From the UHGV virus genome UHGV-1365016: a stretch of DNA of 46,873 nt, one strand, 5' to 3'. The translations under genes and the position numbers were made by a program. Of the stretch, positions 1 to 46,873 are shown one piece after another (positions within the stretch are counted from its first letter, which is position 1; the number at the start of each line of letters is the position of its first letter). The notes beneath the pieces were generated by a model that ran no database searches, was not told the DNA's origin, and was given only the letters and a program-made list of their open reading frames with translations. Origin of the DNA: a virus.

Positions 1-947
1 CAGAAAAAATTCAAAGCAATAGAGGAGGACGTAAAGCCAGCAACAGCAGCAGAGGAAAAATACAAGCAGGACATGCTTGCCATTGAGCAATACAAAATGG
101 CATACCCGGCTAAAGCTGCTGAAGCGGAGGCAGCAAGAGCGGCTGTTGAAAAGAAATATCGCCTGCAGCGAATTGATGCTATGTGGGCTGAATGGCAGCA
201 GCAAAGCCTCGGTGCGCAACTGTTCGGCACAGCACTGGATTCTGCGATGAGCACAGCATCAAACAGTATTACCGGATTACTGACAGGCACAATGAGCGTT
301 CAGGATGCCATGCGTAGTCTCGGCTCTACGGTGCTTAACTCACTGGTAAATAGTTTCGTCGAAATGGGCGTGCAGTGGGTTAAATCTGCGGTCATGGGAC
401 AGACTGCACAGGTTGCGGCTACAGCAACTACAACGGCGGCGCAAACGGCAGGACTGGCAACCACAACAGCAGCGTCGACGGCGGCGGCAGCCACCACTAC
501 CGCAGCATGGACTCCTGCTGCAATTGTTGCGTCAATCGGTTCATTCGGCGGTGCGGCTGCAATTGGTGTAGGTGCTGTTCTTGGGGCGCTGGCGATGGGT
601 ATTGCTGGCAAGCGTAAAAATGGTGGCCCTGTTAGTGCCGGAAGCATGTACGAAGTGGGCGAGAATGGCTTGCCTGAGATATTCCAGGCGTCCAACGGTC
701 GCCAGTACATGATTCCAGGCAACGATGGCTCAGTTATCAGCAACAAAGACATTACCGGAGGTGGTAGTGGCGTTGTGGTTTATAATAGCGTTATCAACAA
801 TAGCTCCGCTCAGGTCAGCAGCAGCGCCAGAGATAATGGTGATGGCAGCGTGACAATTGAGACTATCGTTAGTGACATAGAAAACAACGGCCCCATTGGG
901 CAAAGCATTAGCCGCAACTACTCAGCAAACCGGAGAGCAACAGAATA

Positions 948-948
<1 letters not shown>
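1..948 (+). CDS. Tail tape measure protein, C-terminal portion. It is 5' partial: the frame is open from base 1 and the N-terminal part lies at the window end
   Basis: Frame 1 has no stop from position 1. There are Ala/Thr-rich repeats (TTTAAQTAGLATTTAASTAAAATTTAAWTPAA) and a Gly-rich hydrophobic stretch. The gene sits immediately upstream of the minor tail genes. The ORF that runs open to the window end (45446..46873) is the matching N-terminal part. Confidence 0.7.
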
Positions 949-2354
<1,406 letters not shown>

Positions 2355-4779
2355 ATCAAACCTTCCTGCCAGCATTTCAATTGCGATCAATGGCAGAGTG
2401 CTTGGTGAAGATGATGAGCTTTCCTTCTGCTTGCGAGATGGCGATGTGGTCAACGTTTATTGCCAGCCATCCGGCGCAATTGGCGACCTAATCGGTGCGA
2501 TACTGAAGCCAGTAACGAAGATTTTCTCATTCCTTACACCGAAAGTATCCACACCTAAAACTGATACCAGCTCTAAAACATCACCAAATACCAGCCTGAA
2601 AGCGCAAACCAATATTGCGCGCAACGGCGAGGCGCGCCCTGATAACTTCGGGCAGATTCGCGCGTACCCTGATTTGCTTCAGGAGTCTCTGTTCGAATAC
2701 ATCAATAATATTAAATATGTCACCGAGTTCATGAACTTTGGGCTGGGTAAATATGATGTATCTTCCGTGCGCTATTCTGAGTCAAACCTCGGCTCTCTGG
2801 CTGGCGCGAGTTACACCATTTATCAGCCGGGAGAGGTCATTCCGGTTGTTCTTGAACCTTACGCATTTGATGACGTTGACGGTCAGGAACTGTATGGGCC
2901 AAACGACACTAACTCTGTTGTCATTGAGTCAGCCACAACAACCACGGTAACTGAAATGGAGTACGCCAACGGGCAATTCCTTGCGAAGATACCCAAAAAC
3001 AATGAGTTTGATTATTTCATTGATCTGACATTGCCTCATGATGTTACATTTGGCATTAACGTATCATTTCCTACAGTGGGTGGGGTTACTGTTACTCGCG
3101 ACATAAAGCTGTCTGGAAGGTTGATTTCAGCTACAGAAACTGACGACGGAGGCGTGCCGCCAGAAAACTACTGGTACACATTTATAATTACCAATGTAGA
3201 TTACTCCGGGAATGAACTCGTATCATCACTGGATGGAGTAACCATTAACAATAATTACTTTACTATTTCTGATAATCAAGCCCTTGTTTCAGGACCGTAT
3301 TTCTCACCAATAGAAGGTGATCAGCTATGGTTCCATTTCGTTGCTCAATTTGGTGAAGATCAGGGCGCTATTGTCAAAGCTGAGTGGTGGGCGGTGGATG
3401 ATGATAACGTGCAGATTGCAGGTTCATACCAATCAACCACATATACTTTTGTAGCTGGCGGAGCAGATACCTACTATTACACAAGGAAAATAACGCCATC
3501 ATATGGGAATGCCAGATACGCAGTCCAGTTTACAAGGACCAATAACAGCACCCAGCAATCAATCATTCAGCTTGATGAAGTGCATTCAATAGTCACGCGC
3601 ACCAATGTTTCTTATCCAGATGACACTGTGGTTAAGGTGGTTGTGCGCGCCACTGAGAACGCAACAGGTAGCCGTGACAGGAAATATAATGCGCTAATCA
3701 CGCGCCACACCATCGGATACAACCGTGATACTGGCACGGTGCGCTATACTCTCGCACCTTCCCGTAGCTTTGCTGATGCTGTTCTGCATAACTGGCTAAT
3801 TACCGCTGGCAATCAAGAAAACACGATAGACATCGTGAGCCTGTATGAAATTGCCGACAACCTGCCTGATGAGCGTCTTGGTTATTTCGACTACACGTTT
3901 GACGATGAAGATAAAAGCATTGGCGAACGCCTGCAGACCATCTGCGATGCGGCTCGTGTCACTGCATTTTGGGACGACGGCGTGATGAGTTTCTCTCGTG
4001 ATGAAAAACGAGAATATCCCGCGACTGTATTCAATACCAGAAACACGCAGAGCGACGGATACAAGTTAAGCTACGACGTCAGCCTGCCTGGTACGTTCGA
4101 TGGCGTTAACGTCGAATATCGTGACCCAACAACGAATAAGCAAGCCAACGTTTACTATCGCATCACAGATAGTGGTATCGTTGAAGGAGAGCCAACTAAA
4201 GCTAAGAAATTCGACATGCTTTATGTCCGCAATCGCTATCAGGCTGTTGATAGGGCAGTTCTTGAGTGTCGCCGTCTTATTTATTCCCGTCGCAGCATGG
4301 AAATTAAGTCACTGGCAGATGGAGAATGGGTTAACGTAGGTGACATGATTCAGGTAGTCGATATGTATGATGATGTGCAACAGACTGGCGTCATTGAAGC
4401 GCGCAACGGAAACGTATTCACGACAAGTGAACAACTCACGGCTGATGATAATCTTTATGTTGTGATCACCAGTTCTGATGGCAGCGTGTCAGACAGGTTG
4501 CCAGCCACAGTGATCGGATTGCATACATTCACCTGCAACCTGCCGTCTGATTTTCAGCTAAACATATGGGATGGCACAAATGTGCAAAGTGAATCCCGTT
4601 ACGTGCTGAGCACGGAGAAAGAGCTTGATACCACGTTATGGGTAGTCAGCCAGAAGAATCCCGGCAGCGACGGGACAACAACTCTAACCATGAGTGAATA
4701 CAGTGACGACATGTACGAATATGTCATCTCGTCATCGTGATACAATATACATCAAATTCACAAAGGAGCATTTATTATA

Positions 4780-6651
4780 ATGGCTACCACACCAACTAAT
4801 AAACCAATTCCATCAGAAGACCCTCGCGACCTGAAATTCAATGCCGGGAAAATAGATGAGGTAGTAACTAGTAAAAACCACTACTACACTGATCGCTTCG
4901 GCGTGCGCCGCTTTACAATTGCTGGCTTTCAGTATACAGCAGAAGAAGCTATCCGTAATTATGGCTACATTACGATTGACAGCTTCGAAGATGGTGCGAC
5001 ACTGACACTTCCCAATCAGACACTGCGTTATGAAGCAAATGGAGAATACTACCGCTGGGATGGGGAATTTCCAAAAATAGTACCAGCTGGTTCAACTCCA
5101 GATAGCACGGGCGAGGTAAAACCAGGGGCATGGGTTAGCGTTGGTGATGCCACTGCAAGACAGTGGGCTGAGTCATATTTTATGACACTTGAATACAAAA
5201 AAATATATGGTGATACATTTTCAACTGGAGGCTCAGCGACAGCTAATGAATCTGCACTTTTGAATCCACTGGATAACATGTATTACTCTCCAATATCTGG
5301 GACGATAACTGTGCCACCGAACTCATCTCCAGATGATGATTGGGTGTGCGTTGGGTATCTATCAGCATATTCTATTGACGATCCACGAAACTATGGTGCA
5401 GTGCCAGATGACCCAACCTTCGACAGTTCGGCAGCTCTTGATTTGTGGCGTAACAGCGTGCTAACCAGAAAGCGACAGACATCCTTCCCATCAAGTAAAG
5501 ATGATCCCACTATGTTAAACCTCGGCGGGGCTATTCTAGATATGTCTCATGGTGTTTACTATACGACTAAGCCATTGGATTTTGTTGACACTTTCAACTT
5601 TACGCTATTAAACCCTACCATTACCGCGCTAGATGGATTCACTACTGGTCGCGCTATATTAGAATTCAAGCTGGGAACAGGGGCTCGCCCGTTAGACGGC
5701 ATCCGTATCGAAAACCCAGTATTAGACGGAAACTGGAAAGCTGATGGTTGCATCCTTGCTTACGATTTCTGGAAAATGCCGATTATCGGCGGCGTGCTAT
5801 CAAGATATCGGGAGTATGGTGTAAAAACTGATTATGTATCTTACCCGCCTCATGAATTGAATATGGCGTTGACTCATATCGGACAGCAGCCAGTGTGGGA
5901 GGCTGATATCCCTGCCGACGTTGTGAATGGTGTGGCGTTGGATATTAACAACTATGACAATAATTACACTGGCCTAATAATCAGTCAACAAGTTAAGGAT
6001 GTTGCATACCTGAGGAAAGGTGCTGGTAGTTTTGTTAACTGCCACTTTTACCCTCATCAAGAAACCGATCCTACGAAAGGTAAGATTTCCATTATGTCAA
6101 ATGCGGACCAGTTTGTAGGATGTTATTTTGATGGGTGTCAGGTTGAGTCAAGCGCAGACGGAGCACGTTACACCATCAGTGCCTGCAATTGGTTGGTAGC
6201 AAATCACGGCATAGCATTAAACATGGTTTCAAACCCATTTCAGGTAAAAGTTACAGATTGCCGTTTTCGCAACACTACCGGAGTAACAATGTCAGCAAGT
6301 GTTATTCGAATGAAAACCATATCAGAAGGTAGAACGTCACGCCCTGACATTAGAAATAATGTGACTGAAAATTGCACGGCAATTTCGACATCAGGGAGGG
6401 AGTTTTTTACATTAACGAGCACAGACGCTGCAAGGGCAGTAACAAGGGACATTCCAGACCAATTCAGACCAGCATCCTCTGTTGGAATACAGGAGACATC
6501 TGGAAACACGAATGACGATACATGGCTTCTTAAGGCAAGATTAATAAGCACAAGCCAAGTCAGAATGCGACCTTACAACATGACTAACCTGGCATCCACG
6601 GCAACATATACAGGTCCAGTTGTATTGATGTATAATACTGAGAATGATTAA
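4780..6651 (+). CDS. Tail fibre / tailspike protein with a beta-helix-like C-terminal region, possibly a depolymerase
   Basis: 623 aa, with an RBS-like AAAGGAG upstream. The N-terminal MATTPTNKPIPSEDPRDLKFNAGKIDEVV resembles conserved fibre anchor domains. The C-terminal half has repetitive Cys/Asn/Gly-containing strands typical of parallel beta-helix enzymes. A bidirectional terminator follows it. Confidence 0.5.
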   Translation: MATTPTNKPIPSEDPRDLKFNAGKIDEVVTSKNHYYTDRFGVRRFTIAGFQYTAEEAIRNYGYITIDSFEDGATLTLPNQTLRYEANGEYYRWDGEFPKIVPAGSTPDSTGEVKPGAWVSVGDATARQWAESYFMTLEYKKIYGDTFSTGGSATANESALLNPLDNMYYSPISGTITVPPNSSPDDDWVCVGYLSAYSIDDPRNYGAVPDDPTFDSSAALDLWRNSVLTRKRQTSFPSSKDDPTMLNLGGAILDMSHGVYYTTKPLDFVDTFNFTLLNPTITALDGFTTGRAILEFKLGTGARPLDGIRIENPVLDGNWKADGCILAYDFWKMPIIGGVLSRYREYGVKTDYVSYPPHELNMALTHIGQQPVWEADIPADVVNGVALDINNYDNNYTGLIISQQVKDVAYLRKGAGSFVNCHFYPHQETDPTKGKISIMSNADQFVGCYFDGCQVESSADGARYTISACNWLVANHGIALNMVSNPFQVKVTDCRFRNTTGVTMSASVIRMKTISEGRTSRPDIRNNVTENCTAISTSGREFFTLTSTDAARAVTRDIPDQFRPASSVGIQETSGNTNDDTWLLKARLISTSQVRMRPYNMTNLASTATYTGPVVLMYNTEND

Positions 6652-6656
6652 CAAAA

Positions 6657-6672
6657 CCCCGCTTCGGCGGGG
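6657..6672. terminator. Bidirectional rho-independent terminator between the tail fibre gene (+) and ssb (-)
   Basis: CCCCGC-TTCG-GCGGGG hairpin flanked by an A-run upstream and a T-run downstream. Confidence 0.7.
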
Positions 6673-6684
6673 TTAGTTTTATCA

Positions 6685-7188
6685 TCAAAACGGAATATCA
6701 TCGTCGAAGTCCATCGGAGGCTCATTGCCTCCTTGTGGGCTTTGTTGTTTTGGTTGCTGCTGTTGCGGATTTGTTCCCCATCCACCTTGAGGTTGTTGTC
6801 CTGATTGCTGGCGTGGTTGCTGCTGACCAGAATCATCACGCTTACCACCAAGCATCTGCATAACGCCACCCACCTGCGGAATGACAATCTCAGTGGTATA
6901 TCGGTCCACGCCCTTGCTGTCAGTCCACTTGCGAGTGCGTAACTGGCCTTCGATATAAACCTGAGAGCCTTTGCGAAGGTATTCTCCAACAACTTCTGCA
7001 AATTTTCCGAAGATGACCACGCGATGCCATTCAGTCTGCTCTTTCTTTTCCCCTGTCTGCTTGTCTTTCCATTGCTCAGATGTTGCAACAGAAAGATTGG
7101 CAATCGCAGAACCTGATGCAGAATATTTAACTTCAGGGTCGTTACCGAGAGTGCCGACAATAATTACTTTATTTACGCCGCGAGCCAT
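6685..7188 (-). CDS. ssb: Single-stranded DNA-binding protein
   Basis: N-terminal OB-fold signature ([22 protein letters not shown]...[21 protein letters not shown]), a Gln/Pro/Gly-rich linker and the canonical acidic tail DFDDDIPF. Confidence 0.9.
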
Positions 7189-7191
7189 TTA

Positions 7192-8250
7192 TTAAAATCC
7201 TTCAATTGGAGTTGGTTTATGTTCGGTTTTTGTTTCTTCCTGCGGTTCTGGCTGTTGTGATTGCGGTTTAGCCAGTTTTGCAGGGTTGAAATTATCCTGC
7301 GGGGTTATTACCACAGGAGATAATTGCTCATCATTGATGAAAGACTCAATGCGATCGTATTCTGCAGCAGAAGCAGCCAGAGAAGGCCAGATTGCGCGAA
7401 TCTTATCTTTCAGGTTATCAGGTATTGATTTTGCTTCTTCCTTCAGACCATCCATGCCTTTTGCGGCGGAAAGCTGAAGTCGTGAGCGCCATGACTCAAA
7501 TTCTTCGTCAACTTTAACGCCAGAGTCCACCCATTTGATGAGTCCGCGACCATGAGCCTCTCCAATATACCCATGACGAACGCTTTCACGACCAGATTCA
7601 AAGAAGATAGGGCGTAGTTCTTCTGGTAATTTTGTGAACTCCTGAATTTTCCCTCCATCGTGCATCATCATGCTAACGGTCATCTCGAACATAAAATCCT
7701 TCTCGCACACTGGCTGCAAACCAAGCGATACAGGCTCCTTCGGGTTTGCGAAATCAGTTTTCTGGCGGGCGCGAAGGCAGACAATGATATGCATATTGCT
7801 TTGCAGCATGGCATTCATGAACTTCTTGTGCTCAGCTTTTGCTCGCTTCCAGTCAGCCATCTTTTTGCCGTTAAGCAGTGGCTTTTCAGCAATCTCAGTG
7901 CAACTACCCTCACCTTCCCATTCGTGAGAACCTGAATCAATAACAAGAACCTTAACGCCAGCAGCCTGAAACTCTTCAATGGCCTGACGGTAACGAGCAG
8001 GGCTGAATGGTGCATACATGTCAGCGTGCAGGAATTTGCCATCAAGGATGTTTGAGTACAGGCGACCTCGACCATTCTCAGTATCAAGGAATCCGATTTC
8101 TTCTGGTGAATCAACCATCCCGCGAGCCAGCTTGAGTGCGCTATATGTTTTCCCGCTGCCTGACTGGCCTGAAATACCGATGACCACACGAGAACCTGAA
8201 CGCTCTGCTGGTTTAATATTGAGAATACCCATTTGCATTACCTCATTCAA
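7192..8250 (-). CDS. Sak4-like RecA-fold ATPase (single-strand annealing / recombination mediator) with a low-complexity C-terminal extension
   Basis: Walker A GISGQSGSGKTYSALKLARG sits near the N-terminus with a RecA-like core. It is adjacent to ssb, as Sak4 genes usually are. The C-terminal roughly 100 aa are Pro/Gln/Glu-rich. Confidence 0.55.
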   Translation of the reverse strand: MNEVMQMGILNIKPAERSGSRVVIGISGQSGSGKTYSALKLARGMVDSPEEIGFLDTENGRGRLYSNILDGKFLHADMYAPFSPARYRQAIEEFQAAGVKVLVIDSGSHEWEGEGSCTEIAEKPLLNGKKMADWKRAKAEHKKFMNAMLQSNMHIIVCLRARQKTDFANPKEPVSLGLQPVCEKDFMFEMTVSMMMHDGGKIQEFTKLPEELRPIFFESGRESVRHGYIGEAHGRGLIKWVDSGVKVDEEFESWRSRLQLSAAKGMDGLKEEAKSIPDNLKDKIRAIWPSLAASAAEYDRIESFINDEQLSPVVITPQDNFNPAKLAKPQSQQPEPQEETKTEHKPTPIEGF

Positions 8251-8440
8251 ATTCTACAAAATCACCACCAACCATTTCGACGATAATGAATCCAGATTCA
8301 TCATCATATGTTGCCTGCCATATAGCTCCAATTTCGTCTCTTATGTTAAAAATACCACCAAAAAAGTTAGCGCCATACCACTCACCTTCTTTAAATCTTT
8401 TGCTTGTTGAGCTTGCACAAAATAATTTCATTTGCATCAC
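8243..8440 (-). CDS. Hypothetical protein
   Basis: A 65-aa ORF that is tightly packed within the - strand operon. Confidence 0.3.
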   Translation of the reverse strand: MMQMKLFCASSTSKRFKEGEWYGANFFGGIFNIRDEIGAIWQATYDDESGFIIVEMVGGDFVEFE

Positions 8441-8448
8441 CTCACTAA

Positions 8449-9405
8449 TTATAAATTAAATTGCTTCTTGAACCATTCAGGCGTTTCCATTTCTATGACA
8501 GGATTACCCATTGAATAACCCGGCCACGAATTTGCTTTTTTGCAAGCCTTGTAAATTTCCATAGCGCCATGCAACTGAATTCGACCAATATTCAACTGCT
8601 CTTCAGTTAATCGAATTAAAGCAGGAATGAATGGAGCTTTCTTTTCCTGAACTAAAAGGTTTACAGAACGCGGCGCATAACCGTATGCCGCAACAAACAT
8701 ATCGTGCTGCATCGCCATTTTCATAAAGTAGCCAAGTCGCGCAGCATGACGGAAAAACTCATCAGGCTTGGCGCTTACCGCTGTCTTGTAGTCAATTATG
8801 TCACCACCTTTTGTCAGGCAGTCAAACCGAACCTTTGCCTTTTCCCCGTAAAGCTCACCGAGGATTGACACTTCAGCATAAGCACCAGCAAGAAGGCTTC
8901 TGTAATAGCTGTTTGCGTGGATTACAGCACGCATTTGCTGAATGGCGTCATAATCACTACCTTCCAGCATCTGCTTTCCTGCAGCAGCTTTTTCAGCCTC
9001 TTCACGGATGACATCGTAAATTTTCACAGGCTCGCCAGTCGCCTGAATGATTTTGATCACCTCAGCTTTCGACTTCCCTGAAAGTCCTTTGATGCCTCTC
9101 TCTTTCGCCCATGAGTTCATATCGGCAGTAGTTACCAGCACCGTTGGTTTCCCATCTTTGTCTTTTGGAAAATCGTCTACAACCGGCATTCGCGCATATT
9201 CAGCATCGAAACGCTCTGGTTCAAGCAGGGCTGTATGGCTTCCGGTTCCGAAGATAAGAGCTTTTGACTGCTCATCTTCTTCGTCTTTGTAGCGCCATGC
9301 TGCTGGGCATCTGTCATAGATGTTCCACAAACCAGAACCATTAATATGCTCTGTGTCTGCGTGGTATTGCTCATTAGTTAATTCATTATTGAAATAGACC
9401 TTCAT
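8449..9405 (-). CDS. PD-(D/E)XK exonuclease (Cas4/RecB-nuclease-like, phage recombination exonuclease)
   Basis: Motifs GTGSHTALLEP, ILGELYGEKAKVRFDCLTKGGDIIDYKT (D...D/E-x-K core) and C-terminal Cys residues. It is adjacent to the Sak4-like gene and ssb. Confidence 0.55.
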   Translation of the reverse strand: MKVYFNNELTNEQYHADTEHINGSGLWNIYDRCPAAWRYKDEEDEQSKALIFGTGSHTALLEPERFDAEYARMPVVDDFPKDKDGKPTVLVTTADMNSWAKERGIKGLSGKSKAEVIKIIQATGEPVKIYDVIREEAEKAAAGKQMLEGSDYDAIQQMRAVIHANSYYRSLLAGAYAEVSILGELYGEKAKVRFDCLTKGGDIIDYKTAVSAKPDEFFRHAARLGYFMKMAMQHDMFVAAYGYAPRSVNLLVQEKKAPFIPALIRLTEEQLNIGRIQLHGAMEIYKACKKANSWPGYSMGNPVIEMETPEWFKKQFNL

Positions 9406-9603
9406 TTAATCACCACTGTATTCACGTAACGCTTCGGCAATTCTCATTGCATCATCAAGCAATTGATAACCATCGCTGACAACATAACCGCCATCATCAA
9501 GTTCGTTTAACTTAGCAAGGAGATTGCGTAGCATTTCGCATTGCCACTCCGCATCAAAACTATCAGGAATCTCAATATCCATCTTCATCACCTCATTTGT
9601 CAT
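9406..9603 (-). CDS. Small highly acidic protein of unknown function
   Basis: 65 aa rich in Asp/Glu (MDIEIPDSFDAEWQCEMLRNLLAKLNELDDGGYVVSDGYQLLDD). Confidence 0.35.
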   Translation of the reverse strand: MTNEVMKMDIEIPDSFDAEWQCEMLRNLLAKLNELDDGGYVVSDGYQLLDDAMRIAEALREYSGD

Positions 9604-9621
9604 TGTGTAATTGAATCTACA

Positions 9622-10047
9622 TCAATCCACATCAAAAGGCAAGCCAAAATAGAAAAGCGTGGCTTTTTTTAGTTCATCAAGGCCGTAAGCGATGGCAGCA
9701 TAATGACCAAGCCTGCACATCTCAGTTAACACAGCAGATTGATCCTTGCTAACCCTGCTTTTGCTTTTATCGCGGCGCTTTGACTCAATCATTCCGCAAC
9801 TGTGCTTCACTCCCGGCGTCATTATCACATTGTCGCCTATCCCAGTCTTAACCCCCATCTTCTGGCGCTTCAGCACAAACTGCACCATGCTTGATGTGCC
9901 AGTTTCGTTGGGTACATGAAACCACAGAACATCAGGGAAGCGGTGTTGCATCCATGTGCCGTAACCCATCTGGTCAGTCTCCTCTTTTGGGCATTCTCCG
10001 CGATAACCGCTATCAAATACCCATATACCGCTATCAAGCTGTTTCAC
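9622..10047 (-). CDS. VRR-NUC domain nuclease
   Basis: FHVPNETG...GVKTGIGDNVIMTPG...GMIESKRRDKSKSRVSKDQSAVLTEMCRLGHYAAIAYG matches the VRR-NUC PD-(D/E)XK pattern (PNE...GxxxGxPD...E.K...S..Q). Confidence 0.65.
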   Translation of the reverse strand: MKQLDSGIWVFDSGYRGECPKEETDQMGYGTWMQHRFPDVLWFHVPNETGTSSMVQFVLKRQKMGVKTGIGDNVIMTPGVKHSCGMIESKRRDKSKSRVSKDQSAVLTEMCRLGHYAAIAYGLDELKKATLFYFGLPFDVD

Positions 10048-11956
10048 TTTGTTCTCCTATGAAATCCTTGCGGTGGATGATATCGCGGCCTTTATCATTG
10101 ATACGATGCGTGATGCGTTTTGGCGCTTTAATCAATCCCGCATACATCATGAATTGCTTGGCGTTCTGGCATTTCAGGATTTTCCCAGCCATTGACTTAT
10201 CATCAAGGTGAGGAAATATAGCTTTTGCTTTGAACATGTTTTTCATGTGAGTTGCGCCGCCGTAAGGGTAGAAAACCTCGTTAGCCCATCCTTCTTTTCC
10301 ATCACAACGATTAATCCAGTAGCGATACAAAATACCCTCTCCGTCCTTCGTTAGCTGGACTTTGAAATCCATAACATCAGCCCACTCGTTATCGGTATAC
10401 GCACGCTCATTCAGTGCCGCATTCGGGTCTCGCAAAACGTGATCGCAATGTCGGCAATAGCGCGCCGTTGGGTCGTTTTTGGTGCCGCAACCATCATCAA
10501 AAATCCGGATTCCATGCTTATCAAAACCGCAACGGATATAACTGAAGAACTCCTCGCAGCGACCATCTGGAGATAGTGGGTCTTTCCCGATGCATCGACG
10601 CGCATATGGACTATTCATTGTTCCGCATTTCGGACATTGAACCTGTTCGCCGCTACGTTTTGAGCGTTGCGCTTCAGCTTCTTCCAGGATTGGGTCCTCG
10701 TAGAGCTGACCAAGTTCAAACATCGTGCCAGAGAAATCAAGGACCAGATGGTCTTCTTTATGATACCCGGCATCAATTTGCTCTTTCTTCAGCAGGCGCA
10801 TACCGCGACCAAGAAGCTGGACAAGGAGAGTTAGCGACATTATTTTTCGTAATATGCAGCTCGTATCCCATAGCGGAATGTTGACGCCAGTGGTAAGGGC
10901 TGCTATCTGGAATGTGAATTTTTTGCGCCCTGTGTATGCATCTTTTAGAGCCTTCCTTCTGGCTTTTGGCCCCATATCTTCTGTAACTATTGAGTAGCTT
11001 CCTTCAGGTAGGTATTTTGCCGCCTCCTGACAGTGCTTCTTGCCAGCACATGTAATCAATACTCCGTTTCTGTTTTTAGTAAGCTCCATCACTTTAAGCA
11101 TGATTTTCTGTGTAAGAGTTCCTTGCTCAAGGATTTCTTTCTGCATCTGCTTGAGTTGTTCTGCGGTGAAATCCTGAGTGCCATCAACATCTGAACCATG
11201 AAACTCAGAAAGATCATAATGCAGGCTGTCAACATCATGAAGACCAAAAATTGTTGGCACAAGAAAACCGTTTTCAACCATGTACTTGGTGTCTATATTG
11301 ATAATCTCTTTCTTCCAGAAAGCACCTTTTATTGATGTAGTGCCGCGGAACGGTGAGCCTGTATAACCTATTATTCTCAACTCATGGTCGTACTTATCTT
11401 TGCACCTTTTCATTAGCTCATTAATTATCACTGCATACTGCGTATCACCATCATTAACAACATCAATGTCATTAACCATATGATTTTCGTCTATCAGCAG
11501 GAATCTCGGGCAAAAGTCAGAAAGCGCACCTTTTGCAACAACATTCCCTGATTCATCCTTTTTATCAAACAAAGCATTTACAACAGTACCCTCAGAACCA
11601 CAGATTATTGGATACGTAGAACTTTTCCTCCCCAACGAAGCACTGAATAGCGAGTTTCTTACGCCAAGCGACCATAGCTCTTCCGCATCTTGCTCCACTA
11701 TTTCGCCCTGTCTTGATAGAATCATCCCTGAATAGCCCATTTCCTGAAAACGTTTTGCTATCATGGCAATCATCAGTGACTTTCCGCTACCGACGCTTGC
11801 TGTTACATAGCTAGGCCCAACATAATGACGAATCACATCACCAGTTAACTTATATATCAACCACTGATAGGGTCTTGGCTCGATATCACCAGTATCCAGA
11901 TAGGATTTCAGCAGATTAATATCAATCTCTGAAATCATTTTGTCTATTTTATGCAT
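10034..11956 (-). CDS. Superfamily-2 DEAD/DEAH-box DNA helicase with C-terminal Cys-rich zinc-finger region
   Basis: Motif I ASVGSGKSLMIAMIAKR, motif II LLIDENHMV, C-terminal CPKCG...CRHCDH. 640 aa. Confidence 0.7.
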   Translation of the reverse strand: MHKIDKMISEIDINLLKSYLDTGDIEPRPYQWLIYKLTGDVIRHYVGPSYVTASVGSGKSLMIAMIAKRFQEMGYSGMILSRQGEIVEQDAEELWSLGVRNSLFSASLGRKSSTYPIICGSEGTVVNALFDKKDESGNVVAKGALSDFCPRFLLIDENHMVNDIDVVNDGDTQYAVIINELMKRCKDKYDHELRIIGYTGSPFRGTTSIKGAFWKKEIINIDTKYMVENGFLVPTIFGLHDVDSLHYDLSEFHGSDVDGTQDFTAEQLKQMQKEILEQGTLTQKIMLKVMELTKNRNGVLITCAGKKHCQEAAKYLPEGSYSIVTEDMGPKARRKALKDAYTGRKKFTFQIAALTTGVNIPLWDTSCILRKIMSLTLLVQLLGRGMRLLKKEQIDAGYHKEDHLVLDFSGTMFELGQLYEDPILEEAEAQRSKRSGEQVQCPKCGTMNSPYARRCIGKDPLSPDGRCEEFFSYIRCGFDKHGIRIFDDGCGTKNDPTARYCRHCDHVLRDPNAALNERAYTDNEWADVMDFKVQLTKDGEGILYRYWINRCDGKEGWANEVFYPYGGATHMKNMFKAKAIFPHLDDKSMAGKILKCQNAKQFMMYAGLIKAPKRITHRINDKGRDIIHRKDFIGEQSETA

Positions 11957-11959
11957 AAC

Positions 11960-12607
11960 TCACCCTAAATTAATAAACTCTTTATGGTTAGCAACCATGA
12001 ATTCACGAATCGCCTTTTCTGCTGATTCTATGGTGTCAAATAAACCAAGATGAACCCTCTTCTTGTTTATTGATGTCTGCGCCCTCCATTTGTTGCATCT
12101 TTTATCGAAATGCACACCTTTTACACCAGATTTATTTGTTGATTTCTTTTTCATGTTGAACATGTTTTGTTGGTGACTAGAAATCCTAAGGTTGCAAATT
12201 CTATTGTCTGATTTATCACCATTTATATGGTCTATTTCATACCCATCAATATCTTCCCCATAAACATAAATCCATGCCAGCCTATGAGCTTTCCTTAGTT
12301 TTCCTAGTAGCGTGATGGTAATGTACCCTGCCTTATTCTTATGCCCAACAACCTTGCCTTTACGCCAGAGTGTTCCATGTGTTTTTGCAGCTGTAAAGAC
12401 GCCAGTCTCTGGGTTATATTCAAGATATTCCATTATCTGTTTTTGAGTTATGAATTGGGCTTTTCTTCTGTCTATGCTTGCGCAATCTGCACTTTCCTGA
12501 GCAACATTTTGCTTTTGCAGTTCCGATAAACTCATTTCCGCAAACCTCGCACTTCTTAACGGTGATAGCCATTTCTTACCCTCTATTGTAACGATTAATT
12601 GTTTCAT
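11960..12607 (-). CDS. HNH homing endonuclease (NUMOD4-like N-terminus, HNH core, AP2-like C-terminal DNA-binding domain)
   Basis: EIDHINGDKSDNRICNLRISSHQQN is an HNH motif. The C-terminal KGVHFDKRCNKWRAQTSINKKRVHLGLFDTIESAEKA is an AP2-type domain. It is paralogous to 40868..41368. The start is ambiguous: there are internal Met codons, and 20-bp duplicated start contexts. Confidence 0.75.
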   Translation of the reverse strand: MKQLIVTIEGKKWLSPLRSARFAEMSLSELQKQNVAQESADCASIDRRKAQFITQKQIMEYLEYNPETGVFTAAKTHGTLWRKGKVVGHKNKAGYITITLLGKLRKAHRLAWIYVYGEDIDGYEIDHINGDKSDNRICNLRISSHQQNMFNMKKKSTNKSGVKGVHFDKRCNKWRAQTSINKKRVHLGLFDTIESAEKAIREFMVANHKEFINLG

Positions 12608-12679
12608 TGCAAGTAACGATTGATTGTTTCATGTGGGTAAATTACAATGATTCTACATCATCGTCAACAGGAAGATTTT

Positions 12680-13633
12680 ATGAGATACGACTGGAAAGAC
12701 ATTGAGCCAAAAATGCTCGGCAACTGGCAGGCTGCCATCATGTCTATTGTCAATGTGGATAGCAGAGTTTTCAATGGCAAGCACCAGCCATGCCCGTCAT
12801 GCTCAGGCAAAGACAGGTATCGTTTTGACGATAACTTCGAAACAAAAGGCGACGGCGGAGCAATATGCAATCAGTGCGGTTCCGGCAGCGGCATGAACTG
12901 GCTGATGAAGCTATCTGGAATGAACTTCCCTGAAGCTCTTGAGGCTCTTGGTGGATTCCTGAATATGCATCCACGCGAAAAACTGGATGCGATCAGGAAG
13001 GAACTGCCGAAGATAAATCACAATGACGACTTCATCACCGAGCAGGAAGTCGCAGAAATCATGTCTAAAACGACGCGTGTCGCGATGAATGAGTGGACTT
13101 TGATAAATGGTATTGGTTGTGACGTTAATGTCGCCAGAGGTAAAACTGGAGAGCTTATTGCGGTTGAGATGATGCGTGCTGACACAATGAAGCCGTGCAA
13201 CGTGGCATTCATTGGCATGGATGGTGATGTGTTCAGAACATTCTACAAAGCAGGATACAACAAAGACTCAGCCATCAACGGCAAACTCACACGCGGCGCG
13301 ATAAGCCCAATTGGAGAAGATAACGGCAAGTTCATCTACCTGGTATCTGATTATGCCGATGCGTGGAAGTGCCATTACTTCACTGGCGCTCACGTCTGGT
13401 GCTGCTGGTCGCCGGAAAACATGTGGGAAGTGATGCGATCGGTTAGCGATGAGACGAAAGCACGGTTACGCTGCATAATTAATTATAAATTTGATGAACT
13501 GTGCGCAGCAGAAAATGCAGGACTCCCGGTGATGCTGCCAGACGACTCAGACACAATCAGAATGGCTAAGAGGATCAGAAGAAAGATTTATGACGCTGGC
13601 GAACTGATAGGAAAGATGTCGGTTAGCATATAA
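12680..13633 (+). CDS. DNA primase (zinc-ribbon primase N-terminal domain)
   Basis: CPSCSGKDRYRFDD...CNQCGSGSGMNWLMKLSGMNFPEALEAL resembles the zinc-binding domain of phage primases. Start set at ATG 12680, which has an AGGAAG RBS, rather than 12647, which would overlap a promoter-type motif. It is the only + strand gene inside the - strand replication operon. Confidence 0.5.
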   Translation: MRYDWKDIEPKMLGNWQAAIMSIVNVDSRVFNGKHQPCPSCSGKDRYRFDDNFETKGDGGAICNQCGSGSGMNWLMKLSGMNFPEALEALGGFLNMHPREKLDAIRKELPKINHNDDFITEQEVAEIMSKTTRVAMNEWTLINGIGCDVNVARGKTGELIAVEMMRADTMKPCNVAFIGMDGDVFRTFYKAGYNKDSAINGKLTRGAISPIGEDNGKFIYLVSDYADAWKCHYFTGAHVWCCWSPENMWEVMRSVSDETKARLRCIINYKFDELCAAENAGLPVMLPDDSDTIRMAKRIRRKIYDAGELIGKMSVSI

Positions 13634-13640
13634 AAAGAAA

Positions 13641-13662
13641 CCCTCCATATGGAGGGTTTTTG
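13641..13662. terminator. Bidirectional rho-independent terminator
   Basis: CCCTCC-ATAT-GGAGGG hairpin with A-run before and T-run after, located between the primase gene (+) and the 13677..14138 gene (-). Confidence 0.7.
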
Positions 13663-13676
13663 TTATTCATTTCACG

Positions 13677-14138
13677 CTAACAAAGTCCTAGCCTTTTCCT
13701 TTCTTCGTAAAGAGCATATTCTGGATTGCCAGTTTTCCTGTAGAGATTATCCTTCAACCTTAAAATCTCTTTTGTTGTTGCCGCCACGCCTGAGACAACA
13801 GTTTCTCCGAACAAGTCAGAATCACTCAATGACTCAAGTTTCACCATGTCGTTAAAGTATCCATCTTTTCTCGTCGCATGAAGAGCAATAAGATATGGTT
13901 TGCTTCTCTTATTCTTCACCCAATACACACGGTTAACGCCATCAAGATAGCCGCAACTCATTGAGCGCGCCACAAACTCTCGTGATAGGCCAAGTGCAAG
14001 CTCGCCAATATCGACGCCAATTTGTTCAGCCATTCTTTTGCACTGTGTATTGCCAATTACAAATCTCTCAAGCTGAACCCTTGTGAAAGTTGCATTTCCT
14101 TCGCAGAATTTAAATATTGATGTTTTCATATTTATCAC
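13677..14138 (-). CDS. Hypothetical protein
   Basis: 153 aa. Its start overlaps the upstream gene stop (ATGA). Confidence 0.35.
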   Translation of the reverse strand: MINMKTSIFKFCEGNATFTRVQLERFVIGNTQCKRMAEQIGVDIGELALGLSREFVARSMSCGYLDGVNRVYWVKNKRSKPYLIALHATRKDGYFNDMVKLESLSDSDLFGETVVSGVAATTKEILRLKDNLYRKTGNPEYALYEERKRLGLC

Positions 14139-15706
14139 CTAATAAGTTCAGGGTTTACATACACATTACTATCAACAACGCATACCATGTTCATGCTCTC
14201 AAGCTGTGGAAGTAATTGCTCCTTTATTTTTTTCGAAATCCCGCCCTGTGCCCTGAATGGTTTAACTTTCCTTGCTTTTTCAAGTACTCTTGACATGCTT
14301 ACGTAACCCTTAGATTGTCTTGCCAGCTCTATCGTTATTTCTGATAGCTTTTTCAGCTCAACTTCCTCACCAGCAGACCCTGATGATGTTGTTGCTGCAA
14401 CATATGATTCAATTAACTCACCAAAAATAGCGAGCGCCTCTTCTGCTGTCTCAGCAGAAATGACCTTTGCTTTCTCTTCTCGACCATCAGGTGAAAACCA
14501 ATTGCGTATTACGTGAAGTACTGATGCAATCCTTACAACCTGCTTATCCATCTTCCCGATCATGCCTCTTAGCATTGAATGCCCATAAAGACCGCCATCA
14601 GCCATGTGTGGCTCTGCCTGTTGCCTTGCTGAATAAATTGCCATTATCGCCTCCTGCTCAAGAGACAGAACAACCTTTTCTTCAGTCATAATGTTGTGAA
14701 TGAGTCTGTAATATTGAGACATCAACTCTTTATCAATTGGTGTATATGCTGGCGTTCCATCGTCATTTATGAACACGCGCTGACCAAGCATTGATTTTTC
14801 ACGAAGCAGGAGGAATCGCTCACTAACACCATTAGACCTTTCACCAACCTGCATGATTGAAAGCACGGTTTCATCCTGAGCTATAACATTTATGCAACCG
14901 TTTGCAACAAATGAAAGGTTGTTTGAACCGTTAGCTCGCGCTGAAGAAACGTATTCCATATCCCACGCCTTAAGAACTGTCTCGCAGCTTGCTGTGGAAT
15001 TGGCATTTGAGTAAGTAAGGCCAAGCAATGTATTAACAGCGGTAGCCTCAGCAGAAATAACGGCAAATGACCCCTGAAGAGCGTTAAGCCTGCTCAATCC
15101 TTCAGGTGTTGAGTCTGTCACCGGGAAAACAATATCACCCAGTTTTTCAATCTCGTTTTCCAGTTTTTCCTTATCTTCGTACATGATAGCCAGTGCGGTT
15201 TTGTTTTGTTCTGATTTTATCTCCCTCTCAATCTCGCGCAGCTTGGCTAATTTTCTTTTTCTCTCCTTTCTTCTCACCTCATTAATTCTCTCATTCTCAC
15301 AAACAAGAGGTGCTGTAGAATATTGGTTTACGGAACTCTTACCTGTTGATGGTGGCTGGCTAATGACAACATACAGTGATGTTGGTTGTTCGCTACCGTG
15401 ATAGTTAACAAAAAATCTACCAAGCATGGCTGCTGAAACGCTGCCTAAAAAATTAAGATATACAGAAGAAGCAGGAAATTGTATTGATTTTGCAATATTT
15501 CTCGATAGCTTACCTACAACATCAATATCATTACCAATGCATACGTTTGTATAGCCAGCATCATTATCATCAAAGTCCTTTGGTGAGTGCCAGTATTGCC
15601 GTGACGCTCCATATCCATTTGCTTCTATTGCAACACTCAGAACGGAACGCTTGCTTTTTGCTGCCATCTCAACAATATCTTCTGGCATTAGCTTTTTCTC
15701 AAACAC
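14135..15706 (-). CDS. P-loop NTPase, DUF3987/D5-like putative replicative helicase or primase-associated protein
   Basis: 523 aa. It has a Walker A-like VVISQPPSTGKSS and a charged coiled segment. It sits in the replication operon next to the primase gene. Confidence 0.4.
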   Translation of the reverse strand: MFEKKLMPEDIVEMAAKSKRSVLSVAIEANGYGASRQYWHSPKDFDDNDAGYTNVCIGNDIDVVGKLSRNIAKSIQFPASSVYLNFLGSVSAAMLGRFFVNYHGSEQPTSLYVVISQPPSTGKSSVNQYSTAPLVCENERINEVRRKERKRKLAKLREIEREIKSEQNKTALAIMYEDKEKLENEIEKLGDIVFPVTDSTPEGLSRLNALQGSFAVISAEATAVNTLLGLTYSNANSTASCETVLKAWDMEYVSSARANGSNNLSFVANGCINVIAQDETVLSIMQVGERSNGVSERFLLLREKSMLGQRVFINDDGTPAYTPIDKELMSQYYRLIHNIMTEEKVVLSLEQEAIMAIYSARQQAEPHMADGGLYGHSMLRGMIGKMDKQVVRIASVLHVIRNWFSPDGREEKAKVISAETAEEALAIFGELIESYVAATTSSGSAGEEVELKKLSEITIELARQSKGYVSMSRVLEKARKVKPFRAQGGISKKIKEQLLPQLESMNMVCVVDSNVYVNPELIR

Positions 15707-15716
15707 AGAGCACTCC

Positions 15717-15938
15717 TTATTTGATGCGGGTAATTTTCAATTCGTCTTCGCGCAGGCGAGTAACAAACATTAGCGAGTGATCGTTTGCTGCTTTGTTCAG
15801 TGCAGCTCTGACACCTGCAACAGTCATGCTCCTTTCTGATATTTCACCTAACGCAATAACACATTCACCACCAACATCTACGAAGCGAACTTTATCCCAT
15901 ACAAATTTCATACTTGAGCCTGCACGGTAGTCTTTCAT
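15717..15938 (-). CDS. Hypothetical protein, first gene of the leftward early operon
   Basis: 73-aa ORF directly downstream of the divergent control region. Confidence 0.35.
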   Translation of the reverse strand: MKDYRAGSSMKFVWDKVRFVDVGGECVIALGEISERSMTVAGVRAALNKAANDHSLMFVTRLREDELKITRIK

Positions 15939-16129
15939 GTCAAATCCTCATTCTGGAATATGTATATTACTATATAGAAAACGATTGGGCACTTCAATAC
16001 CGCTGCGCTTAAATCACAAAGGTAATTGATAGCACGAATTGCTAAATATGACGCTTCCTGTTTATGAGTTTCGTGGTATATTTCATTAATCAACACGTAA
16101 GTGATTGACCGCAAAGAGAAAAACAACAA

Positions 16130-16560
16130 ATCCCGCCCAAAAGCCCTGAAAAATAGGGCGAAAAATTCCAGATAAAAATCAATAAGTTACAAAACATTCG
16201 CCCATTCATGCCCAAAAAAAGGGCGAAACATTTCATATTAAATTCAGCAACTTAACTAATTTCCGCCCATTTTTGGTGGGTGGGTGTATGTATACATCGT
16301 ATAAGAGAGAAAAATAGTAGATATGAAATGAATGCATATATGGGGTGTGGGCAAGGTGGGCAAAAGGTATGGTATGAGCGAAAACGAACATAGTTAGTTA
16401 GTATGATAGATAGACATAAGTAAGTATAAATAACTAACAATATTAATAACTTACATGTATATAATACTTATTATTACTTATTATCTATAAGAGAAAACAG
16501 ATCAAAAAATGATCAAAATTTTCGCCCACAACTTAGGGCGAACATAGGGCGACGGTGGGC
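16130..16560. repeat. Iteron cluster flanking a roughly 130-bp extremely AT-rich stretch: candidate replication origin and divergent early control region
   Basis: At least seven copies of (T/A)NGGGCGAA, in both orientations, lie at 16132, 16156, 16197, 16221, 16263, 16521, 16536 and 16547. Three copies of GTGGGCAAGG lie at about 16347, 16356 and 16554. The AT-rich core spans 16381..16500. Confidence 0.5.
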
Positions 16561-16605
16561 AAGGTTGGTCGTAACGGCAAATCACTGCGACAACTGAAAA
16601 TTGTG

Positions 16606-16634
16606 TTGACGTAGAATCACAGCTGATGTAGATT
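16606..16634 (+). promoter_or_regulatory. Sigma70-type early promoter TTGACG-N17-TAGATT built from two tandem copies of the TTGAYGTAGAT element
   Basis: TTGACG at 16606..16611, a 17-bp spacer, and TAGATT at 16629..16634. The first rightward gene starts at 16665. Confidence 0.55.
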
Positions 16635-16664
16635 GAACTCATCGAAACAAACGATGGTGAAGAG

Positions 16665-16810
16665 ATGAAAATCAAAGACCGTGAAGAATTTGAAGATGCA
16701 CAGGCTATGGCGCGCATTGCAGTTAATCGTCAGAACAACAGCATTCCTGCAGATGCATTCTGGAACGCAGCAATGCAGGCTTTAATCTCAGCGTATGGGT
16801 TAAGCAAATG
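16665..16810 (+). CDS. Hypothetical small early protein (48 aa)
   Basis: ATG preceded by a GGTGAAGAG RBS. First ORF after the promoter. Not in the supplied ORF track because it is under 60 aa. Confidence 0.3.
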
Positions 16811-16992
16811 ACAGCAGCATCTTTCTAACTCATCGCCAGTCTGGTTATCGTGGCATTCATCATTATCGCAGTGGCAGTTTCTAAATCAGGGCATAAGGAG
16901 TAACAAAAATGAGCAACTGGCATAACGAGCACATCATGCAGTGGTATCGTCGCCGCATTAAGGAAATCATCAATTCATACGAGGCGTAACAA

Positions 16993-17175
16993 ATGGCAAA
17001 GACTATCTATCGACGCGAGAAGCTGGAACAAGAACTCGGACACGTTGGCGCGCAAAACTTCATGAGCAAGCAGGCACGTCATGCAATGGAATCTGTGCGC
17101 GTAAATCGCGTTTTGCGCGTGTTTAATGGTGAAGGTAAGCGCAGAGTAATGGATGAGCTAATTATCGTATTCTGA
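16993..17175 (+). CDS. Hypothetical early protein
   Basis: 60-aa ORF co-oriented within the early cluster. Confidence 0.3.
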   Translation: MAKTIYRREKLEQELGHVGAQNFMSKQARHAMESVRVNRVLRVFNGEGKRRVMDELIIVF

Positions 17176-17211
17176 CAACGATTCAGCTCTCTTATTTTTA
17201 ATGGTGATGAT

Positions 17212-17445
17212 ATGGCAAAAGTAAAAACATATGAGTTCTGGTTTGTGCAGAACAAAATGTATGCAATCAGGACAATCAAGCGAGTACGCTGGTGGAATAA
17301 GTGGTTAATCCTGTCCGGATGCATTGTGCTGGCAAAGTGCAAATTCAAAGCGGTTGACATCACTGATGAGGATGCGATGAAAATCGCAAAGATTGGGTTT
17401 GAAGAAGATGGCTATTACGAAGAAATTATGGGGGTCAGGGTATGA
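17212..17445 (+). CDS. Hypothetical early protein
   Basis: 77 aa. Its stop overlaps the next start (ATGA). Confidence 0.35.
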   Translation: MAKVKTYEFWFVQNKMYAIRTIKRVRWWNKWLILSGCIVLAKCKFKAVDITDEDAMKIAKIGFEEDGYYEEIMGVRV

Positions 17446-18047
17446 GCAAAATTGACTATCAGGCGCTGAGTGAGGTGGCAGAAAAGGCAACACCAGACGA
17501 ATGGGTCGCATTTATTTCGACGAATACTGGTACTTATGCAGTGCACACGCCAGGTGATGAACGATGCGAAGACGTTATCAAATGGACCGGCTTTGATGGA
17601 CAGAAAAATGCAGGGAACAACGCTCGTCATGTTGCCGCGTTCAATCCAAAGGTTGCACTGGAGCTGCTTGGTGAAATTAAGTGCTTGGAGGACACAAATA
17701 TTGATGCCACGTGCCGAATTTCAGAGCTTGAGACTAATCTCGCGGCACTGGCAGCGGAGAATGCGAGACTGAAGTCTGGCGCTATGGACGAAATCAAGGT
17801 TATCAACCGTGGAGGGCAGGCATATTGTGTAAAAGATGGCGTGCAAGTTAATCCCATGTATGCAAGAGGGTGGAATGACTATCGCGCAAAGTCTCTGCAA
17901 TCAGACACTACAGCCACCGATGCTTTTCTGGCTGAAGTACGGGCGCAGGGCGTGGAGATGTTTGCTGACCATCTGTTGTGCCCAGACCTTGATGACACTA
18001 TCCGTGACTTTGCTGCCCAGCTTCGCAAAGGAGGTGAGCAAAAATGA
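17442..18047 (+). CDS. Ead/Ea22-like protein
   Basis: The central NARHVAAFNPKVALELLGEI and C-terminal coiled region resemble the Ead/Ea22 family found in lambdoid and T1-like early regions. Confidence 0.45.
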   Translation: MSKIDYQALSEVAEKATPDEWVAFISTNTGTYAVHTPGDERCEDVIKWTGFDGQKNAGNNARHVAAFNPKVALELLGEIKCLEDTNIDATCRISELETNLAALAAENARLKSGAMDEIKVINRGGQAYCVKDGVQVNPMYARGWNDYRAKSLQSDTTATDAFLAEVRAQGVEMFADHLLCPDLDDTIRDFAAQLRKGGEQK

Positions 18048-18391
18048 CAATCACAAAACAACGAGTAGAAGAAATCATATCGCGCATTGAAATGTATGGG
18101 CATGGTGCAGGGTATACCGCCGAAGAGGTTTATGACCTTGCTGTATTGGCTCTGAGTTTATCAAATATCGCAAAACTGAAGCGATACGAGCTTGATACTG
18201 GTGGTTGCGACCCATTCAGTCCGAACTGCTGTGCTGACATGACTGAAGACCCTGAAGGCGAATTTGTCATGTTCGACGATGTTATCAGGATTGTTCAGTT
18301 TGACAACACCGCTCAGCAATTCGAAAGTCTCAGCAATCACAATCACCACTTCATCAATGGCACTTGCGTAGAGTGCCTGAAAAGTGAATAG
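18044..18391 (+). CDS. Hypothetical protein
   Basis: 115 aa, overlapping the previous stop. Confidence 0.35.
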   Translation: MTITKQRVEEIISRIEMYGHGAGYTAEEVYDLAVLALSLSNIAKLKRYELDTGGCDPFSPNCCADMTEDPEGEFVMFDDVIRIVQFDNTAQQFESLSNHNHHFINGTCVECLKSE

Positions 18392-18720
18392 CTACCCGTT
18401 CATATTAATTATCAGTGCGCTCTATGTGGCGCACGCTTTAGTGGAGGCATATCAATGAACAATCACCAACGACGCCGATACACCGCTGGCGCTAAAATCT
18501 TTCTTGCTGTTTATGTGCTGGCATTGATGGCGGCTATTGCAGGAGTTTTGCATTATGTTTAACGACATTAGCGACGCAATGCAAAACATGTGGGAACGTC
18601 ACTGGAACAGCATGAAGACGTGTCACTACATGATGGTACAGATAGGTAATTACATTGAGGTTGTTCCAGATAACGGCGTGCACGACATTAAGTGCATGTG
18701 CTCAACGAGGGCTTTCGAAA

Positions 18721-18894
18721 ATGCGAACCACTAAACAGAAAGTCTGGCAGCTCGCCAAACAGCACGAGCTGGATGATTTTATCGCGAAGGTAGCAAAGAC
18801 ATTCCCTGATGCGCTTGAAATCGTTCATGTGCAGACGCAAACAGAAAATGCATGGTGCTATGCTGGCAAGCGTGATAATCATGGTGTACAATAA
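18721..18894 (+). CDS. Hypothetical protein
   Basis: Start chosen at the internal ATG 18721 (MRTTKQKVWQLAKQHELDDF). The upstream part of the tracked ORF is in conflict with the 18537..18734 ORF. Confidence 0.3.
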   Translation: MRTTKQKVWQLAKQHELDDFIAKVAKTFPDALEIVHVQTQTENAWCYAGKRDNHGVQ

Positions 18895-18941
18895 ACGCAT
18901 AACCACCATCGCTTTCACTCATATCATCACCCAACCTTTAA

Positions 18942-18967
18942 CCCGCCTTGTGCGGGTTCTTTTTTAT
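18942..18967 (+). terminator. Rho-independent terminator ending the rightward early cluster
   Basis: CCCGC-CTTGT-GCGGG followed by TTCTTTTTT. Confidence 0.7.
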
Positions 18968-19012
18968 CTGTGTTAAACTAACGATATCGAAATACGAAAA
19001 GACGAAAACAGA

Positions 19013-19459
19013 ATGGCTAATCCAAACCCTGTAATGAAATTTTCCTCTGAGTACCAGCCAGCTGGCAGAGGATTAAGCTACAGAAACAGGCTAATTGAAG
19101 CATTAAAGCGTTGCGGGCTTGGTGAGGAGGAGTTCCTTGACGCATTCATCAGAACGTCAATCAAGATGACTGAGGAAAACCCGACTCAGGGCGTACAGAT
19201 GCTGAAGGAAATATTCCTGCGCATCAGCCCCGTACAAAAAAGCATGGCGCCTCCTGTTAATTTTAAATACCGCAAAGATGCCACGCCAGTAGAGCAGATA
19301 GAGGATGTCATTCAATCTGTTTCCAGTGGGGAGCTTCCAATAGATGTGGCGTCTCAGGTTGTATCAATGATTAAGGTTGGCCTTGACGTGAAAGAATTAA
19401 CCGAACTCGCCGCACGCCTTGAGCGACTGGAGAAACTGCTGGAGCAACAGAATGGATAA
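19013..19459 (+). CDS. Terminase small subunit
   Basis: 148 aa, directly upstream of the large terminase gene, with a helix-rich N-terminus and C-terminal coiled coil (LERLEKLLEQQ). Confidence 0.5.
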   Translation: MANPNPVMKFSSEYQPAGRGLSYRNRLIEALKRCGLGEEEFLDAFIRTSIKMTEENPTQGVQMLKEIFLRISPVQKSMAPPVNFKYRKDATPVEQIEDVIQSVSSGELPIDVASQVVSMIKVGLDVKELTELAARLERLEKLLEQQNG

Positions 19460-19578
19460 GAGCATTATGGCTTGCTTTTTAGCATCAATTATTATGAGCT
19501 TAACAAGCATAACCCTACCAAATAATGATTTTACTGGAAACATCTTTGGCTTGATGTTCTGGTGCACTGGTTGGGTTA

Positions 19579-21024
19579 TTGCATGGGGTTGCACTAGATA
19601 TGGCTCGTAAACGCCTATCCGCTCTGGCAATTGAAAAGCTGGAAGCGCAGATTGATGATGCAATGACAGATGTTGCAGAGTCCGCCATTTTTGGTATCTG
19701 TGATATGCAGAAGAACGTCATTAAGCGGTTAAGGATGACAGCCACTGGCGTTGATGATGTGACTAATGCAACCACTCATGCTGACCACCTGATTCCGGCA
19801 AAGCTGGAGCGCCTGCTTTATCCCAAGCGGTTTAAGTTTGTCTATGGTGGCCGTGGGTCAGGGAAGACGAGAACGATTATCACTATCCTTACTGAGAGAG
19901 CAAGATTCCGGCCTGACCGTTTCGCCTGCTTTCGTGAGATTCAGCAATCAATTGAAGACTCAAGCTATCAGGAGCTTGTTGATGAGATAGCCCGCAAAGG
20001 CGAGTCAGCCGAGTTTCGAGTTATCAACAACGAGATAACGCACAAGAAGACCAAAGCGAAGTTTCGTTTCAAAGGGCTGTATCGCAATCAGACAACCGTT
20101 AAGGGTTTTGCTGGCATTACCGTTGGCTGGGTAGAGGAAGCTGAGAACGTCAGCCAGACAAGCTGGGATATTCTTGTGCCTACCATCCGTGCTGCCAATT
20201 CCGAATTGTGGTGCTCATTCAACCCCAACAAGGAGACTGACCCCACATGGAAAAATTGGATTGCTCCTTACCGCTCACAAATGGTCGATGGCATATTCGA
20301 AAATGACGAAATCCTGATTGTCGAATGTAACTATTCCGACAACCCGTGGTTCTGGGATACGCCACTGCCATCCGCTATGGAGCAAATGAAGCGCGTCGAC
20401 TTTGACCGCTATATGTGGATATGGGAAGGGAAATTTAACAAGCGCAGCGACGAGCAAGTTTTCGGCGGAAAATGGCGCATTGATAACTTTGAGGTCCAAC
20501 CAGAATGGCATGGCCCATATTTCGGGATGGACTTCGGATTCAGTACCGACCCCACCGCAATGGTTGAGGTGTACATCGAAGAATTACCAGGTGGACGGCG
20601 CAACATTTATATTAATCGCGAGTATGGCAAGGTTGGACTTGAGATTACCGATACGCCAGCCGCGATGGAGCAATCATTCCCTATGGCTAAGCGTGCGCGA
20701 TGGTATGCCGACTGCGCGCGACCAGAAACCATCAGTCACATCAAGCGTTCTGGATTTGACATTCACCCATGCACGAAATGGCCCGGTAGCGTTGAGGATG
20801 GCGTTACTTGGCTGCGTGGTTGTGACAGCATTGTCATCCACGAACGATGCAAGGAAATGCAGAATGAAGCGGCAATGTACAGCTACAAGGTTGATAAACT
20901 GACAGGGAATGTGCTGACTGATATTGTCGATGCATTTAACCACTTCTGGGATGCTGTTCGTTACGCGCTCAATGACCACATCGTCCAGCGCGGCAGCGGA
21001 ATGCTAATCCGGCGCAGGCGATAA
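19579..21024 (+). CDS. Terminase large subunit (ATPase plus nuclease)
   Basis: Walker A FVYGGRGSGKT, with Walker B and a C-terminal RNaseH-like nuclease region (DFGFSTDPTAMVEV). 481 aa. Confidence 0.85.
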   Translation: MHGVALDMARKRLSALAIEKLEAQIDDAMTDVAESAIFGICDMQKNVIKRLRMTATGVDDVTNATTHADHLIPAKLERLLYPKRFKFVYGGRGSGKTRTIITILTERARFRPDRFACFREIQQSIEDSSYQELVDEIARKGESAEFRVINNEITHKKTKAKFRFKGLYRNQTTVKGFAGITVGWVEEAENVSQTSWDILVPTIRAANSELWCSFNPNKETDPTWKNWIAPYRSQMVDGIFENDEILIVECNYSDNPWFWDTPLPSAMEQMKRVDFDRYMWIWEGKFNKRSDEQVFGGKWRIDNFEVQPEWHGPYFGMDFGFSTDPTAMVEVYIEELPGGRRNIYINREYGKVGLEITDTPAAMEQSFPMAKRARWYADCARPETISHIKRSGFDIHPCTKWPGSVEDGVTWLRGCDSIVIHERCKEMQNEAAMYSYKVDKLTGNVLTDIVDAFNHFWDAVRYALNDHIVQRGSGMLIRRRR

Positions 21025-21031
21025 AAATAAA

Positions 21032-21047
21032 GCCCTCAATTGAGGGC
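21032..21047. terminator. Hairpin terminator, mainly for the - strand transcript, located between terminase and the 21048 gene
   Basis: GCCCTC-AATT-GAGGGC with an A-rich left flank, which is a U-run on the - strand. Confidence 0.5.
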
Positions 21048-21245
21048 TTAAAGCTCATCTCTCAATCTTGATAGATCACTCACAGCTGCGTACATGTTTG
21101 ATTTAATGCGTTCAGACTTCTCATCTCTGCATCTGTCTTTTATTATCGAAATGGCAATATTGAAAGCCTCAATCTTTGCCTCCCTTATCGCTTGATTCCT
21201 TGGTTTCACTTTCGCCTTCGGTATTTCACGAAGGCATCTCGGCAT
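21048..21245 (-). CDS. Hypothetical protein (65 aa)
   Basis: The MPRCLREIPKAKVK... reading starts at an ATG right after the stop of the upstream small gene. The tracked 117-aa TTG-start ORF probably fuses two genes. Confidence 0.3.
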   Translation of the reverse strand: MPRCLREIPKAKVKPRNQAIREAKIEAFNIAISIIKDRCRDEKSERIKSNMYAAVSDLSRLRDEL

Positions 21246-21249
21246 GTAA

Positions 21250-21405
21250 TTAGTAGGCATTTGATGGGTAGTAACCTTCTTTGATACCAAGCATCTTGGC
21301 GACTGTTGGGCCAACTTTCTGGGCGGTAACAATGCCAAATTTAACGTAGTCAGCGCCATAAGTTTTAGCAATGTACGCTTCGCATTCTTTTTTAGTCTCA
21401 AACAT
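21250..21405 (-). CDS. Hypothetical protein (51 aa)
   Basis: ATG-start ORF MFETKKECEAYIAKTYGADYVKFG... in a different frame from the tracked TTG-start ORF. It lies immediately downstream of a - strand promoter. Confidence 0.3.
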   Translation of the reverse strand: MFETKKECEAYIAKTYGADYVKFGIVTAQKVGPTVAKMLGIKEGYYPSNAY

Positions 21406-21439
21406 TTCTCTTGTTCCTTAATCTCTTTTCGATAAGATG

Positions 21440-21467
21440 ATTCTACGTCACCAACATATCTACGTCA
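21440..21467 (-). promoter_or_regulatory. Leftward sigma70-type promoter TTGACG-N16-TAGAAT formed by two tandem ATCTACGTCA copies
   Basis: On the - strand, the -35 TTGACG is the reverse complement of 21462..21467 and the -10 TAGAAT is the reverse complement of 21440..21445. Confidence 0.5.
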
Positions 21468-21506
21468 ACATTTATTATTGTTGTTGATAAATCTGCATCA
21501 CCACAC

Positions 21507-21535
21507 TTGACCAATCTACACCGAGCGCATAGTAT
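21507..21535 (+). promoter_or_regulatory. Rightward sigma70-type promoter TTGACC-N17-TAGTAT with motif copies in the spacer and at +1
   Basis: TTGACC at 21507..21512 and TAGTAT at 21530..21535. AATCTACACC lies in the spacer and ATCTACATCA overlaps the -10 and the start site. The gene starts at 21566. Confidence 0.55.
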
Positions 21536-21565
21536 ATCTACATCAGGCTTATCGGAGATATCACT

Positions 21566-21772
21566 ATGCGCAGCTATGCAGGATTCACACAGGAGGAAAA
21601 AGAGCAGGTTTATTCACTGGCGCGGGCTGGTGTGCCTGATGATGTGATTTGCCGTCGGTATGATATCGACGAGGATTTCCTGCTGCGCGTTCTGGATGAT
21701 GTTTTCGTTAACCTGCAAGAGAAGCGCGGGTACAAGGGTATCTGCTGCAAGAATGATTTTTTGAGAGGGTGA
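21566..21772 (+). CDS. Hypothetical protein with a helix-turn-helix-like segment (candidate regulator)
   Basis: 68 aa. YSLARAGVPDDVICRRYDIDEDFL resembles a small HTH. Confidence 0.3.
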   Translation: MRSYAGFTQEEKEQVYSLARAGVPDDVICRRYDIDEDFLLRVLDDVFVNLQEKRGYKGICCKNDFLRG

Positions 21773-22023
21773 TTATGGGTGGTCGAGGAAGCTGTAGAAG
21801 GAAGAGATCTTTAAGGTGTAGCAGGTGCTATAACGAAAACATCAGTAACTACATTTTAGGGCTTGGTGGTATTGTTTGGGAAAACGTCGATGCTGTAAAG
21901 AGGGTTGGAAATTATTACTTTTGCAGATGCCGAAATTGCGGCCATGAGTATAAAACAAACAGTTTAGCAGCGCGCAGGGACTACAGGTTTAACAGCAATG
22001 ACAAATTCGAAAAGGTGGAGTGA
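21769..22023 (+). CDS. Zinc-ribbon protein
   Basis: CSRC...CRCRNCGH Cys pairs. 84 aa. Confidence 0.3.
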   Translation: MIMGGRGSCRRKRSLRCSRCYNENISNYILGLGGIVWENVDAVKRVGNYYFCRCRNCGHEYKTNSLAARRDYRFNSNDKFEKVE

Positions 22024-22244
22024 TGAAAGCTGTCAAAACAATACTGTTCTGCATCATCAACCCGCACCTGATTGTGATGCTGATATTCGCTGTCATGCTT
22101 ATTGGCGCAAGAAAGTCGCTTTATTATATTTCCGACAAACTGGATGACGCGGCGCGTTACATTCAGAAGATTGACCATAAACTCGGGTCGAAGTCATATC
22201 CCGCATGGTTCAGATCGCTTGTTGATGATGAGGTGAAGCGATGA
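22020..22244 (+). CDS. Small membrane protein
   Basis: One transmembrane helix, IINPHLIVMLIFAVMLIGA. Confidence 0.3.
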   Translation: MMKAVKTILFCIINPHLIVMLIFAVMLIGARKSLYYISDKLDDAARYIQKIDHKLGSKSYPAWFRSLVDDEVKR

Positions 22245-22435
22245 CAAGAAAAGAGGTTCACGAATATTCTATTGCAGCAAGAAAGCGCGTCGAAGATGTA
22301 TGGACGAATCATGGGTTACGCAGCAATAGTGCTAAGTTGGTTGCAAAATGCCATCAAGTCGTAAGTGGTGACAGGATTGAGTGTTACGCGTTTAATCAGT
22401 GGATGAAGTCTGGCGTCGTAAGCGAGGTGAAATGA
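22241..22435 (+). CDS. Hypothetical protein
   Basis: 64 aa, with overlapping stop/start contexts. Confidence 0.3.
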   Translation: MTRKEVHEYSIAARKRVEDVWTNHGLRSNSAKLVAKCHQVVSGDRIECYAFNQWMKSGVVSEVK

Positions 22436-22683
22436 TGGCAGCTACGATTCTTGCTCTTATTGTTACGGCGTTCTTTGTTTATATCCTGATAAGACATCAG
22501 CTTGTTTATATCGCCCGTGGGAGATTTATAGACTACTTCTATACAGAAGATCCTGATGGGTATTCCTCCGGTAGGGTGTTTCATGAGGCGCTACCAAGCT
22601 ACGATGAGATGCTGTGGAAATTCTGGGTGTGGCCTATATCAAAATTCTATCCGGCATACAGAAATCGAAATCGCAACAAGTGA
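22432..22683 (+). CDS. Small membrane protein
   Basis: Start at ATGATGG overlapping the upstream stop. Transmembrane helix AATILALIVTAFFVYILI. Confidence 0.3.
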   Translation: MMAATILALIVTAFFVYILIRHQLVYIARGRFIDYFYTEDPDGYSSGRVFHEALPSYDEMLWKFWVWPISKFYPAYRNRNRNK

Positions 22684-22693
22684 CCATGCTATA

Positions 22694-22720
22694 ATCCCTC
22701 CATCGTGAGGGATTTTTTTA
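22694..22720 (+). terminator. Rho-independent terminator or attenuator upstream of the portal gene
   Basis: ATCCCTC-CATCGT-GAGGGAT followed by TTTTTTT. A TGCTATAAT extended -10-like element at 22687..22695 overlaps it. Confidence 0.6.
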
Positions 22721-22727
22721 TTGGTGA

Positions 22728-25077
<2,350 letters not shown>

Positions 25078-25160
25078 GGGCTTTGATTTATCTTATCAGC
25101 ATGCACAGAACAAATATTATTATCGCATAGCACAATATCTCTACGACACTGAATATTGTT

Positions 25161-25760
25161 TTAATCATCCAGTTTCACGCCGGGAATCTTGCCTGCTGCG
25201 ATGGCGTCGTAAATATCGAACCACATGACGCCAAAACCAAGATTCTCATCCACTTTTCCGATTCCTCCGCATGAGTTACATAAAGCCTGCGCTGCAATTT
25301 CGCGCTTCCTTTCCGCTTCAGTGCGTAGCGGCTTTATGCGCCCTGAGTTAGCCTGAATGGAGAAGCATTTTCGAGCAGGTACGTTGCGCATCACAACAGC
25401 CTTACCATCAAAATCATAACCAACCACAATGCAATGAATAATGCCTTCATCAACATGGCACTCACACTCAACACCCACTGGCGGCAGTCCTTCACCATTC
25501 CATGCTGGCTTTTTCGACGATGATAATGCGGCTTCGTATTGCTCGCGAGTGATGATGGATATTTCATAGTCGATTGCGTGTTCTGCCATAAAGCCATCAC
25601 CTGTCCATTTCCCTCCTTTCCAAGAAGTAATGCAATACTCGTGTTTCCCGCCAGAGGAAAAGCAAATTTCCCCATCACTGTCCTGTGTGGCCGTTGACGC
25701 TGTTTCAGGCCACCCGCCACGCTTAGGTAATTCTTGAACTAACAGGTCGATAAGTTTCAT
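25161..25760 (-). CDS. Hypothetical Cys-rich protein
   Basis: 199 aa with CECHVDEGIIHC and CNSCGG. Confidence 0.35.
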   Translation of the reverse strand: MKLIDLLVQELPKRGGWPETASTATQDSDGEICFSSGGKHEYCITSWKGGKWTGDGFMAEHAIDYEISIITREQYEAALSSSKKPAWNGEGLPPVGVECECHVDEGIIHCIVVGYDFDGKAVVMRNVPARKCFSIQANSGRIKPLRTEAERKREIAAQALCNSCGGIGKVDENLGFGVMWFDIYDAIAAGKIPGVKLDD

Positions 25761-26038
25761 TTTGCTTCTCCCAATGCTTTATCAACCGCCGCACGCGCAT
25801 TATCCATAGCGCGACGCTTGCTTGATGTTGTCCAGACTTTGCCCGACTGGTCATCGTAGATTTCCAGTAGTTGCTGGAGTGCCGCTAGCATGGACTTGTT
25901 ATTGTCGTGGCAATATCCAACGGAGAAACCATGCCAGAGCTTGTCTTTTTCGCTATCAGTCATATCTGCGAACCCAACCGAATCAAACCATTCAGTAAAC
26001 AATTGGTACACTTCTCGTTGCGTCATCACCAACCTCAC
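25757..26038 (-). CDS. Hypothetical protein
   Basis: 93 aa. Overlaps the downstream gene start. Confidence 0.35.
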   Translation of the reverse strand: MRLVMTQREVYQLFTEWFDSVGFADMTDSEKDKLWHGFSVGYCHDNNKSMLAALQQLLEIYDDQSGKVWTTSSKRRAMDNARAAVDKALGEAK

Positions 26039-26209
26039 TTAATATATTCAACAATCTCGCATTCACGCAGCTGCACCAGACCAAATGGTGCGACCACCTT
26101 GCCGCACGGACGTACCTTGATTTGCTCTAGGCCGAACACTCCGCAGCGTCCGTTTTCTTTGAATTTGACCATTACCATGCTTTCTTCCTCACTACATCAC
26201 TTGATGTAG

Positions 26210-26239
26210 ATACTATGCACCACCACTCAATCTACGTCA
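26210..26239 (-). promoter_or_regulatory. Leftward sigma70-type promoter TTGACG-N18-TAGTAT within an inverted pair of TTGAYGTAGAT elements
   Basis: On the - strand, the -35 is the reverse complement of 26234..26239 and the -10 is the reverse complement of 26210..26215. The partner element TGATGTAGAT lies at 26203..26212. Confidence 0.45.
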
Positions 26240-26249
26240 ATACCTGCTG

Positions 26250-26258
26250 TGGTAGAAT
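26250..26258 (+). promoter_or_regulatory. Extended -10 promoter TGGTAGAAT for the lysis cassette
   Basis: TG-n-TAGAAT lies 27 nt upstream of ATG 26285, which has an AGGAGG RBS. Confidence 0.45.
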
Positions 26259-26284
26259 TAATCATTATTTGAGCAGGAGGTGAA

Positions 26285-26563
26285 ATGAAGCTATCGGAGC
26301 GCGGCGCGGAGGTGTTTGGAATCACCGATGCTGTGGACATATCGCCTTACATCACCACTGAGACAACGCAGAATCAGTTTGATGCACTGACAAGTCTTGC
26401 CACCGACATTGGCATTGACGTGTTCCGTAAATCAACACTTCTGAAGAAACATAACCTTCGCTGCTTCTCATGTGTCGTCGCGCACTTTATTGTGTGGGGC
26501 GAGAAGACTGGCGACAAAGCAAAACGCAAAGCTGAAAAAGAGGTTTACTGGTATGGCTATTAG
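26285..26563 (+). CDS. Hypothetical protein preceding the endolysin gene (not obviously a holin)
   Basis: 92 aa with strong AGGAGG RBS, no clear transmembrane helix, and a basic C-terminus. Confidence 0.4.
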   Translation: MKLSERGAEVFGITDAVDISPYITTETTQNQFDALTSLATDIGIDVFRKSTLLKKHNLRCFSCVVAHFIVWGEKTGDKAKRKAEKEVYWYGY

Positions 26564-27017
26564 CAAAAATATGAAGGCATTTCTGGATATGCTGGCGTAC
26601 AGCGAGGGCACGGATAACGGGCGGCAGAAGACCAATAATCATGGCTATGATGTGATTGTTGGTGGCTCGCTGTTTACCGACTACGCAGACCACCCACGCA
26701 AGCTGATTAGTCTGCCTAAGCTGGGCATTAAATCCACTGCCGCCGGGCGCTATCAGGTATTGGCTAAGTTTTATGATGCGTACAAAAAGCAATTGCGTTT
26801 GCCGGATTTCTCCCCAGCATCGCAGGACGCCATTGCAATGCAGCTAATTCGTGAATGCAAAGCCACTGCCGACATCGAGGCTGGTCGCATCGCGGATGCC
26901 ATTCATAAATGCCGCTCCCGTTGGGCTTCACTGCCGGGCGCTGGTTATGGTCAGCATGAGCAGAAACTGGATAAGCTGATTCAGGTGTATAAGGCCGCAG
27001 GCGGGGCGGTTGCATGA
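26553..27017 (+). CDS. Endolysin, lambda R-type lytic transglycosylase (phage lysozyme fold)
   Basis: MAISKNMKAFLDMLAYSEGTDNGRQKTNNHGYDVIVGG...HPRKL...GRYQ...ASLPGAGYGQHEQ is nearly collinear with lambda R. Start set at ATG 26553, which has an AAAGAGG RBS. Confidence 0.9.
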   Translation: MAISKNMKAFLDMLAYSEGTDNGRQKTNNHGYDVIVGGSLFTDYADHPRKLISLPKLGIKSTAAGRYQVLAKFYDAYKKQLRLPDFSPASQDAIAMQLIRECKATADIEAGRIADAIHKCRSRWASLPGAGYGQHEQKLDKLIQVYKAAGGAVA

Positions 27018-27253
27018 AAAAGCTAAGCAACTGGTTTATTGGTGTGTGGCTTTCATTTTGCTCATATCTTGAACTGTGGCCGGACTCCATGACGCACGTA
27101 TGGATGTTTATGCCGGACGACCTGAAATCCGAGATACCGGATTCAGTAGTCAAGGGGATAAGTTATTCTGTGCTCGTGCTATCAATGTTCGGCAAAATGC
27201 ATGCGATGAATAAGGCGAATAAGAGGCTAAAAGATGAGAGCAAAGATGCGTGA
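27014..27253 (+). CDS. Small membrane protein (possible holin or lysis regulator)
   Basis: 79 aa with two hydrophobic segments (NWFIGVWLSFCSYLELW, ISYSVLVLSMFG). Its start overlaps the endolysin stop (ATGA). Confidence 0.35.
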   Translation: MKKLSNWFIGVWLSFCSYLELWPDSMTHVWMFMPDDLKSEIPDSVVKGISYSVLVLSMFGKMHAMNKANKRLKDESKDA

Positions 27254-27375
27254 AATACATAACCGCATGAGGGCGCGAAATGGTTTTTATTCTGCGTATC
27301 AAACCACTAAGGGATTGCACTTCATGACTAATTGCATATCCTTCCCGCGCACATGGTTAGCGGGAGGTTCGAAAA

Positions 27376-27867
27376 ATGACAACAATAATCACTAAATACT
27401 GGCGACCGCTGGCAATTATTATAATTGTTGCTGCTGGTGCGTTGTGGGTGCGTAGCGAAATCATCAGCTACGGCGATCAGCGATACGCAGAAGGCAAAGC
27501 TCAAGCAATCGCCGAACAGAAGGCAGCAGACGAACAAGAGGAGCAACGACGCAATGCAGAACTGCAAAAGATTCAGGCCGATGCACAGCAAAGGATTGAT
27601 GCTGCGCGCAATGATGCTGTTAATGCTGCCGCTAAGTCTGGCAGGCTGCGGCAACAGCTCGCAAATATCCGCAAGCAGCTCGTCGGATATTCCACCACTG
27701 AGTCCATTGGCAGTCCAGCCGCAGAAACCGGAGTTTTGCTTGGAGACGTGCTCAGCGAATCTGTCGAAAGAAATCGACAACTGGCAGATTACGCTGACAG
27801 GGCAAGGGAAGCAGGATTAGCGTGTGCGGCGCAGTACAATTCGCTTCGCAATAAAAAAGCCCCATAA
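27376..27867 (+). CDS. i-spanin (Rz-like)
   Basis: N-terminal transmembrane helix WRPLAIIIIVAAGALWV, a long coiled coil rich in Gln, Ala and Arg, and a periplasmic C-terminus. Lies downstream of the endolysin gene. Confidence 0.7.
   Translation: MTTIITKYWRPLAIIIIVAAGALWVRSEIISYGDQRYAEGKAQAIAEQKAADEQEEQRRNAELQKIQADAQQRIDAARNDAVNAAAKSGRLRQQLANIRKQLVGYSTTESIGSPAAETGVLLGDVLSESVERNRQLADYADRAREAGLACAAQYNSLRNKKAP
27599..27820 (+). CDS. o-spanin (Rz1-like), embedded in the +1 frame of the i-spanin gene
   Basis: MLRAMMLLMLPLSLAGCGNSS has a lipobox LAGC, followed by a Pro-rich mature region. It is wholly inside the Rz-like gene in another frame. An alternative start is ATG 27581. Confidence 0.65.
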   Translation: MLRAMMLLMLPLSLAGCGNSSQISASSSSDIPPLSPLAVQPQKPEFCLETCSANLSKEIDNWQITLTGQGKQD

Positions 27868-27882
27868 TGGGGCTTGTGTTTA
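27857..27882 (+). terminator. Rho-independent terminator after the lysis cassette
   Basis: AAGCCCC-ATAAT-GGGGCTT followed by GTGTTT. Confidence 0.6.
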
Positions 27883-28006
27883 ACTGGCTTGCTCTGAGTT
27901 TTCCCTCTGCTTCCACATCTGCTTCAGCTGAAAATAAGCATACGCCTCATCACCATCTTTCGCATTGCGCTCCATTTGCTCACACCATGCTGATGGTTTT
28001 GGTGGC

Positions 28007-28315
28007 TCACTCTGCTGGCAATGTTGTTGGCTCATCAACAGATTCCTCAACCGTAGCCTCAACGATGCGCACCAGCGAACACTCAAGGTTCGGTGCATTG
28101 TAATTACCAGCCAGAAACAGAACGCTGCCAGTGCTGATCAACACCTGCTTTGCGTTCGCCTGAGACAGATTTTGCACGATGAATTGCGCTGTTTCGGTGC
28201 CGATTTTCAGCACTGCGCTGCCGTCGCTGTTCAGTGATACCAGTTGTGCTGATGTGTCAGCAATGTTGGTATAGTTCGCGTTTCGTTGCGCGATTGTGAT
28301 GTCGCAGAATGCCAT
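28007..28315 (-). CDS. Hypothetical protein
   Basis: 102 aa. Last gene of a - strand four-gene unit. Confidence 0.3.
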   Translation of the reverse strand: MAFCDITIAQRNANYTNIADTSAQLVSLNSDGSAVLKIGTETAQFIVQNLSQANAKQVLISTGSVLFLAGNYNAPNLECSLVRIVEATVEESVDEPTTLPAE

Positions 28316-28677
28316 TATTTAATCTCCTCTTCGATTGATTGAAGTGCAATCCATGTAAAAACCTGCGCCGCCAGATAGAATCCGCCCAACCAGAAGTACC
28401 CCAAAGCAAAGACAGCGGTAACTTCAGCGATGGCTGTGACAATCTGGTATTTTTTGTGAATCCATAGTTTTTTGGTTTTGCGCTCACTTGCTAATTTGAT
28501 TCTCAGGTCTTTACTGCATATAACAAAAGACATGAGAAAAATGCCAGATACGCTGGCGCACCACATGAGCGCAAGAGCGATGTTGTAGACATAGTCAACA
28601 TGGAGAAACAAACCAAAATAGATAAGAGGCCACACAATAAAGATGTCACATGCGACATTTTTCAGGAATTTATTCAT
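28315..28677 (-). CDS. Membrane protein (about 3 transmembrane helices)
   Basis: Hydrophobic segments IFIVWPLIYFGLFL, IALALMWCASVSGIFLMSFVI and AVFALGYFWLGGFYLAAQVF. Confidence 0.4.
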   Translation of the reverse strand: MNKFLKNVACDIFIVWPLIYFGLFLHVDYVYNIALALMWCASVSGIFLMSFVICSKDLRIKLASERKTKKLWIHKKYQIVTAIAEVTAVFALGYFWLGGFYLAAQVFTWIALQSIEEEIK

Positions 28678-29159
28678 TTAATCTCTCCATTCAGTTCATT
28701 AACAATTAACGTCGCATAGCCAGCAATATCCTTCCAGCTATCGTCATAGGTCGGGTCGCCATTCAGGATGCGCCCAATCTTGTGCTGAATCATGTCTAGC
28801 GCCTCACGCTGGCTTGGCGTCAGGTTGTGCCAGCCATCCACTTCGCGCATCACATCTTTCAGTTCCTGCATAATTTCAGCGCCATCTTTGAATTTGCCAT
28901 AGCGGCTACCGCGCTCGGTAATGAGTTGCTCTGTTGCGTCAGCTTCCGGTACACCAATGCAATCGTTGAGGTCTTGCTCGTCGGTGATTCGTTCGCGGTG
29001 TGCTATCAAGGTGAACAGTTCCTTATTGATCGTCCGCGGATTGTTCGTGAATGTCACCCAGCCATTTGTTTTGTGTACGAAGGCATAAGTATCTTCATGG
29101 TGTGCACCATCAAAATCGTCAACACTACCCATCAGCAATTTATATCTTACTGGCATCAC
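28674..29159 (-). CDS. Hypothetical protein
   Basis: 161 aa, acidic. Confidence 0.35.
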   Translation of the reverse strand: MMPVRYKLLMGSVDDFDGAHHEDTYAFVHKTNGWVTFTNNPRTINKELFTLIAHRERITDEQDLNDCIGVPEADATEQLITERGSRYGKFKDGAEIMQELKDVMREVDGWHNLTPSQREALDMIQHKIGRILNGDPTYDDSWKDIAGYATLIVNELNGEIK

Positions 29160-29377
29160 TCACTCCACTTAATCATCTCGCGTCGCGGCATTGTGACGCG
29201 GTTGTGTTCATCAACATTAAAATTGGCCCGAATCAAATCATACATCTCATTTTTAGGCATATCAGCCAGCGCCACATAGCAACGGGCAAAGTAGCGAACA
29301 TCACGGAGTGTTAGCGGCTGCCGCTTCTCCACAATGCTGGTGATAATGTCCATCGGCTCGCGTCGTGGTCTTGGCAT
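29156..29377 (-). CDS. Hypothetical protein
   Basis: 73 aa. First gene of the - strand unit. Confidence 0.35.
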   Translation of the reverse strand: MPRPRREPMDIITSIVEKRQPLTLRDVRYFARCYVALADMPKNEMYDLIRANFNVDEHNRVTMPRREMIKWSE

Positions 29378-29412
29378 ATTTACTACTCCTTCTCGAAAAA
29401 CATCTTGACGTT

Positions 29413-29446
29413 TCTACGTCACTTAGTCAATACTTATTGACGTAGA
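29413..29446. promoter_or_regulatory. Perfect 9-bp inverted repeat TCTACGTCA-N16-TGACGTAGA in the divergent promoter region (candidate operator built from the promoter element)
   Basis: Seen directly in the sequence. TTGACG at 29405 and TTGACGTAGATT at 29436 are adjacent. Confidence 0.5.
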
Positions 29447-29475
29447 TTGTACCACAACGGAAAAGGTGATGTGGA

Positions 29476-29679
29476 ATGAGTGCAGAAAAAGTAATAACAG
29501 AAAGATGCGAGTATTTACGCGCCATGCTTGAAGCTCGCGGAGTGGGTGCTGAAGACATTGACCTGTGTCTTACGCATCTCACAAACGCGGTCCTTGAAGG
29601 GTATCATCAGGGGCAGGTAGATTACTCGACAGGGGTGCTTCCTGAGCTACTTAGAATGGCAACGGTTGGTAAATTTTGA
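29476..29679 (+). CDS. Hypothetical protein
   Basis: 67 aa with AAAAGGTGATG RBS context. Confidence 0.35.
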   Translation: MSAEKVITERCEYLRAMLEARGVGAEDIDLCLTHLTNAVLEGYHQGQVDYSTGVLPELLRMATVGKF

Positions 29680-29884
29680 GGAGCGCACAATGACAACTGA
29701 TGAGCTGTACGAAAAATCGTTAATTCAGCGACTGAATGAAGTTGAACGCACTCGCGAGTGGCTTGAGTGCGAACTGCGGGAAGTGCGCAACCGACTGCAA
29801 CGCAAACGCAGTCAACAGAAGGATGTTATCGACTGGTCTGGCGATACGCCTAAATTTAATAATCTTGGGGAGTGGTTGAAATGA
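29666..29884 (+). CDS. Hypothetical coiled-coil protein
   Basis: 72 aa. Confidence 0.3.
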   Translation: MVNFEERTMTTDELYEKSLIQRLNEVERTREWLECELREVRNRLQRKRSQQKDVIDWSGDTPKFNNLGEWLK

Positions 29885-30098
29885 GAAAGTTCAGCACGTT
29901 AGTTGACTTAATTTTCGCTGACATTAGTGAGTCAAACGCCAGAAACAAGAAATCAAGAAATCAGCGGTAGGATATTACGTTTCGCACACTACTTAAGCAA
30001 TCGATGCGTGGCAAAAAGGAATGGAGATACAGGCGCGACCGAGTCCTGATAAAGCTGTGCAAGTTGAACATGAACAAGATACTTAAGGATATGACCAA

Positions 30099-30350
30099 AT
30101 GACTGCACCATATATGCCAATGATGAATGACAACGGGTTGCTGGAGTGCCCATTCTGCGGCTGTAATGAGGTTGGTATTGCTGTCGATGAGGATGGGTGG
30201 GAGTACATTGAGTGCGGTGATTGCTATTGCCGTACAGACGCATTCCGTAACAGAGAACTAATGACTAAGTCATGGAACACCAGAAATGGCCATCTCTACA
30301 CCGCAGAAGACTTCAATCAGGCAGCCGAGGAGCGCGAACATGGACTATAA
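30099..30350 (+). CDS. Lar-family-like zinc-ribbon protein (putative restriction alleviation)
   Basis: LLECPFCGCNEVGIAVDEDGWEYIECGDCYCRTDAF. The CPFCG...C..C arrangement resembles the Lar restriction-alleviation family. Confidence 0.4.
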   Translation: MTAPYMPMMNDNGLLECPFCGCNEVGIAVDEDGWEYIECGDCYCRTDAFRNRELMTKSWNTRNGHLYTAEDFNQAAEEREHGL

Positions 30351-30828
30351 ATCACAAATCATGCGCGTGATTATCAATCATCCAGGCGCAACGCGCGCAT
30401 ACATTGAGAAGCATTGCGGCGGTAAGCATTCAAGCACAACAACGCATCGTTTGCATGAGATGCTCGCATTGGGATTCATTCGCCGCGAGAAGTCAGTGAT
30501 TCGTGGTGGCAAGTGGCAGTATAAATATTTCATCTCTGATGATGCAGCGGGTATTGATGATGCTATCCGGTGTCATTTGCTGGACAATGCTGGCGCTGAG
30601 GTGAAAGAAATCAGCGCATCCACTGACATTGATTACCGAATCGTGAAAAGCCGCATCCGCATTATGTTTCATAACGGTGATGTAACGCGAAGCTATGACC
30701 ACCACAAGAAGCTATGGCGTTACTCATGGCGTGAGCAGGAGGTTAACGTCGGCAACATGTTTAATTCACTTCTTCGCAACGCAAGAGGTTATCATGGGAA
30801 AAGCGAAACGCAAGAAGCAAGAGTATGA
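30340..30828 (+). CDS. Winged-helix-like DNA-binding protein (candidate regulator)
   Basis: Start at ATG 30340, overlapping the upstream stop. IMRVIINHPGATRAYIEKHCGGKHSSTTTHRLHEMLALGFIRRE resembles a MarR/wHTH. Confidence 0.3.
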   Translation: MDYKSQIMRVIINHPGATRAYIEKHCGGKHSSTTTHRLHEMLALGFIRREKSVIRGGKWQYKYFISDDAAGIDDAIRCHLLDNAGAEVKEISASTDIDYRIVKSRIRIMFHNGDVTRSYDHHKKLWRYSWREQEVNVGNMFNSLLRNARGYHGKSETQEARV

Positions 30829-30970
30829 GCCATTACCGCCATGCGAAATGTCAGGGATGCCGCAGCATGAGGATGTTATTCTCACCGAGGCAGAGTGGCG
30901 CAAGGTGGCAAGGGTGCAAATCATGTTCCGCAAACTCGCTGAGGACGTACTAAATGAGATGGGCTATTAA
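30794..30970 (+). CDS. Hypothetical basic protein (58 aa)
   Basis: MGKAKRKKQEYEP..., starting at an internal ATG with an AAGAGG RBS. Confidence 0.3.
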   Translation: MGKAKRKKQEYEPLPPCEMSGMPQHEDVILTEAEWRKVARVQIMFRKLAEDVLNEMGY

Positions 30971-31157
30971 GCATAAATCCGGCAGAACTCTGTTTGTGAC
31001 ATCGGATGAGTTTATTGCCAATAACCGTAAAGAGATGGGATGGATAGTGGAGGAGGTTGAGTGTGACCACGAGTGGGTTAGCAGCGGAGGATGGCCTTAC
31101 ATTCATTATACTTGCATGTGGTGTGACGAGTATGGATGGACTGTAAATTTAGAATGA
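30954..31157 (+). CDS. Cys/Trp-rich small protein
   Basis: ECDHEW...YTCMWCDEYGW. Confidence 0.3.
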   Translation: MRWAIKHKSGRTLFVTSDEFIANNRKEMGWIVEEVECDHEWVSSGGWPYIHYTCMWCDEYGWTVNLE

Positions 31158-31176
31158 GATGATGAGGATTTAGAAG

Positions 31177-31434
31177 ATGACGAGTAGAGAGCAGTTTGAA
31201 AAGTGGATTAAGGAAGAAACAGGATTTGATTTATGGCGCACGGAATACCCAATGACTGAATGGGATGACCAGCAGTACAAATGCCATCAAACAAACCTTG
31301 CATGGATGGCATGGCAAGCATCACGAGCAGCAATTGAGATTCAAGTGTGCCCATGTCCAAACGATCATGGACCGAATGTTGATGACCATTATCGCGAGCA
31401 AATTAATAACTCAGGATTAAAGGTGAAAAAATGA
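31177..31434 (+). CDS. Hypothetical protein
   Basis: 85 aa. Confidence 0.3.
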   Translation: MTSREQFEKWIKEETGFDLWRTEYPMTEWDDQQYKCHQTNLAWMAWQASRAAIEIQVCPCPNDHGPNVDDHYREQINNSGLKVKK

Positions 31435-31760
31435 TTATCCAGTTAAACGACATTATGAAAGCGGACATCATTCAGCTTGAAGATTATGACATGCAACTGG
31501 CGTTTGAAATTGAAACAGTCGAGCGTCAACTGCAATATGCTGATAAGAAGAACGACCGCGTCTGGCATGAGAAAGCACTCAAGGCGCGCGACCACATGAA
31601 GCGCACGCGAGCACTCATTAAAACTCGACTCGATAAGCTGTATTTTGGTGAGGAAAGGATGTTGCATGGCGCAATTCTTGCCGAGGTGCGCAAAACAATG
31701 TCAGTTGGTCGCTTCATGGAATTGGTACATAAGGCTAAACGTAATGCGGGGTTGGTGTGA
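31431..31760 (+). CDS. Hypothetical protein
   Basis: 109 aa. Stop/start overlap. Confidence 0.35.
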   Translation: MIIQLNDIMKADIIQLEDYDMQLAFEIETVERQLQYADKKNDRVWHEKALKARDHMKRTRALIKTRLDKLYFGEERMLHGAILAEVRKTMSVGRFMELVHKAKRNAGLV

Positions 31761-32008
31761 TGAAATTTAATATAAATGAATCCGTGAAAATTAAGCTCAA
31801 CGATAACGGCATCGACATTCTTCGCAAGCGACACGATGAACTTCGCTTGAGAGTTCCTGGTATTGGTGATTTTGTCGAGCCAGTAAAAGATGATGATGGA
31901 TATTCGTCATTTCCGCTGTGGGCGCTATTCGATACATTTGGAGAATATGTCCACCTTGGGTGCGTTCCACCATTCGATACTACAATCATCATCCCGGAGC
32001 GAAAATGA
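31757..32008 (+). CDS. Hypothetical protein
   Basis: 83 aa. Confidence 0.3.
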   Translation: MMKFNINESVKIKLNDNGIDILRKRHDELRLRVPGIGDFVEPVKDDDGYSSFPLWALFDTFGEYVHLGCVPPFDTTIIIPERK

Positions 32009-32305
32009 TTCCACTTCTATGGGTACTTTCTGCTTACGCATTCGCGAGAGTATTTGAGGCTGATACTCTGTACCAGATTATTTGCTACGGCGCTCTATTC
32101 TGTCTCTCTGGTGCTGCGCTTGCATTTATGGATGATGTGATTTCAGACTAACACCGTATATCTTTTGTTCAACATGGGCTGCTATCATTTAATCAGGAGG
32201 TGGCCCATGAACATAATCCCTATCACTTACTTTCTCACGCTATACGCGCTCACTGATTCGCCATTATTTGCACTGGCTACCGCCTCATGGTGCTATATCT
32301 CCCTG

Positions 32306-32314
32306 TGTTATAAT
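32306..32314 (+). promoter_or_regulatory. Extended -10 promoter TGTTATAAT in front of the protease/capsid block
   Basis: TG-n-TATAAT lies 31 nt upstream of ATG 32345. Confidence 0.45.
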
Positions 32315-32344
32315 TCGACCACAAACTAACCGTGGAGCTACGCG

Positions 32345-34098
<1,754 letters not shown>

Positions 34099-34100
34099 TA

Positions 34101-35171
34101 ATGGAAAAGATTATTTTTACCAAAGACTTGGTAGCCAACTCCGCAGTAGTGGCTGACCAGTGGAAACATCTCACTATCGACCGCAAGGTATTCTGCAATG
34201 CAGAAGCTGAACTGGCGAAAACTTACGGCGTTAACGCTACTGCACTGGTAACGAAAGATTACTGGCGCGACGTGGATAACGTCACTACCCGCGTTTTCCG
34301 TAACGAAGCTGGTCAGGACATGATGGCTGACCTGATGGGCATCGCGGCAAACATCAACATCGGTAAGACCGTGGCAATCAGTCGCATTGCTTCCGATGCT
34401 GGTAAAGTCGTCCGCACTCTGTCTGGTCAGGAGCCGGAAGATTTGGATAAAACTCGTTATGATTACACTGGCGATGTGATTCCAATCTTCAAGACTGGCT
34501 ACAGCCGCGAATGGCGCGAACTGCTGGGCATGCAGTCTGAAGGCTTTGACCCGCTGCTGGACGATCAGGCTAACGTCACCTTTAACCTGCGCTCTGATAT
34601 GGCCCAGTATCTGCTGACTGGCGACCAGTCTCTGAACGTGAACGGTGTTTACACTGGTTACGGTATCACCAACCACCCGAACACTGTTCAGGTTAACCTG
34701 AATGCTTCCGGCGGCCTTAATATCGACCTGCAAACTGCAACGCCAGACGAAATCGTGACCTTCTTCAATCAGGATTTCCAGGCTATTCTGGATGCGCAGA
34801 ACGTATTCGAGCAGGTGACTCTGTGGGTTTCCCCGTCAGTGCGTCGCAGCTTTATGCGTCCGTATTCTGATGCAGCTGGCTTCAAAGGCGGCACGGTTGA
34901 GCAGTACATCACTCAGTTCGGCAATGGTCGCATCGGCAAGATTGGCACCAACTTCCTGCTGACTGGCAACCATTTCGTTGGCTATGTTCGCAACGACATG
35001 TACATCCGTCCGCGTGTTGCTCAGCCTGTCTCCACCTACGCGGCAGCACGTGCTAACCCGCACGATAACTTTAACTTCCTCGTGTGGTCGGCTTTTGGCC
35101 TTCAGGTGCGCCGCGATTTCTCCGGCAAATCAAAAGTATTCAACGGCTACGGTACGCAAACTCCGCTGTAA
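34101..35171 (+). CDS. Major capsid protein (HK97-fold)
   Basis: 356 aa, positioned after the protease/scaffold and decoration-like genes. A strong terminator follows it. Confidence 0.75.
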   Translation: MEKIIFTKDLVANSAVVADQWKHLTIDRKVFCNAEAELAKTYGVNATALVTKDYWRDVDNVTTRVFRNEAGQDMMADLMGIAANINIGKTVAISRIASDAGKVVRTLSGQEPEDLDKTRYDYTGDVIPIFKTGYSREWRELLGMQSEGFDPLLDDQANVTFNLRSDMAQYLLTGDQSLNVNGVYTGYGITNHPNTVQVNLNASGGLNIDLQTATPDEIVTFFNQDFQAILDAQNVFEQVTLWVSPSVRRSFMRPYSDAAGFKGGTVEQYITQFGNGRIGKIGTNFLLTGNHFVGYVRNDMYIRPRVAQPVSTYAAARANPHDNFNFLVWSAFGLQVRRDFSGKSKVFNGYGTQTPL

Positions 35172-35173
35172 TA

Positions 35174-35200
35174 AAAAGGGGCGAAAGCCCCTTTGTGAAT
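35174..35200 (+). terminator. Rho-independent terminator after the major capsid gene
   Basis: GGGGC-GAAA-GCCCC followed by TTTGTGAATTT. Confidence 0.7.
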
Positions 35201-35212
35201 TTGAGGTGAATA

Positions 35213-35410
35213 ATGGCTAAATACGAAGTCATCGCACGCGGAATCTTTGTAAAAGAGAAAGGCAAGATTCGTGAGTTGCAGCTTGGCGAGGTTATCACGG
35301 AACCTGCTGAGCATCTGCTGCCAAAACTGCGCGTTATGCCAGAACTGGAAAAGTCTTTCGAAGTCGCAACCCCACAACAAAAGACGACAAAGAAAAAGAA
35401 AGCAGAGTAA
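35213..35410 (+). CDS. Small basic protein
   Basis: 65 aa with a Lys-rich C-terminus (TTKKKKAE), flanked by terminators. Confidence 0.35.
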   Translation: MAKYEVIARGIFVKEKGKIRELQLGEVITEPAEHLLPKLRVMPELEKSFEVATPQQKTTKKKKAE

Positions 35411-35415
35411 ACTGA

Positions 35416-35438
35416 ACCCGCATTATGCGGGTTTTTTA
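35416..35438 (+). terminator. Rho-independent terminator
   Basis: ACCCGCA-TTA-TGCGGGT followed by TTTTTATT. Confidence 0.7.
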
Positions 35439-35450
35439 TTGGGGGTTTCT

Positions 35451-36269
35451 ATGGCTGTAAGATACGAAATAAACACAACTCCGGATGACGGAGAGGTTTT
35501 GCTTAGCGAAACCATGTCTGCGGACTGGTCAGCATTACAGGTGCAGATTGTGCCGCTAAATTCTTCCGGTGGCTATGAGCCATTAACAAGCGGGTCTGTT
35601 TCTGTAATGGTATCGCCGCTTTCATCCGGTGATTTCTGGATTGACGTTAACAATAATAATTATTATGGCGTAGCGCTGCGACTGAAGGTGATCAAGTCAC
35701 AGATACCTGCTGGCATTGCATCTCTGAAAGTCATGGTATGGCGAGCTGCCACATCAGTACCATCAAGTCAGGTTGTCGCGCAGTCCTATGCAGAGTTTGC
35801 TAACAAGCAAGGGAAGTTATTCACCGCATCACGTCGCGTGACTGACGTCGCTGGCAGTTCAAACCTTGACAGCATCTTTATCACCGGAACAAAGCAGGTG
35901 ATATTCAACCAGCGCATTATTGGTTACACAGGGAAAGGTGTGGTTGCATCAATCTATCGCGGCGCAGTTGCCACCGGCGGTACGGCGGCAGAGATCAACA
36001 ACCCCAACGACATAACGCCGCAGGCAGCTACGGCGCAGCTTCTGACTGGCTCTACGATCACAAGTATTGGACAGCTGACGGTCGCAGCAACATATAGCGA
36101 GGGTAACGCATCGAATCAGGGGCAGGGTAATTCACAGGCAAAACTCGGTGAACAGGTAATCATGGCGCCCAATACCACCTATTTGTTACGCATCACATCA
36201 CTGGATACCGCGGTGCAGAATATCAATGCTTATGTCTCGTGGTTTGAGGATGATACTTATCTGGCGTGA
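35451..36269 (+). CDS. Hypothetical structural or accessory protein (272 aa, Ser/Thr/Gly-rich)
   Basis: Start set at ATG 35451 after the terminator. The tracked ORF start at 35271 would run through a terminator and the upstream gene. Flanked by terminators on both sides. Confidence 0.4.
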   Translation: MAVRYEINTTPDDGEVLLSETMSADWSALQVQIVPLNSSGGYEPLTSGSVSVMVSPLSSGDFWIDVNNNNYYGVALRLKVIKSQIPAGIASLKVMVWRAATSVPSSQVVAQSYAEFANKQGKLFTASRRVTDVAGSSNLDSIFITGTKQVIFNQRIIGYTGKGVVASIYRGAVATGGTAAEINNPNDITPQAATAQLLTGSTITSIGQLTVAATYSEGNASNQGQGNSQAKLGEQVIMAPNTTYLLRITSLDTAVQNINAYVSWFEDDTYLA

Positions 36270-36276
36270 TAAAAGA

Positions 36277-36300
36277 AAAGCCCCGTGAAGGGGCTTTGGT
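36277..36300. terminator. Bidirectional rho-independent terminator
   Basis: AAAGCCCC-GTGAA-GGGGCTTT with A-run before and T-run after, between convergent genes. Confidence 0.7.
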
Positions 36301-36567
36301 TTACAAAGAAAGTAGCGGCTTAGCGTAAAGCTTTACTCCTCCTCCCTGACCGATAATGAGTACATTCTCTGCACCTTCAATTAAAATTAAACCTTGAGTT
36401 GGTTTTTTGAATAAAGGTCTAATGTGAATGCCGGACTTAGTATGAAAAACAATACATGTTTCAATAAATGTTATTGAACCTAATTTATAATTATCCCCTT
36501 TTGGGATTTGCCTTTCAATTGTATCCGGTACAGGGGTGTTCTTTCTGAATAATTCAATTTTCATCAA
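36301..36567 (-). CDS. Hypothetical protein
   Basis: 88 aa. Confidence 0.3.
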   Translation of the reverse strand: MMKIELFRKNTPVPDTIERQIPKGDNYKLGSITFIETCIVFHTKSGIHIRPLFKKPTQGLILIEGAENVLIIGQGGGVKLYAKPLLSL

Positions 36568-36860
36568 TCAATCCTCATCGGCATAACAACAATCTTGGCA
36601 GTCTCGCCAGATGGCGAACTAAGGCAGCAAACTGCGGCATTGGTATTTCCATTCAGTTCAAACTTAACACCGCAGAACCTTGGATTGAACAGCTTTGCTG
36701 CTTTCTCAATATCAACCAGATAGCCAGCATTGAATCCGATGCAATCTGCTGCTTTTGTTTCCTTTGGTATCACGCGATCAATATCAGGGAATCGACCATC
36801 AATCTCTTCGCAGATACCTGATCCAACCATCACGCCAGATTCATCATGATACGTTGCCAT
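36564..36860 (-). CDS. Hypothetical protein
   Basis: 98 aa. Confidence 0.3.
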   Translation of the reverse strand: MATYHDESGVMVGSGICEEIDGRFPDIDRVIPKETKAADCIGFNAGYLVDIEKAAKLFNPRFCGVKFELNGNTNAAVCCLSSPSGETAKIVVMPMRID

Positions 36861-36863
36861 TTT

Positions 36864-37106
36864 CTACTTAGTGTCAATGATGGCGTACTCATAACGTTTT
36901 GTTGGAGATTTTCCAATCTTGATGATCACATTTTCTGTCAGCTTATTGGCATGACTGCAGCCAATGAATGCGCGATGACCGTCAGTTGATGCAACACGAC
37001 CATCAGGCATGAAGCAGATGCCGTTCAGGTAATATCGCACATCATTGCGCGCCTGGAATATTAATGCTGATTCAAGTAATAGTTTGCTGATTTTTAGTTT
37101 CATCAC
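36864..37106 (-). CDS. Hypothetical protein
   Basis: 80 aa. Confidence 0.3.
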   Translation of the reverse strand: MMKLKISKLLLESALIFQARNDVRYYLNGICFMPDGRVASTDGHRAFIGCSHANKLTENVIIKIGKSPTKRYEYAIIDTK

Positions 37107-37272
37107 TTCACCTTAATCATGTGTTGTTTTGCAACCTTCAGGCATTCTTCAAAAATGCCACCCTTCTTAGCGCTCTGATTGCGCTTGTAATACTGAATCG
37201 CCGCATCAATTGCCATCTGGTCGATTTCAGGCAGTTTGGCGCGCAGCTGTTTTTCAATGAATTGTTCTGGTG

Positions 37273-37467
37273 TCATAGCTTAACCCAACCACATCCGCGA
37301 ACGTTGCGCACAAAACCTTTCTTTTTCAGTGCCTGCATCCTCCGATCAATAACCGTAATGTTTCTAACATCATCACGAAACTTAAGCCATATATCAAAAA
37401 CAGGAGTTGGTTTAACAGAAAGCATGTGCAATATCTTCAAGTCCAACTCTTCATACTTACTCATCAC
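37273..37467 (-). CDS. Hypothetical basic protein
   Basis: 64 aa. Start/stop overlaps the ParB-like gene. Confidence 0.3.
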   Translation of the reverse strand: MMSKYEELDLKILHMLSVKPTPVFDIWLKFRDDVRNITVIDRRMQALKKKGFVRNVRGCGWVKL

Positions 37468-38273
37468 ATCTTCTCCAGAATTGCCATAACCTCATGAATA
37501 TCAGCAACAGGAATCTGAATAAATTCCTCATCCTCTGCCACTACATGACCAGCGGGAAGAATCACATGGTCAGCTGGCTTCAATAACTCAATCAGGCGGT
37601 CTACTGGCTTAATCTTTTTCGACTTCAGCACTTTTGCCGTGACCTTATCCTTGCCTTGCGCCTTCGCTTCTTCAACTGCCTCGTCGATAACTTTAACCGC
37701 ATCGTCACCATGCTCACGCGTCACTGCAACGGCATTTGCATAACTGATTTGCCCGGCATTGATTCGCGCTTTAACTTCCGCTGGCACATCACCTAATGAC
37801 AGGTGCATCTGCACATCAGAGACTGAGCGGCCTACCTTTTTGGCTATTTCTTCATTAGTCCAGCCAAATCCTTTCAGTCGCGTGTAAGCCTTTGCGCGCT
37901 CAAACGGGTCAAGCTGCTTACCCTGACTGGATGACACCATAAAAGCAATTTTGTCAGCCTCGTCGCCAGTAAAGTCCTTACACTCGATGCGAACGATTGG
38001 TGCGCCACGCTCAATGGCACGCAATGCGCCGAGATAGCGGTGCTGACCATCAAGGATGCGAATGCCTTTCTCATCGGGGATAACCGTTAATGCTGGTAAT
38101 GGCTGACCTGATTCCCAGCACTGCGCGAAATATTCCACATGCTGCTCATCTGCTTCACGGATGTTGTATCCCGGCTCCAGATAGATTTGTTCCACTGGCA
38201 CGAGATAGGTTTTGTTAACAGCGATGCCGTTGCGAGTTTCTTTGTCTGAATAGATTTTGCTGAGTGTCTTCAT
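37464..38273 (-). CDS. ParB-like nuclease domain protein with C-terminal HTH
   Basis: ParB-N signature ILDGQHRYLGALRAIERG and an HTH segment NEEIAKKVGRSVSDVQMHLSL. 269 aa. Confidence 0.6.
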   Translation of the reverse strand: MKTLSKIYSDKETRNGIAVNKTYLVPVEQIYLEPGYNIREADEQHVEYFAQCWESGQPLPALTVIPDEKGIRILDGQHRYLGALRAIERGAPIVRIECKDFTGDEADKIAFMVSSSQGKQLDPFERAKAYTRLKGFGWTNEEIAKKVGRSVSDVQMHLSLGDVPAEVKARINAGQISYANAVAVTREHGDDAVKVIDEAVEEAKAQGKDKVTAKVLKSKKIKPVDRLIELLKPADHVILPAGHVVAEDEEFIQIPVADIHEVMAILEKM

Positions 38274-38276
38274 TGT

Positions 38277-38900
38277 TTATTCCTCATCACCAGAATTAGC
38301 AATATCGTAAAACTGACCGTATGTTATCTGCTTAAAGTTATCAGGTATCGTTACCTGTCCGTGGCCTTCATCTTTTGTATTTGGCACAGCAAAAATCAGG
38401 CAATCATCCTTTTGTGGGTGTTTACCGCCATAAGTAGACAGCATTGCAAAACCAAATCCGCGACCAGATTTCTCTCCGATTCCGGTGCGTGCGATGCCAT
38501 AATGGTTAACAATGTAGTCCTTCCATTCTGGCAGTAACTTTAATTTCTCGTTTGCCTCTCGCATCACTGCGTCCAGCTTTTTGTTGTATTCCCGCCCGTC
38601 CTTTGTATTTCCTTTTCCGCGAGCCACAATTACACGCTGACCTTCCCAAAGGTCTTCACGCTTTATTGTCACTTGGCACGGAAATTCAAACTGCTTACTC
38701 CACACAAAGCTCTCAAGTAAGCCACCTCCGACCGCGCCCCAGCTACGTGTTGTAGTGAAAGCGACAGCGCCAACCTTTTTCATTGCATCACCGAGAATTT
38801 CATTGCGGCGCTTTTGAATGTCATCATATGCATTAATGACTTTCTTAACATCATCACCTTCAACCATGTAATAATCATAATGTTTTGCGTTGCTGCTCAT
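38277..38900 (-). CDS. Hypothetical protein (207 aa)
   Basis: Co-transcribed upstream of the ParB-like gene. No recognisable motif. Confidence 0.35.
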   Translation of the reverse strand: MSSNAKHYDYYMVEGDDVKKVINAYDDIQKRRNEILGDAMKKVGAVAFTTTRSWGAVGGGLLESFVWSKQFEFPCQVTIKREDLWEGQRVIVARGKGNTKDGREYNKKLDAVMREANEKLKLLPEWKDYIVNHYGIARTGIGEKSGRGFGFAMLSTYGGKHPQKDDCLIFAVPNTKDEGHGQVTIPDNFKQITYGQFYDIANSGDEE

Positions 38901-39181
38901 AATTGCTCCTCATCACCCTGAAAAATACCGCCAAACTCTTCAACCAGTTCATCAATGCATTCGTCCGCCTCAGCGCAATTGCCAGCGGCACTCAGCAGAA
39001 TATCAACAGCTTCATCGTCAGGAATGTTGATTGCCGAGAAGAACTCAACAATGCACATTTTCACAACCTGATATTCACCTTCTGTCTGGCATGAAGCAAA
39101 GCTGCAAGCAACAGCATCAATCAGCTTGGCTTTGTCATCACTTGGGTTGTCAATATCAAACATCTCATTCACCTCTAACAT
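38897..39181 (-). CDS. Small strongly acidic protein
   Basis: 94 aa with many Asp/Glu and Cys (DECIDELVEEFGGIFQGDEEQL). First gene of the - strand island. Confidence 0.35.
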   Translation of the reverse strand: MLEVNEMFDIDNPSDDKAKLIDAVACSFASCQTEGEYQVVKMCIVEFFSAINIPDDEAVDILLSAAGNCAEADECIDELVEEFGGIFQGDEEQL

Positions 39182-39203
39182 TTATTGTTGTTTCTACGTC
39201 ATT

Positions 39204-39232
39204 ACTATAAACGCGCCATCAATCTACATCAA
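39204..39232 (-). promoter_or_regulatory. Leftward sigma70-type promoter TTGATG-N17-TATAGT containing an ATCTACATCAA element
   Basis: On the - strand, the -35 is the reverse complement of 39227..39232 and the -10 is the reverse complement of 39204..39209. A second element, TCTACGTCA, lies at 39193..39201. Confidence 0.45.
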
Positions 39233-39398
39233 CTGGAATATGCTAAAATCATGCTAATCAAACAACAGGAGATTTAAGCATGGGTTCAACAAACGGTCCG
39301 TCTCGTTCACGCGCTACTGGCAACACCAAAACCGGCGGCAAAACTGGCGCAGTGAAGCCAAACGGCTCTACCCGCTCACCATCGCGCGGTAAAAAATA

Positions 39399-39839
39399 AT
39401 GTTCGGCGCAGACATTGCCATCATGATCATGTATGTGCTTGGTTTTGCCTGCACAGGCATGGTCGCGTTTCTGGTGTTCATTCCGGCAATGGTGATGTCT
39501 GTGTATCTTGGATGGGTGCTTGTTGATTCATTTCCCGCCGAATATCTGTATTACCTTGCGCAGTCTATGGTTTGGTTGTTTCCGGCTATTGCGCTGCGCA
39601 AAAGTACAAAGATGGCGCTCTGCGTGCTAACAATGAGCCTTTACGAATGGCTGGTTGCGATAGAGTCATTCGTATGGGAATTTATCACGCCTGTAGAAAC
39701 GCCGCTTCATGCGCAGTACGCATTTATTATTATCGGCATCCATCTGTTCATCCTTTCCATCACTTTTAAATGGGGCGGCGAAATTGGACATTATTCTTGG
39801 CGTGGTCGCCATTGTTTTTTCGCTGATTCAAATCTATAA
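39399..39839 (+). CDS. Polytopic membrane protein
   Basis: 146 aa with at least 4 hydrophobic helices. Confidence 0.4.
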   Translation: MFGADIAIMIMYVLGFACTGMVAFLVFIPAMVMSVYLGWVLVDSFPAEYLYYLAQSMVWLFPAIALRKSTKMALCVLTMSLYEWLVAIESFVWEFITPVETPLHAQYAFIIIGIHLFILSITFKWGGEIGHYSWRGRHCFFADSNL

Positions 39840-39871
39840 GTGCTGGAAACATATCATCAGCGAGACACGCA

Positions 39872-40156
39872 ATGAACGGGACACTAAGGCAAGTCGCAGA
39901 GCAGATTATAAGCGGAACGACAGGACAGGTGATTGATAAGGCTGGATATGCTTCTATTGGCACAGGTATCGGTCTGAAGGTTGCAGAGCAAACACCTGTC
40001 ACGCAATCTTATTTTGAGGCTATGATTCCACACAGCCTGACAGAGTGGGCGGCAGTGGCGTCAATCCTCGGCGCTCTGTCTCTGGTAATAAAGAATCTGT
40101 TTGAGATGTGGTGGAAAGTCCGGGAGTCAAAGAAAAATGACAGCACCAACACCTGA
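39872..40156 (+). CDS. Small membrane protein (holin-like topology)
   Basis: 94 aa with one C-terminal transmembrane helix (WAAVASILGALSLVIKNLF) and a charged tail. Confidence 0.3.
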   Translation: MNGTLRQVAEQIISGTTGQVIDKAGYASIGTGIGLKVAEQTPVTQSYFEAMIPHSLTEWAAVASILGALSLVIKNLFEMWWKVRESKKNDSTNT

Positions 40157-40529
40157 AGAACTTGTCAGCCAGATGGCATCGCGCGGGATGACCATCACCA
40201 CAACGGATGCGTCTGGCATTCTGTGCCTTGTGGCATCAATCAGCGAATGCCTTGAGCTGAACTATCCAAATGATGAATGCCGACAAAATGCGATCATGCT
40301 GTGGGCTTCCATCCTGATTAGCGCAAATACCGCAGGGCGCTACGTCACCAGTCAGAGCGCACCTTCTGGCGCATCGCAATCATTCGCGTATGGCAGTAAG
40401 CCGTGGGTGGCGCTGTACAATCAGATGAAACTACTGGATACAGCAGGGTGTACTGGCGATTTGGTGGAAGATCCTGACGGAAGCGGTAAACCGTGGTTTG
40501 CAGTTGTGCGTGGGAGTAAGTGCAAATGA
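40137..40529 (+). CDS. Head-tail connector / head completion protein
   Basis: Start at ATG 40137 (MTAPTPEEL). Position in front of the tail completion genes. Confidence 0.35.
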   Translation: MTAPTPEELVSQMASRGMTITTTDASGILCLVASISECLELNYPNDECRQNAIMLWASILISANTAGRYVTSQSAPSGASQSFAYGSKPWVALYNQMKLLDTAGCTGDLVEDPDGSGKPWFAVVRGSKCK

Positions 40530-40867
40530 CTTCGCTGGCTCGGTTTTCCTACACGCAGCCATGCACCATCTGGCATAAAAGCGGCACTGACAAGTACGGC
40601 AAGCCAACTTTTGACGCACCAGTGAGCATCATGTGCGACTATGGCTTTAACGATGATGTATCGACCGATGCGAAAGGCAATGAGATTGTGCAGAAGAATA
40701 CTTTCTGGACAGAATACACTGGCGCGAAGGTTGGTGATTACATCATGATTGGCACGGTAACAGATGCTGACCCGCTGGTGGCTGGCGCAAACCAGATTCT
40801 GAATGTGATTAACTACGGATCAACTTTCAACAGGGCAGAGCCACCTGACTTTGCCCTTGTAACATGA
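40520..40867 (+). CDS. Head-tail joining protein
   Basis: 115 aa with overlapping start, conserved position. Confidence 0.35.
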   Translation: MQMTSLARFSYTQPCTIWHKSGTDKYGKPTFDAPVSIMCDYGFNDDVSTDAKGNEIVQKNTFWTEYTGAKVGDYIMIGTVTDADPLVAGANQILNVINYGSTFNRAEPPDFALVT

Positions 40868-41368
40868 TTACGATCTGAAAAACTCACCAAAATGCTTAAG
40901 CGCCGCTTTGTCATATGCGGCCTTAGCTTCTTCTGCCGTTTCGTAATGACCAAGGCAAGTCACTAATCCATTAATCCTTATATTGGCAACAAATCTTAGC
41001 TTGCAATCAATTCTCTCTGAGACGCCTTTTATGCCAAGCCTATTTCTTTTATGAACCTTAACATTTCTGCAATTCTCTTCTCTTGTTGCCGCTCGTAGAT
41101 TACAAATTCTGTTGTCTGTTTTTATCCCATTAATGTGATCAATTTCATTTTCTGGCCACTCTCCATATACATATAACCAAGCTAATCTATGGGCAAGGTA
41201 GTCTTTGTAATCAATAGCTATTCTGATATACCCTTGGTTATGTGGCCTTCCTGCTGTGGAGCCAGCTTTTACTGGGCCTCTGCCTTTCTTCCATGTAAAA
41301 ACACCAGTTTCACTATTGTAAATTAATTTCTGCTTAAGTCTCTCAACGGTCAGCATGTTTAACTCCAA
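40868..41368 (-). CDS. HNH homing endonuclease (paralogue of 11960..12607)
   Basis: ETGVFTWKK...AHRLAWLYVYGEWPENEIDHINGIKTDNRICNLRAATREEN plus an AP2-like C-terminus GIKGVSERIDCKLRFVANIRINGLV. It is inserted anti-sense between the head-tail genes. Confidence 0.75.
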   Translation of the reverse strand: MELNMLTVERLKQKLIYNSETGVFTWKKGRGPVKAGSTAGRPHNQGYIRIAIDYKDYLAHRLAWLYVYGEWPENEIDHINGIKTDNRICNLRAATREENCRNVKVHKRNRLGIKGVSERIDCKLRFVANIRINGLVTCLGHYETAEEAKAAYDKAALKHFGEFFRS

Positions 41369-41520
41369 AGGGAAACGCCCCTGTCAGGTGGAACATGGTT
41401 GCAACAAAACCATACTGACAAGGGCGTTAAATTCATTGTTGCTTGTGCGTCGTTTCGGGTTCCACGCCTACGTGACAATTCAATGGTATACTTCAACAAT
41501 AGAATTTGCAAGGGTATAAA

Positions 41521-41919
41521 ATGCCAGCGAAATTAAGAGGCGTCCGCCAAGCCGTAGAAAGAACATCGCAAATTGTGGATGAGATAATCGCCACGAAAGC
41601 GGTGCGTGCAATCAAGTCAGCGACATACATCATCCGCACCGAATCAGCCACGCTAACGCCAATTGATACATCAACACTAATTAACAGTCAGTTTGATACC
41701 GTGGAAGTTAGCGGGACGCGAATCACTGGCAAGGTTGGCTATTCCGCGAAATATGCGCTGTATGTCCATAACGCCAGTGGCAAACTCACAGGTAAACCAC
41801 GCAGCAATGGTAACGGCGCGTATTGGAGTCCTGGAGGTGAGCCGCAATTCCTGACCAAAGCAGCACAACGCACAAAAGACCTTGTCGATAGCGTGATTAA
41901 GAAGGAGATGAAACTGTGA
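41521..41919 (+). CDS. HK97 gp10-family head-tail adaptor / tail completion protein
   Basis: Pattern AIKSATYIIRTESATLTPIDTSTLINS...GKVGYSAKYALYVHN, typical of the gp10 family. Confidence 0.5.
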   Translation: MPAKLRGVRQAVERTSQIVDEIIATKAVRAIKSATYIIRTESATLTPIDTSTLINSQFDTVEVSGTRITGKVGYSAKYALYVHNASGKLTGKPRSNGNGAYWSPGGEPQFLTKAAQRTKDLVDSVIKKEMKL

Positions 41920-42290
41920 ACATGCTTGAACTGGTTGATACATATCTTCAAGATGCCGGATTGTATGATGGTTGGACATCGCAGTTGCAGTTCTGGAATG
42001 ACACCGGAGATGGAAGCGAGCAATTTATTGTCCTGCAATCAAATGGTGGCACGCAGGTGATGGATGACCTCGGCGGTGACTTCTATTTCTCGTTGTATAT
42101 TGTCGGTAAACATGGTCAATACAACGTGGCGGATGTTGACGCTAAGGCGCTGGAGATTATCGAACACATCAAAACGCACCCGATTGATTCATGCGTGAAC
42201 TACATTCAGTTGCAGGCGCCACTCGGAAGGCCGATGCTGACGGAAGAAAAAAGACCAGTGCATGAACTGCTATTGCGTGTTGTGAAATAA
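41916..42290 (+). CDS. Tail terminator / minor tail protein
   Basis: 124 aa, with overlapping start. Last gene before the terminator and tRNA. Confidence 0.35.
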   Translation: MNMLELVDTYLQDAGLYDGWTSQLQFWNDTGDGSEQFIVLQSNGGTQVMDDLGGDFYFSLYIVGKHGQYNVADVDAKALEIIEHIKTHPIDSCVNYIQLQAPLGRPMLTEEKRPVHELLLRVVK

Positions 42291-42293
42291 ATA

Positions 42294-42316
42294 AAGCCGC
42301 ACGAGGCGGCTTTTAA
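42294..42316 (+). terminator. Rho-independent terminator
   Basis: AAGCCGC-ACGAG-GCGGCTT followed by TTAATAT. Confidence 0.6.
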
Positions 42317-42318
42317 TA

Positions 42319-42395
42319 TGGTGGACACGGACGGATTTGAACCTTCAATCAGCCGATTATGAGTCGGTTGCTTTAACCAATTAAGCTACGCGTCC
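42319..42395 (-). tRNA. tRNA-Met (anticodon CAT; elongator Met or lysidine-dependent Ile2 type), with CCA encoded
   Basis: The reverse complement folds as a 77-nt cloverleaf. The acceptor stem is GGACGCG/CGTGTCC with one G-U pair. The D-arm is GCTT-AATTGGTTA-AAGC. The anticodon loop is CTCATAA, with U33 and A37. The T-loop is TTCAAAT and the 3' end is ACCA. There is one A-G mismatch in the T-stem. Confidence 0.75.
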
Positions 42396-42574
42396 ATAAG
42401 TGCTGGTTTAAGCATTGCCAGCGTGCTTTCTTAATATCCAGCCCCGTAACCCATACATACCCCTACATATGATTGCGATAATGATGGATATTAAGTGTTG
42501 TGTCGTTTCGCGATTAACTGAAACTGGCATAACAATGGATGCAAACCTATCCAAATAATCAAGATGGCATTAAC

Positions 42575-42657
42575 ACAACGATAAGAGCACTGCTGCAACA
42601 ATGTTGGATTTGGTATGCTAAGCCAGTCAACATCCAATGCTCTTACCTGTTGTGTGT
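42575..42657. repeat. Hairpin repeat unit A (ACAACGATAAGAGCACTG ... CAATGCTCTTACCTGTTGTGTG)
   Basis: TAAGAGCACTG and CAATGCTCTTA are inverted, forming an 11-bp stem with 1 mismatch that encloses about 40 nt. ACAACG and CTGTTGT flanks extend the stem. Confidence 0.5.
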
Positions 42658-42758
42658 TGTTGATGATTGCGCCATTCTCATCTTCAAGGTCAACGCCTCG
42701 CCAGCCCAGCATGATAATCTACCGTTGAGATAATCAATCATCATGTATGGCCTTGCTG

Positions 42759-42838
42759 GTAACAACGGTAAGAGCACTGGCTAACCAGGCGCGCCGACTC
42801 TTCACGATTATCGACTCAATGCTCTTACCTGTTGTGTG
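42759..42838. repeat. Hairpin repeat unit B (ACAACGGTAAGAGCACTG ... CAATGCTCTTACCTGTTGTGTG)
   Basis: Direct copy of unit A. The ends are identical, including a 22-nt 3' arm, and the loop sequence is different. Confidence 0.5.
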
Positions 42839-42910
42839 CCTATTATTAATCATAGCCGGCCACTAAGTAGATTTTAATCTACACCACAAAATAATCACTG
42901 TCAACACCTG

Positions 42911-42919
42911 TGATATAAT
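42911..42919 (+). promoter_or_regulatory. Extended -10 promoter TGATATAAT for the major tail protein gene
   Basis: Preceded by GTCAACAC at 42900 and AATCTACACC at 42876, with the same 24-nt offset as at 44661/44685. ATG at 42956. Confidence 0.5.
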
Positions 42920-42955
42920 CACCACGTTAGCAGCTAACACAATTCGGAGATCGAA

Positions 42956-43672
42956 ATGGCTATTTGTGCAAATGATAAAGGCGTTCTGGTCGGTCGCATG
43001 ACCCGACTGTTCCTTGCTGAGGGGTGCGGTGACGCAGTTCCTGATGCAGAAGACTGGAAGTATTTAGGTTCAACCACCAGTAAAGGCGTGGACTACTCAC
43101 CGCAGACTACCACGTCGGAAGCGGATACAGCTGGCGGCTTTGTTTCCACTCTCGTTACCAGCTCTGATATGACCATCAGCGCAGAGGTTGAAATCCGCAA
43201 GAATGACCCAAGCGATGAGTTTGGCTTCCATCGTCTGGTTGAGATTTACGCCACTGAACTGAAAGCGCGTCGTCAGCCTTCCTTGTGGGTGCGTGAGGTG
43301 ACTGGTGCAACTATCGTTACCGCGTATTGCAACATCACCAGCATCAGTTATGAAGGTGGCACGAACGACATCGTTACTGGCAGCCTTGAGTTCAAAGTTT
43401 ACGATTCTGACAGCGTTACCGTCGAAAGCCTTGAACCTCTGGCGTTCACTACCGACCTGCAATCAACTGGCAGCACTGGCAGCCCATTAACCGTTGCTGT
43501 TGAAGGTGGCGTCGCACCGTACACTTACGTATGGCGCAAAGATGGCGTGGTTGTTGGCGGTGAGTCTGGCGCAACACTGGCAAGCCCAACAGCTGGCGTG
43601 TACACAGTTACCGTTACCGACTCATCTACTGACCCGGAAATTATTATCAGTACGGCATGCACTGTATCCTGA
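42956..43672 (+). CDS. Major tail protein with C-terminal Ig-like (Big_2-type) domain
   Basis: 238 aa. The C-terminal PLTVAVEGGVAPYTYVWRKDGVVVGGESGATLASPTAGVYTVTVTD is an Ig-like fold motif. A bidirectional terminator follows it. Confidence 0.6.
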   Translation: MAICANDKGVLVGRMTRLFLAEGCGDAVPDAEDWKYLGSTTSKGVDYSPQTTTSEADTAGGFVSTLVTSSDMTISAEVEIRKNDPSDEFGFHRLVEIYATELKARRQPSLWVREVTGATIVTAYCNITSISYEGGTNDIVTGSLEFKVYDSDSVTVESLEPLAFTTDLQSTGSTGSPLTVAVEGGVAPYTYVWRKDGVVVGGESGATLASPTAGVYTVTVTDSSTDPEIIISTACTVS

Positions 43673-43678
43673 TAAAGA

Positions 43679-43698
43679 AAAGCCCCGAAAGGGGCTTT
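43679..43698. terminator. Bidirectional rho-independent terminator
   Basis: AAGCCCC-GAAA-GGGGCTT with A-run before and T-run after. Confidence 0.7.
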
Positions 43699-43701
43699 GG
43701 T

Positions 43702-43968
43702 TTATTCTTGTGGCGGTTCCGGCAGTGGCATCCAGTGTGTGGCATTACTAATCAAGCCATATTCATTAGTTTGAGGGTGATTGCCGCGCCCATCTCCGTA
43801 TTTAAAACTCTCCATAAAGCCATAATGTTTATCCCCGTCAATGCTCACAAAGCCGTAATAAGCAGGTATAACGCCGATCTCACACGTAACCAGCAAAGGA
43901 AAACCAGTTCTCCAATTTAGTTCGCCGATTTCCGGCATCCGCTCACTACACCTAATCCACTGGCTCAT
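43702..43968 (-). CDS. DUF551-like phage protein
   Basis: N-terminal MSQWIRCSERMPEIGE... resembles the W-I...P-E start of DUF551. Moron position. Confidence 0.3.
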   Translation of the reverse strand: MSQWIRCSERMPEIGELNWRTGFPLLVTCEIGVIPAYYGFVSIDGDKHYGFMESFKYGDGRGNHPQTNEYGLISNATHWMPLPEPPQE

Positions 43969-44104
43969 ATCACCTTATCCTCATCAAAAATCACACCAAT
44001 AACGCGAAGCAAGTCTTTCGCCATCTGCTCTGCTTCTTCGTAATCGTAACCTGCATCAACATACAGTTCAGTATAGAAAATCAGGTCGGCTTTTGTTTGT
44101 TCGT

Positions 44105-44299
44105 TCATTTCTTGTCGTCACTCTTAACCAATGCCCAAACAAGTGCTGCAACCCACCCAACAAAGCTCCATCCGACAAGAATATTCAGCACACAGATTGC
44201 GGTCGTATTTGTGTGCTTTCTCTGCAATGCCACAAAAGATGGCAGAAGGTACGCAAATATCACCAAACCAGCAAAAAACAACAAAATAACAACGTCCAT
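44105..44299 (-). CDS. Superinfection immunity (Imm family) small membrane protein
   Basis: MDVVILLFFAGLVIFAYLLPSFVALQRKHTNTTAICVLNILVGWSFVGWVAALVWALV is characteristic of the Imm superinfection-immunity family. Start at the internal ATG 44299. Confidence 0.5.
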   Translation of the reverse strand: MDVVILLFFAGLVIFAYLLPSFVALQRKHTNTTAICVLNILVGWSFVGWVAALVWALVKSDDKK

Positions 44300-44331
44300 A
44301 GCTAACCTCAATTGTTAATAACTTGTTTATA

Positions 44332-44625
44332 TCACATGCCATTCTTTTCGCACAAAGAAACAGCCACATCACGCAATTGTTCTTTGGTCATATCCTTGCG
44401 TGCATAAACCATTTCTACGATAGCAAGGCCGATTATTTCTGCTGATTCGTTGTTTTTTGTTGACCCCCTAACTACCACCTCGGCAAGATTCTTGCTGATA
44501 CCGTTATCTCGAGCATCGGCAGTGCTCATGGCAATTTCTCCGATGTTTTTGCACATCTCTGAAGTCGCACTAACAGCAAAAGAAGAAGCCAACAGAACAG
44601 ACGCAATCAACATTTTAATTTTCAT
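44332..44625 (-). CDS. Secreted or periplasmic protein with signal peptide
   Basis: MKIKMLIASVLLASSFAVSATSE is a signal peptide. The mature part is about 75 aa with 2 Cys. Confidence 0.4.
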   Translation of the reverse strand: MKIKMLIASVLLASSFAVSATSEMCKNIGEIAMSTADARDNGISKNLAEVVVRGSTKNNESAEIIGLAIVEMVYARKDMTKEQLRDVAVSLCEKNGM

Positions 44626-44700
44626 AACTCACCTCATTCATCACTAGTTTCGATGACCTGAATCTACATCACCACCTCGCAGGTGTCAACACTACTGAGA

Positions 44701-44709
44701 TGATATAAT
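44701..44709 (+). promoter_or_regulatory. Extended -10 promoter TGATATAAT for the tail chaperone and tape measure genes
   Basis: GTCAACAC at 44685 and AATCTACATCA at 44661 lie upstream. ATG at 44730/44739. Confidence 0.5.
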
Positions 44710-44729
44710 CAACATCAGTCAAATTCAGG

Positions 44730-45446
44730 ATGCAAAACATGAGCAATCGCACGCCACTAACAGAAATCGGAGAGATGCGCATCTCGCTTTCCGACAGGAG
44801 TTTTTTCTTTAAGCCATCATTTCGTGCCATGAATGAAATCGGCACCCCAAAAGAAATCGTCGAGGTGTACGCTAAGCTCAATGGCATTGATTATGTTGCG
44901 CCATTGCAGCACGTCGAATACCTGCCATTTGGCGCGCAGATGCAGGTTATGAAAACCATCAGCAAACCAGTGTTTGGTCGCCATGTGCTGAGTGCGGCCT
45001 ATATCGTCATGCAATCATGCTGCGAAGATGATATCTCTGTGCTGATTGGTGGGTGGAAGCCAACGCCGCGCGGCGTGCGATACGTACCTGGCATTATGCC
45101 AGTGAGCGACATTATTATTATTGCGCGAAACCTGATGGAGCACGGCATCATCGGCAAGTCACCACTCAAAGTGCCTGAGCGTCTGGAAGAGCAGGGCAAG
45201 AAAACCACAAACGAATTTCATGCGTCGCAATACATCATCTCAGCACGCACGCATTTCGACATGACGCGCGATGAGGCTGAAAACCTGTCCATGACAGAGT
45301 TTCAGATGATGATTAAGAATAAATATCCAGAGCCGAAAGGGCTAACAAAAGAAGAACGCGCAGCCGAGTACGATCAGGCCAAAGCAGACCGCGAGCGCAT
45401 GAAGGCACTGGCTGAACGCAAAGCGAAAAAAGCGAGGAATACATAA
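44730..45446 (+). CDS. Tail assembly chaperone
   Basis: 238 aa, immediately upstream of the tape measure gene with TAATG overlap. The C-terminal region is Lys/Glu-rich. Confidence 0.4.
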   Translation: MQNMSNRTPLTEIGEMRISLSDRSFFFKPSFRAMNEIGTPKEIVEVYAKLNGIDYVAPLQHVEYLPFGAQMQVMKTISKPVFGRHVLSAAYIVMQSCCEDDISVLIGGWKPTPRGVRYVPGIMPVSDIIIIARNLMEHGIIGKSPLKVPERLEEQGKKTTNEFHASQYIISARTHFDMTRDEAENLSMTEFQMMIKNKYPEPKGLTKEERAAEYDQAKADRERMKALAERKAKKARNT

Positions 45447-46873
45447 TGGCTGAAGAAGTCGGCGGAATTGTCTATGAAGTCGGGATGGATGTTAAAGGTC
45501 TGAAAGCTGGCGCGACAACAGCCAATAAGACTTTAGATGACCTTGAATCATCAACCAACAAAACCACAAGCGCGCTTGGGAAGCTGGATAAAAACGCCAG
45601 AAATGCTGGCAGCGGAATGAAGAGTGCTGGAGGAGCTGCGTCAGGACTAAAAACCAGCATGTCGATGCTGGCTGGCGCAATATCCGTGTCACTGATTATC
45701 GAATGGGGCAAGCGATTCCTTGAAGTTGCCGATAACATGACACAGCTTCAGGCAAGGATTGCACGCCTGTCAACTGACACGAAAACCGCGAACGAAACAT
45801 TCAGCACACTGGCAAATATCGCCTCAACCACTGGTGCAAGCCTCAGCGATACCACGAAGCTGTGGGAAACATTGACATCTTCACTGAAAGAGGCTGGTGC
45901 TACAAATGCGCAGGTTCTGAACCTTACAGATACCCTGCAAAAAATAGGTAGAATCGGCGGGTCATCAACCGAAGAAATGGCGAACGCATTACGTCAGTTC
46001 GGTCAGTCAATCGCATCTGGCACAATCCGCGCCGAAGAATTTAACTCCATCCTTGAACAGATGCCTGAGCTTGCTCGCCAGATAGCGGCAGGTCTTGGCA
46101 TTTCAATGGGTGAGCTTCGCGCCAGAATGCTTGACGGCAAACTGACGGCAGAAGATGCGCTAAATGCCATTCAGGACAGAACAAGCGTCGTTAATGCTGA
46201 GTTTGAAAAACTTCCTCGCACAATGGATCAGGCTGTAGGCTCACTAGAAGTTTCATTTTCAAAACTGGTTGTGGCCGTTAACGATGCTACTGGAGCATCA
46301 AAAACAGCGGTAGAGATTATCGACCAACTGGCAAAATACATTGATTTCCTCGGCGATAAATCAACCAGCACGAGCGATAAGATTCTCTCTCTTGCAACCG
46401 TAATTTCGAAATTAAACCCCGGAGCATGGGCGCAGATGGGGGTGGATGCGCTTTTCGGTGATGACGACATTGAAAAGCAAAAGCAATATAACGATCAGGT
46501 TGAGCGATTCGTTAAGGCATCAGCTGAAGGTTATGAGCAGACAAAGAAACAGGCTGAAGCGACAAAACACCTGAAGATTGCGCAAGCACCGACCAAAGAT
46601 AAAAAAGGCAAAGGAAAGGGCAAAAGCGCCGAAGAACGACAAGCTGAATCAGTCGCTGAAAAGCTGGAGAAGTTACGCCAGCAGACCATGCTTAATGCTA
46701 CATCTACCAGCGAACTATCCCGCGAACAAGCCATTCTCAACGCGCAACAGTCGCTTGGCAAGTCAGCTACTCAGGAGCAAATAAAGCTGGCTGGTGAATA
46801 TGCCGCTAAGATTTGGGACCAGAAGAATGCGCTGAAGAGCGCAGCAGACGCAGATAAGTCAAGGCAGGAGTTA
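45446..46873 (+). CDS. Tail tape measure protein, N-terminal portion (3' partial; continues past the window end)
   Basis: ORF open to the window end: MAEEVGGIVYEVGMDVKGLKAGATTANKTLDDLESS... with long helical, Ala/Gln/Lys-rich repeats typical of tape measure proteins. The C-terminal part is at 1..948. Confidence 0.7.
   Translation, partial: MAEEVGGIVYEVGMDVKGLKAGATTANKTLDDLESSTNKTTSALGKLDKNARNAGSGMKSAGGAASGLKTSMSMLAGAISVSLIIEWGKRFLEVADNMTQLQARIARLSTDTKTANETFSTLANIASTTGASLSDTTKLWETLTSSLKEAGATNAQVLNLTDTLQKIGRIGGSSTEEMANALRQFGQSIASGTIRAEEFNSILEQMPELARQIAAGLGISMGELRARMLDGKLTAEDALNAIQDRTSVVNAEFEKLPRTMDQAVGSLEVSFSKLVVAVNDATGASKTAVEIIDQLAKYIDFLGDKSTSTSDKILSLATVISKLNPGAWAQMGVDALFGDDDIEKQKQYNDQVERFVKASAEGYEQTKKQAEATKHLKIAQAPTKDKKGKGKGKSAEERQAESVAEKLEKLRQQTMLNATSTSELSREQAILNAQQSLGKSATQEQIKLAGEYAAKIWDQKNALKSAADADKSRQEL

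Follow-up and report, generated by a model that had tools for sequence, protein, structure and literature searches.

In the satellite phage P4, the C-terminal winged helix of alpha reads short octamer iterons, which are found at two separate sites, ori and crr. The primase and the helicase of P4 are fused, and the helicase is SF3/D5-like. A winged helix at the C-terminus is also what the Rep helicases of SaPIs use to bind their iterons of 5-6 nt, which flank an AT-rich region, and these helicases then self-load (PMC9371898). In phage lambda, the iterons measure 18-19 bp and lie inside the O gene, and a dedicated initiator recruits the host DnaB via P (PMC7466680, PMC11447400). In the iteron plasmids pSC101, R6K, RK2, and P1, arrays of initiator sites adjoin a DNA-unwinding element, and many of these origins also have an IHF site (PMC4980987). 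For phage TLS, iterons were reported to be absent genome-wide in the re-annotation of 2024 (PMC11447400). The DUF3987 proteins have been placed in SF6 and described as having a C-terminal wHTH (PMC4889955), and helicase activity was demonstrated for one of them (PMC11724360). A description of the origins of Skatevirus-like and T1-like siphophages was not found in the searchable literature.

Here we considered a 720-bp gene-free gap in a Salmonella/E. coli siphophage (UHGV-1365016; the whole analysed stretch of 46,873 nucleotides is called the window below). In our judgement this gap is probably the phage replication origin, in which iterons, an AT-rich unwinding element, and again iterons are placed between divergent promoters and are served by a self-loading helicase-initiator.

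Layout of the intergenic gap

The gap runs from the start of a 73-aa ORF at 15938 on the minus strand (15717..15938; ORF list and translation, with a weak match to PHROG 28700), which is the first gene of the leftward unit, to the start of the first rightward early gene at 16665 (16665..16811, plus strand, 48 aa; ORF list, PHROG 2180; conserved in relatives). These ORF starts bear out the placement given by an earlier sequence-only reading, which had put the gap between a leftward operon and the rightward early genes and had proposed divergent promoters within it. A consensus scan agreed with the latter point as well. It returned a candidate leftward sigma-70 promoter at 15969..15997 (minus strand, TTGAAG-17-TATAGT), which is a consensus match only and is nearly invariant across the relatives L015, L016, and L019, and a rightward early promoter at 16606..16634 (plus strand, TTGACG-17-TAGATT), which shows ~90% conservation in 154-155 phage records.

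Between these promoters we found 11 GGGC[GA][AG] sites within 434 bp (16131-16564), in both orientations. The exact heptamer GGGCGAA occurs five times in 16156-16542 and eight times in the whole 46.9-kb window, where 4.4 occurrences were expected. For GGGC[GA]A, 9 of the 30 sites in the window are packed into 450 bp, a density that was reached by none of 20,000 random placements. The left iteron cluster (16131..16270) consists of the sites 16131-, 16154+, 16196-, 16219+, and 16261-, with centre-to-centre spacings of 23, 43, 22, and 43 bp (~2 and ~4 helical turns) and, in addition, a weak minus-strand GGGCAT at ~16208-16213. It is underlain by a 65-bp direct repeat (16149-16206 and 16214-16271, 74% identity). 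A tandem iteron pair, GTGGGCAAG and GTGGGCAAA (16347..16365, plus strand; sites 16347+ and 16356+), adjoins the AT-rich block, and in L018 the equivalent place is taken by three tandem TGGGCGAAA-type sites. The right cluster (16520..16564) holds the sites 16520-, 16534+, 16545+, and 16555+ at spacings of 13, 11, and 10 bp, and L015 and L016 show no change in the segment 16513-16546. Altogether the AT-rich block has seven sites on its left and four on its right, each group including both orientations, and the sites directly bordering the block read + + on the left and - + + + on the right. The sequence-only reading had counted at least seven copies of (T/A)NGGGCGAA in both orientations, as well as three of GTGGGCAAGG, two of them in tandem. 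Its repeats and their two orientations are there; the numbers were too high, since (T/A)NGGGCGAA occurs exactly four times, plus one GTGGGCGAA, and reaches seven only with 1-2 mismatches, while GTGGGCAAGG is exact twice (16347 and 16555) and its tandem partner at 16356 is GTGGGCAAAA.

The AT-rich block itself, our proposed DNA-unwinding element (16381..16500), had been described as ~130 bp of ~85% A+T. The block is real and somewhat more modest, with 120 bp and 80.0% A+T; its core reaches 83-84%, and it holds the 100-bp windows with the highest A+T content of the whole 46.9 kb. All four short A/T repeats ascribed to it could be located, with TAGTTAGTTAG, GATAGATAGA, TAAGTAAGTA, and TTATTACTTATTAT at 16391, 16405, 16417, and 16471. 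Analysis of GC skew, which had been suggested as a check, placed the lowest point of the cumulative G-C curve, taken over the whole window, at 16268. This agrees with an origin in the gap; because the minimum coincides with the switch of the coding strand, it is not independent evidence.

Several other elements were found or sought in the gap. An IHF-consensus site, AATCAATAAGTTA, lies between an inverted iteron pair (16177..16189, plus strand; a pattern match). The consensus alone is not significant (4 observed versus 2.9 expected), and an AATCAAnnnnTTA site was found in the gaps of SB28, Skate, Segz_1, LPST10, Bas81, L018, and L019; the site was used solely as a positionally conserved feature. 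A T1-type 18-bp box, ATAGCACGAATTGCTAAA, is present at 16029..16046 (plus strand) and forms an imperfect inverted repeat (AGCAC-GAA-TTGCT). Its 16-nt core, AGCACGAATTGCTAAA, has exact matches in SB28, L015, L016, and L019-L021, and T1, TLS, and Stevie each carry several copies of it. In nine distinct T1 and TLS copies, a -10-like hexamer follows the box at a distance of exactly 22 nt. The box of the window has no -10-like hexamer at this spacing, and neither the window nor SB28 encodes a homologue of the 'transcriptional regulator' T1 ST23 / TLS gp57. Rfam returned nothing meaningful for the gap, its sole match being to a miRNA family at E=0.42, far under the gathering score. DnaA boxes (TTATNCACA) were represented by a single match with one mismatch in the gap and by 48 matches in the window, where 52 were expected. 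Given this absence of a DnaA-box cluster from the gap and of any window-wide enrichment, the gap was not assigned to the DnaA-dependent origins. A genome-wide repeated-hexamer finder picked out the gap in the window and was non-discriminating in Segz_1, SB28, and T1, and it was dropped.

The helicase gene and its cassette

The proposed initiator-helicase is a protein of 523 aa encoded at 14135..15706 on the minus strand. It matches Pfam DUF3987 with E=7e-37 and 127.8 bits (cut-off 27) and belongs to PHROG 2373 ('DNA helicase'). The top Foldseek matches of its AlphaFold2 model (pLDDT 89.9) are all MCM2-7 subunits. With a Pfam score above threshold, a predicted MCM-like AAA+ fold, and a predicted C-terminal wHTH, the protein is best described as a DUF3987 (SF6) helicase, and this description replaces the label 'D5-like' that it had received earlier. 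The C-terminal winged-helix domain (residues 440-523; 14138..14389, minus strand), which we propose as the iteron reader, was modeled with a pLDDT of 88.6 and the topology H-b-H-H-b-b, and it matched E2F/DP, Stn1, the MCM4 WHD (TM 0.71), and forkhead domains in Foldseek. In comparison with the SB28 helicase, this domain is 50-65% identical, versus 75-88% for the ATPase core. The N-terminal 80 residues diverge as fast as the winged helix, so that the reading domain is ambiguous between the two. In cellular MCMs, to our knowledge, origins are not read by the winged helix.

Downstream of the helicase gene lies a 153-aa ORF (13677..14138, minus strand; PHROG 2794), a homologue of T1 ST10 and TLS gp70 with 37-39% identity (tblastn). 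A word-index search for homologues of the 73-aa ORF returned two near-identical proteins only. Blastn against Segz_1 gave 86-91% identity up to 13674 and from 16600 onwards and nothing in between, which points to replacement of an exchangeable replication cassette as one unit (13675..16599), comprising the ST10-like ORF, the DUF3987 helicase, the small ORF, and the iteron/AT-rich array. Against SB28, only 13686-15640 aligned (69%). The DnaG-type primase with its zinc ribbon (12647..13633; Pfam Zn_Ribbon_Prim, PHROG 510) is conserved, with 86% nucleotide identity to Segz_1, and lies outside the swapped cassette. The adjacent operon had been said to encode primase, helicase, and a P-loop protein; the primase is encoded on the plus strand, outside the leftward operon. 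The text of the seszw genome-reduction paper (PMC9825161) is silent on the dispensability of the helicase or the gap.

Repeat types in related phages and the origin reading

When the gap was searched by blastn against a phage collection, in modes for near and distant matches, only the promoter-proximal 60-80 bp were matched. The sequence between the promoters is alignable among close relatives only, and the architecture is kept. Because blastn reached no further than these 60-80 bp, homology of the arrays was judged by position and architecture. On this basis, 23 distinct homologous gaps were compared, and in each a single hexamer was found 5-12 times and the remaining five ~0 times, where the six hexamers were defined from the same data and the phages are related, so that the associations are not independent events. 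Each of the 23 gaps also holds an AT block of 81-87%. Helicases that are 81-99% identical to that of the window (L015, L016, L018, and L019) go with the GGGCGAA repeat, the SB28 helicase (69% identical) with GGGCA(C/T)A, and the helicase of the IME207 group (33% identical) with CGTGGGG(C/A)A (CGTGGGGCA). In addition, the Skate-type helicase of 495 aa goes with GG(G)ATAA, the Bas77-type helicase with CCGGTAA (CCGGTAAA), and the PrimPol-PriCT-DUF3987-type helicase with CGGGAAGC. We also considered CGTGGGGCA versus CGTGGGGAA as a specificity switch and rejected it, because this is degeneracy within one array type whose helicases are 99-100% identical. In L036, which has a PrimPol-type gap, the AT block lies beside the repeats and not between them, an arrangement that counts against the origin reading.

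Loss of the iterons in close relatives had been named as an outcome that would speak against an origin. Instead, L015, L016, L018, and L019 keep both the GGGCGAA array and the GGGC cores. Among the close relatives, 2 of 44 core positions were variable versus 150 of 618 positions elsewhere in the gap (Fisher p=0.0013), and this low variability suggests purifying selection on the cores. The flanking genes behaved differently. L018 has the same GGGCGAA iterons as the window, yet its 73-aa ORF and its ORF downstream of the helicase are 42% and 50% identical to those of the window, and SB28 has a downstream ORF that is 57% identical and different iterons. Segz_1 and LPST10 have the same helicase and iterons yet unrelated small upstream ORFs; likewise, L030/L037 agree with IME207 in both and have a different upstream segment and small ORF. 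The early genes are ~90% conserved across phages of differing repeat types. Finally, the terS-like ORF that directly precedes TerL shows 99% identity to its counterpart in DS8 and 98% to that in SB28, both of which have other iterons, and only 45% to that in L029, whose iterons are those of DS8. Judged from these sequences, the repeat type tracks the adjacent helicase, and not the upstream or downstream ORF, the early genes, or the putative small terminase. The earlier suggestion that the 14135-15706 protein could bind the array fits this pattern, in which the repeat type appears to follow the helicase gene alone. Since phages of the same host have different repeats, a host factor is unlikely to be the iteron reader.

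A repeat that changes whenever the neighbouring MCM-like helicase changes makes the gap most likely a replication origin. Those elements of an iteron-type origin that sequence can show are present, namely clustered non-coding repeats, an adjacent AT-rich element, and, judged by comparison, a putative cognate initiator, and the proposal that iterons with a DNA-unwinding element mark an initiator-dependent origin was favoured by every comparative test that we ran. We infer that the DUF3987 helicase would recognise the GGGC(G/A)(A/G)A repeats, most likely via its C-terminal winged-helix domain, and would assemble on both sides of the AT block. The helicase may be assisted by IHF, through bending of the left cluster, and by the negative supercoiling that the two divergent promoters generate, and it would then melt the AT block and self-load. 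Bidirectional synthesis could subsequently be started by the phage DnaG-type primase and the host DNA polymerase III.

Other readings of the array have to be weighed against this one. We consider it unlikely that the array serves transcriptional control only, with the repeats acting as operators (for example in autoregulation of the helicase) and replication starting elsewhere or by recombination. Such a role would suit an array that has a candidate leftward promoter on one side and a strongly conserved rightward one on the other, with a T1-type regulatory box at 16029-16046, and iterons of plasmids commonly serve as autoregulatory sites too. The core promoters are free of sites, however: the rightward -35 begins 41 bp beyond the end of its nearest site, and 134 bp separate the leftward -35 from the nearest one. 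A second copy of the early promoter (21440-21468, minus strand) has no such repeats nearby. In addition, operators need no repeat-flanked AT block, yet the block is kept in 23 of 23 gaps, and the partner that the repeats track is a replicative helicase and not a regulator. The array could nevertheless regulate both promoters, in addition to or instead of acting as an origin. It is quite unlikely, in our estimation, that the gap is an origin whose iterons are read by the 73-aa or the 153-aa ST10-like protein, which would recruit the helicase in the manner of lambda O/P-DnaB. Both ORFs lie within the swapped cassette, the 73-aa ORF evolves fast (36% identity to its SB28 counterpart) and its IME207 equivalent has a weak match to an AP2 DNA-binding domain, and an ST10-like protein is encoded along with the DUF3987 helicase in each of T1, TLS, SB28, and the window. 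What argues against these proteins as readers is that neither tracks the repeat type in L018 and SB28, and that the small ORF differs in the two comparisons above in which helicase and iterons are shared.

A packaging site (pac/cos), where the small terminase would be bound by the repeats and assisted by IHF in the manner of lambda cosB, seems very improbable to us. It would account for the IHF-consensus site among the repeats, and the terminase genes start ~2.4 kb to the right; the GenBank record of Akira is, moreover, cut within the equivalent gap. The array is inherited with the helicase and not with the packaging genes, though, and the pac/cos class was rejected on the ground that the type of the terS-like ORF is uncoupled from the repeat type, both in the near-identical ORFs of DS8 and SB28 and in the divergent one of L029. 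That the repeats are a product of chance or low complexity in a fast-evolving spacer, with no sequence-specific function, is hardly credible. Outside the promoter, the gap is indeed unalignable by blastn to most relatives; the clustering, the conservation of cores versus flanks, and the parallel arrays of other motifs in all homologous gaps contradict this explanation.

Comparison with known systems

The putative origin described here is an ordinary kind of element that was previously unannotated in this phage group. At least six repeat types occur on one Skatevirus-like backbone. A more general idea, on which we see the balance as even, is that the DUF3987 (MCM-like, SF6) helicases of enterobacterial siphophages are self-loading initiators, each with its own iteron read via a terminal DNA-binding domain and exchanged as a cassette. 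If this is true, the origins of T1-like phages would fall in the arrays upstream of recE, and a relative of MCM in bacterial viruses would unite ORC-like and MCM-like roles in one polypeptide. DUF3987 is widespread and also found in satellites and integrative elements, and the present system lets self-loading at an origin be tested directly. The natural repeat/helicase pairs, at least six on an otherwise ~90% identical backbone, are a ready set for mapping specificity determinants. Skatevirus-like and T1-like siphophages are, furthermore, frequent candidates for therapy and biocontrol, and a defined origin with its cognate helicase offers a handle for phage-dependent replicons and for replication incompatibility of co-infecting relatives.

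The closest helicase family is that of the T1-like phages (Drexlerviridae), whose DUF3987 proteins are 46-57% identical and which also have the 18-bp box and an ST10-like ORF. An array of repeats, AT block, and repeats is present in both T1 and TLS, with GTGTAACAG in T1 and TGTTC(A/C)A in TLS. These arrays lie upstream of recE, ~14 kb from the helicase gene, so that adjacency of array and helicase is not universal; this counts against the origin reading. The resemblance to lambda consists of iterons beside an AT-rich region, replication modules that are swapped among related phages (PMC7466680, PMC11447400), and nearby transcription that likely aids opening; here, the repeats are short, lie between genes, and go with a helicase of the phage itself. 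The iteron plasmids likewise combine an array with an unwinding element and often an IHF site, and their iterons can also autoregulate, whereas plasmid Reps are winged-helix initiators without helicase activity that usually need the host DnaA and DnaB. P4 shares the enterobacterial setting and a helicase-containing initiator, and its zinc-ribbon primase falls into the Pfam family found here, Zn_Ribbon_Prim. It differs from the present phage, in which a separate DUF3987/MCM-like helicase is paired with a single array around one AT block.

The likeness to the SaPI origins extends to most of the architecture. The repeats are short (5-6 nt in SaPIs versus a core of 6-7 nt here), number ~6-12, and flank a central AT-rich region in both orientations; the SaPI-type layout of at least two iterons on each side, in opposite orientations, is present in the window. 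In addition, the gene next to the array codes for an AAA+ helicase of the hexameric type whose C-terminus forms a winged helix, according to the structural model in our case, a separate primase gene is nearby, and repeat specificity varies between elements and goes with the helicase. There are also clear differences. A sequence relationship between the helicases was undetected, as phmmer against all PDB chains, a set whose inclusion of the SaPI Rep1/PriRep5 cryoEM chains is unconfirmed, gave nothing at E<0.6, and the predicted fold is nearest to MCM2-7. The array here lies upstream of the helicase operon, across the 73-aa ORF, and the SaPI ori immediately downstream of rep. Finally, SaPIs are satellites in Gram-positive bacteria, whereas the host element here is a virulent enterobacterial siphophage for which binding is predicted. 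Altogether, the gap would work like the SaPI Rep/ori system by analogy, as a non-member of the SaPI family that is not homologous to it.

Repeats around an AT-rich block

The window is a ~46.9-kb siphophage genome segment. Its relatives are phages of Salmonella, E. coli and Shigella from the cluster of Skatevirus, Segzyvirus and Macdonaldcampvirus, with 87-90% identity over ~60% of its first 25 kb. In the ORF list, its gap measures 726 bp from gene to gene, between a 73-aa ORF on the minus strand (ATG at 15938) and a 48-aa early gene on the plus strand (start at 16665). Exact GGGCGAA was found five times in this gap and three times in the other 46 kb of the window. The degenerate core GGGC[GA][AG] occurred 11 times in 16131-16564, in both orientations, and 9 of the window's 30 GGGC[GA]A sites lay inside 450 bp, which none of 20,000 random placements equalled. 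These iterons fall into three groups: a left cluster in both orientations on a 65-bp direct repeat (16131-16270; centre-to-centre distances 23, 43, 22 and 43 bp), a tandem pair (16347-16365), and a compact right cluster (16520-16564). The pair is separated from the right cluster by an AT block (16381-16500; 80% A+T), where the A+T content per 100 bp reaches its maximum for the entire window. The observation of repeats around an AT-rich block made in the sequence-only reading is upheld. Its counts were slightly high: seven copies of the first repeat are reached only with mismatches, and of three reported GTGGGCAAGG copies one is GTGGGCAAAA instead. An Rfam search of the gap gave no match, and DnaA boxes were not enriched.

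A consensus scan identified a rightward sigma-70-like promoter, TTGACG-17-TAGATT (16606-16634, plus strand), which together with the first early gene is ~90% conserved across 154-155 phage records. The leftward candidate, TTGAAG-17-TATAGT (15997-15969, minus strand), is a consensus match that is nearly invariant in close relatives. The iterons overlap neither core promoter. A second early-promoter copy, TTGACGTAGATATGTTGGTGACGTAGAAT (two mismatches; 21440-21468, minus strand), has no repeats nearby, and Segz_1 also carries an equivalent second copy. An IHF-consensus site between an inverted iteron pair (16177-16189) is a pattern match that alone is not significant; an AATCAAnnnnTTA site recurs in gaps of relatives otherwise unalignable to the window's gap. 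The gap also holds a single copy in the window of an 18-bp box, ATAGCACGAATTGCTAAA (16029-16046), with the inverted repeat AGCAC-GAA-TTGCT. SB28 and close relatives match its 16-nt core without mismatch, and T1, TLS and Stevie have multiple copies, which the Stevie record labels only 'repeat_region'. The copies recorded are at 3535-3552, 4344-4361, 4864-4881 and 6531-6548 in T1 (L022), with five in TLS (L043) and two in L005. In nine distinct T1 and TLS copies a -10-like hexamer follows at a distance of exactly 22 nt, which puts the centre of the box around -42, a position that resembles an activator-dependent class of promoters. The window's own box has no -10 at the 22-nt distance, and no homologue of the T1-type regulator is encoded in the window.

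Repeat type and the adjoining helicase

It is the comparison of homologous gaps that decides the interpretation of the window's gap. Most relatives are unalignable to it except at the promoter; their gaps have the same layout but a different repeat sequence. The repeat is (C)GGGATAA in Skate, GGATAAA in Segz_1, LPST10 and VSt472, CCGGTAAA in Bas77 and Bas81, CCGGTAAC in phage genome L033, GGGCA(C/T)A in SB28, CGTGGGG(C/A)A in IME207, DS8 and four metagenomic relatives, and CGGGAAGC in Sf11 and phage genome L036. Each of 23 distinct gaps contained 5-12 copies of one hexamer out of six, with the other five essentially absent, the hexamers having been defined from the same data set in which they were counted and the phages being kin to one another. 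A 100-bp block of 81-87% A+T was present in every one of these gaps. In a comparison of four close relatives, 2 of 44 positions varied within the GGGC cores, as against 150 of 618 in the rest of the gap (Fisher p=0.0013).

Several database records and gene callers have small proteins, labelled 'hypothetical' or 'membrane', within the iteron or AT-rich portion of homologous gaps (Skate, L002, 2207-2446, CPT_Skate_081; L001, 2421-2546, Bas81_0088; L012, 2911-3021 and 3117-3233; L018, 1397-1813), and given the repeat architecture these calls are probably spurious. The Akira record (L007, NC_054647.1) has two 'repeat_region' features in the equivalent gap (104-128). The ends of this linear record fall inside the same gap (helicase 499-2043, early promoter 45125-45185), a cut that could be arbitrary or reflect mapped ends.

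Across the relatives, repeat type tracks the helicase gene adjoining the gap. In four genomes (L015, L016, L018, L019) helicases 81-99% identical to the window's all stand beside GGGCGAA arrays, and L018 keeps its array although the early promoter and early genes across the gap differ from the window's. The SB28 helicase, 69% identical, goes with GGGCAYA, and the IME207-group DUF3987 helicases, 33% identical, with CGTGGGG(C/A)A. Helicases of 495 aa accompany GGATAA and those of 526 aa CCGGTAA, both with a PHROG match solely to the helicase half of primase-helicases; a PrimPol-PriCT2-DUF3987 fusion accompanies CGGGAAGC. Between the window and Segz_1, the exchanged segment is exactly 13675-16599, comprising an ST10-like ORF, the helicase and a small ORF, with the array as far as the promoter. 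Elsewhere in the window, an HNH-AP2 homing-endonuclease gene (11960-12607, minus strand) lies between the genes for an SNF2-type helicase (10034-11956) and for the primase. Nothing in Segz_1 matches the 5' part of this gene (about 11966-12495), a sign of a mobile insertion.

Judged from such natural recombinants, the non-helicase candidates for recognising the iterons appear excluded. The small upstream ORF is only 42% identical between L018 and the window, which have the same iterons, is unrelated between Segz_1 and LPST10, where helicase and iterons are the same, and has been exchanged in L030 and L037 compared with IME207. Similarly, the downstream ORF is 50% identical in L018 (same iterons) and 57% in SB28 (different iterons), and the early genes are ~90% conserved across differing repeat types. 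A host factor is an unlikely reader, since phages with common hosts have different repeats. The array might instead be a packaging site, but the type of the putative small terminase (19013-19459, just upstream of TerL) is uncoupled from repeat type. This protein is 99% identical to that of DS8 and 98% to that of SB28, whose repeats differ from the window's, and 45% identical to that of L029, though L029 and DS8 have common repeats. It is mosaic (35-45% identical to Skate, LPST10, Segz_1, L029 and L030) and varies independently of the replication cassette; since its identity does not match repeat sharing, the packaging-site reading falls. The iterons may also, or instead, act in regulation, which could coexist with origin function. 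The small ORF that separates helicase from array in the IME207 group (IME207 gp85, L008 2524-2796; DS8, L009 2525-2797) is a stand-alone AP2-like DNA-binding domain, related to AP2 modules found in HNH homing endonucleases (Pfam AP2 E=7e-4; PHROG 99 E=3e-13).

The DUF3987 helicase and a proposed mechanism

An AlphaFold2 model of the 523-aa DUF3987 protein (14135-15706) reached pLDDT 89.9 and pTM 0.87, and the best 50 Foldseek matches listed were MCM2-7 subunits or complexes of the MCM hexamer. The result fits the published placing of DUF3987 in SF6, as primase-associated, MCM-like helicases with a C-terminal wHTH (PMC4889955); helicase activity has been demonstrated for a DUF3987 protein (PMC11724360). 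No solved structures related to the helicase by sequence were found. Modelled separately (pLDDT 88.6), the last 84 residues adopted a winged-helix topology and matched E2F/DP, Stn1, the MCM4 winged-helix domain (TM 0.71) and forkhead, weakly (E >= 0.02). Weak E-values are usual for domains as small as this. Window and SB28 helicases are 48-65% identical in the N-terminal 80 and C-terminal 120 residues and 75-88% in the ATPase core. As divergence is concentrated at both ends, the iteron-reading domain is probably terminal, at one end or the other.

By analogy, the window's gap would work like SaPI Rep/ori, where a self-loading helicase binds 5-6-nt iterons flanking an AT-rich centre via a C-terminal winged helix and needs no loader to melt the origin (PMC9371898). 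We infer that the DUF3987 helicase would bind GGGC(G/A)(A/G)A sites, that the left-cluster spacing of ~2 and 4 helical turns would set iterons on one DNA face, and that folding at the IHF site could bring them together. Divergent transcription would contribute negative supercoiling; opening of the AT block and loading of the helicase would then be followed by the conserved DnaG-type primase (12647-13633) and host polymerase. The cumulative G-C minimum at 16268 is consistent with this mechanism but lies at the coding-strand switch. The evidence for an origin is entirely comparative or structural prediction.

Relation to known origins

We found no described origin in the literature for this phage cluster or for T1-like phages with the nearest helicases, and a 2024 re-annotation of TLS reported no iterons anywhere in its genome (PMC11447400). 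Upstream of recE, T1 and TLS both have a repeat/AT-block/repeat array. In T1 (L022, NC_005833.1), the gap between cor and the recE-like exonuclease (29851-30377) is laid out as in the window, with all three exact GTGTAACAG copies of the genome and several TGTAAC variants flanking a very AT-rich block (about 30000-30075); it is a candidate for the origin of T1, with the DUF3987 helicase gene ~14 kb away. In TLS (L043, NC_009540.1; 28707-29117), TGTTC(A/C)A, TGGAACA and GTGAACA lie on both sides of an AT-rich block. The chief points of interest are that helicase/iteron specificity cassettes form a clean series in nature, and the testable idea that DUF3987 helicases load themselves at origins.

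The window's gap is neither a lambda-type nor a DnaA-dependent origin. Elements of this kind, in which a helicase serves as the initiator that reads iterons beside an unwinding element, are well known, and SaPI Rep, P4 alpha, viral E1 and large T antigen are precedents. The window's system does not belong to the SaPI Rep family: a phmmer search of PDB chains detected no sequence relationship of its helicase, the fold is MCM-like, and the array lies upstream of the helicase gene rather than downstream.

Follow-up and report, generated by a model that had tools for sequence, protein, structure and literature searches.

A 12-bp asymmetric box marks the predicted early promoters of a Skatevirus-like phage and may be read by a second, phage-encoded protein

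A 12-bp asymmetric box, tTGAYGTAGAWW (better-defined core, TGAYGTAGA), was found at essentially every predicted early promoter of a Skatevirus-like virulent siphophage of Salmonella and E. coli, and of about 200 sequenced relatives. The window, 46,873 nucleotides of DNA, is a circularly permuted genome of this phage. The box consists of a near-consensus -35 hexamer (TTGAYG) fused to a usable -10 hexamer (TAGAWT). Judged from sequence, it is very probably the signature of the early promoter class in this clade, and, at slightly less than even odds, a regulator encoded by the phage may bind it as well. The reading as a whole, an early (probably also middle) sigma70 promoter signature with a phage-encoded second reader, is assigned a probability of about 0.5. 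No earlier description of this box was found.

The core occurs in 14 exact copies and six to seven one-mismatch variants, spread over ten gene gaps. The exact copies lie at 16607, 16624, 26202 and 29438 on the plus strand, and at 9616, 12652, 21442, 21459, 21537, 26231, 29413, 39193, 39223 and 44663 on the minus strand; one-mismatch intergenic variants lie at 29467 (plus) and at 9626, 21492, 21513-21522, 26191, 42878 and 44709 (minus). A copy was present, to within one base, at every position listed in an earlier sequence-only reading, which had placed the element in 16606-44671; the copies at 9615 and 12652 fall outside that span. Exact matches to TTGAYGTAGAT number 6 against 0.09 expected, and the genome scan proposed by that reading, with at most one mismatch, gave 12 against 1.78 expected, a count reached in 0 of 100 shuffles. 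Of all 8-mers in an unbiased genome-wide k-mer scan, GACGTAGA, TGACGTAG and TGATGTAG were among those most strongly over-represented. On a block-guided gene map, 11 of the 14 exact core copies are intergenic (intergenic DNA, 9.1% of the genome; binomial P = 9e-10), and the remaining three fall within over-extended ORFs. ORF 16502-16717 (minus) is probably spurious, with a 48-aa ORF at 16665 beginning unit E, and primase translation most likely begins at ATG 12680, which has an AGGAAG ribosome-binding site in front. After correction of these two gene starts all 14 copies are intergenic, in agreement with the earlier claim. Nearly all copies are directed towards a gene.

The box was found in three registers: as a -10, with TTGACA or TTGACG 17 bp upstream; as a -35, with a -10 placed 17 bp downstream; and, pointing either way, inside the spacer of a different sigma70-type promoter or across its start site. 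In 7 genomes with 87 copies between them, 27 copies are paired with a -35 of 4/6 or better, mostly at N17 (background 12.7%), a further 24 are followed at N17 by a good -10 (background 5.8%), and 36 are without either partner hexamer. The registers are specialised, copies used as -35 being mostly TTGACG and those used as -10 mostly nTGATG.

Early promoter sites were predicted on this basis, and we infer their activity and timing. The best sigma70-type sites in the window contain the box, with 10/12 matches at 21468-21440 (PF), 44689-44661 (PP) and 42904-42876 (PN), and 9/12 at 16606-16634 (PE), 26240-26212 (PH) and 39232-39204 (PL); tandem copies 17 bp apart are among them, as had been proposed. 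In PE, which would serve unit E, copy 1 (TTGACGTAGAAT, 16606..16617, plus) supplies the -35 (TTGACG), and copy 2 (cTGATGTAGATT, 16623..16634, plus) supplies the -10 (TAGATT), 17 bp past that TTGACG; a CATCGAAAC box follows (16640-16648, plus). PF (21440..21468, minus), ahead of the variable unit F, reads TTGACG-N17-TAGAAT, correcting an earlier N16 assignment to 21440-21467. Its copy 1 (TTGACGTAGATA, 21457-21468) acts as -35 and its copy 2 (gTGACGTAGAAT, 21440-21451) as -10, and at least eight unrelated gene sets lie downstream of copy 2 in relatives. PP (44661..44689, minus) joins TTGACA (44684-44689) at N17 to copy gTGATGTAGATT (44661-44672), again followed by a CATCGAAAC box, with a near-copy, cTGATGTTGATT, at 44707-44718. 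PE, PP and PF have downstream sequence in common. PN (42876..42904, minus) joins TTGACA (42899-42904) at N17 to variant copy gTGGTGTAGATT (42876-42887), ahead of small ORFs and a tRNA-Met (42319-42395). PL (39191..39232, minus) uses copy 1 (TTGATGTAGATT, 39221-39232) as -35, N17 from TATAGT (39204-39209), with copy 2 (aTGACGTAGAAA, 39191-39202) at about -4..+8; anti-restriction, EaC-like, ParB-like and RusA genes follow. The spacer between copy 1 and TATAGT is variable, and both copies are kept even in Klebsiella phage YX3973.

Upstream of the replication/recombination operon, the PB region (12639..12667, minus) is arranged as TTGACG (12662-12667), a, copy TGATGTAGAAT (12650-12660; full 12-mer, 12650-12661), cattg, and TAATTT (12639-12644). 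This copy lies 1 nt past the -10 of PC, a plus-strand promoter with TTGATT (12620-12625), N17 and TACAAT (12643-12648). An internal promoter (9614..9642, minus), with TTGCCT at 9637-9642, variant copy TTGATGTGGATT at 9624-9635 and copy TTGATGTAGATT at 9614-9625 acting as -10, precedes a 65-aa gene and the exonuclease VIII-recombinase-SSB genes; it is the sole site with a copy in a co-directional gap, and is oriented with the operon. The early units carry the replication/recombination genes, together with genes for Lar, for an anti-restriction protein and for a superinfection-immunity protein.

Three gaps hold more complex arrangements. Beyond PF, a degenerate copy in the same orientation (gTGATGCAGATT, 21490-21501, minus) is followed by variant copy GGTGTAGATT (21513-21522, minus), within the spacer of the plus-strand promoter PG (TTGACC, 21507-21512; N17; TAGTAT, 21530-21535), and by copy cTGATGTAGATA (21535-21546, minus), directly past the PG -10. 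The three copies in 21490..21546 are invariant in 33 relatives, even those without a leftward gene. An inverted repeat/hairpin overlaps the PG region and partly explains its invariance; the argument from copies without a gene to drive is therefore weaker than first appears. The H/I cassette (26189..26240, both strands) comprises leftward PH, with copy TTGACGTAGATT (26229-26240, minus) as -35, N17 and CATAGT (26212-26217), an opposite-strand copy (TTGATGTAGATA, 26201-26212, plus) at about -6..+5 of PH, and variant copy gTGATGTAGTga (26189-26200, minus). It is kept in 32 relatives, among which the left flank is unrelated. Along the J/K cassette (29402..29448) come TTGACG (29405-29410), a minus copy (gTGACGTAGAAA, 29411-29422), a minus-strand TTGACT (29425-29430), AATACT (29429-29434) and a plus copy (TTGACGTAGATT, 29437-29448). 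Both copies and both TTGACN hexamers are kept in 29 relatives. The two copies form a perfect 9-N16-9 inverted pair (29413-29446), as previously noted, whereas in the palindrome reported at 26203-26239 the arms (26202-26239) differ at the Y position. The suggestion that these palindromes are an operator was not borne out: the box is asymmetric and paired copies occur in both orientations at variable spacings (10, 17, 17, ~24, 25, 29 and 30 bp), so the two palindromes are not evidence for a classical dimeric operator. Spacings and orientations of the copies show no helical phasing.

Reverse-oriented copies also lie directly past the -10 of PG, PH, PC and (as a near-copy) PA, and persist without a gene on their strand in DS8-type genomes and in the outgroup L171. 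In divergent gaps, any copy in reverse orientation might just as well serve as a promoter element of the other strand. A TGACGTAGAAAC subtype without T-7 lies 2-3 nt past TATAGT and is conserved out to Klebsiella phages.

Phylogenetic footprinting in related phages revealed that the element is conserved, and that conservation extends past the sigma70 hexamers, as the sequence-only reading had held. In a motif-blind, anchor-based footprint of PE across 25 distinct relatives, both 12-mers reached maximal information, and the upstream flank and 6-nt linker were unconstrained; copy 1 was invariant, though sigma70 does not need its TAGAAT half. Gaps 21, 26, 29, 39, 42 and 44 showed the same whole-box constraint. 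More than 40 relatives, Klebsiella phages among them, have the box at orthologous positions amid variable flanks and linkers, and its edges are sharp: at several sites the sequence to either side is unrelated. In phage SB28, newly inserted genes (an anti-repressor-like gene and a homing endonuclease) are preceded by box copies of their own. A distant outgroup carries a variant box, TAGTAGATW, in which GTAGATW is kept and the 5′ part differs, as would be expected if a co-evolving phage factor reads the box. Since conservation covers all of the box, taking in the half unused by sigma70 and the copies without the essential -10 T, a second reader is likely.

Three phage-encoded candidates for such a reader were considered, two of them named previously. 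The 68-aa protein (21566..21772, plus), present in 206 of 207 clade records, matched HTH-like folds only weakly (E at least 0.17), with a putative LuxR/sigma-4-like fold; it is net acidic, as is its putative recognition helix, which counts against this candidate. The MarR-like protein with an N-terminal winged helix (30340..30828, plus) is dispensable: it is missing from phage Akira and from a viable 36.7-kb genome-reduced derivative of a relative, and all boxes are intact in both. The third, a ParB/KorB-type HTH protein (37464..38273, minus), is 98-99.6% identical across Skate-like phages and absent from SB28, where 14 boxes remain intact; phage ep3 has a 50%-identical homologue with no box alongside. 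A search with Pfam and PHROGs detected no MotA-, AsiA- or sigma-like protein.

The simplest alternative is that the 12-mer is an optimised promoter module read by the host sigma70 holoenzyme alone, spread via duplication and recombination and maintained by selection for promoter strength, with the reverse or "orphan" copies being -35-poor promoters for the other strand or upstream starts. We consider this unlikely, yet the strongest of the competitors. The resemblance of both halves to sigma70 hexamers, the partners at exactly N17 far above background, and the TTGACG/nTGATG specialisation by register are all consistent with it, as are the aiming of nearly all copies at a gene and the fruitless search for a binding protein; the common downstream sequence of PE, PP and PF suggests shared ancestry. 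However, no sigma70 contact is known that would hold TGA constant at -17..-15 and G at -13, or TAGAWW directly behind a -35, and the non-consensus G in TAGAWT is invariant. The cross-genus conservation of TGACGTAGAAAC copies without T-7, the 36 of 87 copies missing a partner, the copies persisting in co-directional gaps antisense to both neighbours, and the different 5′ part in the outgroup, whose hosts are presumably also enterobacteria, argue against polymerase as the only reader. A less probable proposal is that the 12-mer at -18..-7 is a self-sufficient, -35-independent promoter for host polymerase with a phage-encoded specificity factor, which might appropriate sigma or activate in the manner of T4 MotA/AsiA, or act as a sigma region-4 mimic, and that partner-less copies are middle promoters. 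The box spans exactly -18 to -7; many copies (29438, 29413, 12652, 26202 and SB28 18155) have no -35 and precede a ribosome-binding site by 20-45 nt; PB of the replication operon bears such a -35-less copy; and the small, acidic, helical 68-aa protein is found throughout the clade. Copies in the -35 register, in spacers and at +1 do not fit this proposal, nor does the TAGAAA subtype, a poor -10. The partner-less copies of gap 29 are flanked by conserved TTGACN at promoter-like spacing, and the Pfam/PHROGs result also tells against a MotA-like factor.

Two further explanations are very improbable. Boxes might be conserved module-boundary linkers kept by recombination, with no function beyond ordinary hexamers; mosaic breakpoints do coincide with the box's 3′ edge (at PF, with its many gene sets, at PN and in the left flank of gap 26), and these phages encode exonuclease VIII and annealing proteins. 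Yet homologous exchange would have very little to work with in 12 bp, the sharp box edges between unrelated flanks do not fit, lineage-specific genes gained a box amid otherwise unrelated promoter sequence, and one and the same box is kept by the Salmonella and the Klebsiella subclades, between which neutral positions differ. An equally doubtful idea is that the box binds a host protein, either a transcription factor or a nucleoid protein, and that the phage exploits this. The counter-evidence against all three phage-encoded candidates, and the many global regulators common to Salmonella, Escherichia, Shigella and Klebsiella, would favour a host reader; the different 5′ part in the outgroup does not, and to our knowledge the box is unlike the E. 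coli consensuses for CRP, FNR, NarL, OmpR, PhoB, EvgA, DnaA, IHF and others.

A sigma70 promoter signature with a proposed second reader has partial parallels elsewhere. The operators/stoperators of cluster A mycobacteriophages (L5 gp71, TipsytheTRex repressor) are likewise short asymmetric sites, a 13-mer there and a 12-mer here, present in about 20 or more copies in promoter regions and intergenic DNA, and too asymmetric for a classical dimer (PMC9283540). L5 is temperate, and its sites are bound by a known immunity repressor, a monomer with two domains, whereas the present group is virulent and its binding protein putative. They also lie between co-directional genes and strictly follow transcription in orientation, while the present box is confined to promoter cores, occurs in both orientations and itself doubles as -35 or -10. 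At Pleft, the L5 site overlaps a -35-like hexamer. Use of one short motif in many promoters of one mobile element recalls plasmid RK2, whose KorB recognizes 12 OB sites, and R388, whose ArdK is another global repressor with iterated operators; ArdK was among the fold matches, and a ParB/KorB-type HTH protein is encoded here too. KorB sites are palindromic, however, and SB28 keeps its boxes without the ParB-like protein. T4 early promoters and the MotA box are conserved well beyond the hexamers and fall into classes by time, and the present phage resembles T4 in having sigma70 promoters conserved past both hexamers and distinct, putatively timed classes. The MotA box is fixed at -30 and replaces the -35, whereas the present box occupies several registers and orientations.

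The late units are preceded by a second class of predicted promoters, extended -10 promoters of the form TGnTA(T/G/A)AAT without a -35, in line with the TGnTATAAT type; a box with TAGAWT as -10 has A and Y, not T and G, at -15/-14. This class precedes the portal, lysis, head, head-tail, major tail and tail units and is kept in relatives. Four such promoters, all on the plus strand, stand back to back with early ones, 6-11 bp apart: those of the lysis unit (TGGTAGAAT, 26250..26258, 9 nt from the PH -35), the head-tail unit (TGCTAAAAT, 39241..39249, 8 nt from PL), the major tail gene (TGATATAAT, 42911..42919, 6 nt from PN) and the tail operon (TGATATAAT, 44701..44709, 11 nt from PP). The portal gene promoter (TGCTATAAT, 22687..22695, plus) lies inside a terminator hairpin (22693-22714), and that of the head genes (TGTTATAAT) at 32306..32314 (plus). 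In the phi29 switch, p4 acts at the divergent A2b/A2c-A3 promoters by binding inverted repeats and contacting the polymerase alpha subunit, and late promoter A3, which has no -35, is activated. The back-to-back placing of early and late promoters in a short gap, where occupancy of the early ones would favour the late, is alike; here the late promoters are extended -10 and an activator is not known. In the proposed mechanism, host sigma70 RNA polymerase would read the box-bearing early promoters, and a phage-encoded sequence-specific DNA-binding protein would read the box as one unit. Sitting across -35 to +10 of every early promoter, this protein may bring about early shut-off, and the silencing of the early promoters would free the adjacent -35-independent late promoters.

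The element TTGAYGTAGAT, which the sequence-only reading had picked out by eye, was found to be real. Six exact copies occur in the window against 0.09 expected, and a scan allowing at most one mismatch returned 12 copies against 1.8 expected. The core TGAYGTAGA is present in 14 exact copies, along with 6-7 intergenic variants that differ at one position. A logo of 257 distinct flanks, taken from 45 genomes or loci, revealed sharp edges: beyond the 9-mer, only the T just before it (62%) and the two W positions just after it are conserved, giving the 12-mer t-TGAYGTAGA-W-W, hereafter the box. The proposed intergenic enrichment also held when tested on a synteny-guided gene map, where intergenic DNA makes up 9% of the genome and holds 11 of the 14 exact copies (P ~1e-9). 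The other three are covered by two questionable gene calls, a reverse ORF and the opening codons of a primase ORF extended too far, and would be intergenic as well with the starts corrected to 16665 and 12680. In a prior-free k-mer check, box 8-mers were among the most over-represented words of the window, of the relative SB28 and of the Klebsiella phage YX3973, but not of the unrelated phage 9NA, which belongs to a different group, has no box copy and was discarded as a relative.

The copies are spread across ten gaps and 35 kb, rather than clustered at one locus beside replication genes, as the iterons of a replication origin would be. A role at the RNA level is unlikely, since a box in the -10 register precedes the start and there is no conserved promoter further upstream; nor does the box belong to a known structured RNA family, the only Rfam covariance-model match in the window being a tRNA-Met (42319-42395, minus strand). 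A collection-wide scan for tandem boxes gave no match in an independent lineage, and the non-clade contigs with 4-9 copies were dismissed as coding tandem repeats of the Asp-Val-Asp type. Such coding repeats are a trap for TGAYGTAGA pattern scans, as in the IMG/VR contigs L117, L127, L152, L154 and L166, where many of the words come from Asp-Val-Asp-rich tandem peptide repeats.

A 12-kb probe from the window is about 88% identical, over about 60% of its length, to Skate, swi2, SeSz-2, DS8 and similar siphophages, and these phages fall in the cluster handled as Skatevirus and relatives (BASEL paper, PMC11990801). Synteny with annotated relatives divides the genome into about 17 short transcription units of alternating direction and places the tape-measure gene across both ends of the window (45446-46873 joined to 1-948); the window is therefore a complete genome in circular permutation. 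Of the minus-strand ORFs, those at 45472-46761 are artefacts, and those at 15935-16129, 16252-16440 and 16502-16717 appear spurious. The primase gene most likely starts at ATG 12680, with the ribosome-binding site AGGAAG, rather than at 12647; unit E opens with an unlisted 48-aa ORF (16665-16811), and its gene start probably needs correcting. Between units D and E, adjoining the replicative helicase gene, lies a possible replication origin, about 650 bp of AT-rich non-coding DNA (15940-16600); of the eight TTCGCCC/GGGCGAA words in the genome, five are grouped here, at 16156-16542.

In the comparison with related phages that the sequence-only reading had proposed, the box proved to be conserved, with 0.2-0.6 copies per kb at orthologous positions in every relative examined. 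Alignment of six gaps showed that the box and the adjacent promoter hexamers are kept, and that spacers and flanks vary. Conservation past the sigma70 hexamers was borne out at PE, a predicted promoter in which one box copy supplies the -35 and the next the -10. In a footprint of 25 distinct upstream segments, anchored on the downstream gene with the motif ignored, both 12-mers reached maximal information, the 6-nt linker between them was variable, and the flank carried almost no information. TAGAAT after the -35 and TGATG before the -10 are thus as constrained as the hexamers themselves. The temperate phage ENT47670 has only head genes in common with the window and was rejected as an outgroup.

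Breakpoints of the mosaic coincide exactly with the box's outer edge, at 21402-21440, 26170-26200 and 42840-42876 and at orthologous sites in the relatives L005-L047. At least eight unrelated gene sets follow the box promoter PF among relatives, and swapped genes are also seen behind PN and on the left side of the H/I cassette (the box region at 26189-26240). The promoter cassettes appear to be fixed sockets for variable early genes. Lineage-specific insertions bring their own box copies amid otherwise unrelated upstream DNA, in SB28 (L045) at 18155, 30002 and 30023, with an anti-repressor-like gene and a homing endonuclease, and in Akira (L046) at 3687, in a helicase promoter.

The claim that boxes build -35/-10 promoters agrees with a consensus scan, in which the best sigma70-like sites of the whole window fall on boxes. 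Hexamers of sigma70 type, 16-18 bp apart and with A as the second and T as the sixth base of the -10, are present at the predicted box promoters PE, PF, PH, PL, PN and PP and at the predicted promoter at 9616. Register statistics were compiled over the 87 box copies of seven complete genomes. Of these copies, 27 have a -35 with a score of 4 of 6 or better 16-18 bp, mostly 17, upstream of TAGAWT (background 12.7%), and 24 have a good -10 17 bp downstream of TTGAYG (background 5.8%); partner hexamers at N17 exceed background 2.4-fold for the -35 and 4.8-fold for the -10. Copies in the -35 register mostly read TTGACG and those in the -10 register mostly nTGATG, which points to sigma70-related selection on top of the box. 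The extended -10 feature, TG at -15/-14, is absent from the box, in whose logo TG stands at -17/-16 and Y-G at -14/-13.

Neither partner hexamer accompanies the remaining 36 copies. These are not random, being confined to three kinds of place: the spacer just after a TTGACN hexamer (PB, PJ, PK and PG); 0-3 nt after the -10 (direct at PL, reverse at PG, PH and PC, and as a near-copy at PA); and the TGACGTAGAAAC subtype, kept from Salmonella to Klebsiella phages although the T that ends a -10, an essential base, is missing. Every non-late promoter that could be defined has one or two copies, in either orientation, between -35 and about +8. The palindromic operator proposed from two of the copy pairs did not survive: the 12-mer is not self-complementary, and pairs are direct or inverted with spacings of 10, 17, 17, ~24, 25, 29 and 30 bp. 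The box very probably marks sigma70-dependent early or middle promoters (probability about 0.85). A second box, CATCGAAAC(nnnn)GATG, is common to PE (16640-16656), PP (44639-44655) and, more weakly, PF (21426-21434); it starts roughly 5 nt past the 12-mer, where the transcript is predicted to begin, and could form a small 5′ stem.

Every unit without a co-oriented box has a plus-strand extended -10 sequence in front, with TG one base before the -10 hexamer. These predicted late promoters, all on the plus strand, precede the portal gene (TGCTATAAT, 22687), the lysis genes (TGGTAGAAT, 26250), the head genes (TGTTATAAT, 32306), the head-tail genes (TGCTAAAAT, 39241), the major tail gene (TGATATAAT, 42911) and the tail genes (TGATATAAT, 44701); a weaker TGTTAAACT at 18971 stands before the small terminase gene. 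The raw extended -10 pattern is not enriched (nine matches against 6.6 expected) and is informative only by strand and position: all nine matches are on the plus strand, and six lie directly before late units. The late promoters are invariant in relatives, and conservation starts at the TG even where the upstream DNA is unrelated. Genes for an anti-restriction protein, Lar, a superinfection-immunity protein, and replication and recombination lie in the early units, and structural and lysis genes in the late units. In four gaps, no more than 6-11 bp separate the -35 hexamer of a leftward early promoter from the TG of the rightward late one, so that two polymerases presumably could not bind at once. 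A similar back-to-back arrangement of early and late promoters occurs in phi29.

The portal late promoter TGCTATAAT overlaps the left arm of an intrinsic-terminator hairpin (22693-22714, within the region 22687-22714). Early transcripts from upstream would stop at this hairpin, and late transcripts would start inside it. A like layout (18940-18979) precedes the small terminase gene, where a terminator at 18940-18958 is followed by TGTTAAACT.

The contacts made by sigma70 account for the hexamers of the box promoters. They leave unexplained the fixed TGA at -17 to -15, the G at -13, the non-consensus G inside TAGAWT, the TAGAWW that follows a -35, and the copies that lack T-7; a phage factor was therefore sought. 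Three candidates were considered, and none is established as the binder of the box. The ParB/KorB-type helix-turn-helix (HTH) protein (37464-38273, minus strand) shows 98-99.6% amino acid identity across Skate-like phages whose DNA is only ~88% identical, and ~81% identity in the Klebsiella relatives. Its gene is kept in the minimal 36.7-kb seszw derivative and is absent from the natural isolate SB28. A role as binder is not supported, as SB28, without the protein, keeps 14 boxes, including new ones before lineage-specific genes, and phage ep3 has a 50% homologue yet no such motif. The MarR-like protein (30340-30828, plus strand) was found wherever the region was covered, except in Akira. Several observations count against it as well: Akira has 14 boxes without it, it shares only ~35% identity in Klebsiella phages with the same box, and it is deleted in the viable seszw_300L.2 (MZ375355), in which all box promoters are kept. 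This strain is the smallest viable genome-reduced seszw derivative (PMC9825161). A tandem winged helix, suggested by eye, is unsupported by the structural model of the MarR-like protein, in which only the N-terminal winged helix is confident and the C-terminal half has a pLDDT <50.

The third candidate, a 68-aa protein (21566-21772, plus strand), is encoded in 206 of 207 phage records with a portal at least 60% identical. Its gene always adjoins the portal gene and is retained in the minimal seszw genome. The family is tiny (16 members among 1.84 billion representatives), and no sequence match was found in Pfam or the PDB. The predicted structure (pLDDT 82) resembles tetrahelical HTH domains (NarL, GerE, DosR, ArdK) weakly, with E values of 0.17 or worse, and all of its fold matches are HTH domains. 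The protein is net acidic and its third helix is acidic, which makes direct DNA binding doubtful. No MotA- or AsiA-like protein is among the window's Pfam or PHROGs matches. At 21525-21569, the arms of an inverted repeat, GCGCATAGTATATC and GAGATATCACTATGC, bring together the PG -10 region and the translation start of the 68-aa gene, both its ribosome-binding site and its start codon (fold of -18.6 kcal/mol, z = -2.5). In read-through transcripts this start would be masked, whereas transcription from PG would begin between the arms. The same arrangement is structurally conserved, with a different sequence, in the outgroup contigs L170, L171, L173 and L175. This repeat also constrains the PG region, and one argument for operator function is correspondingly weaker.

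Distant members of the 68-aa family, not found in viral contigs but found in assemblies, are always just upstream of a portal gene. L171, the longest contig among them, lacks TGAYGTAGA. It has an enriched word of its own, TAGTAGAT(W), with all four copies intergenic (P = 2e-4). This word is used as TTGACT-N17-TAGATT, occurs as a reverse copy after the -10 of the promoter before the 68-aa homologue, in a co-directional gap, and stands alongside TGATATAAT before the portal gene. This single contig suggests that GTAGATW and the two-class design are older than the clade and that the 5′ part of the box is lineage-specific, which is what co-evolution with a phage factor would give.

Several explanations may be considered for the constraint beyond the hexamers. 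We tentatively favour, at somewhat under even odds, a sequence-specific phage protein that would occupy the early promoter cores. This reading alone explains why copies occur in three registers and in both orientations, why some lack T-7 and why some are antisense to both neighbouring genes. A module optimised for polymerase only fails on each of these points; it does explain the N17 statistics and why no binder was found, and is regarded as unlikely. More doubtful still is a factor-dependent promoter that needs no -35; it suits those copies that have no partner hexamer and stand 20-45 nt ahead of a ribosome-binding site, but leaves the other registers unaccounted for. Minor alternatives are recombination linkers, host factors and RNA elements.

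If a phage protein does read the box, it might act as a monomer on the asymmetric 9-12-bp site and switch the whole genome from -35-dependent early to adjacent extended -10 late promoters; this extension of the favoured reading is itself improbable. The clade-restricted, acidic 68-aa protein, with its modelled LuxR/sigma-region-4-like fold, is a possible component of such a switch, in which it might be a sigma-4 mimic or a polymerase adaptor, and not a classical repressor. All clade members encode it, the minimal genome keeps it, and its gene is always beside the portal gene.

Iterated operators similar to the box copies occur in the RK2 KorB and R388 ArdK systems. The T4 MotA box is fixed at about -30 and replaces the -35, whereas the present box ranges from -35 to +8. 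The nearest analogue is the L5-type operator/stoperator system, with an asymmetric 13-mer in more than 20 copies and a monomeric two-domain repressor (PMC9283540). Both systems have an asymmetric 12-14-mer in many intergenic repeats, here 14 exact copies and 6-7 variants, all intergenic. However, L5 sites also lie between co-directional genes, in an orientation strictly tied to the direction of transcription. In the window, a co-directional gap holds only one pair of box copies (9614-9635), itself a promoter, and both orientations occur relative to the overlapping promoter. Furthermore, the L5 repressor is known and the L5 type requires a monomer with two DNA-binding domains, whereas here there are only candidates, and the box occurs in virulent phages.

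No description of the box was found in the searchable literature; a prior mention in the E1 genome paper is possible. The box belongs to the phage promoter or operator motifs and is unusual because a single 12-mer can be -35, -10 or spacer/+1 element, an economy that points to a regulator or a polymerase cofactor. About 200 members of the clade, phages of Salmonella, E. coli, Shigella and Klebsiella, have been sequenced; they include biocontrol and therapy candidates, members of the BASEL collection and a genome-reduction chassis, and most of their genes are annotated as hypothetical. Together, the box and the extended -10 class provide a sequence-based map of early and late promoters, which corrects several gene starts and accounts for the many changes of gene direction along the genome. 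Early and late units can be predicted from this map, with host take-over, anti-restriction and replication on the early side, which is useful for phage engineering. If the proposed genome-wide switch is true, virulent enterobacterial siphophages would have an early/late switch of a new kind.
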